Shown: positions 1-64,000 of the stretch, piece after piece
How the letters are laid out: every line of letters begins with the position of its first letter
Position numbering within the stretch: the first letter of the stretch is position 1
DNA from: an uncultured Pseudomonadales bacterium
Lineage (GTDB): Bacteria > Patescibacteriota > Microgenomatia > UBA1400 > PJMF01
Direction of reading: 5' to 3'
DNA: 64,000 bases
Assembly (NCBI GenBank): GCA_964583795.1
Contig: CAZOWX010000001.1
Location: 30,569-94,568, forward strand
Position numbers and translations under genes: made by a program
The notes under the pieces: generated by a model
Database searches by the model: none
What the model was told of the DNA's origin: nothing
Seen by the model: only the letters and a program-made list of their open reading frames with translations

Positions 1-1
1 C

Positions 2-880
2 AAAACAGCTCACATTGCTATCATTATTCTCCACTACAACGCACCAAAGTTTACGCTCGAGTGTTTACGTTCACTTGAGAATTTGAGTACAAAATATACC
101 CAGTTTAGTGTGATCGTCGTTGATAACTTTTCTCAAGAAATTTTTGCACAACCAAAAACAAGCTATGAACTAAAAGTCCTGCGAACGGATCAGAATCTTG
201 GATTCACTGGCGGAAATAATGTGGGAATTCGATATGCTTTTGAACATCTAAACCCTGATCACATTCTCCTTCTCAATAATGACACTACCGTGTCACCTGA
301 TTTTCTTGACAAGCTGGTTGGGTTTGCACAGACTCATACAAAGGTTGGAGCCATCACTCCAAAAATTTACTTTGAAAAAGGGTGCGAGTTTCACAAATCA
401 CAGTATACACATGATGAACTGGGCAAAGTCATTTGGTTTGCCGGTGGTAGCATTGACTGGCGAAATGTTTACGGCTTTCATCGCGGAGTTGATGAAGTTG
501 ATCGGGGACAATTTGATCTCCCCGTTATAGAGCGCTCGGAAAAGCAGATGCCCTACTATGGCTACCAAACGATGGACTTCGCTTCTGGTTGCTGTGTTTT
601 GATTCCTGCCGCAGTTTTAAAACAAGTTGGTTTGTTCGATGAATCGTATTTTTTATATTGGGAAGATGCTGATTTAAGTATGCGCATTCGCCAAGCTGGT
701 TTTCAGCTGTATTTCTGCCCTCAATCAGTCATTTGGCATAAGAATGCAGGCTCTACTGGTGGATCTGGTTCGAAACTGCAGCAGTATTACCAAAAACGTA
801 ATCGACTGAAGTTTGCACTCAAGTATGCTCCCCTTCGATCAAAACTAGCTGTTCTCAAACAATCCTTGTTAAATAGGTAA
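2..880 (+). CDS. Glycosyltransferase family 2 (5'-partial; the reading frame is open to the window edge)
   Basis: The frame is open from nt 2 (…KTAHIAIIILHYNAPKF…). GT2 hallmarks are VVDNFS, GGNNVGIRYAF, LLLNNDTTV and the C-terminal YWEDADLSMR motif. Confidence 0.8.
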   Translation, partial: KTAHIAIIILHYNAPKFTLECLRSLENLSTKYTQFSVIVVDNFSQEIFAQPKTSYELKVLRTDQNLGFTGGNNVGIRYAFEHLNPDHILLLNNDTTVSPDFLDKLVGFAQTHTKVGAITPKIYFEKGCEFHKSQYTHDELGKVIWFAGGSIDWRNVYGFHRGVDEVDRGQFDLPVIERSEKQMPYYGYQTMDFASGCCVLIPAAVLKQVGLFDESYFLYWEDADLSMRIRQAGFQLYFCPQSVIWHKNAGSTGGSGSKLQQYYQKRNRLKFALKYAPLRSKLAVLKQSLLNR

Positions 881-997
881 CAGAATACCAGATAGTGACT
901 CAAGCACTCAGCAACCAAACGTCACATCAACATTGTTTTGCGTTCCCTCTACATACTGTCACTCCTATGCCATATACTAACGTAAAGTAGTGTTAGA

Positions 998-1834
998 ATG
1001 AAAGATATGGAAAAACTTCCCATCACTGTTGTAGTTCTGACGAAAAATGAAGAACAAATGATAGTGAACTGTATCGAGACAGTACAATGGTGTCAAGAAA
1101 TCGTGGTCATCGATAGTCAATCAACTGACTCAACTGCGGCCCTTGCAAAGAGAGCTGGAGCTATCGTGTACACCACTGATAAAGATTCATTTGCAGAGCG
1201 ACGAAACTATGGCCTTACCAAAGTTCGCACTCCTTGGGTGTTTTATCTTGATGCTGATGAGCGAGTCACTCCAGATCTGATGATGGAAATTAAGTCAGCA
1301 ATACGTGATGGGTCAATCAACGCGTTACGCCTTCATCGACATAATTATCACTATGGGAAAATGATGAACTATGGAGGATGGGAAAAAGATCAGTTAGTCC
1401 GCATTTTTCGCACAGAAGCACTTACTACATGGAGCGGAAAAGTGCACGAGTCCGCCCAATTCTCAGGTCAAGAAAAACTTCTCAAAGCATCACTCGTTCA
1501 TCTCACGCATCGAAATATGGTCGAGGGCTTATACAAAACAATCTCTTGGACACATGATGAGGCACAGCTTTTATTTGAAGCCCATCACCCTCCAGTAACT
1601 CGATTTACTCTGCTTCGAAAAACAATCATGGAGTTTTTACGCCGAGCGTTTTTTTGGCATGGTAAAAAAGATGGCGTAGAAGGATGGATAGAAGCAATGG
1701 TTCAAGCCATGAATAAATTCATCGTGTATGAACAACTTTGGGAGCTACAACAAACCCCATCACTCTACGAAAAATACCAAAAACTAGACGAAGATATAAT
1801 CCGTCAGTGGGAAAACCAAGTCGATCATTCATGA
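998..1834 (+). CDS. Glycosyltransferase family 2
   Basis: N-terminal PITVVVLTKNEE…VVIDSQSTDST…YLDADE is a GT2 Rossmann/DxD arrangement of the LPS-core/WaaE-like type. Confidence 0.75.
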   Translation: MKDMEKLPITVVVLTKNEEQMIVNCIETVQWCQEIVVIDSQSTDSTAALAKRAGAIVYTTDKDSFAERRNYGLTKVRTPWVFYLDADERVTPDLMMEIKSAIRDGSINALRLHRHNYHYGKMMNYGGWEKDQLVRIFRTEALTTWSGKVHESAQFSGQEKLLKASLVHLTHRNMVEGLYKTISWTHDEAQLLFEAHHPPVTRFTLLRKTIMEFLRRAFFWHGKKDGVEGWIEAMVQAMNKFIVYEQLWELQQTPSLYEKYQKLDEDIIRQWENQVDHS

Positions 1835-3894
1835 AAAACAAACGCTTGAATATCTGTATTTACTCTCCATACATGCCCGATCACTTTGGCGGTGGAGAGC
1901 GTTATGTACTGAGTGTCGCTGAGTTTTTGGCAAGAACCCACCACGTAAGTATCGCGCTGTCCACAAACGACTTAACCAAAGAAAAAATTGCCATTATTCG
2001 ACAACGGTATCAAGATTTTTTCCAACTCAACTTGAATCATATTAAATTCATTGCCTCACCGCTTGGTCCAGGTCATTTTGTACAAAAACTACTCTGGACG
2101 AAACAATTTGATGTACTGTATTACTTAACAGATGGCAGTTTATTTTTTTCGCTCGCGAAGCGAAATGTGTTACACATCCAGTTCCCGTTTACTCACCACA
2201 TGAGCGGGTTTCTAAACCGCATAAAGCTGAAAAATTGGAATGTACGCAATACAAACTCACAATTTACAAAAGATGTCATTGAACGCAACTGGAAGACCGC
2301 TATTCAATACGTGCATACTCCATATGTTGATACTCAAATTTTTAGACCAGCACATAAGAAAGAAAAAATTATTCTCAACGTCGGACGATTTTTTAGCCAC
2401 TTACATACTAAGCGGCAAGATATTTTGGTAAAGGCATTTAAAAACTTAACAGAGAAGTATCCTCAACACATGAAAGGGTGGAAGCTGGTACTCATTGGTG
2501 GCGTTGAAGATGAAATTTATGCTAAAAAAATAGCCAATCTAGCAAAAGATTTGCCGATTAAAATCATTCATAATGCTTCTGCTGAAACTCTAAAAAGCTA
2601 CTACTCACTCGCACAAATCTACTGGCATGCTACCGGCTTTGGCGTCGACGAGTTTATTCATCCCATGTTTGTTGAGCACTTTGGCATTTCCACGATCGAA
2701 GCAATGGCGAGTGGAGCTATTCCCATCGTAATAAACAAGGGCGGACAAAAAGAGTTGGTGGAACATGGTGTTAATGGCTTTTTATGGAATGAAATTGAAT
2801 CACTTGAGGAAAGAACCATTGCCTGTATCCGTCAAGAAGTCGATTGCGAAGAGTTACAAGAAAAAGCTCGTAGAAGTGTCCTGCGATACTCTCCATCACA
2901 GTTTTTTTCAACATTAAATGCAATGATTGGCTCAAATCAGCCAATTCCAAGTGACATTTCGGGTGAAGTTTCAGTGATTATTCCCACATTTAATGGTAAA
3001 AAGCTTTTGGAAAAAAATATCTCAAGTATTTTTGAATCAATGCGAACTGGTGACGAACTCGTCATCGTCGATGACGCAAGTAACGATGACACTGTTGACT
3101 GGTTACAATCAGAGTTTTCATTGAGTAAAAATGAAGATCGGGCAGAATTTGACGAGTTTGTTTTTGATGGAACATTTGAGAAAAAAAACAAAAAAATTTT
3201 GATCAAATTAATTCAAAATAAAACGAATCTTCGATTTGCGGCTAGTTGTAACAAAGGCGTTAAACTCAGCACACATGAGCTGGTGTTTGTCGTGAATAAC
3301 GACGTTAAACTGAAATCAAATACGTTAACCACGCTCGTTCCATATTTTTTGAATCACAACGGGCAAGCGCATCAGATATTTGGAATCGGTTGCTTGGAGG
3401 AAGAACGAAAAAAAGGAAAGATAGAGTATTCTGGCAAAAACAGCCTCTGGTTTGAGCGTGGGCTATTTGTTCACTCAAAAGCTTCTGAAATGATTACTGG
3501 AGAGACAGCTTGGGTGAGTGGCGGCAGTGGGTTGTTTAGTAAAGCAAAGTGGCAAGAGCTTCAGGGGTTTGACAGACGTTTTTATCCTGCCTACTGGGAG
3601 GATATTGATCTTTCTGCTCGAGCGAAGGAAAGAGGCTGGCAAGTACTGTTTGATGCTGAGGCTGTAGTCGAACACCATCATGAATCCACAAACCAGACTG
3701 CCTTTGGCCAAGAGAGAATTAACCAGATGTCATTTCAAAATGGAATGTTGTTCATGTGGATACATACAAATTTTGTTCAAAAACTACAATTTTTGGCTTG
3801 GTTGCCATACCACCTCGTTATTACTAATAGGCGCTCTCATGGGGCTTTTTTGCACGGCTTATTAAGGCTTTTATTGAAAAACTCTCAATCATAG
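1831..3894 (+). CDS. Bifunctional glycosyltransferase: N-terminal GT4 (GT-B) domain fused to C-terminal GT2 domain
   Basis: The start was moved to the internal ATG at 1831 (MKNKRLNICIYSPY…), which forms an ATGA overlap with the upstream stop. The N-terminal half has the GT4 EHFGISTIEAMASGAIPIV motif. The C-terminal half has GT2 motifs (VSVIIPTFNG…LVIVDDASNDDT…YWEDIDLSARA). Confidence 0.75.
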   Translation: MKNKRLNICIYSPYMPDHFGGGERYVLSVAEFLARTHHVSIALSTNDLTKEKIAIIRQRYQDFFQLNLNHIKFIASPLGPGHFVQKLLWTKQFDVLYYLTDGSLFFSLAKRNVLHIQFPFTHHMSGFLNRIKLKNWNVRNTNSQFTKDVIERNWKTAIQYVHTPYVDTQIFRPAHKKEKIILNVGRFFSHLHTKRQDILVKAFKNLTEKYPQHMKGWKLVLIGGVEDEIYAKKIANLAKDLPIKIIHNASAETLKSYYSLAQIYWHATGFGVDEFIHPMFVEHFGISTIEAMASGAIPIVINKGGQKELVEHGVNGFLWNEIESLEERTIACIRQEVDCEELQEKARRSVLRYSPSQFFSTLNAMIGSNQPIPSDISGEVSVIIPTFNGKKLLEKNISSIFESMRTGDELVIVDDASNDDTVDWLQSEFSLSKNEDRAEFDEFVFDGTFEKKNKKILIKLIQNKTNLRFAASCNKGVKLSTHELVFVVNNDVKLKSNTLTTLVPYFLNHNGQAHQIFGIGCLEEERKKGKIEYSGKNSLWFERGLFVHSKASEMITGETAWVSGGSGLFSKAKWQELQGFDRRFYPAYWEDIDLSARAKERGWQVLFDAEAVVEHHHESTNQTAFGQERINQMSFQNGMLFMWIHTNFVQKLQFLAWLPYHLVITNRRSHGAFLHGLLRLLLKNSQS

Positions 3895-3935
3895 TACCAG
3901 ATAACACTATAACTTTGGTAAAATAACACTTATCT

Positions 3936-5570
3936 ATGACTCAGCTACTCAAGAGATACTCTTTTGGATTAATGTTTATTGCTATTATCTGTATCGCTAC
4001 TGTGCTTCGCCTCTATAAGCTTGACCAAGTCCCGTCTGGCATGAGCTGGGACGAAGCAGCAATTGGCTACAATGGCTACGCTATCTGGACTGTGCATCGT
4101 GACGAGTGGTTACATTTTATGCCATTTTCGTTTAAATCATTTGGGGATTTCAAGGCTCCGTTTGCTATCTATTTAAACGGAATATTTACAGTACTTTTCG
4201 GACTACAGCTTTGGGTAATACGTCTACCATTCGTAATTGCTGGTGTCGCAAGTATCATCGGAATGGCATGGTTGATTCATCTGTTGTTTCAAGTATTTCC
4301 ATTTCGTCAGGAAAATCAAAAAAACGCTTCTCAACTCACAGTTCTCGGGATTGCTTTCATCATCACGACTTCACCATGGCACATCTTTTTTACTCGGGCA
4401 GGATTTGAATCAGGTATGGCGATGGGCTTTATGATTTGGGGTATGTGTTTCTTTTTGCAAAGTCTCCACACTCAATCAAAACGTTTTTTATTTGTGGGTT
4501 TGAGTGTAATCAGTTTCGTATTGGGCCTGTATACCTATCACAGTGCTAAAATCTTTTTACCAATTTTTTTTGTTGTTCTTTTTGCCTTTTTCTTTCAATC
4601 AATCAAAAAACATTTCGCTGTCTATAGCTTTGGACTCATTTTCGGAATCATATTGCTGACACCACTCGTGTATGACTCGGTGCTTGGTCAGGGTACAGAA
4701 CGGTTTTCTCAAACTTCGTTATTTAGCAATCAAAAGTTGACCTCAACTGAAAAATTGACAACTTTTGTCAGTAACTATGCTCACCAATTTTCACCAGCTT
4801 TTTTGTTTGCTGGAGAAACAACCACACTTCGACATGGAGATGGGCACTGGGGAGTGTTGTTTTTAACCGATGGATTGTTGCTGATAGCGACAACTATCTG
4901 GTTTATTCTCCTTTCTGTATCGAAAAAAGCTGCTCGGTTTTCCTCTCCACTATCCAAAATCTACCTATTGGGAGTTTCATGGTTTTTAATCGGTTTGTTG
5001 CCAGCAGCAATCGGAATGGAAATTCCTCATGCCAACAGAGCATTATTAAGTTACCCAGGTTTTCTGATCATCGAAGCATTGGGAATATTTTTCCTACTGG
5101 AGAAACTTACTGCAAGTAGTAAACCAACAGTAAAACTTGTTGTTCAGGCACTATTAGGAACTGGATTCATGCTTCATGTTTTTTTTGTCGTGTCGTTTAC
5201 TCATGATTACTTTTCCAAATACTCGCTCGACTCAGCTGAGGCTTTTCAGTACGGTTACAAAGAGGTATTTGATTACGTTTTACCTCGCGAATCACAAGTT
5301 GAGAAAGTATTAATCACTTCTAAATATGGCCAACCGTACATTTACACATTGCTGTATCGCCACACCAATGCCATTTTGTATCACGGTGGGGCTCTGAGCA
5401 AATATGAGTACCCCGATACGGTCAATATCGGCGATGTGATTCGTAAAAACGCTATTGTTGTTGCAACCCCTGAAGAACTTGATCCATCTATTGCTGATCA
5501 ACTTATTCTTGCTCCAAGTGGAGAAGTTCGGTTTGTGATTATTAATACGGCAGAGCATCCAAGGCTATGA
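3936..5570 (+). CDS. GT-C membrane glycosyltransferase, PMT_2/ArnT-like (GT39/GT83-type), paralog 1 of the tandem array
   Basis: Polytopic membrane protein. The loop-1 acidic motif WDEAA, FKSFGDFKAPF, RLPFVIAGV and EIPHANRALL are shared with the three downstream paralogs. Confidence 0.75.
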   Translation: MTQLLKRYSFGLMFIAIICIATVLRLYKLDQVPSGMSWDEAAIGYNGYAIWTVHRDEWLHFMPFSFKSFGDFKAPFAIYLNGIFTVLFGLQLWVIRLPFVIAGVASIIGMAWLIHLLFQVFPFRQENQKNASQLTVLGIAFIITTSPWHIFFTRAGFESGMAMGFMIWGMCFFLQSLHTQSKRFLFVGLSVISFVLGLYTYHSAKIFLPIFFVVLFAFFFQSIKKHFAVYSFGLIFGIILLTPLVYDSVLGQGTERFSQTSLFSNQKLTSTEKLTTFVSNYAHQFSPAFLFAGETTTLRHGDGHWGVLFLTDGLLLIATTIWFILLSVSKKAARFSSPLSKIYLLGVSWFLIGLLPAAIGMEIPHANRALLSYPGFLIIEALGIFFLLEKLTASSKPTVKLVVQALLGTGFMLHVFFVVSFTHDYFSKYSLDSAEAFQYGYKEVFDYVLPRESQVEKVLITSKYGQPYIYTLLYRHTNAILYHGGALSKYEYPDTVNIGDVIRKNAIVVATPEELDPSIADQLILAPSGEVRFVIINTAEHPRL

Positions 5571-7255
5571 TATCGAAACTTATGACTCGCCATCACCTCG
5601 TTATTGTTAGTATCTTGTTGATCAGTTTTGCCCTACGGGTCGTCAATCTACAACATCTCCCTCCATCACCATATTGGGAAGAAGTCGCTTTAGGATATGA
5701 CGCGTATAGTATTTTAAAAACTGGAAAAGATCATCATGGTCACCTCTTTCCACTTGTGGCTTTTGAGTCGTTTGGTGACTACAAACCATCAGGATATTTT
5801 TATGCTATTGTGCCCTTTATAGCACTGATTGGTTTGTCGGTATTTGCAGTACGACTCCCATCAACTCTAGCAGGAGTTGCTATTGTCTACTTTAGTGGCG
5901 CGATTGCCAAATTACTGTTTCACTCTGAAATAGCGAAACAAGCGCATTCATGGAAAGCAATTTTACTTTCTCCACAAATACTGACCATGATTGTGACTGC
6001 ATTTTCACCGTGGGCCCTGCAATTTTCTCGGGGAGGGTGGGAAGTTAACTTAGCAACATGTTTTTTGACTATTGGTGTATACAGTGCACTACGAGCAGCG
6101 CAACAACTACAAACCAAAGGGCACTCAACAACTCTGGTGTTTCAATGGTACTTTATTGGCTTTATTTTCTTTATTCTCTCCACGTATACCTATCACTCGA
6201 CTCGGATCATTGCGCCACTCTTGGGGATAGTTACTGCAATCCCACTGCTCAAACAAGCCGCAAAATACAAACTCACCATTGCGGCGCTCCTATTTTTGGG
6301 AATTCTAACAATGCTCCCAATACTGTATCAAATAAAAGATCCAGCGGTCACTCATCGATTACAAGAAACTTCCGCTTTTACTACTCAACAAGAAATTGAT
6401 CAAAGTAATCAACTCATTACCCAATTTGGCTCAACTCGACTGGCAAGAATTGTGTTTCACCGTGACTGGTTTTACCTCAAAACATTTTTATCGAACTACT
6501 TTTCTCACTTTCGTCTCGATTACCTTTTTCTATCTGGAGATAACAATACTCGACATTCAACCCATTTTTTTGGATTATTTTTTCCAACTGACCTGGTTGT
6601 ACTTGCACTTGGAGTTATTGCGATGGTAACGCAATGGAAACACCGTTTTCATTTGTTGTGGATTTGGCTTGGTATCGGGCTCATCCCATCAGCTCTCACC
6701 AAAGATGTGCCACACGCTCTTCGCACCCTGCCAGTGCTGCCGGTATATATGGTAACTCTGGGAATTGGATTTACCTACTTATTTGAACAGCTGGCTAAAC
6801 TTCGTTTCTCAAAACTTCTTTTTGCAGGTATTAGCTTTATCGTTTTGGCTGAAATTATCGTGTATTGGCATTTTCACTTTACAGTATATCCAACCTATTC
6901 TTCCAAAGAATGGCAGTACGGCTATCAACAAATGATTGCGGCCATTAAAAGCAATCAACAAACAAATGAAGCAGTGTTTATTACCACTGAAAAAAAACGG
7001 CCAGCCATGTACTACTGGTTTTTTACTAAAACGGATCCCGTTTTAGTCCAAGCAGAAGAAAATACCGCTCAAAAAGATCAAGGAGAGTTTTTATCATTTC
7101 AAAATATCAAGTTCATTTTTCATTTATCAGGGAGTGAGCAAGGCCTAATTGCCAGCGGACCAGAGCAGCGAAAAAACTTTCCTAACGCTCAAGAGTTAGC
7201 AACCATTACCGATTTACAAGGCCATCCAATTTGGATTGTTTACCGGGCACAATAG
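5567..7255 (+). CDS. GT-C membrane glycosyltransferase, PMT_2/ArnT-like, paralog 2
   Basis: ATGA overlap with paralog 1. Motifs are WEEVALGYDAY, FESFGDYKPSGYFY, RLPSTLAGV and DVPHALRTLPV. Confidence 0.75.
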   Translation: MISKLMTRHHLVIVSILLISFALRVVNLQHLPPSPYWEEVALGYDAYSILKTGKDHHGHLFPLVAFESFGDYKPSGYFYAIVPFIALIGLSVFAVRLPSTLAGVAIVYFSGAIAKLLFHSEIAKQAHSWKAILLSPQILTMIVTAFSPWALQFSRGGWEVNLATCFLTIGVYSALRAAQQLQTKGHSTTLVFQWYFIGFIFFILSTYTYHSTRIIAPLLGIVTAIPLLKQAAKYKLTIAALLFLGILTMLPILYQIKDPAVTHRLQETSAFTTQQEIDQSNQLITQFGSTRLARIVFHRDWFYLKTFLSNYFSHFRLDYLFLSGDNNTRHSTHFFGLFFPTDLVVLALGVIAMVTQWKHRFHLLWIWLGIGLIPSALTKDVPHALRTLPVLPVYMVTLGIGFTYLFEQLAKLRFSKLLFAGISFIVLAEIIVYWHFHFTVYPTYSSKEWQYGYQQMIAAIKSNQQTNEAVFITTEKKRPAMYYWFFTKTDPVLVQAEENTAQKDQGEFLSFQNIKFIFHLSGSEQGLIASGPEQRKNFPNAQELATITDLQGHPIWIVYRAQ

Positions 7256-7267
7256 CAATTACATATC

Positions 7268-8947
7268 ATGTCTCATATTTTTACTCAACATCGATTCACT
7301 CTTTTAGCAGTAGTCATACTCGGATTAAGTTTTGTTTTTCGTTTTTGGCAATTAGGAAATGTGCCAGTTGGTTTGTATTGGGATGAAGTGGCTATGTATG
7401 TTGATGCGAAAACAGTTTCACAATCATTGAAAGATATGCATGGAAATAGCGCTCTACAAGCGATGTTTCCATCATATGGTGATTACAAGTTACCAGTGTA
7501 CATCTGGCTAGCAAGCTTGAGTTTTAAGCTGTTTGGAGCGAGCAACTTTGCGCTGCGATTGCCCAGTGCTATAGCAGGGATACTGCAAGGGTACCTCATC
7601 TTTGTATTGGTTAAAGAACTCTCAAATAAATTCATTTCGAAAGAAAAAAGTCAGTACTTGGGTTTATTGGGTTGGTTTGTTTCAGCAGTTTCACCATGGA
7701 GCGTGTTATTTTCGCGAACTGGATTTGAAGGACACATCGGTCAATTACTCATCTGCGCTTCAGTCTTCAGCTTCGTTTCTTCTAAAAGAAACAGGTTGTG
7801 GCTTATACCAGCTATAGTATTGGGAATCTTGAGCACATACACCTATTATAGTGTCCGGTTCGTTTGGCCCATCGTATTCATAGGGTACTGGTTTTTACTT
7901 CAACCATTTCCCAAAACACTACTGCAATTTGTTAAATCTAGTTTTGTGAGTGTAGCGTTACTTCTTATCTGGGGAATAGGAATCTTACCGCTCTTTTTTT
8001 CTCCTTGGTATCAACCAAGTCAACAATTTCGCCTTAGCACTCCATCGCTGATGGATTTGGGTCCATACAGTATTCGCTCAAACGAGTTTCGCGAAATGAG
8101 TGGCAATGGGCCACTTTCTAGAGTGTTTTATCATCAGCGCGTTTTGCAACTGCGCGATGTGCTCGAGCATTACGCGGATCATTTTGACTTTTCATATCTA
8201 TTTATTTCAGGAGATAAAAATTTACGACATAGTACGGGCTTCGATGGTCTGTTTTTACTCTTTAGCGCACCACTACTCGTAGCTGGAATCTTATATTTGG
8301 TGAAAAACGATGTTCGACTGTTTTTGTTTTTGTTTGGATGGTGGCTGATTGCCTTGTTACCAGCATCTATTCCAATTGAAACGCCTCACGCACTGCGATC
8401 ACTCAACGCCTTAACTCCGATACTTTTGTTAATGAGTTTCGGGGGTATTCCAATTACACAAATTATACAATCAATCCGACCGGCTTCATTTCGTTTTGGG
8501 GCAGTTTTTTTGATTATCCTCATGATAACAGTTCAAGTTACTTGGTTTACGGTTGACTATTTTTTTATTTATCCAGGTAAAAGTGCTCATGACTGGCAGG
8601 AGGGATACCAGACTCTAGCGAAAGTCATAGAAGATAAACATGGTTCATATGACAAAGTTTGGGCAAATCCGTATGATGATCGATTCTTTTTGTGGTATCT
8701 AGCGTACTCCAATATGGACGCGCAGCGGATTCAAAGCATAATGAAAGATACCTTTTTGACAGATCGAATTGACAATATTATTTTTCAAGAGTTTCCCTTT
8801 GATAAATCAAACCCCAGTGTCCGCCCGTTCATGACCATAAAACGCAGTACTGCAGACAACGATGAGAATAATCCATCGACAACGCAGCAAGAGATTTTGG
8901 GGTATGATCACCAACCATTGTTTATCATTCGTTATTATGAACGCTAA
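7268..8947 (+). CDS. GT-C membrane glycosyltransferase, PMT_2/ArnT-like, paralog 3
   Basis: Motifs are WDEVAMYVDAK, FPSYGDYKLPVYIW, RLPSAIAGI and ETPHALRSLNAL. Confidence 0.75.
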   Translation: MSHIFTQHRFTLLAVVILGLSFVFRFWQLGNVPVGLYWDEVAMYVDAKTVSQSLKDMHGNSALQAMFPSYGDYKLPVYIWLASLSFKLFGASNFALRLPSAIAGILQGYLIFVLVKELSNKFISKEKSQYLGLLGWFVSAVSPWSVLFSRTGFEGHIGQLLICASVFSFVSSKRNRLWLIPAIVLGILSTYTYYSVRFVWPIVFIGYWFLLQPFPKTLLQFVKSSFVSVALLLIWGIGILPLFFSPWYQPSQQFRLSTPSLMDLGPYSIRSNEFREMSGNGPLSRVFYHQRVLQLRDVLEHYADHFDFSYLFISGDKNLRHSTGFDGLFLLFSAPLLVAGILYLVKNDVRLFLFLFGWWLIALLPASIPIETPHALRSLNALTPILLLMSFGGIPITQIIQSIRPASFRFGAVFLIILMITVQVTWFTVDYFFIYPGKSAHDWQEGYQTLAKVIEDKHGSYDKVWANPYDDRFFLWYLAYSNMDAQRIQSIMKDTFLTDRIDNIIFQEFPFDKSNPSVRPFMTIKRSTADNDENNPSTTQQEILGYDHQPLFIIRYYER

Positions 8948-10517
8948 AACCTTCATCATTACACTTGTTTCCATTGTCGTTTTCGGATCAATTATTCGAT
9001 TCGTAGCTCTTGATCAATATCCACCTCAGCTTAACCGAGACGAAGCCGCTTTGGCCCTTAATGCCAGACTGATTGCTCAAACTGGTTTTGATGAGTGGCA
9101 TCATCACTTGCCACTGCAATTTCAGTCTTTTGGCGATTACAAGTTACCAGGGTATATCTACTTGTTATCAGGGTTGTTCTTAATTCACACTAGTGATGTT
9201 GTTGTGCGTTTGCCTTCAGCTTTAGCAGGGATGGGAATAGTCATTACTCTGCTATTTTGGGCACAAAATGTACTCAAATTTCCATTGTCGCGTGCATCCA
9301 AAATCGTCTTGCTCCTGAGCATTTCACTCTCTCCTTTTGCTATGTTTTACTCCAGGATGGCCTGGGAAGCAAACCTGTCACTTTTTCTGATGCTCTCTGC
9401 TTTGACACTACTACATTCTCAAAAACCAACACTTCACAAAGATCTTTTGGCTCTGCTGATCTACTTCGCAGCAATTTTGACCTACAACAGTGCATATATC
9501 TTGTTACCGTTCATTGCGTTTTCGGTAGTCTTATCAAGGGGAATCAACAAATACCGATTTTGGCTACTTCCACTCGCTTCATTTTTAGTCATATTTACCA
9601 TAAGCTCACTCATACTAATGTCGAATAACTCCCAAAAATCTGGAATTTTAATTTTTAGTGATGGTGCCATTCTCGATACCTATCCTAAATATCGCCAAAG
9701 TTTTCCTAATGTGTTGCGGCCCGTTGTCGGCAATAAATACGTCTATTTCTCACAGATTGCTGCCACTCACTATCTACAGACATTTTCTCCGTATTTTCTG
9801 ATTACTCATGGTGGACAGCACCCATGGCACTCAATTTTAGGGAAAGGGCACATTTTTTACAGTACATATGTTTTATTTCTTATCGGTGTTATGACTCAGC
9901 TGAGCAAAGCAATTTACTTTTTGAAAATGAGACACAAATGGAAAAAATTAAGTACTCGATCAATTATTCCGTTTTTTTTGCTAATCGTCTCACCATTACC
10001 CTCTATTTTTACCACAGACGCGCCCCATGCCACCCGAAGTTTGTTTACTTTTATCATGATTATTGTGTTTTCTGCTATCGGAGGACAACACCTGCTAAGC
10101 ACAGCAGCAAAACACTCATTCCAGTTGCGAAAAGCAGTCATCACCATTCTCTTGGGCTTGCTCATCTTTGAGGGTGCTAACTATTTAAACAGTTATTTTA
10201 TTGTGTGGCCCCACCAATTCTCTCCAGACTTTCAACTTGGACTCAAACAAAAAATCACAGATGAAGTGCTACAACCAAGAGACGGCAACATTGGCATTTT
10301 GGATACCGGCGAGTATGTATACGCCTCAGTCGCTTGGTATGCAAGGCTGCAACCACAGTTATTTTTCGATACAATAGAACGAAGTGGACCATCAGTAGCC
10401 GGTTTATATACTGTAACTCGAGTGGGGAAATACTACTTTATTCCTGACAAGAACATTGCTGTTCCTTACGGCTCAGAAGTACTCACTCCTACCAAATCTG
10501 GATGGGAATGGCAATAA
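8937..10517 (+). CDS. GT-C membrane glycosyltransferase, PMT_2/ArnT-like, paralog 4
   Basis: The start was moved to the ATG at 8937 (MNAKTFIITLVS…), overlapping the paralog-3 stop by 11 nt. Motifs are NRDEAALALNA, FQSFGDYKLPGYIY, RLPSALAGM and DAPHATRSLF. Confidence 0.7.
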   Translation: MNAKTFIITLVSIVVFGSIIRFVALDQYPPQLNRDEAALALNARLIAQTGFDEWHHHLPLQFQSFGDYKLPGYIYLLSGLFLIHTSDVVVRLPSALAGMGIVITLLFWAQNVLKFPLSRASKIVLLLSISLSPFAMFYSRMAWEANLSLFLMLSALTLLHSQKPTLHKDLLALLIYFAAILTYNSAYILLPFIAFSVVLSRGINKYRFWLLPLASFLVIFTISSLILMSNNSQKSGILIFSDGAILDTYPKYRQSFPNVLRPVVGNKYVYFSQIAATHYLQTFSPYFLITHGGQHPWHSILGKGHIFYSTYVLFLIGVMTQLSKAIYFLKMRHKWKKLSTRSIIPFFLLIVSPLPSIFTTDAPHATRSLFTFIMIIVFSAIGGQHLLSTAAKHSFQLRKAVITILLGLLIFEGANYLNSYFIVWPHQFSPDFQLGLKQKITDEVLQPRDGNIGILDTGEYVYASVAWYARLQPQLFFDTIERSGPSVAGLYTVTRVGKYYFIPDKNIAVPYGSEVLTPTKSGWEWQ

Positions 10518-10521
10518 TTAT

Positions 10522-11313
10522 ATGATCTCAGTTGTACTCGCGACCCACAACGAAGAAAAAAACATACAGCGCTGTTTGGAAGCGGTAAAAAGTTTTGCTG
10601 ACGAAATCATTGTTGTGGATGGTGCGTCAACGGATCAGACAGTTACCATTGCCAAAAGATTTGGGGCTCAAATCACTTCAACTACCAATAAACCCTTATT
10701 TCATATCAATAAACAGATGGCTATGGATATGGCAAAAGGGGAGTTAGTCCTACAACTTGATGCCGATGAAGTCGTTGATAAAGAGTTAGCCAGATGTATT
10801 CAAAAAATTCACACGCAGATAATCAGTGAGAAGCTTTCATCCGCACTTCCGTCGGCCTGGTGGATTCGTCGTAAAAACTGGTTTTTATCACGTTTTTTAA
10901 CAAAAGGTGGACAATATCCTGATCCAGTGATTCGACTCTACCAAAAAGGCAAAGCGCATTTACCGCAAAAAGATGTGCACGAACAAATGCAAGTCGATGG
11001 AGAAGTGGGCTTTGCAAAGGGACATTTACTGCACTATAGTAGTCCAACTTTTAACGTTTATTTGCGCAAATGGAATGACTACGCCACACTAAAGGCCAAA
11101 GAACTACTGGCACAAAAACGCTCAATATCTGCTGGCAACGCGGTTTATTTTTTACTTTTTAAGCCTGTTATAACCTTTCTTTCCATATTCGTTCGTCACA
11201 AAGGATTTGTCGATGGCATACCAGGATTCATTTTTGCGTTGTATAGTGGGTTACTGTTTCCAGTTGCATACTTAAAGTATTGGGAGATGCTACAAAAAAA
11301 GAATCAAACATGA
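10522..11313 (+). CDS. Glycosyltransferase family 2
   Basis: Start taken at the internal ATG 10522 (MISVVLATHNEEKNIQRCLE…IIVVDGASTDQT…LQLDADE). This is the GT2 fold. Confidence 0.75.
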   Translation: MISVVLATHNEEKNIQRCLEAVKSFADEIIVVDGASTDQTVTIAKRFGAQITSTTNKPLFHINKQMAMDMAKGELVLQLDADEVVDKELARCIQKIHTQIISEKLSSALPSAWWIRRKNWFLSRFLTKGGQYPDPVIRLYQKGKAHLPQKDVHEQMQVDGEVGFAKGHLLHYSSPTFNVYLRKWNDYATLKAKELLAQKRSISAGNAVYFLLFKPVITFLSIFVRHKGFVDGIPGFIFALYSGLLFPVAYLKYWEMLQKKNQT

Positions 11314-12395
11314 CCGTCCTACTCAATTCATCACCACTGCATAATGCCAACTCAATACGTGGCGTTGGAGTGTATACCCGTTTTTTGTCGGATGCACTTG
11401 AATCGCTTCAAACTCAACAAGACCAGTTTATTACCGGTGATGATATTGGACTTGATCAGCTCAACGCCATTATGGCAAAAAGAGGAATTGACATCATGCA
11501 TTACCCTTTTTTTGACCTGTTTTTGCACACATTGCCATTACCAATTGAACAAAAAATTCTTGGCAAATCAAAACAAAAAGTAGTTGTTACCATCCACGAC
11601 GTGATTCCACTGCTTTACCCCGATCATTATCCAGTTGGTATAAAGGGTTCATTTCATTTCTTTTTGCAAAAACAAGCATTGAAAAGTGTTGATGCAATTA
11701 TTACCGATTCTCAGACTTCCAAAGCAGATATCGTAAAGCATCTTTCGATGAATGAAGAGAAAGTCACCAGCATTCCTCTGGCAGGAAACCCTCAACTTCA
11801 AAAAAGTGACGCTGCTACAATTGCTAAAGTTCGCTCACACTTTCAATTACCTAAACATTTTGTGCTCTATGTTGGTGATATCAACTATAATAAAAATATT
11901 CCAGCGTTGATTCAGGCAGTACAATCAATCGATCAAAATGTTCATCTGGTGTGTGTGGGTAGGAATTTTTACCCACAACATATTCCTGAATGGCAAGCAA
12001 TAGAAGCAGTGCTTGAACCAGTAAAAGATAGGGTTCATTTTCTAACAAAAATTGCTAAAGATGATACTCAAACATTATCGGCCCTTTATAGTACTTGCGC
12101 GGTATATGTTCAACCGTCGTTATATGAGGGGTTTGGGTTACCCCTTTTAGAAGCAATGCAGTGTGATGCTCTGATTGTTTCCAGTAACACCCCTGCATTG
12201 ACAGAAATTGGAGGAGAAGGAGTACTCTTTGTTAAGCCGTCCACTAGTGAACTTGCTCAAGGAATCAAAAAAACGCTTTCATACACAGAGCAAAAAAAAC
12301 ACCAATTGAAAGCTAAAAACCACGAAACAGTACAACACTTTTCCTGGCACAAAACCGCTCTGCAGACAATCCAAGTGTATAAAAGCGTCCTATGA
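11310..12395 (+). CDS. Glycosyltransferase family 4 (GT-B)
   Basis: ATGA overlap with upstream gene. The C-terminal YVQPSLYEGFGLPLLEAMQCDALIVSSNTPALTEI is the GT4 EX7E-type motif. Confidence 0.8.
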   Translation: MTVLLNSSPLHNANSIRGVGVYTRFLSDALESLQTQQDQFITGDDIGLDQLNAIMAKRGIDIMHYPFFDLFLHTLPLPIEQKILGKSKQKVVVTIHDVIPLLYPDHYPVGIKGSFHFFLQKQALKSVDAIITDSQTSKADIVKHLSMNEEKVTSIPLAGNPQLQKSDAATIAKVRSHFQLPKHFVLYVGDINYNKNIPALIQAVQSIDQNVHLVCVGRNFYPQHIPEWQAIEAVLEPVKDRVHFLTKIAKDDTQTLSALYSTCAVYVQPSLYEGFGLPLLEAMQCDALIVSSNTPALTEIGGEGVLFVKPSTSELAQGIKKTLSYTEQKKHQLKAKNHETVQHFSWHKTALQTIQVYKSVL

Positions 12396-15277
12396 AAAAA
12401 ATAGTGTTACTACTTACTATCGCTGTACTCACGTGGGTCAACTTTCACACCTATCTTGATTCACGCTTCCCTTACACCAATGATGGAGAAAATCATCTCG
12501 CTCGATTTGCCAACTATAGAATTGCTTTGAAGGAAGGGCAAATTCCTCCTCGTTTCGCTCCCAATTTAATTAACCACTATGGCTATCCGGTCTTTAATTT
12601 TAACTATCCACTAGCCAACATTCTCTCGTTACCGCTAAGCGCTGTAAAGCTCAATCCAGAGCTCTCATTTAAGCTTATTGCGGTGAGTGCTTATGTGTTT
12701 GGATTGATAGGGATGATGCTGCTGTTGTCAAAACGCACACAATCAACCAAAGCAATACTACTTGGGTTGGTCGTTTTTGGAACAGCACCCTATTTTGCTA
12801 ATACCATCCTTTTCCGTGGGAGCATAGGTGAGCTGCTCGCTTTGACTATCCTTCCATGGGTACTACTCACAATTCACAAAACGATTGAGAATCATCGGTT
12901 TTCGGTATCGACTGTCATCATCTGGTCAGTTTTTTTGCTGAGTCACAACGTTAGTGTCGTCATTTCTATTCCATTTTTACTTGCATACACATTTTTTATG
13001 ATGTATCAGAGCAAGAAAATAACTACTTTTTTTTCCTTACTAAAAATGAGCGTAGCTTCGATAGGATTAACGTTGTGGTTTTGGCTACCAGCTTTAGCTG
13101 AAGCAGATGAGACCGTCGTGCGATCGGCAGCAATCGCGAATCAATTTTTTCAACACTTCCCAACAACACAGGAGTTATTGTTTGGTCAGTTACGTTTTGG
13201 TTTTTCCGAGATTGGCCCGGTCGATTCACTGGGGATGCAACTAGGAGTCGTTGTAACGGTGAGTATTTTCTTAAGTATGCTCGCAGCGATAAAACTACTG
13301 ATTACTAAACAAAAAATTTCTAAACGGATATTTTTTTTATTCTCAACAGTACTGCTGTTAATCTTTTTACAACTCGATCTCTCATCATTTATTTGGAAAC
13401 TCATTTCTCCGCTTCAGATTATTCAATTCCCGTGGCGACTCGCGCTACTCACGACGCTGGTCACACCACTTTTATTGATTGAAGTGATTCCGTACCTTTC
13501 TCGAAAGCTACTGTATTTGGTCGGCATGTTTGCATTGATGAGTGTATATCTTATTGCGCAACTCACACCAATCGATTACTTTCATAAAGAGCAAATCGAG
13601 TATGATTTATTCTCACAAAGCACTTCGACACAAAATGAGAATCGTACGAAAAATTTTAGTTATATTGAAATTGGTGATTGGAAGCCAACAGCAATAATAG
13701 AAGGGAATGGGAGAAGTGATGTTCGAGTGTGGACTGGATCTCACAGGTTTTATAAGCTTAACTTACAATCAACAAGTCTTATTATCGAGCCAACGATGAA
13801 TTTTTTAGGGTGGGAGACAACGGTCATAGACAAATCAGGCAAAAAAGAATCCATCAGGTACATCGATAATAATCACACTCAGGGCCGAATTGCTTTTGAA
13901 CTACCAAGCGGTGAGTATGAAGTGCGGTCAAGATTTACCCAAAATACTATTGCTCGAAAGATGGGGAACTCACTTTTTGTCGTGACACTTACACTGTTGA
14001 TCGGGTTTTTTATCATCCGAAACAAGGTCTATACAAGAACAATAGCAACATTTCGATCGCTAGCTGATACCCAAAAACTCATCGTGATTGCCACAATCTG
14101 GTGGGTTTTTCTCTTTATTATCGGAGCAGTTGCGCATTTCGCAATCCCCTTCACCAATACATTTTCTACCTATGCTGTACAGGAAGCCTCTCAATTACCG
14201 GACTGGTTTAAACATTGGGGAAACTTTGATGGGGGATCGTATATGATTATTTCTGAAAAAGGCTATCTTGGGATCGGTCTTATTCAGGCGTACTTTCCTG
14301 CCTATCCAATCATACTCAAGATCGTAACCGATAGACTTTCTTTTTTGGTTCCTTTGTTTGAAATTTCAATCCTTGATGTTCGCTTCATTAGCGGGATAGG
14401 CATTAACTTTATACTGACAATACTGCTATTTGTTGTCGCTAACCGATATTTTTCACTCCGATTCTCAATGCGGCAACGAACGAATATATTAATAGGTTTT
14501 CTCCTTTTTCCAACGGCGTTTTTTATTCATGCTCTGTACACGGAAACATTTTTTCTTTTCTTGCTGGTCCTGAGTCTCTATTTTTATCATAAAAAAAAGT
14601 TGAAATTGTTGTCGATAACGCTGATAGGGCTGACTGCTACTCGCATTGTGGGGATTGTTCTGGTCCCAGCACTCGTTCTTGATTTACTTTTTAGCTATAA
14701 GTGGGACTCGAAAAAATCTGTTATTAAACAAGTAGCACTATTCACTCGACAACACTTTCAAACAATTACTGCCATTGTAATTGGTGGGAGCGGCTTAGCA
14801 CTCTACATGTGGTATCTTTGGATGAATTTTCAGGATCCACTGTACTTTTTTCATGTTCAGTCATCATTTGGAGCAGGCAGACAACAATCAATTGTGACAT
14901 TTCCTCAAGTTGTCTGGAGATATATTAAAATTTTGTGGACAGCCCGTCCATTTAACTTGATGTATTTCAATTACCTCCAAGAGTTTCTGTTTACAATGGG
15001 AACACTTTTAATTTTAGTCATTGCCTTCATCAAAAGAAAGCAACTAAACATTTCATTACCTGAACTGTTTTTTAGCATCGGGGCGTTCTTTCTGCCTACG
15101 TTAACTGGAAATTTTTCGAGTATGCCCCGGTATGTACTTGTTTGTTTGCCAATTTTTATTGTCACGAGCCGGTTGTTTGAAAAATCGAAACTCGTGAAAT
15201 ATATTTACGTCACACTAAGCACATGTTTAGCTTGTATGAATATTATTTTGTTTATCCAGGGACACTGGGTCGCCTAA
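12392..15277 (+). CDS. Large (961 aa) polytopic membrane protein built from two GT-C-like halves (PMT/YfhO-like N-terminus, mannosyltransferase-like C-terminus)
   Basis: About 25 predicted hydrophobic segments. The N-terminal loop has DGENH. A central ~150-aa soluble segment sits around 13.6–13.95 kb. The second membrane half carries WGNFDGGSYMII. Family assignment is tentative. Confidence 0.5.
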   Translation: MKKIVLLLTIAVLTWVNFHTYLDSRFPYTNDGENHLARFANYRIALKEGQIPPRFAPNLINHYGYPVFNFNYPLANILSLPLSAVKLNPELSFKLIAVSAYVFGLIGMMLLLSKRTQSTKAILLGLVVFGTAPYFANTILFRGSIGELLALTILPWVLLTIHKTIENHRFSVSTVIIWSVFLLSHNVSVVISIPFLLAYTFFMMYQSKKITTFFSLLKMSVASIGLTLWFWLPALAEADETVVRSAAIANQFFQHFPTTQELLFGQLRFGFSEIGPVDSLGMQLGVVVTVSIFLSMLAAIKLLITKQKISKRIFFLFSTVLLLIFLQLDLSSFIWKLISPLQIIQFPWRLALLTTLVTPLLLIEVIPYLSRKLLYLVGMFALMSVYLIAQLTPIDYFHKEQIEYDLFSQSTSTQNENRTKNFSYIEIGDWKPTAIIEGNGRSDVRVWTGSHRFYKLNLQSTSLIIEPTMNFLGWETTVIDKSGKKESIRYIDNNHTQGRIAFELPSGEYEVRSRFTQNTIARKMGNSLFVVTLTLLIGFFIIRNKVYTRTIATFRSLADTQKLIVIATIWWVFLFIIGAVAHFAIPFTNTFSTYAVQEASQLPDWFKHWGNFDGGSYMIISEKGYLGIGLIQAYFPAYPIILKIVTDRLSFLVPLFEISILDVRFISGIGINFILTILLFVVANRYFSLRFSMRQRTNILIGFLLFPTAFFIHALYTETFFLFLLVLSLYFYHKKKLKLLSITLIGLTATRIVGIVLVPALVLDLLFSYKWDSKKSVIKQVALFTRQHFQTITAIVIGGSGLALYMWYLWMNFQDPLYFFHVQSSFGAGRQQSIVTFPQVVWRYIKILWTARPFNLMYFNYLQEFLFTMGTLLILVIAFIKRKQLNISLPELFFSIGAFFLPTLTGNFSSMPRYVLVCLPIFIVTSRLFEKSKLVKYIYVTLSTCLACMNIILFIQGHWVA

Positions 15278-15318
15278 ATACAAAATTCTTAACAAAAAAT
15301 CGATGATTGAGGAGCACT

Positions 15319-16257
15319 ATGTCACAAAAAATTATTGTTACCGGTGGAAGCGGCTTCTTAGGCACACATCTTTGTCGCTCGTTGCAAAAAGAGGGGTATG
15401 CGGTCCTCAACATTGATTTAAAAGAGAGCAGTGAAGTACAAACCATCATTGCCGATATCAGAGATGAAAAAGCAATGCACGAATACATCAAAGATGCCGC
15501 TGCAGTTTTTCACCTAGCGGCACTAATTGAAGCAGGTGAGTCGGTAAAATTTCCTCAAAAATTTATTGACTATAATGTTTCTGGCACAGTAAGCGTACTT
15601 GAAGCGATGAGAGCAAATAGCATTCCTCTGTTTTTATTTTCCTCAAGTGCTGCTATCTACGGCGAACCTCTGAGAGTTCCAATTGAGGAAGATGACAGAA
15701 CTTTGCCTATTAATCCATACGGAATGACCAAGCTTGCCATGGAAGCTCTAGTATCTTCTTATGTTTCCAGTTTTCAGATGACTGGAGTCGCTTTGCGGTA
15801 TTTTAATTTGTATGGACCAGAAGAACATCATCAGCCAGAATCTCATGCAATTCCGCGGTTTATTCGTCAAATTTATCACGGTGAGGAAGTAACAATCTGG
15901 GGAAGTGGGGAGTATCAAAGAGACTTTATTCATATTTCAGATGTTGTCAGTGCCCATACATTGGCACTACGCTACGCCTTAGAGCACCCAAAACAGTACC
16001 ACTACTACAATATATCAACAGAGATTCCGAAAAGCGTCATTGACGTCATTCACATGGTCGAAAAAGCAATGGGGAAGACAGCCAATATCACTCATTATCC
16101 TGATCGACCCGGCGATCCACTGATCCTGGTGGCTAAAAGTCAAAAAGCCAGGAATGATCTTAACTGGGTACCGCAGATGAAAATTGAAGATGGAATTGCC
16201 CAAACTGTTGAGTACTTTGTCAATCTCTGGAAAAATCAACCACCTAAAGATTTTTAA
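15319..16257 (+). CDS. NAD-dependent nucleotide-sugar epimerase/dehydratase (UDP-glucose 4-epimerase-like)
   Basis: A GGAG RBS sits 5 nt upstream of ATG 15319. The Rossmann motif is KIIVTGGSGFLGTHL. The SDR-extended layout matches the GalE family. Confidence 0.75.
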   Translation: MSQKIIVTGGSGFLGTHLCRSLQKEGYAVLNIDLKESSEVQTIIADIRDEKAMHEYIKDAAAVFHLAALIEAGESVKFPQKFIDYNVSGTVSVLEAMRANSIPLFLFSSSAAIYGEPLRVPIEEDDRTLPINPYGMTKLAMEALVSSYVSSFQMTGVALRYFNLYGPEEHHQPESHAIPRFIRQIYHGEEVTIWGSGEYQRDFIHISDVVSAHTLALRYALEHPKQYHYYNISTEIPKSVIDVIHMVEKAMGKTANITHYPDRPGDPLILVAKSQKARNDLNWVPQMKIEDGIAQTVEYFVNLWKNQPPKDF

Positions 16258-17788
16258 GTATTCCGGATAGATTTTTCAGTCGCTCCAGTAAAATCACCGG
16301 AGAGTTCATCAGCAGGTCTGTTAGTGTCCAGTTTTTCATTACCACTAACCACCAATTTTTGGCATCAAGGAAATATTTATACACACCCCAGTTTTTCGAA
16401 CTTGAGTGTTTTGCATGAATCACTCGAGAAGAGCTCGACACAACATTATGGTATCCAGCTCTTCTCAAACGAAGACTCAAATCAATATCTTCAAGGTATG
16501 ATCCAAACTTCTCATCAAATAACCCCACCTTTTCTAAAGCGTCAGCATTGTAGAGCACACAGGCTGCATTGGTCGCGGGAACCACTGTTGTTTTGTTTTT
16601 GGGTATTGTAGTGATTGGAACTGCTTTTCCCTTTTTAACTACTTCAACTCCTGCCGATTCAAGTTGTTCGTTTAAATCATAAATAAGTGGATTCAAGGAA
16701 CCAATTTGTTTCGTCATTGATTTAAGTAACTCTTCAATACTTCGCTCATTGCCTATCACATCATCATTTATTGTTCCCACATACTCAGTCGTAGCCACCC
16801 GAAATCCAATATTGACCGTCGCTGCAAATCCACGATTGTTATCAATAGGAATAAATCGAACATCTGGATATAAAGCCCGCATTCGCCAGATTTGTTTCCA
16901 GTTTAGGGCTGAAGTAACGATAATTAGCTGCGTTTGTCTTAAAAATGTATAATTCGCATGTAAAAAGTCAGTCAACAAAGCAGCTTTTATATTGGGAACA
17001 ACGAAGCTAGCTCCTTGATGAAGAATCGGATATCCATGCCTATCGGAGAATCGACGAACAACACTTTGTCTCAATATGAGTTGTTGCCAAGCAGAAAAAT
17101 ACTTGCGAGAAAATATATCCAGTGATTGAAAAAACAACTCCCGCTGAAGATATGGTTTCAATCGACTAATACTACCTGCCCCTTTATGCTCAACACTCAA
17201 TGGCGCAAATCCTGTCCTGTATCCAGAAGCTACTAATCGCATCGTTAAGTCACTATCTTCAAACCATAAAAAAAACCGCTCATCCCATCCACCAATTTTC
17301 TCTAAAGCTGATCGTCGAACTAAAACGCAACCACCTACGAGCGTTTTTTGCTTCAACTGTTGATGCTTTACTACATGAAGAGGAGTAAACTCAGAAAGTA
17401 AGGCTTCAAAAGTTGGTAGCGGTTTTTGATACCGCTCATCTGTAAATGTTGGCGAAACAGCATCAAGTTGGTTTTTTTCAGCATAGTGAAATAATTCTTC
17501 TATCTCAGATCCACTAATAAAAACGTCAGGGTTTAAAAACAGCACCCATCTGCCGCTAGTGGCCACTATGCCTTGATTAGCTGCATGTGCAAAGCCTTCA
17601 TTCCATCGATTTTGCAGCCACTGCACTTTTGGGAACCGCTTTTTCAACTCACTCATATTGCTCAATGAACTGTTGTCAACAACAGTAATCTCGTAAGAAT
17701 CAATGCCTGGATACAATCGAGATAAACTCTTTTTCAAATCATCCGGAGAGTGATAATGAATGATAACAATCGAAATGTTTGCTTTCAT
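16244..17788 (-). CDS. Tandem two-domain glycosyltransferase family 2 (rhamnosyltransferase-like)
   Basis: Two successive GT2 modules are present. The first is ISIVIIHYHSPDD…VVDNSS…LFLNPDV…WFEDSDLTMR. The second is QLIIVTSALN…IPIDNNRGFAA…INDDV…YLEDIDLSLR. Confidence 0.75.
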   Translation of the reverse strand: MKANISIVIIHYHSPDDLKKSLSRLYPGIDSYEITVVDNSSLSNMSELKKRFPKVQWLQNRWNEGFAHAANQGIVATSGRWVLFLNPDVFISGSEIEELFHYAEKNQLDAVSPTFTDERYQKPLPTFEALLSEFTPLHVVKHQQLKQKTLVGGCVLVRRSALEKIGGWDERFFLWFEDSDLTMRLVASGYRTGFAPLSVEHKGAGSISRLKPYLQRELFFQSLDIFSRKYFSAWQQLILRQSVVRRFSDRHGYPILHQGASFVVPNIKAALLTDFLHANYTFLRQTQLIIVTSALNWKQIWRMRALYPDVRFIPIDNNRGFAATVNIGFRVATTEYVGTINDDVIGNERSIEELLKSMTKQIGSLNPLIYDLNEQLESAGVEVVKKGKAVPITTIPKNKTTVVPATNAACVLYNADALEKVGLFDEKFGSYLEDIDLSLRLRRAGYHNVVSSSSRVIHAKHSSSKNWGVYKYFLDAKNWWLVVMKNWTLTDLLMNSPVILLERLKNLSGILKNL

Positions 17789-18975
17789 GTTTGTCTCAGT
17801 TTAAGATGCACAAAGTATAGATTGATGAGTAATCCGGTGCACTCAGTTCCCAACATTACCCAAGCCGCCCCGATACCACCAGCTATCGGAACTATAAGCA
17901 CATTTAATCCTAAATTTACTACTGTATTTGCTATTCCCCAAGGCAAAAACTGTTTTATTAGTCTAGAACTTTGCACAATCGTACTCAATGGAGAGTTTAC
18001 AAATAGCACTATAGTTACGAGTGAAAATACCTTGACAATCTCTTGAGAAGAAGCGTAGGCATCACCAAGCAATCCTTTGGTTAACAATGCGCTAAGTACC
18101 CAAAGCACACCTGCAGTCACTACACCGGTTATCCCCATAAGAAGCGTTAACATACCAATTTGCCGGCGCGTCATACTCCCTGATTGAGCAGATAAATGAA
18201 ACAAGTTTTGTCCAATAGTATTGGGAAGTAAGCTCACAGCATCAAGATAACGGTAAGCAGCAGAGTACAATCCCAATGCACTATGACCCAACTTTGATTC
18301 CAATATCATCGCATCACCTCTACTATACACTGCCGATGTTACGATCAACGAAGCATACGCACTTGATTCACTCAAAACTTTTTGAAGTTCATGAAATGAA
18401 CATCGGCGTAATGTGTAATACTGGGATGGTATATACCAAAAAAGAGTAAACAATGAGCTAAGTAAGAAACTGGCGTATATTTGAAACAAAGTCAGACTGT
18501 GCGCAAAAAAAAGTAGAAGTAGAAACGGAGCAAAATATTTTGATAATTGTTTTAGCGCAATGTAAATGGGTTGCTTGTGCACTAAGTAATAGGCATCAAC
18601 AATACTAGTCAAAGCTTCTGGAATCAGTAACAATAAACCAATAGTCAATTCAAGAAACGAAAAAACCCGAAACATACTGACGTACACAGCAAAAATAACC
18701 ATCGCCACTAGCAAAGTGACCAAGCGAGCTTGAGCACTCTTGCAAATAAGCTCTTGTTCTTTGTCTTTCGACCAATGCACTTGAAACCATTGAATGAGTC
18801 CCCAATCAAAGATGAGGGTGAGCAGTGAGATAACAATCATAAAATAGGAAAACTTACCAAAAATTTCAGGTTCAAGAACGCGTGCAAAAAAAATAAACAA
18901 AGCAGTTGAAAATAACTTCACAAGTAGTAAACCAGAAAAGTGGGCCCCTGAGCGAACAAGCAGTTTTCGTACCAT
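17785..18975 (-). CDS. Wzx-like polysaccharide/oligosaccharide flippase (MOP superfamily)
   Basis: About 12 TM segments. The N-terminus (LLVKLFSTALFIFFARVLEPEIFGKFSY) is typical of polysaccharide biosynthesis protein/Wzx. Confidence 0.65.
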   Translation of the reverse strand: MVRKLLVRSGAHFSGLLLVKLFSTALFIFFARVLEPEIFGKFSYFMIVISLLTLIFDWGLIQWFQVHWSKDKEQELICKSAQARLVTLLVAMVIFAVYVSMFRVFSFLELTIGLLLLIPEALTSIVDAYYLVHKQPIYIALKQLSKYFAPFLLLLFFAHSLTLFQIYASFLLSSLFTLFWYIPSQYYTLRRCSFHELQKVLSESSAYASLIVTSAVYSRGDAMILESKLGHSALGLYSAAYRYLDAVSLLPNTIGQNLFHLSAQSGSMTRRQIGMLTLLMGITGVVTAGVLWVLSALLTKGLLGDAYASSQEIVKVFSLVTIVLFVNSPLSTIVQSSRLIKQFLPWGIANTVVNLGLNVLIVPIAGGIGAAWVMLGTECTGLLINLYFVHLKLRQT

Positions 18976-19052
18976 ACAAATACGCTTAACAAGCGTCTCA
19001 AAACAGATGAGTACTGTAAGTATAGCAGCTTGGAAAAGAGTTAGGGAAATAG

Positions 19053-20597
19053 CTATTCAAATCCCCAGCTGTAAAGTGTCCCGGGCCAGATTGAGTAGGG
19101 ATTATCATCAAGAGGATAATGGTCAAGGTGTATTTCTTTGCGTAAATATTGTTGAGCAAACTCTACGACGTCTGCGGGTAACGAGCTGTCATCAATCCAA
19201 ACAAAACCGTGTTGATACTGATTCATCACTTTTTGAAAATCATCAAGTGACCCTACAAATCGAATCGCTGGGCTTGAAAAATTAGGAAGTACTTTTTCAC
19301 TATTGAGCAAAGAGACTGCAGTTGTTTTTGCCAAACCATTTACCGTCCCTTGCTCATTTTCCCAATGAAAATAAAACATGTTTGGATTTTCATATCCCAA
19401 GTACCATCTGGCTCGATCTGGCCAGGTATCTACAATTGCGACTGGCTGCGAACTGCTCATAACTTTTTGTTTTATGATTGAGTACACCAGATCATAATCA
19501 AGCAAAGCAATTTCCCGCATATCGTGATTCACAGAATAGTACGCTTTGGGTTTGATAACAAAAGTATCACCATTAGCAATAATAAATAGCGCGAGTAACA
19601 AAACAAACCCTGTTGCCTTTTTAGCCGCAATGCTGTGACTTACTGTTGCGAGCGCGAAACTTGCCAATATCAATATGAGTGGGTAGATCGGTAAAATGTA
19701 CCGAGAAACGTATGGACCAAACACAAAACTGACGAATACTAAGAAAAGTCCTGCTGGAACAACTAGTAAAAATGTACCTTTTTTGTAATGAAAAAAGTTC
19801 ATCAAGACACCGAGTCCCGCCAAAAAGCTCATCAAAGTATGTTCTCGCCATAAAAAGCTGTGATAGTACCACAAATTATTTGGGTGATTTCTCAAAGCAA
19901 CTAACAAATTTGCGATAACTGTCCCACCACTACCATTAAACAGCATTAAACCACCGAATATTCCCAAAACAGCAGCCCCATAGTGCCAATATCTTCGAAA
20001 AGTATTTAAAGAAAATAAATGCCAATGAAAACCTAAATAAACGGCATGGAATATCATTCCGATCACAACAATCCAAAAGGTTGTATGGGTTACAATCCCA
20101 AGAATAATCAATGCTGTCAAATACAATAATTTTTTAACTTCAAAATGTTTCACTAAACGGTGATATGTCCACAAGCTCAGCAATATAAGTAACTGAAGCA
20201 GCATGTAACTTCTCGCTTGTCTGGACCAGGCGATTTGAAAATAGGAAAAGGTCGCGAAAAGGCTTGCAGCAAGAGCAGTTTCACGATCATATAATGATCG
20301 GGCTAACAAAAAAACTGCAACAGGGATAGCAGATCCAATCAATACTGAAGGTAAACGTGCCGCTCGTTCTGTTTGACCAAAAAGTTGAAAAAATAATGAT
20401 ACAAGCGCGTGTTGTGTCACATTGTGATGTTCAAATAACTCATCGTGTTGGGTAAACACAGACAAGCCAAATCGCTGGAATAATAACGCATTACGTGCTG
20501 TCGAAAATTCGTCAACCCAAAATGGAGTTTGCAGATTTGGAAGACGATAGAGCAGAGCAATCGCGAAAATCGCAATGAATAAGATTTTTTTAATCAT
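19053..20597 (-). CDS. GT-C membrane glycosyltransferase, PMT_2/ArnT-like
   Basis: Polytopic. The loop-1 motif is WVDEFSTARNAL, followed by RLPSVLIGSAIPVAVF, as in the plus-strand paralogs. Confidence 0.7.
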   Translation of the reverse strand: MIKKILFIAIFAIALLYRLPNLQTPFWVDEFSTARNALLFQRFGLSVFTQHDELFEHHNVTQHALVSLFFQLFGQTERAARLPSVLIGSAIPVAVFLLARSLYDRETALAASLFATFSYFQIAWSRQARSYMLLQLLILLSLWTYHRLVKHFEVKKLLYLTALIILGIVTHTTFWIVVIGMIFHAVYLGFHWHLFSLNTFRRYWHYGAAVLGIFGGLMLFNGSGGTVIANLLVALRNHPNNLWYYHSFLWREHTLMSFLAGLGVLMNFFHYKKGTFLLVVPAGLFLVFVSFVFGPYVSRYILPIYPLILILASFALATVSHSIAAKKATGFVLLLALFIIANGDTFVIKPKAYYSVNHDMREIALLDYDLVYSIIKQKVMSSSQPVAIVDTWPDRARWYLGYENPNMFYFHWENEQGTVNGLAKTTAVSLLNSEKVLPNFSSPAIRFVGSLDDFQKVMNQYQHGFVWIDDSSLPADVVEFAQQYLRKEIHLDHYPLDDNPYSIWPGTLYSWGFE

Positions 20598-21880
20598 GTG
20601 ACAGACCTCTTTGAAATAATAAATCTTCGTATGACTTCGCCCACGTACACCAAGGCAAGCAACGAGTTGACAACAATGTTTATGACTAAAACATCACGAA
20701 GTGAGTGATGAACAGCAAAAATGGTAATGACCTGAACAATGACAGCGAGAATACCCAAAATAGCAAATCGGCTTTTTTGTGCCACAAAGTATTGAGAGTA
20801 CAGATACATCAGCGAGTACATCGTCCCAAATAAGGCTGCTAACCAAACCAAATCTTGCACTTGTAAAAAACGTGACTTTGCAAATACCACTTGAATGACA
20901 AAGCTAGGAAACAATGAATAAAAAAACGTCATACCAAAACCAACAACGATAATCCCAACGGTCAGTAACAACAATATTGGTAAGGATTGGTGCTTGGTAT
21001 CACTCCCTGTAAAAAAAGTATAACCAACCGTTGATAAGGGAGAAACAGCAAAAAAAATAATCTTTCCTAGCAGTGATAATGATGCATACAACCCTACCAA
21101 ATCTCCGTCAAAAAATTTCTTGACCAAAATCACATCAACATTTGAGAGTCCCACTATGCCTAAGGTCGTAAAAAGCGGAATTAAAATTGATTTTCGCCGT
21201 AAGTACTTTCTTAATTGAGCAAATTGGAGATTTTTTACTTGGTATGATGTTTTCTTCCGAATCATTTTTCTACCAATAAAATAGCTCAACACATAACTGA
21301 GAATAAACCCAACAAATAACCAGAACAGCTCAGGACGAATGACAACGACCAACACAAACAACGCCAACTTAATAAATGCACTCACAATTGAAAATATTCC
21401 GACTGACCAAAAAGTCTTGTATGACTGCAACACTGAAGAATAAAAGCTGGTGAATATTCCGATAATTGAGCTGGCAATCACAAATGCCACCGCCATAATA
21501 CTCATATTCCCTTTGAAGTACATTAACACAGCGACAACTGAAACTAACAATAGTAATGCCGGTGCAAACGTCCATAACTCTGTTTCAAGCCAGCGCTCAA
21601 TTGACAAAGCGATGCTTGGTCTTCTCTCAGATGACTCTCTGCCAATACGCGCAACGACAATCAAACCAAATGCAGTCAGAGGAACACTGAAAAAAATCAG
21701 ATATGATAACGCGGTAGTGTACTCACCATACTCTGTTAATGTCAGGTAGCGAGCAACAAGCAAGTTATCCACATACGCAATCACACTGACTAACAAATTC
21801 GCTGCTGTAAAGATAAAACTTGAACGCAAAAATGAATTATTCAACAAGCGTTTCATCATAGCAAAGTAGTCCAAAGGCAA
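20594..21880 (-). CDS. Wzx-like flippase / polysaccharide biosynthesis membrane protein
   Basis: About 12 TM segments. LLVARYLTLTEYGEYTTALSYL is typical of the MOP flippase N-terminus. It has a 4-nt overlap with the downstream GT-C gene. Confidence 0.6.
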   Translation of the reverse strand: MPLDYFAMMKRLLNNSFLRSSFIFTAANLLVSVIAYVDNLLVARYLTLTEYGEYTTALSYLIFFSVPLTAFGLIVVARIGRESSERRPSIALSIERWLETELWTFAPALLLLVSVVAVLMYFKGNMSIMAVAFVIASSIIGIFTSFYSSVLQSYKTFWSVGIFSIVSAFIKLALFVLVVVIRPELFWLFVGFILSYVLSYFIGRKMIRKKTSYQVKNLQFAQLRKYLRRKSILIPLFTTLGIVGLSNVDVILVKKFFDGDLVGLYASLSLLGKIIFFAVSPLSTVGYTFFTGSDTKHQSLPILLLLTVGIIVVGFGMTFFYSLFPSFVIQVVFAKSRFLQVQDLVWLAALFGTMYSLMYLYSQYFVAQKSRFAILGILAVIVQVITIFAVHHSLRDVLVINIVVNSLLALVYVGEVIRRFIISKRSVT

Positions 21881-21883
21881 CGA

Positions 21884-23470
21884 TCAAGCCGCCGAGGCTG
21901 GTTTTACTTGTTTCGGGGAAAAGTCTTTGAGGTGACCTAAGAAACGCCACCCAGCCATAGCCAAAAACTTCACATCATCAAACGATCGGATGCTAGTAAT
22001 TTTTCTGAGCATAAACCGTGGTGTTAAAAATGACGAGTATAGTTTTTGGGTAAGCCGTAAGACGTCTTCTTGCGTCAGTGACGTTTTCATCACCGGCTTT
22101 CGCATGTCATAGTCCTCATAATCCTCACTCAATAACCACCCGTTCTCTTTGCATTCCTTCCAAAGTGGGGTACCTGGATAAGGGATAGTGATAGTCGCTT
22201 GAAGTGTATCAACATAGCCTTCGTCAAAGCACTCTTTAGCGAGATTAATCGTTCGCTCTGCGTCCTCATATGTTTCCCAGGGATATCCCAGCATTATCGT
22301 TAAATGCGGCTCTAATCCAGCTTTCTTGGCCATTTTCACACCTTCTTTAATTTTGGGAACTTGCATACCTTTCTCGAGCCGATCGAGCGTTTTTTGATTA
22401 CCTGACTCCATGCCATAGAGAATGAATCGAAAATTCGCTTTTCCCATTAGGTCATAATCATCTTGCTTTATGGCATTAAGCCGCATATTACAGCCATAGA
22501 TCACTTTTTTGTTGTATCCCGAGTCAATCATCATCTGGCAAAAATCACGAAGCGGCTTGCCAATCATGAATGTACCCGCATCATCAAAAATTTCTTTGAC
22601 GTGATAGTTATCAACTAAGTGCTTGACTTCAGCGAATAGTCGCTCAGGACTAAATCGACGATAACTCCCCAAGGGGTTGATTGTATGATCCCAAACACAA
22701 AAGGTACAACGATTCCACCAACAATCGCGCCCACTGTACATGTAGGTACCAGGATAATACTTATAATTTCCGTTGTAGTACGCGTAGTTTTCCCAATGTG
22801 TCAGGTCGCGATCGACGAATGGTAAATCATTCAAGTTGTGCTTTAAACTTGCAGGACCAGAGTTGTAATATATTTTGCCATTTACCCCTTTAACCTTATG
22901 AAATTTCTTACATGAAATGGACTTATCTGACGAACGCCACCACACTCCCGTTTCAAGCTCTGTTCCCTTGCTCAAGTGGTCAAGTAAGTTCACAATCACA
23001 AAATCATAATCACCACCGGTAATCAAGTAATCTACACTGCAATTGTCCATCGTCTCCTGAGGCATGAAGGTCACGTGATCACCAACTAAGACTACTTTAA
23101 GTTTTGGCATCGCTTTTTTTATTTTGTCGACAACTTTCCAATGTTTTTTAATCACTGGTGATTTTGACTCAATCATCAGTACATCTGGATTGAATTCCTT
23201 AAGTTCTGTGAGCCATTGATCATACGTTTGCTCAGCAGCAATACCGTCCATCCACTTAGTTTCATAACCATGCTCTTGTGCATTCGACGCTGCATACGCT
23301 GGAACCATCGGGTAAATATAGGTCTTTGCGTTAAAATACTGAAATTGTCGGTTTTGAGAAAGAAGCGGAACCCCTTTACTTGACGGAATTGGAGGATAAC
23401 CAAAAACAAACTTCAACTTTTTTATTGATTTTTGTTTCATCACTTTTTTTGTGGTTTTTTTCGCTGGCAT
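21884..23470 (-). CDS. Cobalamin(B12)-binding-domain radical SAM protein (class B rSAM, probable methyltransferase)
   Basis: The N-terminal Rossmann-like B12-type domain is KVVLVGDHVTF…ITGGDYDF. The radical SAM cysteine cluster is RDCWWNRCTFC. The class-B motif GMESGNQKTLDRLEKG is present. Confidence 0.65.
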   Translation of the reverse strand: MPAKKTTKKVMKQKSIKKLKFVFGYPPIPSSKGVPLLSQNRQFQYFNAKTYIYPMVPAYAASNAQEHGYETKWMDGIAAEQTYDQWLTELKEFNPDVLMIESKSPVIKKHWKVVDKIKKAMPKLKVVLVGDHVTFMPQETMDNCSVDYLITGGDYDFVIVNLLDHLSKGTELETGVWWRSSDKSISCKKFHKVKGVNGKIYYNSGPASLKHNLNDLPFVDRDLTHWENYAYYNGNYKYYPGTYMYSGRDCWWNRCTFCVWDHTINPLGSYRRFSPERLFAEVKHLVDNYHVKEIFDDAGTFMIGKPLRDFCQMMIDSGYNKKVIYGCNMRLNAIKQDDYDLMGKANFRFILYGMESGNQKTLDRLEKGMQVPKIKEGVKMAKKAGLEPHLTIMLGYPWETYEDAERTINLAKECFDEGYVDTLQATITIPYPGTPLWKECKENGWLLSEDYEDYDMRKPVMKTSLTQEDVLRLTQKLYSSFLTPRFMLRKITSIRSFDDVKFLAMAGWRFLGHLKDFSPKQVKPASAA

Positions 23471-23478
23471 ATGAGTCC

Positions 23479-24456
23479 TTATTGAGCTAAATGATTAGTA
23501 AACAAATACCCTTGAACAAATCGTAATCCGTACCAAAGATGTGTTACAAAAACCGATGCGATCGAAATAATCGCTTGTAATAAACTCTTCGATGATAAGC
23601 CAATCCATACTGCATTCGCAAGTAGGGCTATAGCATAGAACAACAATGGAAGTACTATCAACAAGCTCAACGACGGAAATAGCGCTAGAGAAGTAAGCAG
23701 TGTGGCGACATTCAACACCATCAATGTTGGTAGAAAATAAATAAGCTTTGCTGATGTTTTTGGTAAGACTCTCGCAAAAAACCCTCGGTGTATCCCAAAA
23801 TTGCCATTTTGTTTTAGATGTGCTCGCCACAATGGCCTGCGATGATGGTACACAATAGCCTTTGGCTCATACAAAATCTTCTTTCCCCTATGAATCAAAT
23901 CTAAACACAGTTTAGTATCTTCTCCTGGATAGTAATGCGAGTCGAAACCGCCAATGGCACTAAATTCTGAAGCTCTTACAAGTAGGTTCATGGAGGGATA
24001 ATCCTCTACGTACTGCTGCTTTCCTGGCAGAAATCGATAGGTATATGGTCCAGCACCAATGGGTGAAGCACTAACCCAACCACTAGCTGCTTCAGTCCAA
24101 TCAACTTTAGGGGGAGTAATGCCTGGACCCCCAACTGCTGCAATTTGCATATTGGTAAAGTGTGCTACAGCGCTTGTGAGCCAATCAGAACTTGGGTACG
24201 CATCATCATCGATAAAGGCAAATATCTGGCCGTGCGCATACTTGATAGCCAAATCTCTTTTTTGTGCCGGTCCAATTGGCCCTGTTTGAATATATTGAAC
24301 CCGATTCATTTTGGGCATACCGTTTTTTTGGTCGCAAAAAACAAACACTTCAGTTGTTGGATAGGTCAATTTTCCTATTTGCGAAAGGCACTCTTTGAGA
24401 TAGGAATTAACTGATCGCACTGGAATGATGATAGAAACGAGAGGTGTCTGGTGCAT
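23479..24456 (-). CDS. Glycosyltransferase family 2 with C-terminal membrane anchor
   Basis: Motifs are VSIIIPVRSVNSYLKECL…AFIDDDAYP…GEDTKL. Two C-terminal hydrophobic helices follow. Confidence 0.75.
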   Translation of the reverse strand: MHQTPLVSIIIPVRSVNSYLKECLSQIGKLTYPTTEVFVFCDQKNGMPKMNRVQYIQTGPIGPAQKRDLAIKYAHGQIFAFIDDDAYPSSDWLTSAVAHFTNMQIAAVGGPGITPPKVDWTEAASGWVSASPIGAGPYTYRFLPGKQQYVEDYPSMNLLVRASEFSAIGGFDSHYYPGEDTKLCLDLIHRGKKILYEPKAIVYHHRRPLWRAHLKQNGNFGIHRGFFARVLPKTSAKLIYFLPTLMVLNVATLLTSLALFPSLSLLIVLPLLFYAIALLANAVWIGLSSKSLLQAIISIASVFVTHLWYGLRFVQGYLFTNHLAQ

Positions 24457-24471
24457 AAAAACAGTTCAAAC

Positions 24472-25296
24472 TTAAATCAAGGGAATAATTTTTCTCTTCA
24501 CTTTTTCAGGCGGATGAAACCGGGAGTGCGGTAACTCGTAGTACTTCATTATTTTAAAGCGATAAAAAATCCCTAAAGTGTCGTAAAAAATCTTCCAAAT
24601 ACTTTTCCAGTCTGCAGCAGAACTGATGTTCGAAAAAGTATAATCTAACTTAATAGGAGCTTCGTAAATCCGATGAAATCCCAAAGACTTTGCTACAACC
24701 AACATCTCTAAATCACCAGCAAAACGTTTTTCAACCAAACGAGGCAAGGTTTTTTCCAACACCTTACGTTTAAAAACCTTAATCCCAGCTTGTGTATCTT
24801 TCACTTTGACCCCAAATAGGGTTTTCACAAAGTAGTAATACCCAATACTCAAGATTTTTCGCTGCAATGTATAATTTACCTGAGAAGCAGGGTGACGTTT
24901 TGACCCGACAATGACATCGGCGTTATACCACTTCATGTGTTCTAACAACATGCTAATCCCATCCGCCCCGATTTCCATACCAGAATCTAAAAACATCACG
25001 TGTTCTCCCAAAGCTTGACTCATCCCAAAACGAATGGCATACGATTTCCCTTTATTTTCCGCATACTCATACACACTCGCTTGCGATAATCGCCCATACT
25101 TCCCTCTAATGCTCGCATTACTCAACACACGAAAAGAGTTGTCATACTCTCCATCAACAACCACAATCACCTCATAGGAGTAACGAGTTCTTCCCAAGGT
25201 TTCAACTATTTGCTTCAAATTGTCAACAATAAATTTTTCTTGTTTATAGCAGGGGATAATTAAACTTAAAAATGGGGTTTGCTTCATGCTCAACAA
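24472..25296 (-). CDS. Glycosyltransferase family 2 (polyprenyl-phosphate glycosyltransferase / DPM1-GtrB-like)
   Basis: Motifs are LSLIIPCYKQEKFI…VIVVVDGEYDNS…FLDSGME. The size and layout resemble Dpm1/GtrB-type enzymes that load a lipid carrier. Confidence 0.65.
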   Translation of the reverse strand: MLSMKQTPFLSLIIPCYKQEKFIVDNLKQIVETLGRTRYSYEVIVVVDGEYDNSFRVLSNASIRGKYGRLSQASVYEYAENKGKSYAIRFGMSQALGEHVMFLDSGMEIGADGISMLLEHMKWYNADVIVGSKRHPASQVNYTLQRKILSIGYYYFVKTLFGVKVKDTQAGIKVFKRKVLEKTLPRLVEKRFAGDLEMLVVAKSLGFHRIYEAPIKLDYTFSNISSAADWKSIWKIFYDTLGIFYRFKIMKYYELPHSRFHPPEKVKRKIIPLI

Positions 25297-25306
25297 ATGT
25301 TGGTAA

Positions 25307-25753
25307 TCATTTAATACCAGATAAAATATTTTCTACCCACGCCTCCACCGATTGCATAATCACATCATCTGGAAATCCATCAATTTTTAGTGAGTCTCCC
25401 ACGATTTGTGCTTTTTTTGCAGTCAAGTCGTTATTCATCAATGAAACAACATTACAAAACACAGGATAAAAACTCTCTCCCAATCCATACACAGCACATT
25501 TCACGTTGCTCAGATCAGTTGATGAAGCTTTGAGTTGATCAAAAAAGGCCTGCGAAAAGTCATTGTACTCACCATCCCCCCAAGTTGAGGATCCAATGAA
25601 AACCAGTTCATACTGCGTTAATTGATCTACTTTGAGTTCAGACATATCAACCAAACTAACCTGATGACCTTTTTGTTTCAATAGTTCTTCAATTTTTTGA
25701 GCAACCATCATGGTGTTACCACCAATCGATGCATAGGTAACAAGTGTTTTCAT
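25307..25753 (-). CDS. Flavodoxin (short-chain)
   Basis: MKTLVTYASIGGNTMMVAQ carries the flavodoxin T/SxTGxT phosphate-binding signature. FIGSSTWGDGEY is the FMN-binding loop. Length is 148 aa. Confidence 0.75.
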   Translation of the reverse strand: MKTLVTYASIGGNTMMVAQKIEELLKQKGHQVSLVDMSELKVDQLTQYELVFIGSSTWGDGEYNDFSQAFFDQLKASSTDLSNVKCAVYGLGESFYPVFCNVVSLMNNDLTAKKAQIVGDSLKIDGFPDDVIMQSVEAWVENILSGIK

Positions 25754-25859
25754 ATCAAGCTATAAGTAATTATTAACTCACGTAATCGTACTTTAACTTA
25801 ACAGTATTTTTCTCAGATGAAAAGGTGCTAAATGCACTCAAATCGCTATCACTCGCGAC

Positions 25860-26846
25860 CTATTTTACTATAGCGCGAAAGTACTCTATAGTTTTTCGCA
25901 ATCCTTCTTCAAAATCAACTTTTGGCTCCCATTGCAACAACTCTTTTGCCTGCTGAATAACTGGTTGTCGGCGAGTGGGATCATCCGCTGGAAGAGGCAG
26001 GTACTCGACCTGAAGGGAATGTCCCACAACTCGCTCAAACATCTTTACTGTTTGCATGATAGTAAACTCTCCAGGATTCCCCAAGTTTACCGTTTTCCCA
26101 TTCCCAAGTGGGTGCAGTAGCAACGCTAAGATTCCGGACACTAAATCATCGACATAACAGTACGACCGTGTTTGTGACCCATCACCAAACACTGTTAGGG
26201 GAGTATCATGAAGTAACGATTGAACAAAACTGGGAATAATTCTTCCATCACTCAGGTCCATACGTGGACCATACGTATTAAAAATACGAACAATTCTCAC
26301 GTCTTGCTGAAAATCTCGCTGAAACACCCCGCAAATTGTTTCTCCCATCCGTTTTGCTTCGTCATAACACGAACGCTTCCCATTTGGGTTGACGTTTCCC
26401 CAATATGATTCACTTTGGGGATGAACCTGCGGATCACCATACACTTCAGATGTTGACGCAAATAAAAAGGGAATGCGTTGCTGTTTTGCTTGAATAAATG
26501 AAAGTAACTGGTGTGTCCCCATTGCGTTCACTAAATACGTTTCAACGGGATGCTCTTGATAACGCGGAGGGCTTGCGGGCGAAGCAAAATGCAAAATGTA
26601 ATCGATGTGTTGATCCTTTGGGATGTATTTGTCTGGATAATCCGAGACATCAGCTTCAGTGAAGATAAAGTGATCAGCAAAACTGCGCGTTAAAATGTCT
26701 ATATTCTGTCGTTGACCGGTAATAAAATTATCAGCACCAACAACTTTCCCTCCTTCTTGCATAACCGCTTCAGCTAAATGAGACCCAACAAATCCAGCAA
26801 CTCCAGTTATTAAAACAGTTTTGTTGTTAAAACGTGAAGAACTCAT
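25860..26846 (-). CDS. UDP-glucuronate decarboxylase / UDP-xylose synthase-like SDR (dTDP-glucose 4,6-dehydratase family)
   Basis: KTVLITGVAGFVGSHLAEAVMQEGGKVVGADNFITGQRQN closely follows the UXS N-terminus. The catalytic Y in YDEAKRMGE is present. Confidence 0.75.
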   Translation of the reverse strand: MSSSRFNNKTVLITGVAGFVGSHLAEAVMQEGGKVVGADNFITGQRQNIDILTRSFADHFIFTEADVSDYPDKYIPKDQHIDYILHFASPASPPRYQEHPVETYLVNAMGTHQLLSFIQAKQQRIPFLFASTSEVYGDPQVHPQSESYWGNVNPNGKRSCYDEAKRMGETICGVFQRDFQQDVRIVRIFNTYGPRMDLSDGRIIPSFVQSLLHDTPLTVFGDGSQTRSYCYVDDLVSGILALLLHPLGNGKTVNLGNPGEFTIMQTVKMFERVVGHSLQVEYLPLPADDPTRRQPVIQQAKELLQWEPKVDFEEGLRKTIEYFRAIVK

Positions 26847-26858
26847 TGATTGATTGTA

Positions 26859-27704
26859 TCATTGTGTCGGTTGAGTCGCCACCAAAGTTTGTGGCTTTGG
26901 CTTTAACAACGTTTTCCTATTTCGATACGTGTTGAACAAAAGATTCAAAAACAATAAAGGCATTAAATAGGGCTCTGTGAGGTGTAACCGCATAGCAAGT
27001 GGCACGAGAATTCCCAAAAAAGCTCCATAGACTATTTGTTCTTTTTGATTGACGGGTGAGGTCTTTGGTTCAACAACCATTACCAGTACAAAAAAGAGTA
27101 AGGTTCCCTCGAGTAGGATAAATGCAGGAGAACGATGAACTAATAGTACGTGGGAAAGTATAAATAATAGTAAGAATGTTCCAACAATAAACAACTTCCG
27201 ATATTTCCAAGCGACATAGAGTCCCACTGGAACAGTTAAAAACACGACAATACTCATTCCGCCACGTATAATCGGTATCCTTGGAGTGAAGCTTGCTCCC
27301 CACCAGACAGGTGAGAAATGAATCAAACTCACAATTGTTGCAGCAAGCGCTGCTGGATTAAAAATCGGGCCACTCGGTAAGCGAGCTACACGTTGCAAAA
27401 GTTCCACCAACACTCCAACACAAAAGTAAAAGTACCAAGGATAGTCAATGTAAAATAATAATGAAAGAATAAGGCAGGTAATCAACCGGTGTTCAAAACG
27501 GGTTTCTCTGGTGAATTTTCTCCATAACAACACACGATAGACAAAAAAAGCACCCAAACATATGCTCAGAAAATTTCTCACAACACTCAAAGCGTCGAAC
27601 AGAGAACTGGATGCAACGCTGAGTGTTGCCATCACAAACACAATTGTGAGATAGTAGAGTAATGTGCGTATAGGCAGGATGCGAATGGACATGGTATTAT
27701 TCAA
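26859..27704 (-). CDS. Polytopic membrane protein, function unknown (first gene of the long minus-strand glycan operon)
   Basis: About 8 hydrophobic segments. No motif recognised. Confidence 0.4.
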   Translation of the reverse strand: MNNTMSIRILPIRTLLYYLTIVFVMATLSVASSSLFDALSVVRNFLSICLGAFFVYRVLLWRKFTRETRFEHRLITCLILSLLFYIDYPWYFYFCVGVLVELLQRVARLPSGPIFNPAALAATIVSLIHFSPVWWGASFTPRIPIIRGGMSIVVFLTVPVGLYVAWKYRKLFIVGTFLLLFILSHVLLVHRSPAFILLEGTLLFFVLVMVVEPKTSPVNQKEQIVYGAFLGILVPLAMRLHLTEPYLMPLLFLNLLFNTYRNRKTLLKPKPQTLVATQPTQ

Positions 27705-27718
27705 ACTTGTCTATTTAA

Positions 27719-27753
27719 TTTGCATATTACAAATATACTAACATAATTTGGAG
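27719..27753 (+). promoter_or_regulatory. Sigma70-like promoter plus RBS for the FMN-binding lipoprotein gene (TTTGCA -35 / CATAAT -10 / GGAG)
   Basis: TTTGCA 27719–24, a ~17-nt spacer and CATAAT 27742–47. GGAG 27750–53 sits 5 nt before ATG 27759. The region is divergent from the minus-strand operon start. Confidence 0.45.
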
Positions 27754-27758
27754 ACAAT

Positions 27759-28205
27759 ATGCCCAAATCAACAGCTCTATTACTGAGCACAACAATTATG
27801 GCTAGTGTACTGTTAGCCGCATGTACACCCTCATCACCAGCAAGTGAAACTTCGCAGACTCAACCATCTGAACCAACTACCGCCCCTACAACTGAGAATA
27901 CCGGTGAGATGACGAAAGGCAAGCAAGTTTCAGTTGATGCTCCTTATGAGTCTCCTGCTGGCGAAGAAAGCATCGGAATTACACTGAGCGTTGACGAAAA
28001 TGGGGTGATAACGGATGCAAAGGCCGAAGTAAAAGCTACTGAAGAAAAATCAATTGTTCGTCAACAGGCATTTGCTGATGGGCTTCCAACAGCAGTAAAG
28101 GGCAAAAAATTATCTGAATTGACTAAAATTGACAAAGTGGGGGGATCTTCACTAACCACACAAGCATTCAATGAAGCACTTGTGAAATTAAAGGCTCAAT
28201 TATAA
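27759..28205 (+). CDS. Lipoprotein with C-terminal FMN-binding (FMN_bind/NqrC-RnfG-like) domain, predicted extracytoplasmic
   Basis: The signal peptide ends with the lipobox LLAAC. The C-terminal IDKVGGSSLTTQAFNEAL resembles the flavinylation motif D-x-x-SGAT-[TS] of ApbE substrates. Confidence 0.5.
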   Translation: MPKSTALLLSTTIMASVLLAACTPSSPASETSQTQPSEPTTAPTTENTGEMTKGKQVSVDAPYESPAGEESIGITLSVDENGVITDAKAEVKATEEKSIVRQQAFADGLPTAVKGKKLSELTKIDKVGGSSLTTQAFNEALVKLKAQL

Positions 28206-28229
28206 TTGAGTCTGATTAAAAAAGTTTCA

Positions 28230-28263
28230 ATACCTGCTTCGGCTCGAAGCAGGTATTGTTTTT
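28230..28263 (+). terminator. Rho-independent terminator (12-bp perfect stem ATACCTGCTTCG/CGAAGCAGGTAT, loop GCT, then TGTTTTT)
   Basis: Read directly from the sequence, 25 nt after the lipoprotein stop. Confidence 0.7.
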
Positions 28264-28280
28264 ACAATCAAATAAATTCT

Positions 28281-29147
28281 ATGTTTGATTACACATTTGA
28301 ATCCATGGGAACTCATTGGAGTCTCTCAATTGACCACCAACACGTAACTTCAAGCGTGATTGAGGACATTAAAACCCAAACAAAGCAATTCGAACAACGG
28401 TTTTCTCGTTTCATCAAAAGCAGTGAATCTAATCAATTTCGCAAAAGTAAAGCTGGTGACTATCTAATTTCTACCGAATTTGCCGGACTGCTCAATGCGG
28501 GACAGCAATTATTTGAGTTGACTGGCGGAGCGTTCGATATGAGTATCGCCTCTTTCTTTGAACAAATCGGTTACGACGAAAGTTATAGTTTTCGTTCAAC
28601 AAAAAACACTCAGTGGAATGCTCCAAAATGGTCTCTTCATGGCAAACTTCTTTCCATTTCGGGCCCAATCGTATTTGACGTGGGAGGTTTTGGAAAAGGC
28701 TATTGGATTGATCAGATAAGTCAGATTTTACACAAGCACAATTTCCCACACCATCTGGTTGAGGGTGGAGGGGACATGGTTGCTACAGAAAAAAAAGACA
28801 ATTCTGCTTGGAATGTCGCTATTGAGTATCCTGGACAACCTGATCAAGCAATAGGTACAGTAGAGCTGAAAAATCAAGGCCTTGCAGTGTCGGATATTTT
28901 TAAACGAAAGTGGCAAAACTATCATCACTTGATTAACGCGAAATCGCACAAGCCAATTCACCATATTGTTAGTAACGCCGCAATCGCACCAACAGCGTTT
29001 TTAGCAGACCAGATGACCTCAGCACTTAGTTTTGCGCAACCGTCCCAATACCCTTTTATTGCACAGCAGCTTTCTGCTGAGTATTTTGTGATCAAACCCC
29101 AAAATGAACTGTTACAAAGTGCCAAATGGCCAGGAATATTTTTTTAA
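28281..29147 (+). CDS. apbE: FAD:protein FMN transferase, ApbE family
   Basis: The N-terminal FESMGTHWSLSI matches the ApbE (F/L)xxMGT start. Length is about 290 aa. The start was placed after the terminator hairpin, and no signal peptide is apparent. Confidence 0.65.
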   Translation: MFDYTFESMGTHWSLSIDHQHVTSSVIEDIKTQTKQFEQRFSRFIKSSESNQFRKSKAGDYLISTEFAGLLNAGQQLFELTGGAFDMSIASFFEQIGYDESYSFRSTKNTQWNAPKWSLHGKLLSISGPIVFDVGGFGKGYWIDQISQILHKHNFPHHLVEGGGDMVATEKKDNSAWNVAIEYPGQPDQAIGTVELKNQGLAVSDIFKRKWQNYHHLINAKSHKPIHHIVSNAAIAPTAFLADQMTSALSFAQPSQYPFIAQQLSAEYFVIKPQNELLQSAKWPGIFF

Positions 29148-29240
29148 GAGAACTTTGTGGTCTGTTTTAGACCTCAGCGGTATAACACTGTGTGACCACC
29201 AAAAAGTTATCATAAACGACTTTACGCCTGACCAAAAAAA

Positions 29241-29714
29241 TCAAGAAATCTGTTCGATTACAAACTGCTGCTGACCGTTGGGGGTGTTGACACTAATCGT
29301 GTCTCCCACCGATTTTCCAATGAGCGCTTTGCCAATCGGACTCTGATCAGACAGTTTGTGCGCAGCGGGATCTGACTCATATTTACTGACTAACAAAAAC
29401 GTCATCGATTTTTTCTCATTCTTTAGTGTCACAGTGTTACCAATGTGAATGACGGAACTGGATATGTTCTCACTCAAAACGTCTGCATGCTCAAGAAGGT
29501 ACTGTAACTCCCTAAGTCTTCTGCGACAAACAGACAGTTCTATCTTACCGTACTTATATGCACCATTCTCCGACAAGTCACCTTGCGCTTTTGCAATACT
29601 CACCCGTTCAACCAACGCTTGTTCTTCCAAGAGCAGATGCTCGTACTCAGCTTGCATTTTTTCAAATGCAGCTTTAGTAAAAGGAATTCTTTGGATTGAT
29701 GAATGCAATGACAT
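29241..29714 (-). CDS. greA: Transcription elongation factor GreA
   Basis: 157 aa from MSLHSSIQRIPFTKAAFEKMQAEYEHL…GDLSENGAYKYGK…SPIGKALIGKSVGD. The layout is colinear with E. coli GreA. A TATAAT lies 10 nt upstream of this ATG on the minus strand. Confidence 0.85.
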   Translation of the reverse strand: MSLHSSIQRIPFTKAAFEKMQAEYEHLLLEEQALVERVSIAKAQGDLSENGAYKYGKIELSVCRRRLRELQYLLEHADVLSENISSSVIHIGNTVTLKNEKKSMTFLLVSKYESDPAAHKLSDQSPIGKALIGKSVGDTISVNTPNGQQQFVIEQIS

Positions 29715-29950
29715 ACCTGGATTATACAGTACACATACTTTACCGCTCGCAGCACCTTCACAAAGCGAGAAAAACATCGCTCATGCAAAGGTCTGTTGAG
29801 TGCAAAATAAAAGGACAAAAAATCCTGCAATGAACCACCAAGCGAATCTCATGATATAGTATTATATCATAACACAGTGTTTATAGTGTATTGCAGGTTT
29901 CTCTCTCTGAGACCCTTTTTTTAGTAATCTTTCTGTATACTATTAGATGT

Positions 29951-31474
29951 ATGGGTAATCCCAAAATAAAGCCACAATCACTCGAGAAAATAAACTTCTT
30001 ACTTGGACTTGTTATTGTGCTACTGATTGCAATAGGTGTCAGAATCCCTCAACTCAACAGCTCTTTTTGGCTGGACGAAGCTGCTCAAGCCCTCGAGAGT
30101 ATTCGTCCGTTTTCTCAGCAACTTTTGATCGACCATGATTTCCAACCCCCACTGATGCATATTTTGGTTCATCTCTTTACATTAGCCAACAGCTCTGAGT
30201 GGTGGTTACGTCTGGTATCACTCATCAGTGGATTGGGAACAATTATTGCCACTTTTGCGCTTACAAAGCGTATTGCTAACACAAAAGTCGCGGTACTCAC
30301 CACATTATTTCTGACAATCAACTCGTTTCATGTTTTTTACTCACAGGAATTACGCCCCTACGCATTGACTGGGTTATTTGTCGCAACTGGTTGGTATTTG
30401 GTTGTCAGGATCGCAGAGTATCAAACTTTTCATCCCAAATTACTAATTTTGCTGGTTCTCAATAGCATAGCCGGTATGTATAGCACCTACTTATTTCCTT
30501 TTGCATTCCTAGGACAGTTGCTTTTTCTGATGTCACGACGCAATACCAAAGCTATTGCTCAAGCCTTGATCTCTGGACTGGTAACCACTCTAGCGTTTTT
30601 ACCCTGGATTCCTTTTTTATTCGGACAAATGAAAGTCGGCAGAGCACTACAACAAAGTACTCCTGCATGGCAGGCTGCAGTAGGGACACCCCAGCTCAAA
30701 GCACTGCAACTGGTTGTGGGAAAGTTTGTTTTTGGAGTCATTGACTTAGAAGTCGATGTTCTTTTCGTCTTTACCACCCTGATCATCTTGGGCTTAACTG
30801 CATTTCTACTTCATCAGCTTCACCGAAAAATTGGTATTACCACTCAGCTGATCATCGGCGGGTGGTTCGTACTTCCAATATTTATCATTTGGATATTTTC
30901 CTTTTTCCTACCCATAATTCAACCGAAACGAGTACTGTTTGCACTGCCTGCTTTTGAACTCATTTTCGCTTTAGTAATTGTGTATGGTTGGCAATGGAAA
31001 AAAACAAAAATTGCCGCAATGGTATTACTCATTTTGTTGACAGCCTCGCATCTTTTTGGTACTTTTGCGTACTATTTCAATCCCAAATATCAACGGGAAG
31101 ACTGGAAGAGCATTATTACTCAGATTGATACCAATTTTTCTGCGAGCAATACTATCGTGGTTTTTCGATTTGATCACCCCTTTTCACCATGGGATTGGTA
31201 TCACCATCAATCATTTTCGAGTGTCGCGACAGGAACAGCCACAAAAACAAGTGTCGAGCAAGTGCCTGATTCAATTTCAGCGGTACTCGATTATCAGAAC
31301 GTGATTGTGTTTGACTACCTCGCAGATCTTACCGACCCAAATCACACTGTCGAACAGTATTTAACCCAGTATAATTTTCAAGCAGGACAACTTTTTGTTG
31401 ATCCCAATATTGGTTTTGTTCGAGTTTACTCGAAAGGTGGCAGCTTTGCTCTCAACACTAAACGTCACTATTGA
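29951..31474 (+). CDS. GT-C membrane glycosyltransferase, PMT_2/ArnT-like
   Basis: The loop-1 motif is WLDEAAQALESI. The protein is polytopic. A TTG at 29891 is an alternative upstream start. Confidence 0.65.
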   Translation: MGNPKIKPQSLEKINFLLGLVIVLLIAIGVRIPQLNSSFWLDEAAQALESIRPFSQQLLIDHDFQPPLMHILVHLFTLANSSEWWLRLVSLISGLGTIIATFALTKRIANTKVAVLTTLFLTINSFHVFYSQELRPYALTGLFVATGWYLVVRIAEYQTFHPKLLILLVLNSIAGMYSTYLFPFAFLGQLLFLMSRRNTKAIAQALISGLVTTLAFLPWIPFLFGQMKVGRALQQSTPAWQAAVGTPQLKALQLVVGKFVFGVIDLEVDVLFVFTTLIILGLTAFLLHQLHRKIGITTQLIIGGWFVLPIFIIWIFSFFLPIIQPKRVLFALPAFELIFALVIVYGWQWKKTKIAAMVLLILLTASHLFGTFAYYFNPKYQREDWKSIITQIDTNFSASNTIVVFRFDHPFSPWDWYHHQSFSSVATGTATKTSVEQVPDSISAVLDYQNVIVFDYLADLTDPNHTVEQYLTQYNFQAGQLFVDPNIGFVRVYSKGGSFALNTKRHY

Positions 31475-32570
31475 TATTTCTCCAATCGTGTATCGACGAG
31501 GAGTATCGCTCTACACCACAAATCTTATTGAAGCACTGCTGAGACAGGATTCTGTGAACGTCTCTGTTTTTGGCAGCTCATTGCGACAAACACCACTGTT
31601 ACAAAAATTTGTTCGAGAACATTCAAAATTAAAGCGCTCAAAACTGCTGCCATTCCCTCCGAGCATTTGGCCGCATCTTTGGTATACCCTGCACTGGCCT
31701 CAGATTGAACTAATGACAACAAAGACTGATGTGTTTCACGCTTGGGAAGAGCTTATTCCGCCAACTCAAAAAACTCCAGTGGTCGCTACCATTCATGATT
31801 TAGCTATTTTAAAATTTCCAGAAACCGCACATCCCAGTACTCTGGCTAAACATACAGCAGCATGGGATCAGTTGAAAAAAACCGACTCACACGTGATTGC
31901 GGTCAGTCAGGCGACCAAAAAAGACGTCATTGAACTGCTACATTTTAAACCGGAAAAAGTGCATTTGGTTTATGAGGCTTTACCACAAGAACATCAACAA
32001 GAAGTGAGTTCAACTGATCAACAAAAAATTTTACAAAACCATGGCCTTCCATCGAGCTATATTTTGTTTGTCGGAGCACTCGAACCACGAAAGAATATTT
32101 CTAACCTCATCAAAGCTTGGCAGCCACTCCAAAATGATGTTGGACTCGTGATTGCCGGCGCACAACAATGGGGAGTTGAGCTCGATCAATCAGTCAAAAA
32201 CTTATTCTTTTTAGGCAGAGTTGGCAATAAAACATTGACGACTCTTTTCCAACATGCAAGTGTGTTTGCCTACCCTTCGCTCTACGAAGGATTTGGTCTT
32301 CCCATTCTTGAAGCTTTTTCGTATGGCGTTGCAGTTCTAACCTCAAACAATAGCGCCATGTCCGAAATAAGTGGCAACGCTGCCGTTTTGATTGATCCTA
32401 GAGAAGTTGACAGTATTCATCACGGATTAGTCCGTTTACTCAACGAAAATAGTGCCCAGCGCGAGTATCGACGTAAAGCCATGAAACTACAATTGCAGTT
32501 ATTCAATTGGGATACTACAGCACAAAAAACAGTAAAAGTTTATCAAAAGGCCGTCATTGATCGTACATAA
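31446..32570 (+). CDS. Glycosyltransferase family 4
   Basis: YPSLYEGFGLPILEAFSYGVAVLTSNNSAMSEI is the GT4 motif. The start was inferred as TTG 31446 with an AAGGTGG RBS 5 nt upstream; it overlaps the upstream GT-C gene end. Confidence 0.7.
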   Translation: MLSTLNVTIDISPIVYRRGVSLYTTNLIEALLRQDSVNVSVFGSSLRQTPLLQKFVREHSKLKRSKLLPFPPSIWPHLWYTLHWPQIELMTTKTDVFHAWEELIPPTQKTPVVATIHDLAILKFPETAHPSTLAKHTAAWDQLKKTDSHVIAVSQATKKDVIELLHFKPEKVHLVYEALPQEHQQEVSSTDQQKILQNHGLPSSYILFVGALEPRKNISNLIKAWQPLQNDVGLVIAGAQQWGVELDQSVKNLFFLGRVGNKTLTTLFQHASVFAYPSLYEGFGLPILEAFSYGVAVLTSNNSAMSEISGNAAVLIDPREVDSIHHGLVRLLNENSAQREYRRKAMKLQLQLFNWDTTAQKTVKVYQKAVIDRT

Positions 32571-32590
32571 CAACTACCGCAACCTTCAAC

Positions 32591-33841
32591 ATGAGTGAGC
32601 AAACACAATCCGCAACCATACTTCATATCGGAATCGACGCGAACGAGGCGAACATCGACTCTCGAGTGGGTAGTAATGTTTATGCGTTTAAGCTCCTGGA
32701 AGCACTCGAGAAGCTTACTCGCGATGATCATACTGTCCAGTTCACTTTATTTTTAACTGAATCAGCAAAACCTGGAATGCCGCTAGAGCGTCAGGGATGG
32801 AAATACATGTTGGTAACACCAAAGCGTTTTGCGACGCAGTGGGGATTATCACTGGCTTTATTTCGCTTGAGAAAACAAATTCAGCTCTTCTTTAGTCCTG
32901 GACATTACGCCCCTCGCTTGTGCCCAATCCCATATATTAGTAGTGTGATGGACTTGGCGTTTTTATACTTTCCTCAACAATTCAAACAAAGTGACCTTTG
33001 GCAACTTCGTCTTTGGACACAGTACTCAGTGAAAAATGCCAAACGCATCGTAAGCATCAGCGAGTTTACCAAACAGGATGTTTCGAAAAAGTATCGAATC
33101 GCACCTGAAAAAATTTCTGTTCTATACCCCGCAATTAATACTCAACAACCGCGTAGAGAAAATCAAAACTCTCGGCAAATAACGTTTCATAAATATCACA
33201 TCAGCGAACCGTACATTTTATACGTGGGAACAATTCAACCCAGAAAAAATTTGATTCGACTCGTGGAAGCCTTTGAACATCTGAAACTCAAGTACCAAAG
33301 CGAAGTTGCCAAATCACAGCAAAATCAACCTCCCAAATCAAAACGTAATCGAAAACAAAAAATGTCTTCGACAAATCATCCTTATCAAGATTTAAAACTG
33401 GTCATTGCAGGAAAAGAAGGTTGGCTATCCGCTCCCATCATGCAACGAATTAAAAAAAGTGTGTATCACCAAGATATTATCGTTACCGGATATGTCACTG
33501 AAGAAGAAAAAAGCATTCTTTATAACCACGCCAAATGTAGCATCTTAATTGGCTTACACGAAGGATTTGGGATGCCTGCACTGGAGTCACTACAATTTAA
33601 AGTTATTCCTGTCGTTTCAAATACTACCAGTCTACCGGAAGTGGTTGGCGAAGCGGGTATTACAGTGTCACCCTACAACTCAGTGCAAGTTATGAAGGGG
33701 ATTGATAAAGCGCTACACTTAACGTTAAAACAAAGAAAAGAGTTTGAGCAAACAGCATCTCGTCAGTTAGCTCAATTTAGTTGGGACGAAAGCGCCAAAA
33801 AACTTCTTGAATTATTTCAAAACACTCTACAAAAATCATAA
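32591..33841 (+). CDS. Glycosyltransferase family 4
   Basis: LHIGIDANEANIDSRVGSNVY is a GT4 N-terminus. GLHEGFGMPALESLQFKVIPVVSNTTSLPEV is the GT4 motif. A lysine-rich insert is present. Confidence 0.75.
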   Translation: MSEQTQSATILHIGIDANEANIDSRVGSNVYAFKLLEALEKLTRDDHTVQFTLFLTESAKPGMPLERQGWKYMLVTPKRFATQWGLSLALFRLRKQIQLFFSPGHYAPRLCPIPYISSVMDLAFLYFPQQFKQSDLWQLRLWTQYSVKNAKRIVSISEFTKQDVSKKYRIAPEKISVLYPAINTQQPRRENQNSRQITFHKYHISEPYILYVGTIQPRKNLIRLVEAFEHLKLKYQSEVAKSQQNQPPKSKRNRKQKMSSTNHPYQDLKLVIAGKEGWLSAPIMQRIKKSVYHQDIIVTGYVTEEEKSILYNHAKCSILIGLHEGFGMPALESLQFKVIPVVSNTTSLPEVVGEAGITVSPYNSVQVMKGIDKALHLTLKQRKEFEQTASRQLAQFSWDESAKKLLELFQNTLQKS

Positions 33842-33867
33842 CTACGTTCATCGAAGTTGATTCAAGT

Positions 33868-34377
33868 ATGCCAGTTTCCACTCCCACATTTTTAGCGATC
33901 GATCCTGGATACGACCGCTGCGGTTGGGCCGTATTGAATACAAAGAACAAGAGCACCGCTGTCGCTTACGGCTGCATCCAAACTGAGATAAAAACAACGT
34001 TTTTTGAACGAATGAAAAAAATTGAGGTTTTGTTGCAACACATTATTGAGCAGTATCAACCCACAGAACTTGCAATCGAAACTTTATTTTTTGCGAAAAA
34101 TCAAAAAACTGCACTTCGAGTCGCCGAGCTTCGTGGGGCAATTACTTTAGTATGTCTGCAACACGCAATGACTATTTTTGAGTACCGACCAATAGACGTA
34201 AAACTCGGAGCAACGGGAAATGGCCGAGCAGATAAAAAAGCTGTTGAAAAAATGATTCGACTACAACTTCAGATACCTGCCTCAGAAAAGCTGATTGACG
34301 ACACACTCGATGCGCTTGCAGTTGGCGTTACCCATCAAACTTCCAGAAAACTTCACCTGATGAAACACCAAGAGTGA
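33868..34377 (+). CDS. ruvC: Holliday junction resolvase RuvC
   Basis: FLAIDPGYDRCGWAVL, with the catalytic D in the RNase-H-like fold. Length is 169 aa. Confidence 0.9.
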   Translation: MPVSTPTFLAIDPGYDRCGWAVLNTKNKSTAVAYGCIQTEIKTTFFERMKKIEVLLQHIIEQYQPTELAIETLFFAKNQKTALRVAELRGAITLVCLQHAMTIFEYRPIDVKLGATGNGRADKKAVEKMIRLQLQIPASEKLIDDTLDALAVGVTHQTSRKLHLMKHQE

Positions 34378-34443
34378 GTCTTCACGAGCCGACTCAAAAC
34401 CAGTATAGTAAAAGCGAATAAAAAGCGAAAAACAACACGTTCT

Positions 34444-35007
34444 ATGATTGGTCGTTTGACAGGTATACCGCAACTGTATGGCAATGAGTTCATCATTGAT
34501 GTCAACGGAGTAGGGTACAGCGTGTTTGTGGGAACCGCTACATTAGCTCAAGTTATGCATCAGACTCAAGTTCAGTTGTGCATTTATACACACGTCCGAG
34601 AAGATACTATTTCGCTATATGGCTTTTTAAGCCCACAACATAAAACTCTATTCGAACATTTGTTAGCAGTGTCGGGTATAGGACCCAAATCAGCTTTAGC
34701 AATTGCTGATCGGGGAGTAGAGCCAATCACTCAAGCAATTCAACAAGCTGATATCGGTTTTTTCACACAAATTCCTCGAGTTGGCAAAAAACTCGCTCAA
34801 AAAATTATTATTGATTTGCGCTCAAAACTTGGCGCGCTCAAAGAGCTTGATCTCACTGCAGAGTCACAACAATACACCGATGTAGTGACGGCTTTAGAAA
34901 ATCTGGGTTTTGCCAAAAGTGAAATCTATCAAGCAATACAAAGAGTAGACATTGAGCAATTGAGTCTCTCTGATGCAATTAAAGCCACCATGAAACAATT
35001 GTCATGA
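34444..35007 (+). CDS. ruvA: Holliday junction DNA helicase RuvA
   Basis: MIGRLTGIPQ…VNGVGYSVFV…VSGIGPKSALAI carries the helix-hairpin-helix motifs. Confidence 0.9.
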   Translation: MIGRLTGIPQLYGNEFIIDVNGVGYSVFVGTATLAQVMHQTQVQLCIYTHVREDTISLYGFLSPQHKTLFEHLLAVSGIGPKSALAIADRGVEPITQAIQQADIGFFTQIPRVGKKLAQKIIIDLRSKLGALKELDLTAESQQYTDVVTALENLGFAKSEIYQAIQRVDIEQLSLSDAIKATMKQLS

Positions 35008-36008
35008 ATACACCAATACCTACTGTCACTACTGCTGAAGATGAATTGCTTTTTACTTCTCTGCGAGCAAAAGATTGGAGTGAATTTTGGGGACAGGAAA
35101 CAATAAAGCAATCGCTTCAAATTTCCCTTACAGCTGCGAAACAGCGTGAGGAAGTGATGGATCATACACTGTTTTATGGACCCCCAGGCCTTGGGAAAAC
35201 AACACTATCACATCTAATAGCAAAAGAGATGGGAAGCAACATTCGAATTACTTCTGGGACAGCACTCACAAAACCGGGAGATTTAGCTGCGATTTTAACC
35301 AATCTCGAAAAGGGCGATATTCTTTTTATTGACGAAATCCATCGGTTACCAAAAACCGTTGAAGAAACGCTCTACCCAGCAATGGAGGACTTTGCTTTGG
35401 ACATCGTGATTGGGAAAGGCCCTTCTGCTCGAAGCGTTCGACTCGATGTTCCTCAATTCACTTTAGTTGGAGCAACTACACGGTTTGGTGCGCTGGCAGG
35501 TCCATTTCGCGATCGGTTTGGATTGATTCATCGTCTTGAGTACTACAACCCCAAACAGTTGCAAACCATTATCATCAAAGCAGCAACCAAACTCGACGTT
35601 AAGATTGAACCACAAGCTGCTTTGGAAATAGGACAAAGAGCTCGCGGAACCCCTCGTATCGCTTTGAAATTATTGAAACGAGTGCGCGACTACGCACAAA
35701 TTATGGCCGATGGAATCGTCTCGTTTTCGGAGGTAACGAAAGCCCTCGATATGTTTGCGATTGATGCCTATGGACTTGACCATTCGGACAGGCGGTTACT
35801 GCAACAACTCATTGATCATCATGGTGGGGGCCCCGTTGGACTCACTACCATTGCTGCCAGTCTGAGTGAAGACACCATTACGATCGAAGAAGTACTCGAG
35901 CCGTACTTACTACAAATTGGTTTCCTCAAACGCACACCAAGGGGACGTGTAGTAACAGAAAGAGCGTATCTGCACTTGAAAGTAAAATACCCACATGTTG
36001 ATACATAG
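35004..36008 (+). CDS. ruvB: Holliday junction DNA helicase RuvB
   Basis: Walker A is GPPGLGKTTLSHLIA and Walker B is LFIDEIHRL. ATGA overlap with ruvA. Confidence 0.9.
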   Translation: MNTPIPTVTTAEDELLFTSLRAKDWSEFWGQETIKQSLQISLTAAKQREEVMDHTLFYGPPGLGKTTLSHLIAKEMGSNIRITSGTALTKPGDLAAILTNLEKGDILFIDEIHRLPKTVEETLYPAMEDFALDIVIGKGPSARSVRLDVPQFTLVGATTRFGALAGPFRDRFGLIHRLEYYNPKQLQTIIIKAATKLDVKIEPQAALEIGQRARGTPRIALKLLKRVRDYAQIMADGIVSFSEVTKALDMFAIDAYGLDHSDRRLLQQLIDHHGGGPVGLTTIAASLSEDTITIEEVLEPYLLQIGFLKRTPRGRVVTERAYLHLKVKYPHVDT

Positions 36009-36029
36009 TAAATTACGGTAAGTTGTTAT

Positions 36030-36112
36030 GTTGTTGAGTTGTTACGTTGTTACAACACATACAATTGCACAACAACACAACAACCAACTACTCAACAACT
36101 CCCTATAGGACA
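36030..36112. repeat. Imperfect long palindrome built from GTTGTT / AACAAC microsatellite-like units downstream of ruvB
   Basis: gttgttgagttgttacgttgttacaacac…cacaacaacacaacaaccaactactcaacaac. GTTGTTGAGT at ~36036 is the reverse complement of ACTCAACAAC at ~36098. Confidence 0.6.
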
Positions 36113-36172
36113 CCAATGGATCTGCTACTGCATCTGTTTTTTGTGCTAGAATGAACATACGCAACAAAGCCT

Positions 36173-36766
36173 ATGAGTACTCGACCTTTACACCAAAAAA
36201 TCATGACTCGGATTGATGCGATTATTCTCGAGTTTGTAACTGGATTTTTATGGTGGGGGGTTGGGATTGTTCCTCTGCATCATGTCCGGCGATTGTTTTA
36301 CCGATTGTTCGGCATGCGGATTGGTTCTGGATCGAGTATCCACATGATGGCTCGTATCTATGACCCTCGCTATATTCATATTGGTGAAGACACTATCATT
36401 GGAGAAAAAGCCACACTCGATGGGCGAAAGCAGTTACCAAACTCAAAAGGTGGTCTTCGCATCGGTAACCACGTCGATATTGCTTCTGAAGTAATGATCT
36501 GGACCAGTCAACACGATATCTCTTCACCAGACTTTCATCCAGTTGAAGCGAAAGTCGTGATCGAAGATTATGTGTTCATCGGACCTCGCGCTATTATTTT
36601 GCCTGGGGTGACCATAGGTAGAGGTGCAATCATTGCTGCTGGAGCAGTGGTCACTAAAAACGTGCCACCACTAGCTATCATGGGGGGTGTTCCCGCAAAA
36701 GAGATCGGTAAGCGTCCAGTTACAGAACTAAACTATCGCCTTGGTCGATCACGCTGGTTTCAATGA
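36173..36766 (+). CDS. Hexapeptide-repeat (left-handed β-helix) acetyltransferase, sugar O-/N-acetyltransferase-like
   Basis: Repeated [LIV]G-x4 hexapeptides: IGNHVDIASEVMI, IEDYVFIGPRAIILPGVTIGRGAIIAAGAVV. Confidence 0.75.
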   Translation: MSTRPLHQKIMTRIDAIILEFVTGFLWWGVGIVPLHHVRRLFYRLFGMRIGSGSSIHMMARIYDPRYIHIGEDTIIGEKATLDGRKQLPNSKGGLRIGNHVDIASEVMIWTSQHDISSPDFHPVEAKVVIEDYVFIGPRAIILPGVTIGRGAIIAAGAVVTKNVPPLAIMGGVPAKEIGKRPVTELNYRLGRSRWFQ

Positions 36767-37254
36767 AAAAAAAACAAGAAAAATCCTATCGATCAGTACT
36801 GTATTACATAAAAGACTTGCGGTGGCACATATTGTTTTTTTGCAGCGCTTTCATTGGAGTTTTCCCAACTCAGGTACTTATTTTTGTTGGTCTACCGTCT
36901 GTTTTTTTCCTTCTACCAGCATTTCTGTACTTAGTTTTTAACCTGTATAGAGTAACAACTCAACCCAGAAAACGTCATCTGATTATCCTTTTACTTAGTT
37001 TTTTTGTTTTCTATTGCTATTTTCAGTTAACCACAATCTCGGAAATTCAACGAATTTGCACTACTCAAGCAGTTAACTCAATTGATACACCATCTAATTC
37101 ACAACTTAATGAAGTTACAAAAATTCAATATGTTTTGGAATACCGTCAGTGTAAAACTCACTACATGCCGCTCATGAAAAAAGTCTTGATCCATTTTGAG
37201 TACTACTCGATGTGGCAAACACTGATGAGAAAAAACATTACCAGCACTCAATGA
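36763..37254 (+). CDS. Small membrane protein, unknown function
   Basis: ATGA overlap at both ends. It has 3–4 hydrophobic helices and no recognisable motif. Confidence 0.4.
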   Translation: MKKKQEKSYRSVLYYIKDLRWHILFFCSAFIGVFPTQVLIFVGLPSVFFLLPAFLYLVFNLYRVTTQPRKRHLIILLLSFFVFYCYFQLTTISEIQRICTTQAVNSIDTPSNSQLNEVTKIQYVLEYRQCKTHYMPLMKKVLIHFEYYSMWQTLMRKNITSTQ

Positions 37255-38225
37255 ATCAACGTCCACTCCTGTCCACTATCATTGTTTCGTACAACACGGC
37301 TGATTTGACCTGTCATTGTGTTTCTTCTGTTCTCAACGAGTATAAGCACAGCAATATTGATGGAGAAATTATTGTTGTTGATAACCACTCGTCGGATGAC
37401 TCAGTGAAAAAACTGAAACGCTTATTTCATGATCACATTCGACTAGTTGAAAATAAAGAAAATGTCGGTTTTGCAGCCGGCAATAATAAAGGCATTCGAG
37501 CGTCTACAGGCAAATATATATTTCTACTCAATTCTGATACGGTGATTCATCCTGGTGATATTAAACAGCTTCTGAATGTTTTTCAGCATCATCCAGATAA
37601 TGACACAGAGTCGCTGGAACATACACACCTGATTGACAGAGTTGGAATTGTTAGTGGTCGACTTGAAAATATTGATGGGACATTGCAAAAGCAAGGTGGG
37701 TCGCTACCCAATCTTTGGGTCATTTGCTTATGGTGGTTACTCCCACTACCTGCACGTCTCGCCAAATTCCCACCTCAGTGGAGCTTACATATCGAACAAG
37801 ATGATTTTTTTGAGCGTGAACAGTTGATGGGTTGGGTCGGAGGAACGGCAATGTTGCTCCGTCGTGAGATGATCGATGAAATTGGACTGCTCGATGAGGG
37901 TATTTTCATGTATGCTGAAGACATAGAGTACTGCCTCAGAGCTCAAAAACATCACTGGGACACTGTTTACATTCCGAGTACGAATATTACTCATTTTGGC
38001 AGTGCGAGTAGCTCGAGTGAGTCCGCTCGTTTCGGTGAAATTGTTGGACTTTTCTACGTATCGCAAAAACACTTCCCAGCCTGGAAAGCTGGAGCTGTTC
38101 GCAAGATTTTGCGCCTTGGCTGCTTACTTCGGTTGGTATTATTTGGTATAATATTGGGAAATGAAAAAAAGAAAAAAAGCTACCAAAAAGCCTTTATTCA
38201 ACTCTCACCCGCTCGCACGTACTGA
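37251..38225 (+). CDS. Glycosyltransferase family 2
   Basis: LSTIIVSYNTADLT…IIVVDNHSSDDS…FLLNSDTVI…MYAEDIEYCLRA. Start taken at ATG 37251 (ATGA overlap). Confidence 0.8.
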   Translation: MNQRPLLSTIIVSYNTADLTCHCVSSVLNEYKHSNIDGEIIVVDNHSSDDSVKKLKRLFHDHIRLVENKENVGFAAGNNKGIRASTGKYIFLLNSDTVIHPGDIKQLLNVFQHHPDNDTESLEHTHLIDRVGIVSGRLENIDGTLQKQGGSLPNLWVICLWWLLPLPARLAKFPPQWSLHIEQDDFFEREQLMGWVGGTAMLLRREMIDEIGLLDEGIFMYAEDIEYCLRAQKHHWDTVYIPSTNITHFGSASSSSESARFGEIVGLFYVSQKHFPAWKAGAVRKILRLGCLLRLVLFGIILGNEKKKKSYQKAFIQLSPARTY

Positions 38226-39993
38226 ACGTAGCGATGAGAGCTTTAAAACAAAATTAGGTGCTTCCAAATCAGAGCAAAAATCGTTTATTTGGCGTTTTGT
38301 TGAATGGCTCGATGATAACCTACTATTGCTCATCGCTGGTTTCTTGTTTGCCTTTATTCCCCTGTACCCAAAATTACCACTAGCGGATATTATCCCTGGA
38401 TATATCGTTCGCTTACGACTTGAAGATGTTTTTGTGGTGATTGCTGTGATCATTTATGGAATTCAGATAATCCGAAAAAAAGCCCAGTGGAAAACACCAT
38501 TTACCTGGATTATTGTTGGCTACGCAATTACAGGAATACTTTCAACTCTCTCAGCTGTCTTTATTATAAAAACCGTTCCATTTCAACTCTTACACATTGG
38601 GAAAACATTACTTCATTACTTCCGCTACCTCGAATACTTTTCGCTCTTTTTTATCGCCTATAGCGCTGTAACTTCGCGCCGTGATTTGCAAAAAATCTTA
38701 TTCATTTTTACTCTTACCGTTGTTTTAATTACCGCTTATGGGTATGGTCAAAAATATTTTTATTGGCCGCTGTACTCGACGATGAATCGTGAATTTAGCA
38801 AAGGTCAACGTCTATACTTGACTGAACATGCCCGGGTCCAGTCAACTTTTGGGGGACATTACGACCTGGGTGGATATCTCGCGGTAGCGCTGCCAATGTT
38901 ATTGGCTTTATTTTATACTGTGCGCCAGTGGAAATGGAGAGTTCCCACACTACTGAGTTTCATTGCTGGATTGTGGCTTCTCATCATGAGTGCCTCCAGA
39001 GCTTCATTTGCCGGATTTGTTGCTGGATCTGGATTAACTATTCTACTTCTTGGTTTACAAAGACAAAGTTGGAAAAAGAAAATTTGGTGGACCTTTAGCA
39101 GAGGTATTGCCACCATGTTTCTGATCAGTTACATGTTTATCACCTATGGAGACTCAATATATGAGCGCTTCATTCAGGTGCTTCAGCCTTATCCTCAAGT
39201 TATGAGGATCTACGAGGACATTAATGATACTCGACAAAACCTCATTACCTTCAATTTTTCGAACATTGCAAAGCGATTTTGGCCTGCAGACATCAAACCT
39301 CCTAAAGATGGTTATGCTGTTACTGCCGAAGAGCAAGAAAACACTCACGTACTCGTAACTTCTGACGAAGTCCCCACAGCTACTCGGCCAGCAGACGTTT
39401 ACGTTGAAGTCCCTGATATTATCACCGTTTCCACAACTAGTGCAGAAGGTGTCACGTCGACGACAACTTCCACCAAAGAACGGACATACTCCTATAACGC
39501 ACTCAAATACGGACTTTCAATGGCAATTCGACTTGATACTCTCTGGCCTCAAGCAATCAAAGGTTTCCAAAGAAATCCACTCGTTGGTTCTGGATATGCG
39601 ACGCTAACCAAATCGAGCATTGAACAGTTCACTGAAGCAGAAAGCACCGATAACAATTTCTTGCGCACTTTGGGAGAAACGGGACTCCTCGGGTTTATGA
39701 CTTTTTATGGAACAATTGTCATTAGTTTCTTCATAGCCGGGAAAGTCATTCTCACATCAGATTCATTATTTAACAAAGGTGTTGCTGTTGGTCTGATTTC
39801 GGCTGGTGTAGCACTACTCATCAACGCCGTATACATCGATGTCTACGCTTCCTCCAAAGTAGCATTTTCTTACTGGGCACTCACTGGTTTTGTCTTGGCA
39901 TACTTCATCAAAGAACTGAAAGTTAACCCCATGAGGCCTCAGATACCTGATCGCAATGTGAAAGAGGCCGTGTTACCAAAGTCGAACCAATAA
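38161..39993 (+). CDS. O-antigen ligase/polymerase-like (Wzy_C domain) membrane protein with a C-terminal extension
   Basis: It is polytopic. LIMSASRASFAGFVAGSGL matches the Wzy_C (WaaL/Wzy) SRxxxxxxxxG motif. A Ser/Thr-rich soluble segment lies at 39.3–39.5 kb. The start is uncertain because of a 65-nt overlap with the upstream GT2. Confidence 0.55.
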   Translation: MKKRKKATKKPLFNSHPLARTERSDESFKTKLGASKSEQKSFIWRFVEWLDDNLLLLIAGFLFAFIPLYPKLPLADIIPGYIVRLRLEDVFVVIAVIIYGIQIIRKKAQWKTPFTWIIVGYAITGILSTLSAVFIIKTVPFQLLHIGKTLLHYFRYLEYFSLFFIAYSAVTSRRDLQKILFIFTLTVVLITAYGYGQKYFYWPLYSTMNREFSKGQRLYLTEHARVQSTFGGHYDLGGYLAVALPMLLALFYTVRQWKWRVPTLLSFIAGLWLLIMSASRASFAGFVAGSGLTILLLGLQRQSWKKKIWWTFSRGIATMFLISYMFITYGDSIYERFIQVLQPYPQVMRIYEDINDTRQNLITFNFSNIAKRFWPADIKPPKDGYAVTAEEQENTHVLVTSDEVPTATRPADVYVEVPDIITVSTTSAEGVTSTTTSTKERTYSYNALKYGLSMAIRLDTLWPQAIKGFQRNPLVGSGYATLTKSSIEQFTEAESTDNNFLRTLGETGLLGFMTFYGTIVISFFIAGKVILTSDSLFNKGVAVGLISAGVALLINAVYIDVYASSKVAFSYWALTGFVLAYFIKELKVNPMRPQIPDRNVKEAVLPKSNQ

Positions 39994-41528
39994 TGAAAAG
40001 AATGATCGCTGCCCATTTTTTTTCGTCCAAAAAACTTCTAGTCGTTATTTGGTTTTTAGCAATTGCGCTTCGCATGCAAAATTTTTTGCTCCCGCCAATT
40101 GATGCTCACCCAATGCGCCAAACAGATACCGAAAGTGTGGCGTACTATTTTGCAACAGTTGATTATAGTCCACTTCGTCCACAAGCAAGTCTGATCCGCC
40201 CGCAAACAAATATTCATGGCTATTTTTTTCTTGAATTTCCAGCGTATGAGTACCTCATTGGGACCATGTATTGGATCTTTGGCACATCATATATCGTTGC
40301 TAGATTGATAAACGTACTGCTCTTTTCAGTGAGTTTTGCATTGTTATTCAAAACTATTGAGAAGTTATTCTCAGAAAAACTGGCAATCTGGACAGTGTTG
40401 CTATTTAGCTTCACTCCTTCATCAGTTTTCTTTTGGGGACATGCCATTCATCCTGACATCTTCGCCATTACCACTGTTGTAAGCTCACTGTATGTATTAC
40501 AAAGCAACAAAAGAAATTTATTCACCCTCTCTGTGGCAGGAGTACTTTTTGCACTTTCAGTAGGAACACGCCCATTTATTCTCATGGCGTTACCAAGCCT
40601 GCTAAGCGTCCTCTTCTTTAAAAAAGCGAAGTGGTGGGAGTATCTGGTTTTCAGTGTCCTTTCAGTCAGTATCTACGGGTTTTGGAGCTGGTGGCAACAG
40701 CTTTCCCCTGAGGCAGATGCAGCATGGCAACAATGGACTCTTCAGGGTAGAGAAGCGCTCTTCTCCTTCGCAGGCTGGAAACATCTCATTTGGCGCAATA
40801 CCAGTGGTGAAGTCTTGGGCAGAGTCGCTACAGTGTTGGCAGCAGTGGGCTTGGGAAGTTTACTGATCAAATCACGATCCGTGTTTCAACTGTTCAAGCA
40901 ATTTTCACTCCAAAAAATTATCAAACTTGTAGCAACTGTCGATACGATTTCTGCAGATACACGCTTACTTGTGTTTTGTGTCCTTTGGTTGTTGGCTGTA
41001 CCGATGTATTGGTACATTGCACCAGCCGGAAATGCAGCCCATCAATACTACGCCAATGTATTTCTCTTGCCATTGATGCTCCTCGCAGCACAAGGCTGTT
41101 TCTTTTTGAGCCATCGTAGACACAACGCACCTTGGCACTTTGGGATGAGCTTGGTCTTAGTACTTGCACTTATCTACAACACTGTTCGAACAAGCGCCTA
41201 CTTTTTTCACAATCTTGTTCCAGCACATCATCTTGATATCGCACAGGAGATTGAAATGGTCATTCCAAAAGGCCAAAAAATTGTGTATTTGGCAGTCAAT
41301 AACTCGGTGCCATTCTCGCTGGCACATCGTCAAGGTTGGATGCTTGGAGGCGCACCAACTGACGTTAATAACACTGCAACAGACGTCCTGGCTATGAAAC
41401 AGTATGGGGCGCAATACGCGGTTTTCGCGTTTGACAATAACGATTTTCCAAAAGAAGAACAAAAACTTTTGGAGCAGCAATCGGAAGTCATTTATCGATC
41501 GAAGGTTCTCACTGTGTTTAAACTCTAA
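39993..41528 (+). CDS. GT-C membrane glycosyltransferase, ArnT/PMT-like
   Basis: About 11 TM segments. The N-terminal loop has RQTDTESVAYYFA and FLEFPAYEYLIG. Confidence 0.6.
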   Translation: MKRMIAAHFFSSKKLLVVIWFLAIALRMQNFLLPPIDAHPMRQTDTESVAYYFATVDYSPLRPQASLIRPQTNIHGYFFLEFPAYEYLIGTMYWIFGTSYIVARLINVLLFSVSFALLFKTIEKLFSEKLAIWTVLLFSFTPSSVFFWGHAIHPDIFAITTVVSSLYVLQSNKRNLFTLSVAGVLFALSVGTRPFILMALPSLLSVLFFKKAKWWEYLVFSVLSVSIYGFWSWWQQLSPEADAAWQQWTLQGREALFSFAGWKHLIWRNTSGEVLGRVATVLAAVGLGSLLIKSRSVFQLFKQFSLQKIIKLVATVDTISADTRLLVFCVLWLLAVPMYWYIAPAGNAAHQYYANVFLLPLMLLAAQGCFFLSHRRHNAPWHFGMSLVLVLALIYNTVRTSAYFFHNLVPAHHLDIAQEIEMVIPKGQKIVYLAVNNSVPFSLAHRQGWMLGGAPTDVNNTATDVLAMKQYGAQYAVFAFDNNDFPKEEQKLLEQQSEVIYRSKVLTVFKL

Positions 41529-41529
41529 A

Positions 41530-42831
41530 TCACATTTCTGTTTTCATCAAAGCTTCAATTTCTTTCCTTTTTTGCTCAAAACCTTGTCTACCCAACAGTG
41601 CATACATCATTTGTTTGCCTTCTTCTACACCAGGCTGATTAAAAGCGTCCACACCCAACATCTGAGCCAAGTATACAACTGCTAACTCAAATACCATAAA
41701 TAACTCTCCCAATCCAGCGGCATTCAGTTTATCTACTGTGAGCGTTGCTGATGGCCTACCAAGTTTGCGCAAAGCCAGTGCAGTCGCATGTTGCTCAGCG
41801 TTTAAAATTTCATGAAATGAATGTCCTTTGAGATATGCCACAGACTCAAGATCAACCTGATCGAGAGTATAGTCATCCTGTCGTTGTTCTACACGTAAAA
41901 ATAGTAATGAATAAAACAAAGCTCCTTGTGTGTAAAACTGAACTTGTGAATGCTGATCCGCCGGTCCATGGGCTTGAATGGGCAAGATTCCTTTTTGCTC
42001 CTTTCCCAAAGACTCCCCCCAAAGCTGGCGATACCAACGCCCAAACTCATCAAGTGCTACACTGTAGGGCATGATAATACTGACGGCTACATTCTGTTGA
42101 TAGAGAAAAAACTGATCGGTGGCTATTTGCTTTGCAATGTTTGAGTACTGTTTTACAGATTCTTTCGCTCCAGAGACTAACTGATGAATATCTACTCCCA
42201 TACCAACAGCCGGAAATAGTCCAACCGTTGTTAACACTGAAAATCTTCCACCAACATCGTCTGGAATTGGTAGGGTAGTAACACCATGAGTATCCGCTTC
42301 TTCACGTAAGATACCCCTTTTGGCATCGGTAATGAATACAAAGTGATCTGCCCAATCGTCAGTTTGTTGCTTCATCACTGCCTTAAAAAAAACATACTGA
42401 GAGATTGTTTCGATCGTCTCACCAGATTTCGAAATAATACAAAAGATTGTTTCTTCCAAATCGATCTGTTTGAGTAATCGAGTTATGGCTGTTGGGTCAG
42501 TAGAGTCACCATGAAACAAAACATCCATCGCCACTTGATCTTGTTCAAGTGCTTGTTGAATGGCTCTCGCTCCCAAATCAGAGCCGCCAATACCGACAAC
42601 GACTAACGTTTTTGCATATCGAATTCCTTGAAAGGTTTTCTCAATCGTTTTGAGCAACTGTGAATCTGACAAAATATTGATAAAACCATATTTTTTTTGA
42701 GCAAGCTGCTCATCTACTGCAACAATCGCCTGATTGACTTGATTTTGAAACTTTTTGACTGTTTCAGAACGAATCCCGTGTTCTACGGCATTTGATTGAT
42801 AGAGAAAAGTGGAACTGTATTGTAAACTCAT
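41530..42831 (-). CDS. pgi: Glucose-6-phosphate isomerase
   Basis: 433 aa. The SIS-domain signature is TLVVVGIGGSDLGARA. Overall bacterial PGI layout. Confidence 0.8.
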   Translation of the reverse strand: MSLQYSSTFLYQSNAVEHGIRSETVKKFQNQVNQAIVAVDEQLAQKKYGFINILSDSQLLKTIEKTFQGIRYAKTLVVVGIGGSDLGARAIQQALEQDQVAMDVLFHGDSTDPTAITRLLKQIDLEETIFCIISKSGETIETISQYVFFKAVMKQQTDDWADHFVFITDAKRGILREEADTHGVTTLPIPDDVGGRFSVLTTVGLFPAVGMGVDIHQLVSGAKESVKQYSNIAKQIATDQFFLYQQNVAVSIIMPYSVALDEFGRWYRQLWGESLGKEQKGILPIQAHGPADQHSQVQFYTQGALFYSLLFLRVEQRQDDYTLDQVDLESVAYLKGHSFHEILNAEQHATALALRKLGRPSATLTVDKLNAAGLGELFMVFELAVVYLAQMLGVDAFNQPGVEEGKQMMYALLGRQGFEQKRKEIEALMKTEM

Positions 42832-42897
42832 TCACCGATGATGCCACACAAGCTCTGTAAAGACAAGTCACATGAGAAGCCAATTCAGCAGTCGAAG

Positions 42898-43830
42898 CTA
42901 ATCCATCGCCTGGAGTGCCAACTGTAGCGCTCCATAAACTGGAGGATTTTGAGGAATAACAAAACGCACTTTTGGATAGTTTGCTTGCACTCGCAGCTCC
43001 AATTGGGAATGAATAAATGGATCGGTGGCAATACCTCCAACTAAAACAACATCGGTTGTGATATTAGTAAGATCGAGTCGTCTCAGAACCGTCAGCACCA
43101 TTTCCATCAAATCCTCAATTGCTGCTCGAATAATCTCGTTTGCTGTCGCGTCATGTTCGTCCTTGGCTTCAAAACAAATGTGTGCCAACTCACCAATTTT
43201 AGTTTTGTTCAATATTGGGTGATACACTTTATTTTTTAGCTGTTCAATTGAGCTAATCTCAAAATGAGCACATACTAATTTCTCAATAACTGATTTTTTT
43301 GAACGCCCGTCGTAACTTTTGACGGCTGCCCGTAAAACCTGTTGACCAATGTCAAAACCACTGCCTTGGTCGGAGAGCAAGTAATCCATGCCTCCTGCTT
43401 TCACCCTCAAACCAGATTCATTTTGACCAAAACAATTCGAACCAGTTCCAGAGATGAGACAGATCGCATTTTTTGCCTGTGTACCACTTGCGAGGGCGAT
43501 AATCGTGTCATTGACTAGCTCAAAGTGAGTAACACCATACAACTGCTTCAACTCGCTAGAGAATAGTTCTATTGCTAGCTGTAGCTCTTCTTTGGTATCA
43601 ACACCGGCCAAGCCAATGACAACATTGGAAAATGTTAAAATATTCAAACCCTCTGACGCCTGCTTCACCGCATCAAGAAAATGTTCGGTGGCATGTTTTT
43701 GTGAGGTAGCAGCTAAACTCATTGGTCCAGTTGTAGCTTTGCCTACAACTTTTCCACTTTGATCAGCTACCCAGGCAGTTGTCTTTGTTCCACCTCCATC
43801 AACAGCCAGAATGAAATGTTGTTTAGTCAT
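42898..43830 (-). CDS. BadF/BadG/BcrA/BcrD-type ATPase; N-acetylglucosamine-kinase-like sugar kinase
   Basis: FILAVDGGGTKTTAWV is the signature N-terminus of the BadF-type/GlcNAc kinase family. Confidence 0.7.
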   Translation of the reverse strand: MTKQHFILAVDGGGTKTTAWVADQSGKVVGKATTGPMSLAATSQKHATEHFLDAVKQASEGLNILTFSNVVIGLAGVDTKEELQLAIELFSSELKQLYGVTHFELVNDTIIALASGTQAKNAICLISGTGSNCFGQNESGLRVKAGGMDYLLSDQGSGFDIGQQVLRAAVKSYDGRSKKSVIEKLVCAHFEISSIEQLKNKVYHPILNKTKIGELAHICFEAKDEHDATANEIIRAAIEDLMEMVLTVLRRLDLTNITTDVVLVGGIATDPFIHSQLELRVQANYPKVRFVIPQNPPVYGALQLALQAMD

Positions 43831-44158
43831 GATGCAAAGTATACAACTCCCTGCTTAGAAAAAAAGATAAAACTGTGCGAATCACCACGATCAGCGCTAA
43901 ACGAATCAATTCATCAATTGTTGGTTTCAGAATGGTGCTCATCGCATCAGCGACAATAAAAAACTCAAGACTAAAAACAATCTTCTGAGCAAAAGCTAGT
44001 CTTGCCTTTTCTATCTTTTTCATCATGTTCGTATCCACCTTCCATGGTTGATACGAGAAATAATAATAGGCGGCAGAAACACCACCAACTAAAAGAGCTA
44101 AGTAACCAAGTAAGTCAAAAAATATTTGTGACGCATCAACGAAAAGTGTCATTGTCAT
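43823..44158 (-). CDS. Small membrane protein, unknown
   Basis: 111 aa with two hydrophobic helices. It overlaps the upstream gene by 8 nt. Confidence 0.35.
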   Translation of the reverse strand: MTMTLFVDASQIFFDLLGYLALLVGGVSAAYYYFSYQPWKVDTNMMKKIEKARLAFAQKIVFSLEFFIVADAMSTILKPTIDELIRLALIVVIRTVLSFFLSRELYTLHHD

Positions 44159-44248
44159 ATTGATTTCTCTCTAGAGCTAATCGATTTCACCAATTGTCTT
44201 TTTTTGAACAGCAGGTCATTGCTGTATAAGTACTCAACGCTCTTTTGT

Positions 44249-46246
44249 TTAGTACTCAGTTGGTTGTTCGTGTAGCAAACCAATCTCTTTAAGTTTGGCA
44301 ACATACATCAAAACTGTTTCGACGAATACACTGTGACTCCAAACCAACGGCGTTGCGGAAAGCGAAGCTCCAGTTAAAGGGTGAATTTGCTCAGCCAGCA
44401 CACCGGAAGAGAACTGATATTTTTCTACCCAGTCAAATATGGATCGCACATACTCGATATCTCGGTCACTCAAAACAGGTCGGTGCAAAATACGCTGCGC
44501 TTCCCACATAGTAATAATGAACCAAGAGTTTGAAAACTGGGTTGACTTGAAGTAGTTATCATGTTCATACCGAATATACCCTCCCAACTCACTTGGGTTC
44601 TTCAAACGTTTTTGCACTGCAGCCTCAGTCGATAAAAATAACGGATCATCGTGCTTCAACATCTCAAAGTACCACAGCCCAAACAGCGAGCTCGCATCCA
44701 CTACCTCAAAACGATCAACTTGACCATCTTGAACATAGGCGTAACGAATAAACGAGTTCAGATCAGGACTATACAGATGTTCTATAGCAGCGCGCTTAAT
44801 CTTTGCTGCAGCATCACGATACAACCTCAGATGATTACGCTTTCCCAACAACTGCGCAAAGTTCGCAGCTGCCATCAGGCCACCATATACGCATGCACAA
44901 GTATAAGTCGATACACCAATCTTTTCTTCCCACAAATCATATGAATGTAACGGAAGTCCCAATTTTTCATCACGAAAACTTACCAGGAAATTCGCAATTT
45001 TTTCAGTGAGTGGTTTAAACAACATCTCAATGAACTCGATATCCTTAGTCAGTTCATAGTGCTTCCACAACGCAAAGATAACCGCGGCACTTTCGTCTTC
45101 CTGAATGGGAAGCTGCAAGATTTTATTTTTTAACCAATCATTTTGAGCAATACTAGAGTGCCAAGTTGAACCCAAACTTTCATCCGGGCGAAATCGGTGA
45201 TGTAAGTAGCCGTCTTCATGAAGCACATTTTTACAAAATAAGAAAAATGGCTTGGTAACCTCTGTGTACCCTGCTTTGTCCAGTGTCATCGTAATAAATG
45301 CCGCGTCACGTGGCCAAACATACGAGTAATCATCTTTGCCATACTCAATCATGTTTGAATCTGCAGAAGCAATAATGCCTCCTCGATTATCCACATGTGA
45401 ACGCAACACAAATAAAGAAGTGTCAAACAAACGCTTCTTACTATCAGAAAGAATCCCTTTCGGCAGTGGTCGCTTATTTAACCAAGCGTTCCAGTACAAC
45501 TGGGTTGAATGCAACATACCATCCGGGGTCTTTTTCAAGACCAGTGAGTTTAGGGCATACGCATCATTTAAGCTCTTTCCTGCACAAATCCAGTAGTAAA
45601 TTGTCGTTTTTTGATCATTTTCGCAACTGGTACAAAACCGAATGACGCTATCAACCGATCCATGTTCTACCGCATTTTTACTCAGCATTCCATCTTCCGC
45701 ATCCCTGTATGAACCTTCTTTCCCTTCAAACTGAAATGAACCAACTGTGTATTGATCAATGGCGTTTCCAGACTCAGTCACCCCGTTGATGATAAATACG
45801 CGACGCCCTTTGTAGTGAACGATGGCATTATGTGTCGGATCATAAAATCCAGTGTTACGTTTGTTTCCTTCATCGATAATAAACTCTTGGCCAAAAAATA
45901 TTTTGATATCCAGTTGTTTTTTTGTGTGATTGTAGATATCGACTCTGCGCAAAAAAATATTTGCTTCGTTATATACTAAGTCATCAGTAACAATACTCAC
46001 TTGTAATTTCTCATTGCGAGCAATCATTTGGCTCACCATGGATTCTTTTTTATACCCTATCTTAATCTTCCAAGACGGATCATGAAGCCAAGAAAAAACA
46101 CCATCGACCATCACACCGATCCGATGTTTGTAGCCCGCTACATGATTCGCTAATCCCACATAGGGATAATAAAGATCGCGAACATATCCGGTTTCATCCA
46201 GACAAACCATCATATTCCCGTTGGATAAAACTGTCGCTCTGGCCAT
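44249..46246 (-). CDS. Glycoside hydrolase family 15-like (glucoamylase / glucodextranase / trehalase-type) enzyme
   Basis: 665 aa. The N-terminal β-sandwich-like region (VLSNGNMMVCLDETGYVRDLYYPYVG) is followed by an (α/α)6-type region, as in bacterial/archaeal GH15 enzymes. Assigned by recollection. Confidence 0.55.
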   Translation of the reverse strand: MARATVLSNGNMMVCLDETGYVRDLYYPYVGLANHVAGYKHRIGVMVDGVFSWLHDPSWKIKIGYKKESMVSQMIARNEKLQVSIVTDDLVYNEANIFLRRVDIYNHTKKQLDIKIFFGQEFIIDEGNKRNTGFYDPTHNAIVHYKGRRVFIINGVTESGNAIDQYTVGSFQFEGKEGSYRDAEDGMLSKNAVEHGSVDSVIRFCTSCENDQKTTIYYWICAGKSLNDAYALNSLVLKKTPDGMLHSTQLYWNAWLNKRPLPKGILSDSKKRLFDTSLFVLRSHVDNRGGIIASADSNMIEYGKDDYSYVWPRDAAFITMTLDKAGYTEVTKPFFLFCKNVLHEDGYLHHRFRPDESLGSTWHSSIAQNDWLKNKILQLPIQEDESAAVIFALWKHYELTKDIEFIEMLFKPLTEKIANFLVSFRDEKLGLPLHSYDLWEEKIGVSTYTCACVYGGLMAAANFAQLLGKRNHLRLYRDAAAKIKRAAIEHLYSPDLNSFIRYAYVQDGQVDRFEVVDASSLFGLWYFEMLKHDDPLFLSTEAAVQKRLKNPSELGGYIRYEHDNYFKSTQFSNSWFIITMWEAQRILHRPVLSDRDIEYVRSIFDWVEKYQFSSGVLAEQIHPLTGASLSATPLVWSHSVFVETVLMYVAKLKEIGLLHEQPTEY

Positions 46247-46252
46247 AGATCG

Positions 46253-47539
46253 TTATCCTTTCAGTGCAAAAGTTGTGTTTGCACTACTCATTGTAGCTGA
46301 AGAACGTGCAATTCGCCTATGCTGAAGTGTATTTTTTGTACCCTTCTGATGTTCAGTCAAGCGAGAGTGAATGTCTGCTAAAACGGTCGTATAGCGAACA
46401 TACGCATCCATCGGATTTTGATAGGGACTAAAATAGGCATGAACATCTCCATCAGCTGACCATTTAATACACATATAATAAAAATGATCACTCGTTTGCA
46501 ATTTTCTCCAATCCTCAATCAGCCGCACATCATTGGTTTCCTTGACTTGTTCTTCAAGTTCGTAAATTAAGCGCAGTGTGTCGTACTGCAAATCATTGTC
46601 TCTCCATGCGGACAGATCACGATCAATATCTGCCCAAGAAATGGGTTCTGGTACCTTGTAAAAGGGCAATTGTTGTACGTGCACAGAACGCATTGCTTGT
46701 GAGGGGGTCACAAAACGATTCCAAGAGTACTGCTGCAATTTTTCAACAACGTATTCAAAAAAAGAAAAAATACCGGTATCGCTCCATTGATGCTCGCCGA
46801 ACGTTTCAAAATCCATAAACAGGTTGATAAACTCGTTTTCTTGGTACTGATTAAGCCAGTGAACATAGGTGTCAGCGTTCAGCGGGTAGCGTTCCCAATT
46901 ACGATCTGAAAATCGAAAAGCAATATCATCTGATAATTGCGCATGCTTGAGCATCAGTGGAATTCTATGCTTGGTATAACTGGAAAATAATTGAGTTCTG
47001 GTCTGTCCATCCAAATACCGATCCACTGCTTCGGTCAGCATTCCTTGAAATCCTAACTCTGCAACATAGGAACCAATTAAGTCAGAATAAATAAGCTCTG
47101 TATTGCGAAAGGTTGTGGGAACAATAGAGAATACCTCTCGCATCTTTTGAGTGTGTGTTGCAACTTGATCGAAAAATTCGTGTTTTGAGTATAAAGAAGA
47201 AAGTGAGTGGTAATAGGTTTCAGCAAGTACTTCTACTTGGCCAGTAGCCACAAGTTGTTGCAAAAGCGTAACTAACTTGGGAGCAAACTGTTCTGCTTGT
47301 TCCAAAAAGATTCCCGAACATGAAAGCGACCAAACAAACTGCGGAAATCGTTTGGTTAAGTGTTGCAATACTCTGAGCATTGGAAAATATGACTTTTCAG
47401 CAACTTTGAGAAAAACCTGGCGATTTTGGTCATCAGCATCTTTTCCGAAATACTCATGGTTTCGACCAATATCAAACACAGTGTACTCGTTAAGCCGAAA
47501 TGGTTGATGCAGTTCAAAATAAAAAGCGACTTTTGGCAT
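46253..47539 (-). CDS. Glycoside hydrolase family 57 (α-amylase / 4-α-glucanotransferase / branching-enzyme-like)
   Basis: The N-terminal FYFELHQPFRL is the GH57 HQP motif. Size is 428 aa. Confidence 0.65.
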   Translation of the reverse strand: MPKVAFYFELHQPFRLNEYTVFDIGRNHEYFGKDADDQNRQVFLKVAEKSYFPMLRVLQHLTKRFPQFVWSLSCSGIFLEQAEQFAPKLVTLLQQLVATGQVEVLAETYYHSLSSLYSKHEFFDQVATHTQKMREVFSIVPTTFRNTELIYSDLIGSYVAELGFQGMLTEAVDRYLDGQTRTQLFSSYTKHRIPLMLKHAQLSDDIAFRFSDRNWERYPLNADTYVHWLNQYQENEFINLFMDFETFGEHQWSDTGIFSFFEYVVEKLQQYSWNRFVTPSQAMRSVHVQQLPFYKVPEPISWADIDRDLSAWRDNDLQYDTLRLIYELEEQVKETNDVRLIEDWRKLQTSDHFYYMCIKWSADGDVHAYFSPYQNPMDAYVRYTTVLADIHSRLTEHQKGTKNTLQHRRIARSSATMSSANTTFALKG

Positions 47540-47646
47540 ACTCGACTTTCAGTTCGCAAGTACAACTTGCGCTCTCGATTTGAATGTCTCTACTTACTCA
47601 CAGTGAAAATTTCAATACTCGCGTACGCAACTGTTCAAAAAAGGCT

Positions 47647-48903
47647 TTAAAAATTTCGATGGCTCTGCAATATTCGTTGGTACACCTGTTTCACTTTTTC
47701 TGCGGACTGTTTCCAGGTAATTTGACCCAAGCTTTGTAACTGTTGATCCACAATGCGTTCATAGTAGTTCGGGTCTTGAAGCAGTTTTTCAATATATTGT
47801 GTCATCAAATCAGTATCCCAAAAATCAGCAACAATTGCACCAGGGAGGACTTCCCGTACACCAGAGCTTTTCGAGATGATCACAGGAGTTTCGCGTTGCA
47901 CTGCCTCGAGAGCGACTAGACCAAATGGTTCTGACACTGATGGCATCACAAAAATATCAGCACGATCAAGCAAAAAATCTTTTTGTTGGTCACGCAAAAA
48001 GCCGGCAAAGATAACTGACGAGGATAAATGTTGTTTGGCATTTTCCAGCAAAAGCATGCTGTACTGATCACCATGCCCAGCAACGACAAAGAGAGCATTG
48101 GGTATTCTAGCGAGCACTTTTTTTGCTAGTTCGAGAAAATACTGCGCTCCCTTTTGCATTGTCAGGCGCCCCATAAACACGATGATCGGTCTACCTTGAG
48201 CAAACTGTACGGTTTGAATCTTAGGGGCTGCATCGATTCCATTGTGAACCACGTCAATTTTATCGGGATCAACGTCGTAGCGATCAACCAAGACTTGTTT
48301 AGTAAACTCACTTACCGCTATTACTCGATCAGCGTCTTGTAATCCTTCGTACTCAACATGTGCGATAAATGGATTTCCATTACCAGACGGCACACGATCA
48401 AACTCTGTCGAATGCACATGAGCGACAAAAGGTAGATTTAATTGCTTTTTTAGATGCTTGGCGGCTGGATACGTCATCCAGTCGTGAGCATGAATAATGT
48501 CGGTCTGAACGTGATTTGATTGTACGGCACTTAAAATTGCATGAGCATACTCATTGACTCGATACTCAAGTTCTGAAAAACTGAGCATCTTCACATTTTT
48601 GGGATCAAAATCAATGTCACTTGCTCGACTCTCATTTCTTGTCTGGTAGGCAGAAAATGGTGGTTTTGAATGGTCAATTGCGTATGTCTGAATTTTACTA
48701 ACACAAGAAATCACATGCATGTGATTAATGTCAGAGGGAAATCGATAGGGTAGTGTAAAGTAAATCTCGGTACCGTCTTTTGAAAGAGCTTGTGTCAAGC
48801 CTTCACACGCCACACCCAACCCACCACTATTGTGCGGTGGATATTCCCATCCAAGCATAAGCACCTGATCATTCACCATATCAATACCAATAGATACATT
48901 CAC
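47647..48903 (-). CDS. Glycogen/α-glucan synthase-like GT-B glycosyltransferase (GT4/GT5)
   Basis: LMLGWEYPPHNSGGLGVACEGLTQAL is a GlgA-type nucleotide-sugar binding N-terminus. The C-terminal motif is FVMPSVSEPFGLVALEA. Confidence 0.6.
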   Translation of the reverse strand: MNVSIGIDMVNDQVLMLGWEYPPHNSGGLGVACEGLTQALSKDGTEIYFTLPYRFPSDINHMHVISCVSKIQTYAIDHSKPPFSAYQTRNESRASDIDFDPKNVKMLSFSELEYRVNEYAHAILSAVQSNHVQTDIIHAHDWMTYPAAKHLKKQLNLPFVAHVHSTEFDRVPSGNGNPFIAHVEYEGLQDADRVIAVSEFTKQVLVDRYDVDPDKIDVVHNGIDAAPKIQTVQFAQGRPIIVFMGRLTMQKGAQYFLELAKKVLARIPNALFVVAGHGDQYSMLLLENAKQHLSSSVIFAGFLRDQQKDFLLDRADIFVMPSVSEPFGLVALEAVQRETPVIISKSSGVREVLPGAIVADFWDTDLMTQYIEKLLQDPNYYERIVDQQLQSLGQITWKQSAEKVKQVYQRILQSHRNF

Positions 48904-49047
48904 AGCGACAAAACTATCTGCCGTTATTTAGTATAAACTCGATTTTCAATCTACTACAATAGGAAGAACCGGATTTGTCTTTGATGAAATGAGTTTTCTA
49001 CAATAGAATGAAGGTATTATTTTTATCACAGCTTTCTTGACAGAGGT

Positions 49048-49470
49048 ATGAAAAAATTTTTTAGAAAAATTTCCACCCATACTTCATTACTTGTCGGAGG
49101 CCCATATTCGTTTAGTTTAGCAGTACTCATTATTGTTGTCTGGTGGTTCACTGGACCCGTCTTTGATTTTTCAGATACTTGGCAACTAATGATTAATACT
49201 GGCACTACAATTGTCACCTTTCTGATGGTGTTTTTAATCCAAAATACACAAAATCGCGATACCAAAGCCATTCAAATTAAGCTCGATGAGTTACTCAGAG
49301 CAGTAAAAGGAGCCAGAAACACATTGGTCGATATTGAAGATGTCGATGACGCTCAACTTGATGAATTGCAGATGGAATTTAAAGCTCTGAGAGAACATTA
49401 TGAGCTGCGTTTGAAAAAAATAGAAGAGATGAGACTGGCTCAAAATTTGAAGAAGCATAATATTGGGTAA
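49048..49470 (+). CDS. Small membrane protein resembling the low-affinity iron permease (Fet4-like, PF04120) family
   Basis: Two TM helices plus a coiled C-terminus. FLMVFLIQNTQNRDTKAIQIKLDELLRA matches the family as recollected. Confidence 0.45.
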   Translation: MKKFFRKISTHTSLLVGGPYSFSLAVLIIVVWWFTGPVFDFSDTWQLMINTGTTIVTFLMVFLIQNTQNRDTKAIQIKLDELLRAVKGARNTLVDIEDVDDAQLDELQMEFKALREHYELRLKKIEEMRLAQNLKKHNIG

Positions 49471-49549
49471 TTTTTGTGTTCATTTATTTTTCGAAGAACT
49501 TGATACAATAGAGCCTTTAAATCAAGTTAACTTGATCAGAGCCACAACT

Positions 49550-50767
49550 ATGAAAATTTTAATGCTTACTCCGTATCTGCCATATCCTTTGCTTTCTGGA
49601 GGACAAATCAGAACATACAACTTGCTCAAAAAGCTTGCTCTTCAGCATCAAGTAACGCTGTTCGCACTGATTAAGGAAGAAAGTGAACGGCAATTTATAC
49701 CTGAACTGGAAAAGTACTGCCAAAAAGTACGTGTATTCAAGCGTTCCAACAAACCATTTACTCTTCGAAACATCTTCAAAACCGGCTTTTCTCCCTACCC
49801 ATTTTTAGTTATTCGAAACTTAACTGATGAAACCAAGCAAGCGGTAGTACAAGAGCTAAAAGAAGAAACGTATGACCTCATTCATGCTGAAACGTTTTAC
49901 ATGATGCCCAATATCCCACGTACTCAGATTCCGATTTTATTAGTCGAACAGACAATCGAGTATCTTGGATACGAAAGCTTTGCCGGCACAACGCGATTTT
50001 TCTTTCTTCGACCACTCTTAAAAATTGACATTGCTAAAATCAGGCGATGGGAAGAGCACTATTGGCATAGCTGTACCAAGTTAATAACGATGAGTGATGA
50101 AGACCGGGAGTTTATTAATCAAACTTTACATGATCCAAACAAGATTGAAGTCGTTTCAAATGGAGTTGATACTCAGTGGTTTGCTCAAAAGAAAAAAAAG
50201 TTGCCGAAAGATCCAACAATTTTATCTGTAGGCACCTTTAACTGGCTACCCAATGTCGAAGCAGTCAAGTTTTTAGTCAATAATATTTGGCCAATCGTCA
50301 AAACCGCTTTACCTTCAGCGAAGTTATGGATCGTAGGCAACGCACCAACACGAGAAGTGTTCGCCTTTCAACAAAAAGATTCTTCCATTACAGTCACCGG
50401 AGGCATTCCTGATATCCGCGACGCGTTTTCAGGTGCGCATGTTTTACTTGCACCGGTGTTTAGCGGAAAGGGGACACGGTACAAAATTCTTGAGGCAATG
50501 GCTTCGCGCACACCGATCGTGGCAACACCAACGGCAGTTGAAGGACTCAGAGTAGAAAACGGAAAACACGTCTTAGTTGGTAAAAATGCAAAGGAGCTGG
50601 CAAGCTTAACATTGCGATTACTCAGTGACGAGAAGCTCCAACAAACGTTGGCTTCAAATGGGAAACAGTTTGTCGACCAAAATTTTGATTGGCTACAAAT
50701 TTCCCAAAAGCTCGATAAAATTTACCGGGCATTAGGAAAAGAGGTCCATGAGAAAACGACACGTTGA
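49550..50767 (+). CDS. Glycosyltransferase family 4
   Basis: Start at ATG 49550 (MKILMLTPYLPYPLLSGGQIRTYNLL). GKGTRYKILEAMASRTPIVATPTAVEGL is the GT4 motif. Confidence 0.8.
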   Translation: MKILMLTPYLPYPLLSGGQIRTYNLLKKLALQHQVTLFALIKEESERQFIPELEKYCQKVRVFKRSNKPFTLRNIFKTGFSPYPFLVIRNLTDETKQAVVQELKEETYDLIHAETFYMMPNIPRTQIPILLVEQTIEYLGYESFAGTTRFFFLRPLLKIDIAKIRRWEEHYWHSCTKLITMSDEDREFINQTLHDPNKIEVVSNGVDTQWFAQKKKKLPKDPTILSVGTFNWLPNVEAVKFLVNNIWPIVKTALPSAKLWIVGNAPTREVFAFQQKDSSITVTGGIPDIRDAFSGAHVLLAPVFSGKGTRYKILEAMASRTPIVATPTAVEGLRVENGKHVLVGKNAKELASLTLRLLSDEKLQQTLASNGKQFVDQNFDWLQISQKLDKIYRALGKEVHEKTTR

Positions 50768-51680
50768 TCTATCAATCATTATTCTCAACTACAACACAGC
50801 CAGCTGGCTCGAGAATGCACTACGTTCTATAAAACGCTATCCACTTACTCGTCACTCTTTTGAGGTAATCGTGGTTGACAATCATAGCTCAGACCACTCT
50901 GTAGCCATGGTTCAGGCAACATTCCCTTCAGTAACACTGATTGAAGCACCAGAAAATGGTGGCTTTGCCAGGGGTAATAACATTGGAATAAAGGTAGCCA
51001 ATGGGAAGTACATCATGTTGCTTAACTCCGATGCTGAGTTTAACTCAGACACAAATCTCGATGCGTGTCTTGAGTATTTTGAACAACATGAACAGGTCGG
51101 GGTCATGACTCCACAAATAGTTTTGGCTGATGGAGGAGTTGACCTTGCTTGCCATCGTGGGGAACCAACTCCTTGGGCGGCAATTACATACTTTTTGGGC
51201 TTTGAGAAAAGGTTCCCTGAATCTCGATTGTTTGGGCAATATCATCAGACATGGAAAGATTTCAAGGTGTTACATACGATTGATGCTTGCAGTGGAGCAG
51301 CAATGCTTGTTCGAGCTCAAGCATTACAAAAAGTAGGGGACTTAGATGAACAATTTTTTATGTATGCGGAAGACCTGGATTGGTGTCGACGTTTTCGAGA
51401 ACACAAGTACCAAATTATTTATTTTCCACAATCTCGAGTTGTTCACCATAAATATAAATCCGGTTTAGCAAAACGAAAAGACATACTTGAACCTAACAAT
51501 TTTTTACAGATACCTGGTTTTTCTCACAAAAAAGATCTCGCTTCAAGTACTCGCCATCATTTTTTTCAGACAATGAAACAGTACTATAGTAAGCATTACC
51601 AAAAAAGTTCACCAATTCAAACACTCATTATTCATCGAATTATTGACCTGCTACACTGGTGGAAACAAACGAGAAGTTAA
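50748..51680 (+). CDS. Glycosyltransferase family 2 (rhamnosyltransferase-like)
   Basis: LSIIILNYNTASWL…VIVVDNHSSDHS…LLNSDAEF…MYAEDLDWCRR. Confidence 0.8.
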   Translation: MRKRHVDLSIIILNYNTASWLENALRSIKRYPLTRHSFEVIVVDNHSSDHSVAMVQATFPSVTLIEAPENGGFARGNNIGIKVANGKYIMLLNSDAEFNSDTNLDACLEYFEQHEQVGVMTPQIVLADGGVDLACHRGEPTPWAAITYFLGFEKRFPESRLFGQYHQTWKDFKVLHTIDACSGAAMLVRAQALQKVGDLDEQFFMYAEDLDWCRRFREHKYQIIYFPQSRVVHHKYKSGLAKRKDILEPNNFLQIPGFSHKKDLASSTRHHFFQTMKQYYSKHYQKSSPIQTLIIHRIIDLLHWWKQTRS

Positions 51681-51801
51681 ATTAGTATATTCCTCACTTT
51701 CAGCTGCTATTTGCGTTTCTCCATAAGTTCGGCTAAGATACCCACAGTATTTATTTGACTTGTCGTGCAAAAGACATCGTACAAAAAAATGAAAGGCAGC
51801 T

Positions 51802-52248
51802 ATGGCACATGTTCATTATTTAAAGTTCAAGATTAATCAACTCTTGCAAGAAAAAATGATTCTCATCTTGGAAACTATTGCAATTTTCATTCTCGCTTTA
51901 TTTGTGTCGATCTTTTTACCACAACTTTTATTCCAATTTCTTTACTCAAAACAACAACTCACTGCTGAGCCAGCTTTGCTTCAGTATATTCCTGTCATTA
52001 GTTTTTCAGTAGCAATTCTTTACTTCCTTTATGCAACAATTAGTGTTGTCCTGAAGAAATTAAAAGTCGTTCAACTACAAAAAGAACTCACAATGCTTAT
52101 TTCTGACGGGGCTGTGGACTGCATGTGCGAACACAATGATGAAGATTTAGACTCAAATGATGAAATAGTCAAACCAGTTATGAGTAAGAGTAGTACTGCT
52201 TCAAAGAAAAAGGCGGTTGTTAAAAAGAAAACTGGTAAGAAAGCATAA
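51802..52248 (+). CDS. Hypothetical membrane protein with a lysine-rich C-terminal tail
   Basis: Two or three TM helices. The C-terminal SKSSTASKKKAVVKKKTGKKA is K-rich. A GAAAGG RBS is present. Confidence 0.4.
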   Translation: MAHVHYLKFKINQLLQEKMILILETIAIFILALFVSIFLPQLLFQFLYSKQQLTAEPALLQYIPVISFSVAILYFLYATISVVLKKLKVVQLQKELTMLISDGAVDCMCEHNDEDLDSNDEIVKPVMSKSSTASKKKAVVKKKTGKKA

Positions 52249-52269
52249 AAATTGTCTCAATGTCATTTC

Positions 52270-52297
52270 AACGCCCCGCTAAGCCGGGGCGTTTTTT
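52270..52297 (+). terminator. Rho-independent terminator (AACGCCCCG / CGGGGCGTT stem, loop CTAAGC, T6)
   Basis: A GC-rich 9-bp stem followed by a T-run. It lies between the hypothetical gene and the next GT4. Confidence 0.75.
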
Positions 52298-52311
52298 GTT
52301 ATACTACTTTC

Positions 52312-53460
52312 ATGAACTCTTTACTTCTCCCTACCATTGGCATTGATTGTCGGCTACTAGGCCCTACCCACGCAGGAATCGGTCGATACATCGAAAATTT
52401 ACTACTTCAAATTCCAAGTCTCCCAACTCACCACAACTTTCGCTGGACATTTATTTTTCATGATCAGTCGCAGTATGACGCTTTTCTTGGCATCACTGAT
52501 CAATCAGCATTTTTTGCATCATCTCGGATACTGTTCGCCCCGGTTCGCCACTACACACTCAATGAACAGATTACAATGTTGTCTCTACTCAAAAAAGAAA
52601 AACTTGATCTACTGCATGTCCCTCATTTTAATGTGCCGATTTTGTATCAAGGCAAGTTAGTCGTCACCATCCATGATTTACTTTGGCATGAATACCGAGG
52701 CACCCGTGTTACGACGCTCCCTGCATGGAAATACTGGATTAAGCACCTTCTCTACAAAGCAACAGTTGCGCAAGCAGTCTCTAAAGCATCTTCGATACTC
52801 GTACCAGCGTGTACAACAAAAGAAACGATATGTCGCTACTTTCCGAAACAAAAAAATAAAATTGTTGTCACCAAGGAAGGTATTTCAGCACTTTTCCTTC
52901 AACCATCTTTCCAGACAGCACACCGAAAAAAAAGGCTGGTCTATGTCGGTTCACTGTATCCACACAAAAATCTAAAAGTAATACTGCAAGCCTTAACATC
53001 GCTTCCTGAGTTTTCTTTAGTCATTGTGGGTGCCCGAAATGTTTTTCAGGAACGTTTGAAAAAGCAAGTCACAAAACTTGGGATAGAGCAACAAGTCCAG
53101 TTTCATGGGTATCTCTCTGACCTCGATTTGGTCAAGCTTTTTTCTGAAAGTTTTGCTTTGGTTCAGCCTTCACTCTTTGAGGGGTTTGGTCTCACAGGTG
53201 TTGAAGCCATGGCTTCTGGACTGCCAGTGATTGCATCTGATATTCCCATCTTTAAGGAAATTTATGGGAATCGTGCAACCTTCTTTGACCCCCATTCATT
53301 CTCGACGTTTGTGAAAGCCGTACGGCATGTACAATCAAACCCTTTCACTCGTGAACAACTGATGAGTATTGCTCAAACGGTCAAAGCGGAATTTTCTTGG
53401 CACCAGATGGCACAAAAGACCATTGAAACCTACCAACTTGCATTATCAAACACCCAATGA
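52312..53460 (+). CDS. Glycosyltransferase family 4
   Basis: The start was placed at ATG 52312, downstream of the terminator (MNSLLLPTIGIDCRLLGPTHAGIGRY). VQPSLFEGFGLTGVEAMASGLPVIASDIPIFKEI is the GT4 motif. Confidence 0.8.
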   Translation: MNSLLLPTIGIDCRLLGPTHAGIGRYIENLLLQIPSLPTHHNFRWTFIFHDQSQYDAFLGITDQSAFFASSRILFAPVRHYTLNEQITMLSLLKKEKLDLLHVPHFNVPILYQGKLVVTIHDLLWHEYRGTRVTTLPAWKYWIKHLLYKATVAQAVSKASSILVPACTTKETICRYFPKQKNKIVVTKEGISALFLQPSFQTAHRKKRLVYVGSLYPHKNLKVILQALTSLPEFSLVIVGARNVFQERLKKQVTKLGIEQQVQFHGYLSDLDLVKLFSESFALVQPSLFEGFGLTGVEAMASGLPVIASDIPIFKEIYGNRATFFDPHSFSTFVKAVRHVQSNPFTREQLMSIAQTVKAEFSWHQMAQKTIETYQLALSNTQ

Positions 53461-54095
53461 AGCACCTTTTCATTTTTGTTTTTTGTTTTCTTTTTTTGAT
53501 TTGGTTATCTTTCACAAATACGTTGCTCATCTCTCATCGTTGGGTGTTTTCACTCGCATACCCGACATTGATGTATCCAGAAAAAATCTCGTTTGAGCAA
53601 TCACAGAAAGCATCAAATATCGTTCGTCTTGTGCATTCTGCTGAACAATTTTCGTATCTGTCAGTAGAGGAAAATCGGCACATGAATGACGTCCAACTTT
53701 TATTTCAAACGACATCGCATCTTTGGGTACTTATTTTAGTTGGTCTACTATGCTTTTATTTTTTGCTTACACATTTTTTCGTTAACGTATCCAGTCAAAT
53801 GATACTAAAGTTACTGATGAACACAACCGTGCTCTTCATTGGATTTATAGGAGTATCAACACTTTTTTTTTGGAATTCTTCATTCATTCTCTTTCACCGG
53901 CTGTTGTTTGATCCAGGCACTTGGAGCTTCCCAACAGATTCAACCTTGATTCAGCTGTTCCCCGAAACTTTTTGGCAACACATGTTTACTGTATTGCTGA
54001 TAATGCCAGTAATTGAAGTCTTGACTCTCAAGCAATGTGCAAAGTATCTGCGACGTACCCACAACTTCAGCAGCAATGGTACAATACCACAGTGA
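53457..54095 (+). CDS. Integral membrane protein, unknown function
   Basis: ATGA overlap with upstream GT4. Four or five TM helices. Contains a T9 homopolymer. Confidence 0.4.
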   Translation: MKHLFIFVFCFLFLIWLSFTNTLLISHRWVFSLAYPTLMYPEKISFEQSQKASNIVRLVHSAEQFSYLSVEENRHMNDVQLLFQTTSHLWVLILVGLLCFYFLLTHFFVNVSSQMILKLLMNTTVLFIGFIGVSTLFFWNSSFILFHRLLFDPGTWSFPTDSTLIQLFPETFWQHMFTVLLIMPVIEVLTLKQCAKYLRRTHNFSSNGTIPQ

Positions 54096-55258
54096 AACCC
54101 AACTTATTTCCTACAAAAATCGCACTGGTTTATGACTGGGTCAACACACCATACGGCGGAGCAGAACGAGTCCTCGTCGCTCTTCATAAAATATTTCCCC
54201 AGGCTCCACTGTACACAGCTGTGTATGATCCGAAGGTTGCAACTTGGGCAAAAGATTTTACGATTAAAACATCTTTTCTACAAAACATTTTGTTTTCCCA
54301 ACAACGCCACCGAGAATTACTACCACTGCTGCCACTTGCTTTTGAATCACTTGATTTAACTGCATTTGACTTGGTGATAAGTATCACCAGTGCTCAAGCC
54401 AAAGCTATAAAAGTTCATCCTAATGCTTTACATATCTGCTATCTGTTGACTCCTACGCGATACCTGTGGAGTCACACACACAAGTACCAACAAGGAAGAT
54501 TACAACCAATTAAAGCATTGATCTTTTCATGGTTACGGCAATGGGATTATCAAGTCGCACAAAAACCACAAGTTATCATTCCTATTTCACAGTTGGTAAA
54601 ACAGCGCACCCAAAAGTATTACAGAAGGTCGACACATCCAGTTATTTACCCACCATTTCAGTTTAACTACCAGACGAAAATTCTCCAAACCGTCGACAGA
54701 AAAGCGGAATATTATCTCGTTGTTTCACGACTTGTTCCATATAAAAAAGTTGATTTATGTATTCGTACTTGTGTGAACTTAGGAAAAAACTTGATTATTG
54801 TTGGTGATGGTCCTGAGAGTAAAAAAATTCAGTCGCTGATTCAAAAGCTCGACCCACAGCAAAAACTTATTACTTGGTATTCGCAGCTAACCGACACTGA
54901 ACTTCAACATGTATATGCTGCTGCAAAAGCCCTTTTACTTCCAGCAGAAGAGGATTTTGGAATTACAGCACTCGAGGCTCAAGCCTTCGGCAAACCCGTG
55001 ATTGTTTACCAGCATAGTGGCGCAGCTGAGGTAGTAAAAAATGGAATTGCTGGGATTCACTTTTCCGACCAAACTCTCGAGTCACTCTCGGGAGCAATTC
55101 TTGAATCACAGCAGCATCATTTTGATTCTGCTGTTATAAAATCGCACGCTCTTTTGTATAATGAGCGAACATTCATGAGCCAGTTTGAAACAGCGGTTCG
55201 TGCCGCGTGGGAAAAACACCAGATTGATATACAGAAAGGACCTCATGTCAAATGTTGA
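54092..55258 (+). CDS. Glycosyltransferase family 4
   Basis: KIALVYDWVNTPYGGAERV is a GT4 N-terminus. The C-terminal motif is LLPAEEDFGITALEAQAFGKPVIVYQHSGAAEV. The start is either GTG 54092 (GTGA overlap) or the upstream ATG 54035. Confidence 0.7.
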   Translation: MKPNLFPTKIALVYDWVNTPYGGAERVLVALHKIFPQAPLYTAVYDPKVATWAKDFTIKTSFLQNILFSQQRHRELLPLLPLAFESLDLTAFDLVISITSAQAKAIKVHPNALHICYLLTPTRYLWSHTHKYQQGRLQPIKALIFSWLRQWDYQVAQKPQVIIPISQLVKQRTQKYYRRSTHPVIYPPFQFNYQTKILQTVDRKAEYYLVVSRLVPYKKVDLCIRTCVNLGKNLIIVGDGPESKKIQSLIQKLDPQQKLITWYSQLTDTELQHVYAAAKALLLPAEEDFGITALEAQAFGKPVIVYQHSGAAEVVKNGIAGIHFSDQTLESLSGAILESQQHHFDSAVIKSHALLYNERTFMSQFETAVRAAWEKHQIDIQKGPHVKC

Positions 55259-56354
55259 ACACACTTTTGCACTCATCTTAGCCGGTGGCGGGGGAACACG
55301 GCTTTGGCCAAAATCACGAAAAAAAACCCCGAAGCAGTTTTTGAAACTTAACGGTGAGACTACTATGTTGCAAGTCACAGCGAGTCGTTTCGCAAAACTT
55401 GTTCCTTGGGAAAAAATTATTGTCGTGACAACAAAAGCATATGTTCAAGACGTTCTAGAGCAACTTCCAGAGATTCCCCCACAAAATATTCTCGCTGAGC
55501 CAGAGAAAAAAGATACTGCACTGGCAATGCTTACAGGTGCACTGTTTGCGAAAGCACAAGATGAAGAAGCAGTCGTGGTAAATGACGCGGCTGATCATGT
55601 TGTTGAAAATGAGCAGGAATTTCTTCGATTGATGAGAGCCGCAATCACTGTGGCAAAAGAAAAGAAATACTTGGTTTCTGTCGGAATTACTCCGACTCAC
55701 CCTTCCAGCGCATTTGGTTACATTAAAGTGGGAGAAGAAATAAAAAAAGTAGACTCCAATGTTCCAGTGTTTGCAGTAGACAGTTTTACTGAAAAACCCA
55801 ACATCGCGACCGCACGTGCATTTATTTCTACGGGGAAGTATTTTTGGAACGCCAATAACTATGTTTGGGCTGCATCAACTCTTCAAGAAGCTTTTAAAAA
55901 ACATGCCCCAGAAACATATCAAGCAACTAAACAACTTGAGAATCTCACCGCACAACAATTTTCAAAGCAGCTTAATTTAATTTATCAGAACGCTCCAAGT
56001 ATCTCGATTGATTATGCAATCTCGGAGAAAGTTGACAACTTAGTGTTAATCCCTGGTGATTTTGGTTGGGATGATATCGGTGAATGGAAAGTAGTGTACG
56101 ATCTTGGAAAAAAAGATTTGGCCGGAAATGTTATTATCGAAAATGGTGGTCAAAAACATATTAAAACTTTATCAATTGAATCCCAAAATAATTTGATCCA
56201 TGTTGATGATCGATTGGTCGCTTTAATCGGTATAAACGATATGATAGTAGTTGATACTCCGGAAATTTTGATGATCGCTCCAAAATCGAAAAGTCAGGAC
56301 GTCAAAAAAATAGTTGAGCGACTCAAAGAAGAAAAACTAGAGGAATACCTCTAA
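55245..56354 (+). CDS. manC: Mannose-1-phosphate guanylyltransferase (GDP-mannose pyrophosphorylase), no PMI domain
   Basis: FALILAGGGGTRLWPKSRKKTPKQFL is the NTP-transferase signature of ManC/GMPP. Length is 370 aa. Confidence 0.8.
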   Translation: MSNVEHTFALILAGGGGTRLWPKSRKKTPKQFLKLNGETTMLQVTASRFAKLVPWEKIIVVTTKAYVQDVLEQLPEIPPQNILAEPEKKDTALAMLTGALFAKAQDEEAVVVNDAADHVVENEQEFLRLMRAAITVAKEKKYLVSVGITPTHPSSAFGYIKVGEEIKKVDSNVPVFAVDSFTEKPNIATARAFISTGKYFWNANNYVWAASTLQEAFKKHAPETYQATKQLENLTAQQFSKQLNLIYQNAPSISIDYAISEKVDNLVLIPGDFGWDDIGEWKVVYDLGKKDLAGNVIIENGGQKHIKTLSIESQNNLIHVDDRLVALIGINDMIVVDTPEILMIAPKSKSQDVKKIVERLKEEKLEEYL

Positions 56355-56424
56355 CGCCATAGCCAACAAACATGAAGAACATCTTTAAAAAAGTACTTTC
56401 TACTTACTACTAACTACTTGTTCT

Positions 56425-57048
56425 ATGGGTTACGAAACTCAAAAACGGATACTCGATATTATCATTGCGTCATTGTTGTTCGTCATATTCTTTCCAGTTT
56501 GGCTCATCGTTCCCGTTCTCATCTGGTTTGATTCCGGTTTTCCAATTTTCTTTGTCCATAATCGTGTTGGGAAACATGGTGAGATGTTTAACTTGCTCAA
56601 GTTTCGTTCGATGATCAAAGATGCCGACGAATATCTTCACAGTGGGAAAGATCAAAAATTGTTGAACGAATTTAAAAACGGTGATTGGAAGCTTAAAAAT
56701 GATCCTCGTATTACAAAATTAGGCAAAGTGCTTCGTTCGCTGACCATCGATGAATTTCCTCAGTTGCTCAACGTACTCAAAGGAGAAATGAGTATGGTTG
56801 GTCCTCGTGCGTATGTCCAAAAGGAGCTTCTGGAACAAACCCGAAAGTATCCTGAGACTAAAGCACTTGTGAAAAAAATTCTCTCAGTCAAACCCGGCAT
56901 TACTGGACCTTGGCAAACTAGTGGCAGAAATGAAGTGCCCTTTAGTGTCAGAGCCAAAATGGATGCCCAGTATGCTCAACAAAAAAGTGTGTTGAACGAT
57001 TTACAAATTCTACTCAGGACACCCAAAGCAATGTTGTCAAAATGGTAG
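56425..57048 (+). CDS. Polyprenyl-phosphate sugar phosphotransferase (bacterial sugar transferase, WbaP/WcaJ C-terminal-domain type; initiating enzyme)
   Basis: RILDIIIASLLFVIFFPVWLIVPVLIWF…KFRSM…DEFPQLLNVLKGEMSMVGPR is the Bac_transf signature. Confidence 0.85.
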   Translation: MGYETQKRILDIIIASLLFVIFFPVWLIVPVLIWFDSGFPIFFVHNRVGKHGEMFNLLKFRSMIKDADEYLHSGKDQKLLNEFKNGDWKLKNDPRITKLGKVLRSLTIDEFPQLLNVLKGEMSMVGPRAYVQKELLEQTRKYPETKALVKKILSVKPGITGPWQTSGRNEVPFSVRAKMDAQYAQQKSVLNDLQILLRTPKAMLSKW

Positions 57049-57173
57049 CGTAAACTTGACAGCAATGGAGTATCTTTGAGATAGTGGTATCTTGCAATAT
57101 TTAGTAGTCTTGTAGAAAAAGAACCCAATATAAATTCCGCTACAGTCCTGGTTATAAAATATCTTTGACATTT

Positions 57174-59216
57174 ATGGTAGAAGACACAATTATCCTTCCC
57201 AATCAAGAAATCGCACAAACTGATCGCAAGAAGAAAAACCCAATGCATCATCTAAGCAAACTGTTTACTCCCAGTAAAAAACATTCCTCAAAAGAGGAAC
57301 TTATTCAACCACAGCTTTCTAAAAAAAAGAAAGGTCTGCGAACGTGGCATAAAGTCGTGGTTGCCATCGTATTGGTACTCGTCCTGGTTGGATCAGCAGT
57401 TGGTGCCGTTGGATACTACACACTTGGCATAGTCAAAAACTTGCAAGCGCAAGCCAATGAACTAAAAGTTGCTATTGGTGGAGTAAAAGATCAACTAAAG
57501 TCACAAAATCTGCCCGGAGCGAAGGCTGCTTTTAGCGATGTCCAGACAAAGCTTGATCGAATGAAAGTTGAGTATCAGCGCCTGTCATTTCTCTCGTCAC
57601 TTCCCATCGCTAACAATTACTATCAAGATGGCTTGCATGGGTTTAAGGCTGCTGAAGCTGGAGTCAGAGCCGGAGTAAAAACAATTGATGCCATAGTCCC
57701 GTACGCTGATGTATTGGGATTTGCTGGTGAAGGGACCTTCACTGGTGGCAGTGCAGAGAATCGCATTAAACTCTTATTAGATACACTCGGAAAAGTATCT
57801 CCTATTCTTGATGATATTAAAGGAGAACTGACTGCTGCTGAAACCGAGCTTAAAGCAATCAATCCAGATCGTTATCCCGACAAGATTCAAGGCATTGAAG
57901 TTCGTGGCAGCTTAGTTATGGGACAGCAAGTCATTCAAGATGTTGTTGATGGCATTGATGAGTTTCGTCCGGCGATAGAGGTACTACCACAAATTGCCGG
58001 AGCAGACGGAAAACGCAAAAAATACTTAGTAATCTTTCAAAATGACAACGAGTTGCGCCCAACCGGTGGGTTTATGACTGGATATGCTGCACTGTTCGTC
58101 GAGGATGGGAAAGTCACTCCAGAAAAAAGTGACGATATCTATGAGCTGGATAAAAAGTTTAACTCAAAAACTCCGATTCCAGCCATCTTGGGAAGATACC
58201 TAACGACTGAGAAAAAGTTTAATTTACGCGATATGAACATTTCGCCTGACTTTAAACTCTCGATGGACACATTTTACTCAAACTATAAAGAAATTAAAAG
58301 TGAACCGCAAAATATTGATGGAATCATCGCCGTTGATAGTGAGTTTCTATCTTCATTAGTAAAGGTACTTGGACCCATTGATGTTGCTGGATACGGCACA
58401 TTTAGTGCAGAAACTGATAAGCGCTGTGATTGTCCACAGATTATTTACTCACTTTCAGAGATTGTTGATCGGCCAACACCCTATATTCGACAAGACCGAA
58501 AGGGAATCTTAGCACCGATGATGCAGGCCATTTTGCACAAAGCCTACTCCTCTCCTAAAGAGGTTTGGCCCCAACTTTTCACACTCGCAAAGGAAGATAT
58601 TGAGCAAAAACACGTACAAATGTACTTCTTTGATGAAGAGTATCAAAAAGCAGCCGAGGCAGTAAATGTTGCTGGTCGGATGAATCCGGTCAAGGATAGT
58701 CATGATTACATGGCTGTTGTTGACTCAAATTTAGGCGGGGCTAAGTCAAATTTGTTTGTCACCCAAGAAGTAGAAGTGAAAGTTTCACCGGTACAAAACG
58801 GGATGATTACCAAAACAGTGACATTAAAATACAAAAATCCATTTCCTGGATCAAACTGTAACTTGGAAGCCGGACAACTCTGTCTGAATGCCCAGTTGAA
58901 AGATTGGGTGCGATTGTACATGCCACTCGGGTCAAAAATTGTTGAAACCAACGGTTTTGACGATGGGACTCAAAGTGAAGCAGTTGAAGAAGATCTCCCT
59001 GATTATCAGGTTGTTCAAGGCGTTTTTCGTCTCTCGCCACAATCAAACTCTTCTGTTCAAATCACGTACACAGTGCCGTATACAGATGAAAAAGTCTATC
59101 GCGCACAGTTGCGCAAACAAGGTGGGACTGGAAACGTGAAATATCTCTTTGATATCAATGGGAATCAAGAAGAAGTTATTTTAGACAAGGACAAAACAGT
59201 TGAAATTCCATTTTAG
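57174..59216 (+). CDS. Large membrane-anchored, predicted extracytoplasmic protein (DUF4012-like, tentative), unknown function
   Basis: A single N-terminal TM helix (VVVAIVLVLVLVGSAVGAVGYY) is followed by a ~600-aa soluble region containing NDNELRPTGGFMTGYAALF. It sits immediately after the priming transferase. Confidence 0.45.
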   Translation: MVEDTIILPNQEIAQTDRKKKNPMHHLSKLFTPSKKHSSKEELIQPQLSKKKKGLRTWHKVVVAIVLVLVLVGSAVGAVGYYTLGIVKNLQAQANELKVAIGGVKDQLKSQNLPGAKAAFSDVQTKLDRMKVEYQRLSFLSSLPIANNYYQDGLHGFKAAEAGVRAGVKTIDAIVPYADVLGFAGEGTFTGGSAENRIKLLLDTLGKVSPILDDIKGELTAAETELKAINPDRYPDKIQGIEVRGSLVMGQQVIQDVVDGIDEFRPAIEVLPQIAGADGKRKKYLVIFQNDNELRPTGGFMTGYAALFVEDGKVTPEKSDDIYELDKKFNSKTPIPAILGRYLTTEKKFNLRDMNISPDFKLSMDTFYSNYKEIKSEPQNIDGIIAVDSEFLSSLVKVLGPIDVAGYGTFSAETDKRCDCPQIIYSLSEIVDRPTPYIRQDRKGILAPMMQAILHKAYSSPKEVWPQLFTLAKEDIEQKHVQMYFFDEEYQKAAEAVNVAGRMNPVKDSHDYMAVVDSNLGGAKSNLFVTQEVEVKVSPVQNGMITKTVTLKYKNPFPGSNCNLEAGQLCLNAQLKDWVRLYMPLGSKIVETNGFDDGTQSEAVEEDLPDYQVVQGVFRLSPQSNSSVQITYTVPYTDEKVYRAQLRKQGGTGNVKYLFDINGNQEEVILDKDKTVEIPF

Positions 59217-59233
59217 AGACAAAGAGACTGCAC

Positions 59234-59773
59234 ATGAAATCGTATCCTTCAATTCACACACATGCAGTTGTTCTGAAACGGTCAAATGTTGGTGAAACAG
59301 ATCGGGTAATCACCTTATTTACTCAAAAGCACGGCAAGATTGTTTCGATTGCCAAAGGCTGTCGGAACTTACATTCATCTCGGCTCAGCACGCTAGAACC
59401 AGGAAATTTGGTTGATGTGTACTTTCTTCCAACAAAGGGTTTACCCATTCTCACTCAGACACAACTCATTAACGATTTTGTGCAAACGAAAAAGTCACTT
59501 AAAAAAATGAAACAATTGCTACAGGTTCTGGAAATCGTTGATGCACTTTCTGTCGAAGACGAAAATACTCCAGTTTTTGTTCGGCTCACCAAAATTTTAG
59601 AAGCACTCAATTCTTTTCCCATTTTTCGAGCGATTCGATCGGAGCTTTCAGCTCTGATTGAGGAGTTTGGCTTTCAACCCCTTGCTGAGACTCAATACCA
59701 AACCATTAGTGAGTATGTTGCAACACTGAGTGATAAAAACCTCAAAAGTTTTGAGTTTTTGACAATCAAGTAA
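59234..59773 (+). CDS. recO: DNA repair protein RecO (short form, 179 aa)
   Basis: The N-terminal OB-fold region VVLKRSNVGETDRVITLFTQKHGKIVSIAKG matches the RecO N-domain. It is shorter than typical RecO (~240–260 aa). Confidence 0.65.
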   Translation: MKSYPSIHTHAVVLKRSNVGETDRVITLFTQKHGKIVSIAKGCRNLHSSRLSTLEPGNLVDVYFLPTKGLPILTQTQLINDFVQTKKSLKKMKQLLQVLEIVDALSVEDENTPVFVRLTKILEALNSFPIFRAIRSELSALIEEFGFQPLAETQYQTISEYVATLSDKNLKSFEFLTIK

Positions 59774-59788
59774 TAAGTATGATACAAT
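59759..59788 (+). promoter_or_regulatory. Sigma70-type promoter of the glyQS leader: TTGACA -35, 18-nt spacer, extended -10 TGaTACAAT
   Basis: TTGACA 59759–64, TG 59780–81, TACAAT 59783–88. It overlaps the last codons of recO. Confidence 0.6.
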
Positions 59789-59794
59789 TTTTCT

Positions 59795-59958
59795 AGTATT
59801 TACCCTTTGGCAAGGATTTTCACAAATACTGATAACAATAAAGTGGTCAAGTTCACTGGGACATCATGACTTGACAAGTAGGGTGGAACCGCGATTCCGT
59901 TATTTGAGGAACCGTCCCTATGCAGTAGTATCTATACTGTGTAGAGACGGTTTTTTTG
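59795..59958 (+). ncRNA. T-box riboswitch leader (glycine-specific) with antiterminator/terminator
   Basis: The T-box motif AGGGTGGAACCGCG lies at 59880–93. A candidate Stem I with GGC-A lies at 59809–12. The antiterminator is taggg…cccta. A mutually exclusive 17-bp terminator stem (59911–51) is followed by T7. Confidence 0.65.
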
Positions 59959-60132
59959 CGTTTTCAACTAAAATACAGTAGCAAACGCAACTCGCCATAG
60001 CTTTACTGTGTCCTCTCGTAGTCCCGCAGTGCGGGACGAAGTGGGAGCGACGGCGGGTAAAGTTTAGGTAAATGCACAAGCCAATTTCTACACGTGCTCG
60101 CTTTTTCAAAAACAGCGAGAGAAAGGGCGTTT

Positions 60133-61527
60133 ATGACAGACACCACTGTCACCCTCGAACAAATTGTTTCTTTGACAAAACGCCGTGGTTTTGTGTTCAG
60201 AACATCAGAAATTTATGGCGGGCTAGCTAACTCTTATGACTATGGTCCTTTGGGAGCACAACTGATGCGCACCATTCGGAATTTATGGTGGCAAGAGCTG
60301 GTTGAGAAACGTGAAGATATGGTCGGCCTTGATTCACAAATTATCCTGCATCCACAAACTTGGGTTGCATCGGGACATGTGAGTTCATTTACTGACCCGC
60401 TGGTAGAAGACAAGGTTACCCACAAACGCTATCGAGCTGATCATTTAATAGAAGCCTGGGTTGAAAACCATCCGGACAGAGTAGAACCAGGTTTTGAAGT
60501 CGTGAATCTCAATCTTGATCAAATGGCTCAGTTCATCAACGATCAATCAATCAAAAGCCCGGATGGTAATGAGATCACTCCACCGCAGACGTTTAACTTA
60601 CTTTTTGAGACCTCAATTGGCTCAGTGAGTGGTGAAAAATCGAAAGTGTACTTACGCGGGGAAACCGCACAAGGAATTTTCTCTAACTTTAAACAAGTGC
60701 TCGATACGACTCGGGTGCAACTTCCGTTTGGGATTGGGCAAATTGGAAAAAGTTTCCGAAATGAAATTACCACAGGGCAATTTATCTTTCGCACGCTTGA
60801 GTTTGAGCAAGCTGAGATCGAGTACTTCTTTGATCCTGATTTGCTTCCTTGGGAACAAGCACTTGATCAATGGAAACAGATCATGTGGCAATTCGTCACT
60901 CAAACTCTCGGTGTGAAACCTGAGCACTTACGGTGGAGACAACATACCGATAAAGAGCGCAGTCACTACAGCAAGGACACGTACGATCTAGAGTACCTGT
61001 TCCCATTTGGGTGGAAAGAACTCTGGGGAGTTGCATATCGTACCAACTATGACTTGATGCAACATATCAAACGTTCAAAAGTTGCTCTTGAGTACACTGA
61101 TCCGTTTACTCAAAAAAAGTTGGTACCACACGTCATTGAACCCGCTTTGGGACTCAACAGGGTCTTTTTAATGGTGTTGTGTGATAGTTATTGGAAAGAT
61201 GAAACAAAAAATCGGACAGTGCTTCGCCTACAACCCAACATTGCTCGATATCAGGCAGCAGTCTTTCCATTGGTACGCAATAAACCAGAACTCGTTGATA
61301 AAGCCAAAACTGTGTATGAACAGTTGAAAAAACAGTTTAGAGTTGCTTGGGATGACCGTGGCAATATTGGAAAGCGCTATTTAAGCCAAGATGAAATAGG
61401 AACACCATGGTGCATCACAGTCGATTACCAAACTCTAACAGACGACACGGTCACTCTGCGCAATCGCGATACAGCGAATCAGCTTCGAGTTGCAGTGATT
61501 GATCTGGAGAAACAGTTGCAGTCATAG
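60133..61527 (+). CDS. glyQS: Glycine--tRNA ligase, homodimeric α2 type
   Basis: FVFRTSEIYGGLANSYDYGPLG carries class II aaRS motifs. Length 464 aa. An AAAGGG RBS sits 5 nt upstream. Confidence 0.9.
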   Translation: MTDTTVTLEQIVSLTKRRGFVFRTSEIYGGLANSYDYGPLGAQLMRTIRNLWWQELVEKREDMVGLDSQIILHPQTWVASGHVSSFTDPLVEDKVTHKRYRADHLIEAWVENHPDRVEPGFEVVNLNLDQMAQFINDQSIKSPDGNEITPPQTFNLLFETSIGSVSGEKSKVYLRGETAQGIFSNFKQVLDTTRVQLPFGIGQIGKSFRNEITTGQFIFRTLEFEQAEIEYFFDPDLLPWEQALDQWKQIMWQFVTQTLGVKPEHLRWRQHTDKERSHYSKDTYDLEYLFPFGWKELWGVAYRTNYDLMQHIKRSKVALEYTDPFTQKKLVPHVIEPALGLNRVFLMVLCDSYWKDETKNRTVLRLQPNIARYQAAVFPLVRNKPELVDKAKTVYEQLKKQFRVAWDDRGNIGKRYLSQDEIGTPWCITVDYQTLTDDTVTLRNRDTANQLRVAVIDLEKQLQS

Positions 61528-61652
61528 ACTATAGAAAAGGGAGTGTTTATTTTCTCCACAACACTCCCTTTTCTTGTTTTTGAGGGAAAAACTCTGATCA
61601 TTGGATGAATCGTTCAATTTCAACCTTGCAACATCATCAACTTCTTTAGATA

Positions 61653-62456
61653 ATGGCACTTATGAAAAAACTCGGACTGCTCCTCATACTGCTGTTGGCT
61701 ATTACTCTTGGTGGATGTAAAAAGAAGACAACAGATGCTGCCCCGACACCAACACCAGCAAAGAAGAAAATCAGTAAACCAGTAAATCAGATTTCGTATG
61801 AAGAGCGTCCATACGTAGTAATGGTGCCCACACTCAATCGAGAAGTCGATGTCATTATTAAAACACTTCCAAAAGCTGCTGACGGAGTCGATTATTTGTC
61901 AGAGTACCAACATGAAACATCTTTGGGAGGCAACGAGCAGTTCATCGATCTGAAAAAAGGCCTACCTGCGACAAAGCAGTTCTCGTTGTATTCCAGAAGT
62001 GCTGGTGGAAAAACTAGCTACGAGGAAGATGTGAGAGGAGGCACTCTTACTCTGAATTTTACTGGACAAAATGAGTACACCCTCAAACAAGATTGGGCCT
62101 ACTATGATCGAGTAAACGCGAAAAGCTCAACCAAGACGAAGGCTTTACGATCACAAGATGGTCATTTTGAAATCAGTATCGATCCTTCAAATAAAATTAG
62201 TTACGTCATCATTTACAACTCACCCGGGAGCCCAATGCCCATGAATGGTAAACGATTATCAGAAGTGTATACAGTTGCCACCTCCAATGCTGTCACTAAA
62301 AAAGTCGATATCACTATTGAACTACCTGAGCAGGGAACTGGTAAGCTCTATGGTTGGGATGGTAAAGCGTGGACGCAGCTTGAATCTTCTGTCAGTGGCA
62401 ATGCTGTCAAGGGCACACAAGTTCCTTTCCTGGAAGCATATGTTGTAGCTCAGTAA
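61653..62456 (+). CDS. Lipoprotein, unknown function
   Basis: The signal peptide LLLILLLAITLGGC has the lipobox LGGC. A Lys/Pro/Thr-rich linker is followed by a β-rich domain. Confidence 0.5.
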   Translation: MALMKKLGLLLILLLAITLGGCKKKTTDAAPTPTPAKKKISKPVNQISYEERPYVVMVPTLNREVDVIIKTLPKAADGVDYLSEYQHETSLGGNEQFIDLKKGLPATKQFSLYSRSAGGKTSYEEDVRGGTLTLNFTGQNEYTLKQDWAYYDRVNAKSSTKTKALRSQDGHFEISIDPSNKISYVIIYNSPGSPMPMNGKRLSEVYTVATSNAVTKKVDITIELPEQGTGKLYGWDGKAWTQLESSVSGNAVKGTQVPFLEAYVVAQ

Positions 62457-62482
62457 TCAGCTACAGTTCATTTGACACAGTA

Positions 62483-62510
62483 AGAGACCGTAAAACGGTC
62501 TCTTTTTTTT
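62483..62510 (+). terminator. Rho-independent terminator (AGAGACCG/CGGTCTCT stem, loop TAAAA, T8)
   Basis: Read directly, 26 nt after the lipoprotein stop. Confidence 0.8.
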
Positions 62511-62541
62511 ACCTGTTGCATCCTCATAATTACGTTCAAAA

Positions 62542-62566
62542 ACCCGATGTGTTTCGGGTCTTTTTC
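62542..62566 (+). terminator. Second, weaker terminator-like hairpin (ACCCGA/TCGGGT, T5)
   Basis: Tandem to the first. It may act as a back-up terminator. Confidence 0.45.
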
Positions 62567-62633
62567 CTATTCTCAGTCGAGAAAAACATCGTACAATGAT
62601 TAGAGTGGTAAAAAGTGGTAAATAATCTCATAA
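62565..62633 (+). promoter_or_regulatory. mraZ promoter region with two MraZ-box-like direct repeats (AGTGGTAAA ×2, 10-bp period)
   Basis: TTCTCA is followed by a 16-nt spacer and TACAAT (62592–97). The repeats lie at 62604–12 and 62614–22, between the -10 and the mraZ ATG (62635). Confidence 0.55.
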
Positions 62634-62634
62634 T

Positions 62635-63075
62635 ATGTTTATCGGAAAATATTACCATCAACTTGAAGAGAAAGGACGAGTTTCATTACCCAAAAAGTTT
62701 CGAAAGAACGAACAGTTGATCATTACTAGAGGACTTGATGGCGGTTTGTTTTTATATCCTCAGAATGAGTGGATAAAAACAGTAGAACTATTATCCAAAC
62801 AACCGGATACCAAGCAAAAAAACCGTGACTATCTTCGCTTGATGACCAATGATGCTCAAGAAGTAGAAACAGATACTCTCGGAAGAATCACTATTCCAGA
62901 GTATTTACGACAATTTGCCAAGCTGACCAAGCAACTGGTGATTATCGGAAGCTACTCAAAAATAGAGATTTGGGACATGAAAACGTATCACGACTACCTG
63001 GATCGAATTGAAGGAAAAATGGAAGAAATAGCAGAAAGTTTAGATATAACGCCAGCCCAAGAAAGTCATTTGTGA
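62635..63075 (+). CDS. mraZ: Division/cell-wall cluster transcriptional regulator MraZ
   Basis: Duplicated SpoVT-AbrB/MraZ halves. The N-terminus is MFIGKYYHQLEEKGRVSLPKKFR. GRITIPEYLRQFAKL is the second half. Confidence 0.9.
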   Translation: MFIGKYYHQLEEKGRVSLPKKFRKNEQLIITRGLDGGLFLYPQNEWIKTVELLSKQPDTKQKNRDYLRLMTNDAQEVETDTLGRITIPEYLRQFAKLTKQLVIIGSYSKIEIWDMKTYHDYLDRIEGKMEEIAESLDITPAQESHL

Positions 63076-63968
63076 AACACACAGCACTACACCAACCAGT
63101 CATGGTTGAAGAAGTCATAGAACATTTACAAATTAAAAAAAATCACTGGTACATCGATGCCACATTTGGTAGGGGTGGCCATACAAGAAAAATTTTAGAA
63201 CACGGTGGATGCGTTATCGCGTTTGATCATGATCAAGACGCAACAGAGTTTGCACAGGATGAGTTTCAGGGAGCAATTGACCAAAAGGAACTTATCATTG
63301 TCAATGAAAACTTTAACAAATTAACAAAAAGTATTAGTGAAAGGAAACTTACTCACCCAATTTCAGCCATTCTTTTCGATTTTGGGACATCTGTAGATCA
63401 ACTCAAGGACATCAATCGCGGCTTTTCATTTGAACATGATACGAAGCTGGATATGCGCATGGATAAACGACTTGGAATACAAGCAAAAGATTTACTTGCA
63501 ATACTGAGTGAAAAACAGTTAGAAGATTTGTTTCGCATCGACGGGGGAGAAGAAGAAGCCAGAGCCATAGCAAAGGCAATAGTACGGCAAAGAGAGCACT
63601 CACCGATCGAAACGACAGTACAACTTCGCGAGTTGATTGCAGCGAAAAAAAATCAAAAACGAACACATTTGAACCCAGCCACAAAAGTGTTCCAAGCCTT
63701 GCGAATTGCAGTCAACAGTGAGATGGAAAATATTGCCGAAGTACTACCTCAAGCACTTGATATGCTCGAACCAAATGGCCGGATCATCACCATCAGCTTC
63801 CACGAAGGTGAAGATCGAATCGTAAAAAATCAATTTAAAGAGTGGGAGCACCACAATAAAGGACAGCAGCTCACAAAAAAGCCACTACAACCAACAGAGG
63901 AAGAAATACATAAAAATCCAAGATCTCGAAGTGCAAAACTCAGAGTCTTCATCAAAAGCAACCTATGA
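63072..63968 (+). CDS. rsmH: 16S rRNA (cytosine1402-N4)-methyltransferase RsmH (MraW)
   Basis: HQPVMVEEVIEHL…YIDATFGRGGHTRKILE is the RsmH SAM-binding N-terminus. GTGA start–stop overlap with mraZ. Confidence 0.9.
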   Translation: MKHTALHQPVMVEEVIEHLQIKKNHWYIDATFGRGGHTRKILEHGGCVIAFDHDQDATEFAQDEFQGAIDQKELIIVNENFNKLTKSISERKLTHPISAILFDFGTSVDQLKDINRGFSFEHDTKLDMRMDKRLGIQAKDLLAILSEKQLEDLFRIDGGEEEARAIAKAIVRQREHSPIETTVQLRELIAAKKNQKRTHLNPATKVFQALRIAVNSEMENIAEVLPQALDMLEPNGRIITISFHEGEDRIVKNQFKEWEHHNKGQQLTKKPLQPTEEEIHKNPRSRSAKLRVFIKSNL

Positions 63969-64000
63969 ACATCATCACATGTACCACCATACAAGCAAAA

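Follow-up and report, generated by a model that had tools for sequence, protein, structure and literature searches.

What would a bacterium with a small genome build with a stretch of DNA dense in glycosyltransferase (GT) genes, and do these genes form one pathway or several? We asked this of a 64 kb window (the whole stretch of DNA analysed, 64,000 nucleotides), for which a preliminary description had proposed a single locus combining protein O-mannosyltransferase (PMT)-like GT-C enzymes with Wzx/Wzy-type assembly of a lipid-linked glycan.

The first 27 kb is an intact gene cluster

Using the ORF listing together with Pfam, NCBIfam and PDB searches, we reproduced nearly all of the earlier gene calls for positions 1-27,704. 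Positions 1-26,846 are packed with glycan genes in two convergent, tight operons, with 4-nt overlaps or gaps of <120 nt throughout. They encode six GT2s, one GT4-GT2 fusion, one GT4, six GT-C proteins (seven modules) and two Wzx-like proteins, in addition to GalE, UXS, a B12-radical-SAM enzyme and a flavodoxin. The “membrane protein” at 26859-27704, previously counted in, is RnfD/NqrB-like, has FMN_bind and ApbE genes as neighbors and is unlikely to belong to the glycan genes.

None of the genes in positions 1-26,846 is pseudogenised. The first 27 kb is an intact gene cluster for sugar-polymer assembly, and the proposed pairing of GT-C enzymes with lipid-carrier machinery is present in it. Across the window we counted 23 GT genes and ~42 kb of glycan-related sequence (summed from coordinates); with a gene order that is kept across dozens of species, this is more than a chance gathering of GT genes would give.

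The gene order is conserved across a lineage

The GT-C family described below is encoded by 321 stretches of a one-genome-per-species collection, and gene order was checked in 47 of these. Almost every homologue carries a Patescibacteria, Pacebacteria, Woesebacteria or Microgenomates label, and the window itself comes from an ultra-small genome of the Patescibacteria (CPR), of Pacebacteria/Woesebacteria type. The recurring order is GT2-GT2-(GT4+GT2)-GTC1-GTC2-GTC3-GTC4-GT2-GT4-(PF10131+PIG-V)-GalE, with 35-59% protein identity. By best phmmer matches to window proteins, using crude ORF calls and ±10 kb only, 24 of the 47 fully flanked loci have the canonical order and 43 have at least three tandem-family GT-C ORFs. 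The preliminary description had named pseudogenes and lack of synteny in relatives as grounds for rejection; we found intact ORFs and a syntenic order.

The apparent start of the locus at position 1 is an artefact of the window. In relatives the cluster runs on upstream of the core with two GT2s, a Wzx and a PF10131-type protein. A full-text literature search, in which subscription journals were thinly covered, returned no paper describing the cluster, and to that extent the earlier word “undescribed” stands. “Unusual”, on the other hand, applies only to a small genome.

A plus-strand operon with an ordered GT-C series

The first plus-strand gene is a GT2 (1-880; ORF 2-880; Pfam Glyco_tranf_2_3, E 3e-17) truncated by the 5′ edge of the window. 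Frame 2 stays open back to base 2, and in alignments with the orthologues of two related loci (L001 and L003) it starts at their residue ~4, a few N-terminal residues being missing. A second GT2 follows (998-1834; Glycos_transf_2, E 6e-15), and each of these two slots is kept in 44 of the 47 loci. Next is a GT4-GT2 fusion of 687 aa (1831-3894; Glycos_transf_1, E 8e-23, and Glycos_transf_2, E 9e-17), whose ATG at 1831 was inferred from in-frame start codons, the listed ORF beginning at TTG 1738. Its orthologues are 685-688 aa, and in most of the distant loci the halves are separate adjoining genes.

Four tandem GT-C paralogs come next on the plus strand: paralog 1 (3936-5570, 544 aa), paralog 2 (5567-7255, 562 aa, the one whose structure was modelled), paralog 3 (7268-8947, 559 aa) and paralog 4 (8904-10517, 537 aa by the Logan gene call in L004; listed ORF from 8862). 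All four are GT-C enzymes, as had been proposed, although only paralog 3 passes Pfam PMT_2 (E 1.4e-7, 32.3 bits versus a cut-off of 26.1). For the other three, GT-C identity was established from paralogy (BLASTP E ~1e-19 to 1e-60), also seen for paralog 3, and from structure. Paralog 1, polytopic with 11 hydrophobic segments and the loop-1 motif SWDEAA, has no Pfam match; it matched paralogs 2-4 with E 1e-28 to 7e-50 (BLASTP), while the paralogy of paralog 4 gave E 9e-19 to 1e-28. The (D/E)E motif directly after TM1 is retained in all four, and family-invariant charged and His residues are also present. Paralogs 1, 3 and 4 occupy the first, third and fourth slots of the array in relatives, and overall the position of a gene in the array agreed with its paralog identity in 39 of 44 cases, by margins of 190-270 bits. 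This indicates that the four paralogs are likely to have distinct, conserved roles.

Downstream of the array, on the same strand, are a GT2 with two C-terminal hydrophobic segments (228-273) (10522-11313, ORF from 10456; 263-aa gene call; Glycos_transf_2, E 3e-18) and a GT4 (11310-12395, ORF from 11280; 361-aa gene call; Glyco_trans_1_4, E 1e-22), kept in 32 and 31 of the 47 loci, respectively. The operon ends with a GalE-like UDP-hexose 4-epimerase (15307-16257; Pfam Epimerase, E 7e-64; PDB GalE, E 1e-47; 208 bits against NCBIfam GalE, below the cut-off of 262), which follows the double GT-C gene in relatives too.

That double GT-C gene (12392-15277, plus strand) encodes 961 aa. The N half resembles PF10131 (PTPS_related) and has an outer beta domain; the C half resembles PIG-V/Gpi18 (PF04188). 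The ORF itself has no Pfam match, while among 30 homologues PF10131 was found in five, PF04188 in one and GT-C_AftD in two. It aligns end to end with two adjoining genes of L001 and L003 (552-554 and 406-409 aa); in relatives the two separate genes overlap by 8-14 nt. Its AF2 model has a pLDDT of 81 and matched ALG12, STT3, EmbB, Pmt4, PglB, ALG9 and PIG-U in Foldseek with a probability of 1.0, at E values of only 2e-3 to 1e-1. The ORF joins a PF10131-like module to a PIG-V-like one, which the nearest relatives encode as two genes. PF10131 has been assigned to the GT-C/PMT clan, with function unknown (PMC7801869).

A minus-strand operon with a conserved triad and a variable module

The convergent minus-strand operon contains a triad that is kept in three relatives (L085, L086 and L087). 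It consists of a double-GT2 enzyme of 514 aa with two GT-A domains (16244-17788; Glycos_transf_2 in two stretches, E 2e-27), a Wzx-type flippase of the MOP family (17785-18975; Polysacc_synt, 33.6 bits versus a cut-off of 28.2; at least eight hydrophobic segments) and a 514-aa GT-C of the PMT_2 family (19053-20597; E 3e-14; loop-1 motif FWVDEF), whose subfamily is not that of the tandem array. Double-GT2 orthologues are 50-69% identical and have the same convergent position. The C-terminal domain of this enzyme also holds 31 of the 35 SNPs that separate the locus from a near-identical strain. The GT-C has an orthologue in all three close relatives, and in each the Wzx gene adjoins a GT-C gene as it does here. 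The arrangement is like that of GacK and GacL in Gram-positive multi-component glycosylation systems, where a Wzx-type flippase adjoining a GT-C has been described as one form of multi-component transmembrane glycosylation (PMC8035078).

Beyond ~20.6 kb the genes differ between relatives; the architecture is that of a conserved core plus a variable module. The first gene of this module (20594-21880, minus strand) encodes a membrane protein with ten hydrophobic segments and, of these three relatives, was found in L086 only. It had been called a second Wzx; the call at 17785-18975 stands, but this protein is only weakly Wzx-like and below the Pfam threshold (Polysacc_synt, 18 bits, E 0.002). Next on the minus strand is a class B B12-binding radical SAM enzyme (21884-23470; Radical_SAM, E 2e-17; B12-binding, E 6e-10; best NCBIfam match HpnJ, 176 bits versus a cut-off of 578), present in L086 with its Cys motif CWWNRCTFC and absent from L085 and L087. 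Two minus-strand GT2 genes follow. One (23479-24456; Pfam GT2, E 5e-11) has two C-terminal hydrophobic segments (236-283) and best matches an MftF-like NCBIfam model, below cut-off (116 bits). The other (24472-25296) is GtrB/DPM1/ArnC-like and is the best candidate in the locus for a polyprenyl-phosphate-sugar synthase, judged from matches of E ~1e-7. Its best PDB matches are GtrB 5ekp (E 1.5e-7, residues 7-189), DPM synthase 5mlz and ArnC 9hwj; no NCBIfam model exceeded its cut-off, the best (PgfS, ArnC and PpgS) falling far below. Many loci have similar GT2 genes of ~225 aa upstream of the core.

The flavodoxin (25307-25753, minus strand; Flavodoxin_1, E 5e-28) adjoins radical SAM and GT2 genes in L086 as well, and is likely the reductant of the radical SAM enzyme. 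The earlier “UXS-like” call at 25860-26846 (minus strand) is well supported as a UDP-glucuronate decarboxylase (UDP-xylose synthase): it matched human UXS1 2b69 in the PDB (E 3e-91) with 309 bits, versus 136 for the next family. This gene is missing from the otherwise matching module of L086.

Later glycan genes form separate islands

Three further plus-strand islands, assigned with Pfam, are units apart from the core: greA, ruvCAB, pgi and glycogen genes set them off from the first 27 kb. The first (29891-33841) is a PMT_2 GT-C (29891-31474) followed by two GT4s, and RnfD-like, FMN_bind, ApbE and GreA genes lie between it and the core. The second (36173-41528) encodes a WcaF-like hexapeptide acetyltransferase (98 bits versus an NCBIfam cut-off of 192, hence below it), a small membrane ORF, a GT2, a Wzy_C protein (610 aa, at 38.2 kb) and a PMT_2 GT-C (39993-41528). 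The third (49463-59216) encodes GT4, GT2, a small membrane ORF, GT4, a Lit-like protein, GT4, ManC, a Bac_transf priming phosphoglycosyl transferase (56425-57048; Pfam E 2e-59) and DUF4012; here four GT4/GT2 genes were found rather than the five first reported. NCBIfam EPS_sugtrans (231 bits) and GMP_PMI (301 bits) matched below their cut-offs. With its ManC and priming transferase, we take this last island to encode an ordinary Und-PP-type pathway.

A mixed-topology pathway and its alternatives

From the gene content, GT-C fold, conserved motifs and synteny documented above, we propose a pathway of mixed topology, to which we assign a probability of roughly 55%. Cytoplasmic GT2/GT4 steps would be followed by Wzx flipping and serial GT-C steps outside the membrane. 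Which donors are used, on which side of the membrane each step takes place, in what order the enzymes act and what the acceptor is are all deduced from homology, at 8-13% structural-alignment identity. The soluble GT2/GT4 enzymes (2-3894, 10522-12395 and 16244-17788) would assemble a polyprenyl-linked glycan at the cytoplasmic face, from nucleotide sugars tuned by GalE and, in this strain, UXS. The DPM1/GtrB-like GT2 (24472-25296, or the conserved upstream homologue in relatives) would load polyprenyl phosphate with single sugars, and Wzx-type flippases would carry these lipids across the membrane. There, the fixed GT-C series of four ancient tandem paralogs, the PF10131-like and PIG-V-like pair (fused here) and the PMT_2 enzyme may extend, branch or transfer the glycan using polyprenyl-phosphate-sugars as donors. 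The strain-variable module (20.6-26.8 kb: B12-radical-SAM enzyme, flavodoxin, two GT2s and UXS) would diversify the product. Such a pathway would resemble Gram-positive multi-component glycosylation, the mycobacterial LAM/AG pathway and the eukaryotic ALG pathway. A priming phosphoglycosyl transferase was found neither in the core of the window nor among the genes called in the three nearest relatives, and the window showed no gene for an LCP ligase, a sortase substrate or a lipid anchor. The data fit glycan/lipid and protein acceptors alike; a glycopolymer anchored to the membrane or the wall is the most likely acceptor, ahead of a protein.

A protein acceptor is the substance of the original reading, in which GT-Cs like PMT, Pgf or TMTC would put polyprenyl-P-sugar residues on Ser/Thr of secreted proteins (S-layer proteins, type IV pilins or adhesins), with donors from the cytoplasmic GTs and the epimerase. 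Although we consider it unlikely, several observations favor it. PMT_2 matches occur at 7268-8947, 19053-20597, 29891-31474 and 39993-41528; PMT_2 was found in 9 of 42 family members and PMT in one of 42; and the loop-1 DE motif is also a PMT hallmark. In S. mutans, too, the Pgf operon combines a GT2 and an epimerase with two polytopic membrane GTs. For CPR bacteria, glycosylation of pilins has been predicted (PMC11623550). However, the family profile draws no PMT from the PDB; ALG12, ArnT and AglB score at least as well as PMTs; and PF13231 is a broad model that covers ArnT-type enzymes too. A bacterium normally has a single PMT gene, whereas this locus has six GT-C genes in fixed order. No Ser/Thr-rich secreted protein occurs in the window, and the large neighbors in relatives are polytopic membrane proteins, not obvious substrates.

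It is less probable still that the whole window encodes a single Wzx/Wzy-dependent pathway, where the repeat, primed by Bac_transf and built by GT4/GT2 enzymes, is flipped by Wzx and then polymerised or ligated by the Wzy_C protein, with only side branches left to the GT-Cs. The priming transferase, ManC, Wzx and Wzy_C are all present, and Wzy_C domains are also found in PglL/PilO-type O-oligosaccharyltransferases, which would fit en-bloc pilin or S-layer glycosylation. The preliminary description placed this route in one locus, but the priming transferase (56.4 kb) and Wzy_C (38.2 kb) lie in other islands past housekeeping genes, with the parts 20-40 kb apart. Moreover, the conserved core in relatives has its own Wzx, and neither a priming transferase nor a Wzy is among the genes called in the examined loci, the distant ones of which were annotated in part. 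The Wzy_C match is barely above threshold (34.9 bits versus 31.7) in a protein that has no PDB sequence match, and neither a Wzz/PCP chain-length regulator nor an LCP ligase was detected in the window.

OST-like en-bloc N- or O-glycosylation, where one GT-C moves a finished lipid-linked oligosaccharide to protein in the manner of archaeal Agl or Campylobacter Pgl, is very improbable: some GT2s have weak NCBIfam similarity to AglJ and AglG, but none of the window's GT-Cs has the WWDxG motif or a Pfam match to STT3 (PF02516), and the C-terminal soluble domain is small (~110 residues). Finally, a chimeric MAG contig or decaying GT genes, conceivable for a metagenome assembly in which a frameshift might have fused overlapping genes into the 961-aa ORF, is effectively refuted by the even GC content (0.39-0.44), by ORFs that are all full-length against orthologues, by the same order in dozens of independent assemblies, by a second assembly (DRR783857; 99.5% identical, no gaps) with the same unbroken 961-aa ORF, and by the fused form in other lineages, with homologues of 917-1033 aa among ~17 other Patescibacteria proteins.

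The mixed-topology pathway is the reading that we prefer, and its product is probably a cell-surface glycan built outside the membrane. On balance, we take positions 1-26.8 kb to be the greater part of an envelope-glycan cluster shared throughout a lineage, the Patescibacteria of Pacebacteria/Woesebacteria type (OP11/Microgenomates), a cluster that is unusual for a small genome yet is the norm for its lineage.

Gene Content and Organization of the Cluster

ORF listing and Pfam scans recovered almost every item of the gene list in the preliminary description of the first 27.7 kb. The plus-strand block (1-16,257) encodes two GT2 proteins, a GT4-GT2 fusion, four polytopic proteins, a GT2, a GT4, a 961-aa ORF and a GalE-like protein; the first GT2 gene is truncated by the 5' edge of the window, where frame 2 is open from base 2. 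The convergent minus-strand block (27,704-16,244) encodes an RnfD/NqrB-like protein, an extended SDR, a flavodoxin, two GT2 proteins, a B12-radical-SAM enzyme, a weak Wzx-like protein, a PMT_2 GT-C, a Wzx and a double GT2. Adjacent genes overlap by 4 nt or are spaced by <120 nt, and each strand block therefore looks like an operon. The genes are intact: ORF lengths agree with those of the orthologues throughout and no pseudogene was found. GC content is uniform across the window (0.39-0.44), in which a tRNA scan found no tRNA genes and an Rfam scan gave no matches.

Because none of ten key proteins matched an NCBIfam model above its curated cut-off, we withhold precise enzyme names with one exception, which comes from a PDB search. 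The product of 25860-26846 (-) aligned over residues 7-325 with human UXS1 (2b69; E 3e-91, 309 bits, as compared to 136 bits for the next family) and is clearly a predicted UDP-glucuronate decarboxylase (UXS). A gene for UDP-glucose dehydrogenase (Ugd) was not found in the window. The SDR at 15307-16257 (+) was GalE-like in the same type of search (E 1e-47).

For the B12-radical-SAM enzyme (21884-23470, -) the best family match, HpnJ, was far under the cut-off and the PDB matches were all weak (AprD4, 9ccb). Residues 250-258 form a Cx4Cx2C cysteine cluster (CWWNRCTFC), as compared to the usual Cx3Cx2C, and this sequence is identical in the orthologue from the closest relative (locus L086). The flavodoxin gene lies two genes away. 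A cobalamin-dependent enzyme in so small a genome makes the source of the cofactor a question.

The Tandem GT-Cs Form a Subfamily of Their Own

The four tandem genes (GTC1 to GTC4; 3936-10517, +) encode mutual paralogs with 24-29% identity (BLASTP E 9e-19 to 8e-60), each with many hydrophobic segments. In all four, W-(D/E)-E-(A/V)-A directly follows TM1, and the GT-Cs starting at 19053 and 29891 have a W-x-D-E counterpart. Eight residues are invariant in a 42-sequence alignment of the family (E39, D55, R96, R155, E159, H330, H383 and R386). Judging by the secondary structure of the model described below, the conserved acidic residues would lie in the first extracytoplasmic loop, as in other GT-Cs.

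An AlphaFold2 model of the second paralog (5567-7255; pLDDT 94.3, pTM 0.94) shows the GT-C fold in a polytopic membrane domain at the N terminus. In a Foldseek search, ArnT (5f15) was the top match (E 1e-7, TM 0.54), followed by STT3, AglB, PglB, ALG9 and Pmt4. PDB profile searches with this family and with that of the 961-aa protein returned nothing meaningful by sequence; structure comparison alone gave matches. The paralogy, the motifs, the model and its structural matches together lead us to conclude that the tandem proteins are GT-C glycosyltransferases of their own subfamily. The family is large: a search of 1.84 billion representatives gave 5,488 clusters (50% identity) at E<=1e-30.

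These enzymes had initially been described as “PMT-type”. That label holds for the fold and for the PMT_2 matches of some members, but a specific affinity to protein O-mannosyltransferases was not borne out. Like the PMTs (GT39: Pmt1/2/4 and the actinobacterial PMT), they combine the GT-C fold with an acidic DE-type motif in loop 1. On the other hand, only 7268-8947 of the four tandem genes passed Pfam PMT_2, a broad model found in 9 of the 42 family members, while PF02366 (PMT) itself was found in one. The family profile retrieved no PMT at E<=1, no ArnT and no solved structure from the PDB, and neither PF02366 nor likeness to characterised PMTs places the family in GT39. Unlike PMTs, the GT-Cs of the window have no MIR domain and occur as a multi-copy tandem array. 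The tandem GT-Cs thus resemble protein O-mannosyltransferases no more closely than they resemble GT-Cs that modify lipids or glycans. An oligosaccharyltransferase (OST) reading was dropped, as the WWD motif is absent from the GT-Cs of the window.

A Double GT-C-like Protein and Two Gene Fusions

The call of the 961-aa ORF (12392-15277, +) as “double GT-C-like” is supported by the Pfam matches of its homologues and by Foldseek. The protein itself matched neither PF04188 nor PF10131. Among 30 homologues, five matched PF10131 in the N half (best E 4e-16), a label that many of the precomputed annotations also carry, one matched PF04188 (PIG-V) in the C half (E 1e-11) and two matched GT-C_AftD; one homologue is named “Gpi18-like” by JGI. 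The C half has a W-x-N-F-D-G-x-x-Y motif that resembles that of PIG-V/Gpi18. An AlphaFold2 model (pLDDT 81) matched ALG12, STT3, EmbB, Pmt4, PglB, ALG9 and PIG-U in Foldseek with a probability of 1.0 but with E values of 2e-3 to 1e-1. Two helices between the halves (520-543 and 559-584) would, in this model, put both catalytic loops on one side of the membrane. PF10131 has been assigned to the GT-C/PMT clan, as a family whose function is unknown (PMC7801869).

Over its full length, the ORF aligns with a pair of neighboring, slightly overlapping genes (552-554 and 406-409 aa) of the closest relatives, and fused forms of 917-1033 aa occur in about 17 further, distant Patescibacteria proteins. 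The GT4+GT2 gene (1831-3894) is fused here and in near relatives and split in most distant loci. The two fusions (GT4+GT2 and PF10131-like + PIG-V-like) suggest that the partners in each are coupled, physically or in function.

The uninterrupted 961-aa ORF is also present in the Logan DRR783857 assembly of a near-identical strain (99.49% identical, gapless). Contig 21 of that assembly differs from the window at 35 positions over 6.9 kb (99.5% identity). None of these fall in the 2,886-nt double GT-C gene, whereas 31 lie in 16373-17226 (-), the C-terminal GT2 domain of the double GT2 gene (16244-17788), where they cause 8 amino-acid changes. This cluster of differences suggests a tract of recombination, or diversification of a single GT domain at the strain level.

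A Conserved Core Is Followed by a Variable Module

Homologues were almost all labelled Patescibacteria, Pacebacteria, Paceibacterota, Woesebacteria, Microgenomates, Roizmanbacteria or Beckwithbacteria, labels that belong to the OP11/Microgenomates group; Pacebacteria currently stand under the phylum Minisyncoccota at NCBI. The nearest genomes have only 54-59% protein identity. In a one-genome-per-species collection, the tandem family is encoded in 321 stretches, and we fetched 80 loci and annotated them by phmmer against the proteins of the window.

The order GT2-GT2-(GT4+GT2)-GTC1-GTC2-GTC3-GTC4-GT2-GT4-(PF10131+PIG-V)-GalE was recurrent. This canonical run was found in 24 of the 47 loci with full 10-kb flanks, and 43 of the 47 had at least three tandem-family ORFs. 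Within four-gene arrays, position predicted the identity of the paralog in 39 of 44 cases (bit-score margins, 190-270), which argues that the four genes are old, non-redundant paralogs. Distant loci (~36% identity) have a base module consisting of a PF10131-like gene, a ~520-aa protein, three GT2 genes, a GT4, a GT2, GTC1 and GTC2; by position, the ~520-aa protein would be the counterpart of a 500-aa Wzx in a close relative (L003). In near relatives the cluster reaches further upstream than the start of the window, and it is from these that we infer the upstream content in the source organism.

At the other end of the cluster, the triad of double GT2, Wzx and PMT_2 GT-C was kept in all three close relatives (L085, L086 and L087) while the genes past it differed. 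The closest relative, L086, has the same Wzx-like, radical-SAM, GT2, GT2 and flavodoxin genes and lacks UXS. In L085 the triad is followed by a 1134-aa polytopic protein, a SAM methyltransferase, two epimerases and a GT4, and in L087 by polytopic proteins of 989 and 846 aa (one with an F5/8 type C domain), a methyltransferase and a GT2. The cluster therefore consists of a conserved core (to ~20.6 kb) and a variable module (20.6-26.8 kb). Such a conserved-plus-variable layout is typical of surface-glycan loci, and here it predicts strain-specific surface antigens.

The large proteins of the relatives (L085 3476-6880; L087 4033-7002 and 1421-3961) have ~10-12 hydrophobic segments at the N terminus as well as a big outer domain, and those of 989 and 1134 aa also have a C-terminal hydrophobic segment. 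Another of their domain matches was a faint one to GT-C_AftD (E 0.09, one protein). They may be further GT-C-like enzymes. Considered as Ser/Thr-rich acceptors, all three were ruled out as polytopic membrane proteins with big outer domains.

One locus carries a label from outside Patescibacteria, TM6 (Dependentiae): “candidate division TM6 bacterium GW2011_GWF2_28_16” (L080; CP011212.1, 454077-475693) has a rearranged partial cluster with a single GT-C of the tandem family, a PF10131-like gene, the trio of GT2 genes, GT4/GT2 genes and several epimerases. This could be a horizontal transfer or a mislabelled genome. Many other loci (among L006-L084) are plainly Patescibacteria by content and are filed as “uncultured Pseudomonadales bacterium”, with single ones filed as “Methylococcaceae” and “Limisphaerales”; these titles look like taxonomy mislabels in the source records.

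The Window Carries Several Glycan Units

Glycan genes account for about two-thirds of the 64 kb (sum of coordinates). Beyond the cluster they form three islands: a GT-C and two GT4 genes at 29.9-33.8 kb; an acetyltransferase, a GT2, a Wzy_C protein and a GT-C at 36.2-41.5 kb; and a GT4, GT2, GT4, Lit-like gene, GT4, ManC, Bac_transf and DUF4012 gene at 49.5-59.2 kb. Between the core and the islands are RnfD-like/FMN_bind/ApbE genes, greA, ruvCAB, pgi and glycogen genes (GH57, GH15 and a GT5-like synthase).

A glycan “megalocus” with Wzx/Wzy-type assembly had been described, and several components of such a pathway are indeed present. The Wzx at 17785-18975 scored 33.6 bits against Polysacc_synt (cut-off 28.2), while a second Wzx-like protein (20594-21880) scored only 18 bits. 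A priming phosphoglycosyl transferase is encoded at 56425-57048 (Bac_transf E 2e-59), and a candidate Wzy polymerase, the protein of 38161-39993, passed Wzy_C (34.9 bits, cut-off 31.7), a domain common to ligases and O-oligosaccharyltransferases; it had no NCBIfam match and no PDB sequence match. These components are spread across 40 kb with housekeeping genes between them, and the islands are thereby split off, leaving the priming transferase (29 kb from the core) and the Wzy_C protein outside the conserved core. No priming transferase was found among the called genes at the loci of the three nearest relatives, and Pfam scans of the window revealed no Wzz/PCP chain-length regulator. One integrated Wzx/Wzy system is therefore not supported, and several glycan units on one 64-kb stretch are a better description. 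Two small membrane ORFs checked as GtrA-type flippases (36763-37254 and 51802-52248) had no Pfam match.

In the third island, a Lit-like gene (53457-54095, +; PF07314, lipoprotein intramolecular transacylase, E 2.5e-14) lies between GT4 genes, and the priming transferase is directly followed by a DUF4012 protein (57165-59216, +; 683 aa, one N-terminal hydrophobic segment), a homologue of which also occurs within 10 kb of the cluster in L070. The block at 41530-48903 (-) encodes phosphoglucose isomerase, a BadF-type ATPase, DUF1622, GH15, GH57 and a GT4/GT5 glycogen-synthase-like protein. It is of the glycogen/starch type and belongs to storage or central sugar metabolism, not to an envelope glycan, so its GT is not counted among the surface GTs. 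The genes at 26859-29147 encode a membrane protein of the RnfD/NqrB type, a small FMN_bind-like protein whose N terminus has a Ser/Thr-rich stretch, and an ApbE flavin transferase. This trio, which adjoins the glycan cluster in L086 too, is probably an extracytoplasmic flavinylated redox module and not a glycan gene set.

Proposed Pathway and Comparison with Known Systems

From the gene families, fold, motifs, synteny and modular structure observed here, we infer the following mechanism. Soluble GT2 and GT4 enzymes would build a polyprenyl-linked glycan in the cytoplasm, Wzx-type proteins would flip the lipid intermediates and the GT-C series would then act outside the membrane. The best candidate maker of polyprenyl-P-monosaccharide donors is the GT2 at 24472-25296, whose best PDB matches were GtrB (E 1.5e-7, over the whole GT-A domain), DPM synthase and ArnC; its NCBIfam matches (PgfS, ArnC and PpgS) were all far under their cut-offs. 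Look-alikes of ~225 aa are encoded upstream of the core in many loci. A flippase and a GT-C are co-encoded, since the Wzx (17785-18975) adjoins the PMT_2 GT-C (19053-20597) and the pair is kept in the three close relatives.

Gram-positive multi-component transmembrane glycosylation systems (CsbB/GtcA/YfhO and GacI/GacJ/GacK/GacL) work similarly: a GT-A supplies a C55-P-sugar, which a flippase moves so that a polytopic GT-C can attach its sugar to a wall polymer outside the cell, and a Wzx-type flippase beside a GT-C (GacK/GacL) is a described variant (PMC8035078). By gene type, the Wzx + PMT_2 pair (17785-20597) and the candidate GtrB-like GT2 would suit such a scheme. In contrast to these systems, which have one GT-C each and decorate a ready-made polymer, the window has six GT-C genes (seven modules) in a fixed order in one cluster, where numerous cytoplasmic GTs are also encoded but a backbone pathway of the Tag/Tar or Rgp/Rml kind is not recognisable.

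Serial GT-Cs that act outside the membrane with polyprenyl-phosphate sugars as donors are found in mycobacterial and corynebacterial AG and LM/LAM synthesis (EmbA/B/C, AftA-D, MptA-C, and PimE with Ppm1), where the embCAB genes are tandem; AftB, AftD, AftA, EmbA and PimE were among our structural matches. The serial GT-C logic of the eukaryotic ALG/GPI mannosyltransferase pathways is also alike, but the window has no STT3/OST and no WWD motif, and identities are 8-13%. The likeness to ALG/GPI is one of fold and need not mean common descent of the pathway. Lipid A modification by ArnT/ArnC (GT83) differs in that the window has no ArnA/B/D genes and these bacteria are not known to have lipid A or an outer membrane.

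As to the acceptor, the six GT-C genes in fixed order, the lack of specific PMT affinity and the lack of Ser/Thr-rich substrates nearby (no secreted protein of this kind is encoded in the window, a weak negative argument) favor a glycan or lipid over a protein, as a preference rather than a demonstration.

Significance for the Patescibacterial Cell Surface

Little is known of what makes up the Patescibacteria cell surface, although a life attached to other microbes is generally assumed for these bacteria. Their genomes are generally described as small, about 1 Mb, and a cluster of at least 20 kb kept gene for gene in such genomes implies an important surface product. The parts of the cluster fall into known superfamilies and analogues of the proposed mechanism are known, so it is not categorically new. 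A full-text literature search, whose reach left out most subscription journals, found no description of the cluster or of a GT-C expansion in CPR bacteria. Glycosylation in cultivated Saccharibacteria has been termed “unexplored” (PMC11623550).

The interest lies in the strict conservation in genomes described as very small, the number of GT-C steps and the access that the cluster gives to the unknown CPR surface. The cluster adds two large GT-C families not yet structurally sampled, and it offers handles in the form of named genes, a high-confidence GT-C model, invariant residues and the two Rosetta-stone fusions.

It is tempting to speculate, at a probability of roughly 0.3, that Patescibacteria of the Pacebacteria/Woesebacteria type share a dedicated extracytoplasmic line of at least six GT-Cs, including a PIG-V-like enzyme and two GT-C families whose relation to solved structures is undetectable by sequence. 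This line would build a major lipoglycan of the envelope or glycopolymer of the wall, and host or phage recognition could depend on its tip, which would vary between strains (xylose, radical-SAM or methyl modification). If true, the logic of ALG/GPI or of mycobacterial LAM/AG synthesis would have a bacterial parallel here, one retained despite the loss of most biosynthesis.

Follow-up and report, generated by a model that had tools for sequence, protein, structure and literature searches.

Four tandem GT-C glycosyltransferase paralogs, predicted to face outward, form a conserved cassette in Patescibacteria

Introduction

Why would a bacterium with a small genome keep four diverged membrane glycosyltransferase genes side by side, and what might the four enzymes build? 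Patescibacteria are ultra-small bacteria with ~1 Mb of DNA, most of which have not been grown in culture, and very little is understood of their cell-envelope chemistry. The question was raised by the window (the whole stretch of 64,000 nucleotides analyzed here), in which an initial annotation described a head-to-tail array of old GT-C paralogs and proposed a system for protein O-glycosylation or cell-surface glycan decoration. Among open-access papers, none was found that links Patescibacteria (CPR) to GT39, GT83 or GT-C arrays.

Results

Four consecutive genes were verified as open reading frames on the plus strand and are named W1 to W4 (Table 1). W1 and W2 share an ATGA (4-nt overlap), through which W2 is translationally coupled to W1, and W3 and W4 overlap by 11 nt (ATGAACGCTAA) when the W4 start is taken as the ATG at 8937. 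The ATGA or 11-nt overlaps first described for the entire array are therefore confined to these two junctions; W2 and W3 are separated by a gap of 12 nt. A scan of positions 1 – 17000 was uninformative on operon boundaries (promoters not enriched; hairpins weak and intragenic), and no tRNA genes or Rfam matches were found in the window.

Table 1. Glycosyltransferase and related genes of the window.
Feature	Position	Strand	Assignment	Remarks
A	83..880	+	GT2, rhamnosyltransferase-like	Pfam and NCBIfam; 60/80 loci
B	998..1834	+	GT2	Pfam; 66/80 loci
GT4-GT2 fusion	1738..3894	+	GT4-GT2, directly upstream of W1	Pfam Glycos_transf_1 and Glycos_transf_2; 56/80 loci
W1	3936..5570	+	GT-C glycosyltransferase, core cassette member	544 aa
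W2	5567..7255	+	GT-C paralog, WEEVA acidic-motif variant	562 aa
W3	7268..8947	+	GT-C paralog, alone among the four in matching Pfam	559 aa
W4	8937..10517	+	GT-C paralog, most divergent of the four, RDEAA motif	Alternative start 8862
D	10456..11313	+	GT2, directly downstream of W4	Pfam; 59/80 loci, median identity 56%
E	11280..12395	+	GT4	Pfam; 32/80 loci, count limited by 10-kb flank
F	12392..15277	+	Double GT-C protein	N half PTPS_related/YfhO/AftD-like, C half PIG-V/Gpi18-like
Epimerase	15307..16257	+	NAD-dependent sugar epimerase/dehydratase, ends the co-directional run	Pfam Epimerase 7e-64; 9/80 loci
GT-C	19053..20597	-	Separate PMT_2-type GT-C, FWVDEFS after TM1	PMT_2 54.1 bits; flanked by two Wzx-like genes
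Candidate donor synthase	24472..25296	-	Candidate polyprenyl-phosphate sugar synthase (DPM1/GtrB/ArnC-type GT2)	Sub-threshold PgfS, ArnC and PpgS matches
GT-C	29891..31474	+	Separate PMT_2-type GT-C, FWLDEAA after TM1	PMT_2 30.1 bits; followed by two GT4 genes
Wzy_C	38161..39993		O-antigen-ligase-like	
GT-C	39993..41528	+	Separate PMT_2-type GT-C	PMT_2 37.4 bits; adjoins the Wzy_C gene

Chance cannot account for the paralogy of W1 to W4, proposed at first by eye: BLASTP was significant for each of the six pairs (E 2e-19 to 2e-60, 24 – 29% identity, 465 – 528 aligned columns), W2 matching W1 at 1.7e-50 and W3 at 2e-60 and W4 matching the other three at 2e-19 to 2e-29. In the MAFFT alignment, W2 to W4 were 24 – 27% identical to W1. 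The shared signature motifs reported for the array were all recovered, namely an acidic motif (WDEAA, WEEVA, WDEVA and RDEAA in W1 to W4), a second motif (FKSFGDFK, FESFGDYK, FPSYGDYK and FQSFGDYK), a third (RLP[FS]x[IL]AG; RLPFVIAG in W1) and a late [ED]xPHAxRxL, whose ending was first given as R[ST]L and has to be relaxed for W1 (PHANRAL). D56, S146-P147, R154, E158, T200-Y201-x-S203, H300, G306 and R368 were also invariant among the four.

Family searches, which could have spoken against a GT-C assignment, placed W3 above the gathering cut-off of Pfam PMT_2 (PF13231; 32.3 bits against 26.1). W1, W2 and W4 gave no match to this model at E <= 0.01, no window protein matched PF02366 (PMT), and none of the four matched NCBIfam, its ArnT model included; a profile of the four proteins returned 0 matches at E <= 1 against all PDB sequences. 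Precomputed PF13231 or PF02366 assignments were present in ~40% of the 120 best homologs, PF02366 in a few. The family has so far been seen only in Patescibacteria, named records belonging to Pacebacteria, Woesebacteria and Microgenomates. Record titles reading 'Pseudomonadales', 'Vitreimonas' or 'Methylococcaceae' were rejected as signs of a wider range and are probably mislabelled (GC 30 – 46%, identical synteny).

The proteins are polytopic, with a GT-C helical arrangement and a helix number within the 7 – 13 of that fold. The AF2 model (pLDDT 96) contains 11 predicted TM helices (W1); its C-terminal ~110 aa form an alpha/beta domain on the outside, and a MIR/beta-trefoil insertion is absent from it. 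TM1 spans residues 9 – 26, and D39-E40 lies 13 residues past it, where the first loop helix begins. The density of K+R in all four proteins was 0.19 – 0.26 in predicted cytoplasmic loops vs 0.06 – 0.08 in outside loops; this positive-inside bias places the D-E loop, as first supposed, and every other motif outside the membrane. The cytoplasmic placement that had been named beforehand as a refutation was therefore not found. In each protein the first loop beyond TM1, which is extracytoplasmic, bears a conserved acidic residue. In the resulting model the N-terminus is inside and [D/E]39-E40, D56, D71-x-K73, R96, R154, E158, Y201 and R368 are predicted on the outer face of the cytoplasmic membrane.

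Related sequences fell into four ortholog clades, each with one window gene (82 sequences, and 53, 37 and 32 for W2, W3 and W4), with 31 – 54% identity among orthologs vs ~25% between paralogs. E40 was conserved in 100% of sequences across the four clades, and the catalytic-type residues were ~100% conserved within each, so all four proteins are likely to be active enzymes. The clades differ at positions 38, 148, 202, 299 and 303, where the W4 clade has R38, V148, N202, W299 and P303, and E occupies position 39 in 98% of the W2 clade.

Orthologs of W1-W2-W3-W4 were found in the same order in 31 of 55 related loci from other Patescibacteria species, loci having been counted where 8 kb or more of downstream sequence was available. 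The array is thus no peculiarity of this one locus. Presence was nested, with W1 alone in 14 loci, W1-W2 in six, W1-W3 in four and all four genes in 31; the loci were anchored at W1 with 10-kb flanks, so that W2 to W4 elsewhere in a genome would be missed. The median junction was -4 nt both for W1-W2 (52 loci) and for W3-W4 (31 loci). The W2-W3 junction was often interrupted; the insertions were considered as a missing fifth component and rejected, being either unrelated genes (for ArgRS, for an AAA ATPase and of unknown function) or additional PMT_2-like genes. Separate clades with a conserved gene order across many species indicate that W1 to W4 are ancient and non-redundant, and together with the clade-specific substitutions they strongly support the proposal of old, sub-functionalized tandem paralogs.

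The conserved neighbors of the array are three GT2 genes, one GT4-GT2 fusion, one GT2, one GT4 and the double GT-C. The GT2 domain of the fusion (residues ~408 – 693) occurs elsewhere as a free gene or fused to the N-terminus of a W1 ortholog, and the N-termini of P0036 and P0089 matched residues 408 – 693 with 42 – 46% identity (E 1e-78 to 1e-88). Protein F has YTNDGENH after TM1 in its N half and a beta-sandwich at residues ~435 – 515, and its halves are separate genes in most relatives. The epimerase gene was weakly conserved at its position. The start of gene A, near the window edge, is uncertain, and that of gene D is probably later than the annotated TTG. Upstream in relatives were a Wzx flippase, a YfhO/PTPS-like GT-C and a DPM1-type GT2, and two loci (L002 and L006) held a 226-aa DPM1/GtrB/ArnC-type GT2 within the conserved cluster. 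The gene at 24472 – 25296, whose matches covered about half of the PgfS and ArnC models and most of PpgS, is a possible source of lipid-linked donor. The window also encodes a phosphoglycosyl transferase and ManC, and its GT2 genes showed sub-threshold rhamnosyltransferase and GlfT1 similarity; no STT3, PglB or AglB oligosaccharyltransferase was seen in the window.

Four more GT-C-like genes had been noted outside the array, and all were recovered, three of them above the PMT_2 cut-off and the fourth as the double GT-C protein F; those three are relatives of the array only at the superfamily level, and none of the four is a close paralog of it. Against the array profile, hhalign gave a probability of 95.7% for 29891 – 31474, 79% over 138 columns only for 19053 – 20597, and no relation for 39993 – 41528. 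A single family of eight paralogs was rejected, since the array HMM, run on all ORFs of the window, picked up no additional member. Nor is the number of GT-C genes extreme for this lineage, as had been suggested for eight in 64 kb: related loci hold up to 6 family members in ~21 kb.

Discussion

W1 to W4 are almost certainly outward-facing GT-C enzymes that form a conserved paralog cassette. As to what the cassette does, we give a somewhat better than even chance to a series of transferases, non-redundant and probably acting step by step, that depend on lipid-phosphate sugars and bring to maturity a surface glycan, which is itself probably conserved. Going beyond the fold, topology, residue conservation and gene order described above, we infer every step of such a pathway. 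In the cytoplasm, the operon's own GT2 and GT4 enzymes would build an oligosaccharide on a polyprenyl carrier, and a Wzx-type flippase, whose gene belongs to the cluster in relatives, would carry it across the membrane. There W1, then W2, W3 and W4, plus the double GT-C protein, would add one sugar each from a polyprenyl-phosphate-monosaccharide, with a different position or linkage per enzyme. The product would be a conserved surface glycan, which may be a wall polysaccharide, a lipoglycan or a glycan later moved to protein. The stepwise order is suggested by the nested presence of the genes, and the role in glycan assembly by the GT2/GT4/Wzx/GT-C operon context and by the GT2 domain that is fused alternately to GT4 or to W1.

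Both the PMT_2 match and the D-E motif would be just as characteristic of protein O-mannosyltransferases, and the tight pairing of W1 with W2 and of W3 with W4 (median 4-nt overlap) could mean heterodimers rather than successive steps. The four proteins might be PMT-type protein O-glycosyl (mannosyl) transferases, each with different secreted or surface substrates (pili, S-layer), possibly as W1-W2 and W3-W4 heterodimers like yeast Pmt1-Pmt2. We regard this as unlikely. PMTs require just a polyprenyl-P-mannose synthase, whereas the cassette is accompanied by five or six cytoplasmic GT2/GT4, Wzx and further GT-C, an operon that fits the assembly of a larger glycan better than a PMT role; W1 occurs without W2 in 14 of 55 loci, which argues against an obligate W1-W2 dimer. 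The array also differs from GT39 (Pmt1-Pmt2, Pmt4, bacterial Pmt) in lacking both the MIR domain and a PF02366 match. Of the two systems named by the initial annotation, protein O-glycosylation is thus less favored, and the GT2, GT4 and Wzx context points instead to glycan extension.

In extracytoplasmic three-component systems, a GT2 that synthesizes the polyprenyl-P-sugar acts alongside a flippase and a GT-C enzyme (PMC11127046). All three component types are present in the conserved cluster in relatives, as in GtrA/B/C, CsbB-GtcA-YfhO, GacI/K/L and GT136. Side-chain decoration of this kind (GtrC, YfhO, GacL, ArnT-like), in which each enzyme would transfer one substoichiometric sugar or aminosugar to a finished polymer or membrane lipid, is in our judgment rather improbable, as is the corresponding role in surface variation, on a teichoic-acid-like or wall polysaccharide acceptor, instead of core glycan building. 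Such genes are usually variable and strain-specific, with one GT-C per modification, whereas here four to seven GT-C modules keep their order and orthology across many species. The profile search against the PDB also showed no sequence relation to ArnT (GT83, undecaprenyl-phosphate-L-Ara4N:lipid A transferase; PDB 5EZM/5F15), to which structural identity was 10 – 11% and which has 13 TM helices against the 11 predicted here. ArnT is encoded by a single gene of the arn operon and not by a four-paralog cassette, and no arnA, arnB or arnD-type genes were found among the GT2, GT4, Wzx and GT-C genes of the conserved operon. A monoderm lineage such as this one is not expected to have LPS or lipid A, which makes lipid A, to which ArnT transfers its sugar, an implausible acceptor here. 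A single obligate hetero-oligomeric machine, with one or two catalytic subunits and the rest as scaffold or acceptor-binding parts, has a conserved 1:1:1:1 gene order, overlapping stop and start codons and known GT-C heteromers (EmbA-EmbB, 7bvf; Pmt1-Pmt2) in its favor and is nevertheless very unlikely, given that every catalytic-type residue is kept in all four clades, that natural subsets exist (W1 only, W1-W2, W1-W3) and that no W-W fusions were seen either in the 150 best representatives or in the 120 listed homologs.

Stepwise glycan extension by W1 to W4 would have two functional analogs. ALG3/9/12 and ALG6/8/10 of the ER lumen would resemble the proposed series in mechanism, not in family; they are eukaryotic, dispersed in the genome and 9% identical to the array. 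Mycobacterial embCAB and Aft (GT53, GT85, GT89 and others) share with the array a layout of tandem paralogous GT-C in one operon. Once cytoplasmic GT2 (WbbL/GlfT-type) enzymes have acted, they lengthen a wall glycan on the outer side of the membrane, with polyprenyl-P-sugar as donor. EmbA and EmbB form a heterodimer. Emb proteins have ~1,100 aa and C-terminal carbohydrate-binding modules; the array lacks both of these features as well as homology to Emb. Cassette and operon comprise six or seven GT2/GT4 domains in the cytoplasm, a Wzx flippase and at least six GT-C modules. As a tentative and rather doubtful extension, they may constitute a fixed stepwise assembly line outside the cytoplasm, a bacterial counterpart of the ER-lumenal ALG pathway or of mycobacterial arabinogalactan/LAM assembly. 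Its product would be a complex glycan or lipoglycan of the envelope, one that would be a hallmark of the surface of Microgenomates-type Patescibacteria and might mediate host attachment.

Three of the four proteins escape the standard Pfam and NCBIfam models, and the GT-C content of such genomes is therefore under-annotated. The cassette offers targets for heterologous biochemistry, with four enzymes and candidate catalytic and clade-specific pocket residues, and a marker for the comparative genomics of Patescibacteria. A cluster that spans >15 kb, keeps its gene content and order in many species and is made up predominantly of GT-C enzymes acting outside the membrane implies an elaborate conserved surface glycan, to which these reduced organisms would devote a notable share of the genome.

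The four-gene array

ORFs were called mechanically throughout. Four adjacent ORFs on the + strand (W1–W4, the GT-C paralogs of the array; see table) bear out the head-to-tail arrangement given in the initial annotation. The ATGA overlap of W1/W2 and the 11-nt overlap of W3/W4 (ATGAACGCTAA), from which the likely start of W4 was taken, were found as described there; W2 and W3, also said to overlap, are separated by a 12-nt gap. The motifs reported there were all found, with the corrections that W1 carries PHANRAL in place of PHA-x-R-[ST]-L and that the position after RLP is F or S. Further positions invariant in W1–W4 were D56, S146-P147, R154, E158, T200-Y201-x-S203, H300, G306 and R368. All-vs-all BLASTP matched 6/6 pairs at E 2e-19 to 2e-60 (24–29% identity, 465–528 aligned columns), and W2–W4 were 24–27% identical to W1 by MAFFT; judged from these alignments, the four are true paralogs.

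Positions of the array genes and of the conserved run around them (window coordinates)
Feature	Position	Strand	Source or place
GT2	83-880		conserved run
GT2	998-1834		conserved run
GT4-GT2 fusion	1738-3894		conserved run, ahead of W1
W1 ORF	3936-5570	+	ORF listing
W2 ORF	5567-7255	+	ORF listing
W3 ORF	7268-8947	+	ORF listing
W4 ORF	8862-10517 as listed; likely start 8937	+	ORF listing and junction sequence
GT2	10456-11313		conserved run, after W4
GT4	11280-12395		conserved run
961-aa protein	12392-15277	+	conserved run, last

Fold and topology

The PMT_2 assignment proposed initially held by Pfam for W3, the sole array member above the cut-off (32.3 bits vs 26.1), and not for W1, W2 or W4, which had no Pfam match at E ≤ 0.01. 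NCBIfam matched 0/4 proteins, and a W1–W4 profile found no match among PDB chains at E ≤ 1; the sequence family is thinly covered by existing models. W1 was modeled with AlphaFold2 from 112 homologs (pLDDT 96.3, pTM 0.94); in the model, 11 TM helices are followed by an alpha/beta domain of ~110 residues at the C-terminus. ArnT ranked first in Foldseek, in agreement with the fold expected from the initial annotation, and the predicted structure shows the GT-C fold. Lysine and arginine were counted in the loops of W1–W4, with boundaries taken from the helices of the W1 model. K+R density was 0.19–0.26 in predicted cytoplasmic loops vs 0.06–0.08 in predicted outside loops, a bias that indicates an N-in topology and places the D-E loop, together with the remaining motifs, outside in all four; the cytoplasmic placement that the initial annotation had named as refuting was not seen. 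Conserved acidic and basic residues of W1–W4 are shown to face outward.

Conservation of the cassette

The key result is that the four-paralog cassette is conserved across species. Loci from other species (80, numbered L) were fetched by W1-type peptide patterns with 10-kb flanks, and their ORFs were called and searched with a family HMM, so all counts depend on the presence of W1 and represent minima. In most sufficiently long loci, the W1 ortholog was followed by 3–6 members of the family. Orthology was clear in best-hit assignment, where the leading window paralog scored at least ~2 times the runner-up, with ortholog identity of 31–54%. The complete order W1-W2-W3-W4 was present on a single strand in 31 loci. 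Average-linkage clustering of 235 members gave four main clusters (n = 82, 53, 37 and 32), each with one window gene, and four small additional clades. This clustering and the fixed order agree with the earlier description of old paralogs kept in tandem.

Presence was scored wherever at least 8 kb of sequence followed W1 (55 loci) and is nested: all four genes in 31/55, W1–W3 in 4/55, W1–W2 in 6/55 and W1 alone in 14/55. The median junction across related loci was -4 nt for both W1-W2 and W3-W4; between W2 and W3 (median 1,274 nt), unrelated genes (e.g. ArgRS, AAA ATPase) or extra PMT_2-like genes frequently intervened. Some lineages without W2–W4 or W3–W4 (loci L009, L020, L023, L079, L026, L045) had other family clades (x1, x2, x7) instead. 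These were often encoded downstream of W1 on the other strand, a pattern suggesting that the later enzymes were replaced in particular lineages.

Residues [D/E]39, E40, D56, D71, K73, R96, R154, E158, Y201 and R368 were ~100% conserved inside each clade. Clade-specific positions (W1/W2/W3/W4) were 38 (W/W/W/R), 148 (W/W/W/V), 202 (H/H/F-Y/N), 299 (R/R/R/W) and 303 (G/Q/G/P). Together these patterns indicate old duplications differing at a few defined sites, and all four enzymes look catalytically competent.

Distribution among genomes

W1 is identical to one NCBI protein record, and its closest homologs are from Patescibacteria, some named 'glycosyltransferase family 39' or 'ArnT-like' by their sources. 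A one-genome-per-species scan returned 289 relatives, whose named records were all Patescibacteria (Pacebacteria, Woesebacteria, Microgenomates) save for Pseudomonadales, Vitreimonas and Methylococcaceae titles. At E ≤ 1e-30, an exhaustive HMM search recovered 4,215 representatives of clusters built at 50% identity. The family is a divergent PMT_2-clan group, largely Patescibacteria-specific. The titles 'uncultured Pseudomonadales', 'Vitreimonas sp.' and 'Methylococcaceae' are borne by many species-representative MAGs with the cassette (among them L002, L006, L008, L009, L021, L038, L043 and L047); since these records have a GC of 30–46% and the same synteny as Patescibacteria, they are probably mislabelled.

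Operon context

Of the window genes, those at 83–15277 alone have orthologs close to W1 in other species. In relatives, this run is preceded by a Wzx flippase (matching Polysacc_synt_3 at E 3e-50), a PTPS_related/YfhO/AftD-like GT-C and one more GT2, and some loci also have a DPM1-type GT2 of 226 aa there; the window begins downstream of the segment that holds the Wzx, GT-C and GT2 genes. The GT2 domain of the GT4-GT2 fusion (residues 408–693) is 42–46% identical to the N-terminal GT2 fused to W1 orthologs elsewhere (~800–890 aa). This one domain occurs as a GT4 C-terminus (window), as a free gene (many loci) and as a W1-ortholog N-terminus (others; partner changes at L014, L017, L019, L039, L040, L058 and L060), and its changing partner indicates that the cytoplasmic GTs are functionally tied to W1.

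The 961-aa protein joins two different GT-C-type membrane proteins via a beta-sandwich domain (~residues 435–515). Its N-terminal half, already annotated as GT-C-like, is PTPS_related/YfhO/AftD-like and its C-terminal half PIG-V/Gpi18-like; PF10131 is present in homologs of the N half and PF04188 (PIG-V) in those of the C half, and one homolog is named 'Gpi18-like mannosyltransferase' by its source. In most relatives the halves are adjacent separate genes (~560 and 400 aa).

Other genes of the window

Three further PMT_2 genes encode GT-C enzymes that are separate from the array and distantly related to it. They belong to other glycan clusters, in which many GT2/GT4, Wzx-like and Wzy_C genes occur along with ManC, a Bac_transf phosphoglycosyl transferase and a B12-radical SAM enzyme. 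A second glycan cluster at 16244–25753 (- strand) encodes a double-GT2 protein, two Wzx-like genes either side of a PMT_2 GT-C, two GT2 (one DPM1/ArnC-like), a B12-binding radical SAM enzyme (21884–23470) and a flavodoxin, the last two suggesting an unusual sugar modification. The protein at 24472–25296 gave sub-threshold matches to PgfS and ArnC (~half of each model) and PpgS (most of the model). At 26859–29147 an ApbE flavin transferase adjoins an RnfD/NqrB-like membrane protein, with no other RNF/NQR subunits seen in the window. A storage-glucan set lies at 41530–48903 (- strand; phosphoglucose isomerase, BadF/BcrAD-type ATPase, GH15, GH57, GlgA-like glycogen synthase). A Lit (lipoprotein intramolecular transacylase) homolog (53457–54095) is surrounded by GT4 genes. 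Downstream of it lie ManC and the Bac_transf gene (56425–57048), the latter followed by a DUF4012 protein (57165–59216). MraZ and RsmH (62635–63968) presumably start a division/cell-wall cluster. No tRNA genes or Rfam families were above threshold in window 1–64000.

Proposed pathway and comparison with known systems

The four ortholog groups are shown to be ancient, to keep a fixed order and to lie inside a glycan-assembly operon. A lipid-linked oligosaccharide would be made by the cytoplasmic GT2/GT4 enzymes, flipped by Wzx and lengthened outside the membrane by W1–W4 and the 961-aa double GT-C protein from polyprenyl-phosphate sugars, for which 24472–25296 is a candidate donor synthase. An ordered series, one sugar per enzyme, fits the nested presence and the clade-specific putative pocket residues. 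Protein O-glycosylation of the PMT kind, perhaps with W1-W2 and W3-W4 acting as heterodimers, and three-component side-chain decoration by W1–W4 were weighed against extracellular lengthening; operon context and conservation of catalytic residues make both less likely, and likewise a single hetero-oligomer with non-catalytic subunits.

W1–W4 resemble ArnT in architecture, PMTs in motif, and the ALG3/9/12 series and Emb/Aft enzymes in operon logic; membership in GT83, GT39 (PF02366) or the Emb family was demonstrable in no case. The enzyme class of the homologs is already known, since automated annotations call many of them GT39 or ArnT-like; the conserved four-paralog cassette with its operon was not found in the searchable literature. 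The cassette points to a conserved, complex envelope glycan in Patescibacteria.

Follow-up and report, generated by a model that had tools for sequence, protein, structure and literature searches.

In-frame fusion of two neighbouring genes encoding different GT-C modules in an uncultured Patescibacteria bacterium

The window, a 64,000-nt stretch of DNA from an uncultured Patescibacteria (CPR) bacterium, carries an ATG-to-stop open reading frame of 961 codons (12392-15277, plus strand). This frame is genuine, and it arose recently, when two neighbouring genes were joined in frame. The N-terminal module (N, aa 1-550) and the C-terminal module (C, aa 551-961) both have a GT-C fold and belong to different families. 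In nearly all relatives they are separate, overlapping neighbours, and their fusion here suggests joint work on a cell-surface glycan. Taken as a whole, the protein is probably a recent fusion of two GT-C_A enzymes making consecutive extracytoplasmic transfers on one glycan.

Authenticity of the fused reading frame

A single 961-aa frame had been claimed for this region by an earlier sequence-only reading, and the frame is real and continuous. Locus L003 of an independent Logan assembly (DRR783857) encodes a 961-aa protein identical to that of the window; the 37 SNPs found between the two over 8886 bp all lie in the flanks and none within the ORF. Across the junction region one frame is open throughout, and the other two contain stops and offer no alternative start/stop arrangement. 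The homopolymers of the ORF are at most 8 nt long; several are of 6-8 nt, correspond to runs of Phe and Lys codons and are the same in both assemblies. No significance could be shown for the mention of homopolymer-containing GT genes in the earlier reading. The presence of these runs, and the fact that the closest relatives are all split with the C gene in a different frame, would be compatible with a sequencing or assembly frameshift error in the MAG that merged two truly separate genes. This is very improbable, given that the second assembly has the identical ORF despite the SNPs in its flanks, and that the junction itself contains no homopolymer, no leftover ATG and no in-frame stop and is remodelled relative to the split relatives by more than a one-base shift. 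Moreover, other lineages are also fused: fusion P0003 occurs on 11 contigs, and 17 full-length homologous fusions can be aligned end to end with the window protein. A frameshift revealing two genes, named in the earlier reading as grounds against itself, was thus not found in the window, with its one ORF in two assemblies, although two overlapping genes are indeed what nearly all relatives possess.

The N module

The N module (12392..14041, plus strand) was assigned a GT-C_A-type fold and a PF10131-related family on the basis of AF2 modelling, Foldseek and family profile matches. In the model (pLDDT 91, pTM 0.92) a beta-sandwich comes after the first 13 or so TM helices, and one more TM helix closes the module. 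Searched against the PDB with Foldseek, its top 28 matches were all GT-C proteins (PglB, AglB, STT3, Emb, ArnT, Pmt, AftD) with a probability of about 1.0; TM scores of about 0.3-0.44 and identities of 8-14% place this similarity at the fold level only. Among 81 homologues of the module, 21 matched PF10131 (best E 9.5e-19) and six matched GT-C_AftD. The window sequence, whole or as the N half, gave no match to PF10131 at E<=1, and so its membership follows by transitive homology only, through homologues that match the model and are 40-54% identical to the window sequence. PF10131 is the nearest sequence family to the N half; we know of no characterised member, so that the likeness carries no functional information. 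Pfam places PF10131 ('PTPS_related') in the GT-C clan, with its function unknown (PMC7801869). An assignment of the N half to the PMT/YfhO type, as previously suggested, had to be dropped at the family level, as none of the 81 family members matched the PMT, PMT_2 or YfhO models at E<=0.01. BLAST likewise detected no similarity between the N half and four neighbouring PMT_2-like paralogs.

The DGENH loop that had caught attention in the sequence was located as YTNDGENHL at aa 28-36, inside the putative catalytic-loop motif PYTNDGENHLARF (aa 27-39; 12470..12508, plus strand), which is delimited by conservation and by helix positions in the model. Residues D31, N34, H35, A37, R38 and F39 are invariant in the 81 standalone N homologues and 18 fusions, and E33 is nearly so. 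In the model the first extracytoplasmic loop, between TM1 and TM2, contains two juxtamembrane helices (32-47 and 73-84), and D31 directly precedes the first of them, at its N-terminal tip. The N half therefore shows both features of the GT-C_A class, a multi-TM core fold and an acidic residue, D31, at the first juxtamembrane helix.

Between two hydrophobic blocks lie some 110 soluble residues (aa 408-519; 13613..13948, plus strand), modelled as an extracytoplasmic beta-sandwich with eight beta-strands between aa 435 and 515. Local Foldseek matches were to the beta-sandwich domains of GH44 xyloglucanases and alpha-agarase (probability 0.96-0.98), and its many invariant residues include W447, G449, Y454, E466, G473, W474 and G498; the domain is possibly glycan-binding. 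It is followed by the last TM helix of the module (aa 520-549; 13949..14038, plus strand), which has an Arg/Lys-rich C-terminal end and, according to the model, returns the chain to the cytoplasm. Standalone N-module proteins are about 550 aa long and contain both the soluble stretch and the TM helix after it. Since the beta-sandwich and the following helix belong to the N module, the boundary between the modules lies at about aa 550, and not at about aa 400 as first proposed. The "soluble insert" of the sequence-only reading is accordingly a real soluble stretch that is not a separate insert; it is the N module's own C-terminal beta-sandwich with its TM anchor.

The C module and its relation to the N module

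The C module (14042..15274, plus strand) was assigned by the same three approaches to a compact GT-C_A-type fold and a PIG-V/GT87/PMT_2-related family. The AF2 model (pLDDT 94.7, pTM 0.93) retrieved GT-C folds in all of its top 36 PDB matches, the best being ALG12 (9s6t_A; E 1.1e-4, TM 0.52), with ALG9 (TM 0.51) and 9s6u_A also among the best. PF04188 (PIG-V) was matched by 27 of 88 homologues (best E 4e-9), PMT_2 by 19 and GT87 by five, a division that gives the C family an intermediate place among these models. Neither PF04188 nor GT87 was matched by the window sequence itself at E<=1. Its proposed resemblance to mannosyltransferase-type GT-C proteins finds support in the PIG-V matches of its relatives, several of which carry the JGI name 'Gpi18-like mannosyltransferase'. 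Standalone C-module proteins are about 380-415 aa long. The second motif quoted from the sequence, WGNFDGGSYMII, is present at aa 609-620 and includes the putative catalytic-loop motif WGNFDGGSY (aa 609-617; 14216..14242, plus strand), recognised by conservation and by its helix position in the model. F612, D613 and G614 are invariant in 88 standalone C homologues and 18 fusions, and D613 starts a juxtamembrane helix (613-623) after TM1 (557-583) in the model. Like the N half, the C half thus combines the multi-TM core fold of GT-C_A with the acidic residue that characterises the first EL1 juxtamembrane helix of the class, here D613 at its tip.

Neither half has a relative in the PDB at the sequence level, and with the cutoff relaxed to E<=1 the window protein still matched nothing in Pfam or NCBIfam. 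For both halves, similarity to solved structures (TM 0.4-0.5, E 1e-4 to 1e-2) is confined to the fold level. When modelled and searched separately (aa 1-550 and aa 551-961), much as had been recommended for aa 1-400 and aa 560-961, both proved to be GT-C and did not represent one duplicated family. The claim of two different GT-C modules accordingly stands: both folds match only GT-C at the top of the PDB, and profile-profile comparison of the halves by hhalign gave a probability of 4.4%. A single GT-C gene that was duplicated in tandem and whose copies then diverged would account for the GT-C_A fold common to both halves, and the one weak hhalign alignment does sit in the conserved TM module. 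Such an origin is nevertheless scarcely credible, not only because of the low hhalign probability and the lack of any BLAST similarity between the halves but also because each has a large standalone family of its own and the architectures differ, with 550 aa and a beta-sandwich in one and 411 aa without it in the other. The Pfam families that relatives of the two halves match are distinct entries within the GT-C clan (PMC7801869). A recent duplication is effectively refuted, and all that is left is the remote descent of GT-C enzymes as a whole from one ancestor.

GT-C_A enzymes such as ALG3, ALG9, ALG12 and PimE carry their catalytic base where the first juxtamembrane helix of EL1 begins (PMC13503287, PMC12041525), and in the models D31 and D613 occupy this position. 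Both modules may be catalytically active and would use lipid-phosphate-sugar donors, for which a GtrB/DPMS-like GT2 in the locus and the predicted outward position of both EL1 loops give indirect support. It could be argued that just one of them is catalytic and that the other is a scaffold or substrate-binding subunit of GT-C fold which presents the acceptor or lipid, like PIG-U in GPI transamidase. The structural search with the C half did retrieve PIG-U (7wld_U), which has the GT-C fold but is no glycosyltransferase; this resemblance has likewise been noted for PimE (PMC12041525), and neither family is biochemically characterised. A scaffolding role of this kind is quite unlikely in view of the invariant Asp at the catalytic-base position of both halves, the invariant Arg/His residues in about 100 sequences each, and the matches of C-family members to models of catalytic mannosyltransferases.

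Junction and evolutionary origin of the fusion

The fusion junction is a cytoplasmic linker, RNKVYTRTIATFRSLADTQK (aa 545-566; 14024..14089, plus strand), which was defined by DNA alignment with the split relatives L001 and L002. It occupies the place of their overlapping stop and start, and contains no in-frame stop or ATG. In the split relatives the N and C genes are read in different frames, with an overlap of 8 or 14 nt. Gene order in the cluster is unchanged in the closest relatives, except that N and C are two overlapping genes there. Within both trees the window protein falls inside clades that are otherwise all split (support 96/100 in the N tree; 60/60, 58/60 and 59/60 in the C tree), indicating that its fusion was independent and recent. 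Further fusions lie elsewhere in the trees, on many contigs, and the junction of the window protein is unlike that of the other fusion clade.

Both parts occur elsewhere as separate genes, with hundreds of standalone N (about 550 aa) and C (about 400 aa) proteins, and are consistently neighbours, the pattern of a "Rosetta stone" pair. Among 63 informative species-representative loci, about 43 have adjacent or overlapping split genes, four are fused, about ten have a C-like gene nearby and six have no C module within 6 kb of the N module; these six show that the partnership is not obligatory.

Since a small indel at the overlapping stop and start is all that a fusion needs, it could be nearly neutral and not selected. 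The two GT-Cs would then be independent, with different acceptors or steps, and would have been joined through the overlap at no functional cost or benefit. That fusion is mutationally easy is evident from the 43 adjacent split pairs, of which 38 share an overlap, in most cases of 4 or 8 nt, and five are separated by gaps of at most 11 nt. The six genomes lacking an adjacent C module, the rarity of fusions (some 6-7 of the top 150 cluster representatives) and the many other GT-C genes of the locus that remain unfused also speak for an accident. Against it, N-then-C order and adjacency are kept in about 47 of the 63 loci, across diverged lineages. Fusion had several origins, and one fused clade persists with at least 14 diverged sequences of at most 40% identity to the window. 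In addition, fusion is topologically possible only because N ends and C starts in the cytoplasm. A neutral accident is, on balance, unlikely.

Gene neighbourhood and proposed function

Three genes on the plus strand adjoin the fusion and are kept in the same positions in loci L001, L002, L003, L005 and the P0010 locus. Upstream are a soluble GT2 of GT-A type (10456..11313; Pfam PF00535), which matches GmaR and SunS best in the PDB, and a GT4 glycosyltransferase (11280..12395; Pfam Glycos_transf_1 and Glyco_transf_4), whose stop overlaps the ATG of the fusion ORF by 4 nt. Downstream is an NAD-dependent sugar epimerase/dehydratase (15307..16257; Pfam Epimerase, E 7e-64). This enzyme is GalE-like, scoring 208 bits with the NCBIfam GalE model (below its curated cutoff of 262), and so gives no particular pointer to mannose. 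A second GT2, on the minus strand (24472..25296; Pfam GT2), is a candidate polyprenyl-phosphate-sugar synthase, with best PDB sequence matches to GtrB (5ekp, E 1.5e-7), DPMS (5mlz, 6.6e-6) and ArnC (9hwj, 5.6e-4); it could supply the fusion protein with a lipid-linked donor. The locus also holds a Wzx-like flippase and six PMT_2-like GT-C paralogs, which brings its GT-C modules to eight in total. Among the genes of the locus, none was recognised as a donor flippase of GtrA or MATE type.

On the reading of the protein as a two-enzyme fusion, the N module would end in the cytoplasm, and a linker of about 10-20 residues (within aa ~545-566) would lead into TM1 of the C module. The cytoplasmic loops, including the junction, are rich in Lys and Arg, and a positive-inside topology puts both EL1 loops outside; a cytoplasmic N-module end and linker likewise imply that both first extracytoplasmic loops face outward. 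The adjacent GT2 and GT4 may begin the glycan in the cytoplasm, and the nearby Wzx-like flippase would then flip it. Each of the two modules would take a sugar from a polyprenyl-phosphate-linked donor and, one step after the other, add it to this one glycan as it grows on the extracytoplasmic side; the six PMT_2-like paralogs would decorate it further. Where the modules are split, they presumably act as a translationally coupled pair that probably forms a complex; the fusion would lock them at 1:1 stoichiometry. A shared acceptor, consecutive action and a physical complex of N and C are what we infer for the pair. The idea in the sequence-only reading that such a fusion could add two sugars processively is conjectural.

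A stronger proposition, which we put forward tentatively and consider doubtful, is that the PF10131-type and PIG-V-like GT-Cs of Patescibacteria form an obligate hetero-family pair that passes the glycan between two active sites. Were this so, the repeated natural fusions, including that of the window, would be single-chain versions of a two-site machine, and no heterodimer or tandem enzyme composed of two different GT-C families would have been described before this pair. For PF10131 it would also define a partner and a pathway, in a phylum that is uncultured and whose surface glycans are uncharacterised.

Comparison with known systems

The C half, at about 400 aa, is similar in size to PIG-V/Gpi18 (GT76, PF04188) and mycobacterial PimE (GT87), which are compact polyprenyl-phosphate-mannose-dependent GT-C_A mannosyltransferases. 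It shares with them a multi-TM fold of the GT-C_A class and, at the tip of its first juxtamembrane helix, an invariant Asp. It differs from them in being fused to a second GT-C, and 19 of the 88 members of its family match PMT_2 instead. To our knowledge, neither the GPI nor the PIM pathway has been described in CPR bacteria. The role of D58 in PimE has been described (PMC12041525). ALG12, ALG9 and ALG3 (GT22, GT58) are ER-lumenal Dol-P-Man mannosyltransferases of the GT-C_A class that work one after another on a single lipid-linked glycan (PMC13503287), and the same working model is proposed here for the N and C modules. Identities of 11-13% to the C half limit this likeness to the fold level and, unlike the window protein, these enzymes are separate polypeptides, none of them fused to another GT-C.

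The N half shares its plan with the oligosaccharyltransferases PglB/AglB/STT3 and the mycobacterial arabinosyltransferases Emb/AftD, in which an extracytoplasmic C-terminal domain likewise comes after some 13 TM helices. Its beta-sandwich is reminiscent of the carbohydrate-binding modules found in Emb, AftD and the GT136 enzyme (PMC11127046). In contrast to all of these, the N half has D-G-E-N-H as its putative catalytic motif, a small extracytoplasmic domain (about 110 aa) and an extra TM helix after that domain. Multi-component extracytoplasmic glycosylation systems combine a polyprenyl-P-sugar synthase, a flippase and a GT-C (PMC11127046). The locus has corresponding components in its GtrB/DPMS-like GT2, Wzx-type flippase and GT-C enzymes, but with eight GT-C modules in place of one and with the components outside any adjacent three-gene unit. 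Two GT-C catalytic subunits stand side by side in Pmt1-Pmt2 and EmbA-EmbB (PDB 6p25 and 7bvc, both among the Foldseek matches). The partners in those complexes are paralogs of one family on separate chains, whereas those of the window protein come from two families and are covalently joined.

The fused reading frame

The gene at 12392-15277 (+ strand of the window) is an uninterrupted ORF of 961 codons from ATG to stop, with a 4-nt overlap between its ATG and the stop codon of the GT4 gene upstream. The hydropathy of the product showed two hydrophobic blocks with about 110 soluble residues between them, and the motifs quoted by the sequence-only reading were located at aa 28-36 (YTNDGENHL) and aa 609-620 (WGNFDGGSYMII). 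A fusion of this kind might be created by an error of assembly or by a frameshift. However, the Logan contig DRR783857 (locus L003), assembled independently, encodes an identical 961-aa protein, and its 37 differences from the window over 8886 positions all lie outside the ORF, indicating that a second, slightly different genome has the same fusion. Across the junction (about 14020-14090) the frame of the gene has no stop, the other two frames do, and no leftover ATG or stop/start arrangement was found. Furthermore, 17 other full-length proteins (917-1033 aa, 37-42% identical) align with the target from end to end, one of which, P0003, is present on 11 contigs. Given that a second assembly agrees, that the junction is remodelled and that other lineages have fusions too, an artefact is very unlikely and effectively excluded. 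Homopolymers in the gene were rejected as sites of phase variation: the runs are those of Phe and Lys codons, they are the same in both assemblies, and there was no evidence for such variation.

Family and fold of the two halves

No Pfam or NCBIfam model was matched by the complete target or by any of its parts, even at E<=1, and sequence and profile searches of the PDB with both halves produced nothing meaningful and no sequence-level relative. Since the direct scans were empty, family placement had to be taken from scans of homologs. Homology searches matched hundreds of standalone proteins of about 550 aa with the N half (aa 1 to about 550) and hundreds of standalone proteins of about 380-415 aa with the C half (about aa 551-961); in both groups those from named sources were labelled Patescibacteria, Pacebacteria or Woesebacteria. 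In the N family, 21 of 81 homologs matched PF10131 'PTPS_related' (best E 9.5e-19) and 6 matched GT-C_AftD. None of the 81 matched a PMT, PMT_2 or YfhO model, so that the PMT/YfhO type at first assigned to the N half does not hold at the family level. In the C family, PF04188 (PIG-V mannosyltransferase) was matched by 27 of 88 homologs, PMT_2 by 19 and GT87 by 5. PF10131, listed as of unknown function, and PF04188 are distinct members of the Pfam GT-C clan (PMC7801869). The putative membership of the N half in PF10131 and of the C half in PIG-V/GT76 is only transitive, because the window sequence reaches neither model.

A recent internal duplication could also have produced two such halves. 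The profile-profile comparison of one half with the other (hhalign) gave a probability of 4.4%, and BLAST detected no similarity between them, or between either half and the four neighboring PMT_2-like paralogs. The halves thus represent different GT-C families, as the sequence-only reading had supposed, and duplication is effectively excluded as exceedingly improbable. An origin of either half as a paralog of the four neighboring membrane proteins of about 550 aa was rejected as well, those four being PMT_2-like paralogs of one another with no BLAST relation to the target.

When the halves were modelled separately with AlphaFold2 using deep alignments, both models were confident (N half, pLDDT 91, pTM 0.92; C half, pLDDT 94.7, pTM 0.93), and their top PDB matches by Foldseek were all GT-C proteins. 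For the N half these were the top 28 (PglB, AglB, STT3, EmbA/B/C, ArnT, Pmt, AftD), at weak scores (best E 1.9e-3, TM 0.3-0.44). For the C half the top 36 all had the GT-C fold, with ALG12 (E 1.1e-4, TM 0.52) and ALG9 at the top, and ALG3, GPI-MT-I, ALG6, AftA and the PIG-U subunit lower down. The N-half model starts with TM1 and a long first extracytoplasmic loop with helices 32-47 and 73-84. More TM helices extend to aa 389, aa 435-515 form a beta-sandwich of eight strands, and the module closes with a TM helix (520-549). Local Foldseek matches of the beta-sandwich were accessory beta-sandwich domains of glycoside hydrolases. Given this sandwich and the TM helix that follows it, the soluble stretch noticed earlier is real but is not a separate insert: it belongs to the N module as its extracytoplasmic domain, and this module ends near aa 550 instead of at the supposed 400 aa.

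The GT-C_A class has a conserved seven-TM module and a two-helix first extracytoplasmic loop, the first helix of which carries the catalytic base (PMC13503287, PMC12041525). D31, directly before helix 32-47, is invariant in 81+18 sequences, and D613, the first residue of helix 613-623, in 88+18. Both predicted structures fit the GT-C_A class in fold and catalytic loop. One module might nevertheless be a non-catalytic subunit with a GT-C fold, similar to PIG-U; the invariant Asp in both halves speaks against this, and we consider it quite improbable. The Lys/Arg-rich loops of the target alternate as expected. With the junction (RNKVYTRTIATFRS) lying on the positive, cytoplasmic side, the catalytic loops of both modules point outward.

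Coupling of the N and C modules

Species-representative genomes were scanned with the N-family profile. Of the 76 loci obtained, most were labelled as Patescibacteria-group MAGs and many others as 'uncultured Pseudomonadales' or plain 'bacterium'. Informative were the 63 loci in which the N module was complete and was followed by no less than about 1.7 kb of sequence. The C module was directly downstream on the same strand in about 43 of these and fused to N in 4; a C-like gene was located farther off (0.6-3.3 kb downstream) in about 10, and no C module was present within 6 kb in 6. With the start codons of split C genes picked heuristically, overlaps, in most cases of 4 or 8 nt, were found in 38 of the 43 adjacent split pairs, and the remaining 5 have gaps of at most 11 nt. 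When 1.84 billion cluster representatives were searched exhaustively with HMMER, 8753 relatives were recovered, and among the best 150 of these only about 6-7 were fused (P0004, P0020, P0022, P0241, P0300, P0368 and the fragment P0244). By these counts fusion is an infrequent but repeated event, and the N and C genes are as a rule tightly coupled. Overlapping genes could have been joined by a near-neutral accident with no functional coupling, which appears unlikely. Near-constant translational coupling, together with several topology-compatible fusions, makes a stoichiometric pair the most likely reading. The fused lineages keep the same core string of PMT_2-like paralogs, GT2, GT4, fusion and epimerase, with a flippase further downstream.

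Runs of at least 6 A occur at the overlap of N stop and C start in 16 of the 43 split loci, compared with 7.8% of background windows of the same size; examples are among the split junctions of loci L007-L082, at 11640-11660 of L002 (a close split relative) and at 320-360 of L004 (a short Logan contig). The runs could be slippery sites, at which a fraction of ribosomes or transcripts yields a fused N-C protein from split genes, or they may simply be Lys codons of cytoplasmic tails. One of the four loci counted as fused, L038, has an in-frame stop inside the N module (7480-7500); its open frame into the C part begins at 7492 and the N match extends to about 7578. The stop could be due to a pseudogene, a sequencing error or recoding.

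Origin of the fusion

In the closest relatives, L001 and L002, the gene order of the cluster is the same, but N (554 or 552 aa) and C (406 or 409 aa) are separate genes in different frames, with overlaps of 8 or 14 nt. P0121, at 65% identity the closest relative of the C half, likewise has its own ATG, which overlaps the tail of an N-module ORF. Distance-based (neighbor-joining) trees were made for each half. The window protein was placed within an all-split clade by its N half (bootstrap 96/100) and with P0121 by its C half (60/60; wider split clades 58-59/60). Other fusions were placed elsewhere, 14 of them nearly monophyletic, and their junctions differ from that of the window in both length and sequence. 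The window protein is thus the product of a recent and independent gene fusion. In the DNA alignment with L001 and L002 the window has a 7-nt gap exactly at their stop/start overlap; at 66% identity and with further indels nearby, the exact fusing mutation has no unique reconstruction. On the L004 contig, which carries P0121, an inverted N-module fragment (aa 187-252, minus strand) adjoins the N-module tail at positions 1-330, and that tail has an in-frame stop; the contig is probably chimeric or rearranged.

Gene neighborhood

The region of the target has 40% G+C and is dense in genes of glycan synthesis. A second glycosyltransferase fusion of the locus, GT4 (Glycos_transf_1) with GT2, is encoded at 1738-3894 (+, 718 aa) and is also present in L002. 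Four tandem membrane proteins of about 550 aa follow at 3936-10517 (+); they are 24-29% identical to each other, only one reaches the Pfam PMT_2 threshold, and the array is conserved in L001, L002 and another related locus, L005. A GT2 and then a GT4 gene lie between this array and the target, after which a GalE-like epimerase, a double GT2, a Wzx-type flippase and a PMT_2-like protein are encoded. Further GT2, GT4 and epimerase genes are present. Longest-ORF coordinates overlap by 86 nt (7268-8947 and 8862-10517) and by 62 nt (8862-10517 and 10456-11313); since L003 and L005 have shorter homologs of these genes (GT2, 263 aa), the true starts of the ORFs at 8862 and 10456 are probably further downstream. 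Two PMT_2-like genes outside the array (19053-20597, - strand; 29891-31474, + strand), the four tandem genes and the two modules of the target bring the number of GT-C modules to eight within about 30 kb, suggesting that glycans are assembled extensively outside the cytoplasm.

A B12-binding radical SAM protein (21884-23470, - strand; HpnJ-like at 176 bits, below the curated cutoff) is encoded within the glycan cluster, at the same place as in L002. The 274-aa GT2 at 24472-25296 (-) is a candidate lipid-P-sugar (donor) synthase for the GT-C enzymes by its best PDB sequence matches, GtrB 5ekp, DPMS 5mlz and ArnC 9hwj, which are weak (E about 1e-7). An RnfD/NQR2-like membrane protein and an ApbE flavin transferase (26859-29147) lie between two blocks of glycan genes. 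A Wzy_C / O-antigen-ligase domain is present in the 610-aa protein at 38161-39993 (+), which could act on the product of the locus as an O-oligosaccharyltransferase or as a ligase or polymerase of glycans. None of the neighboring genes was named by NCBIfam above a curated cutoff, and no tRNA or Rfam elements were found within the window.

Discussion

The N-glycan core, GPI anchors and the mycobacterial cell wall are built by GT-C glycosyltransferases, as are many modifications of bacterial surfaces. Patescibacteria are uncultured organisms with small genomes, thought to live attached to host cells. From the anatomy described here and the established biochemistry of GT-C_A enzymes, we propose that a polyprenyl-phosphate-sugar would be the donor for each module, that the sugar would be passed to an acceptor at the membrane's outer face, and that the catalytic base would be D31 in the N module and D613 in the C module. 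As a stoichiometric pair, and probably as a complex, the modules would act on the same glycan in consecutive steps, and the beta-sandwich may hold the glycan acceptor. Plausible partners from the locus would be the cytoplasmic GT2 and GT4, the Wzx-type flippase and the candidate lipid-P-sugar synthase.

On the genomic side, the single-chain fusion and the near-universal gene overlap in its relatives hint strongly at joint action of two families that are uncharacterised. Through this Rosetta-stone link, both PF10131 and the surface glycan of Patescibacteria become accessible to experiment, and the fused protein is a convenient 1:1 construct for expression, cryo-EM and structural work. The gain is incremental, as the halves recognisably belong to a familiar class of enzymes, nothing points to unexpected chemistry and the mechanism is no surprise. 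In the open-access literature, only the clan listing was found for the function of PF10131; no precedent was found for two different GT-C families joined in tandem or paired as a heterodimer, and no work on GT-C clusters or systems of the CPR. To our knowledge, all characterised GT-C enzymes have a single catalytic module per chain. The consecutive action proposed for the two modules would be comparable to that of ALG3/9/12 in the ER and of the mycobacterial PimE, Mpt, Emb and Aft enzymes. In Pmt1-Pmt2 and EmbA-EmbB (PDB 6p25, 7bvc), unlike the present pair, the partners are paralogs of the same family on separate chains.
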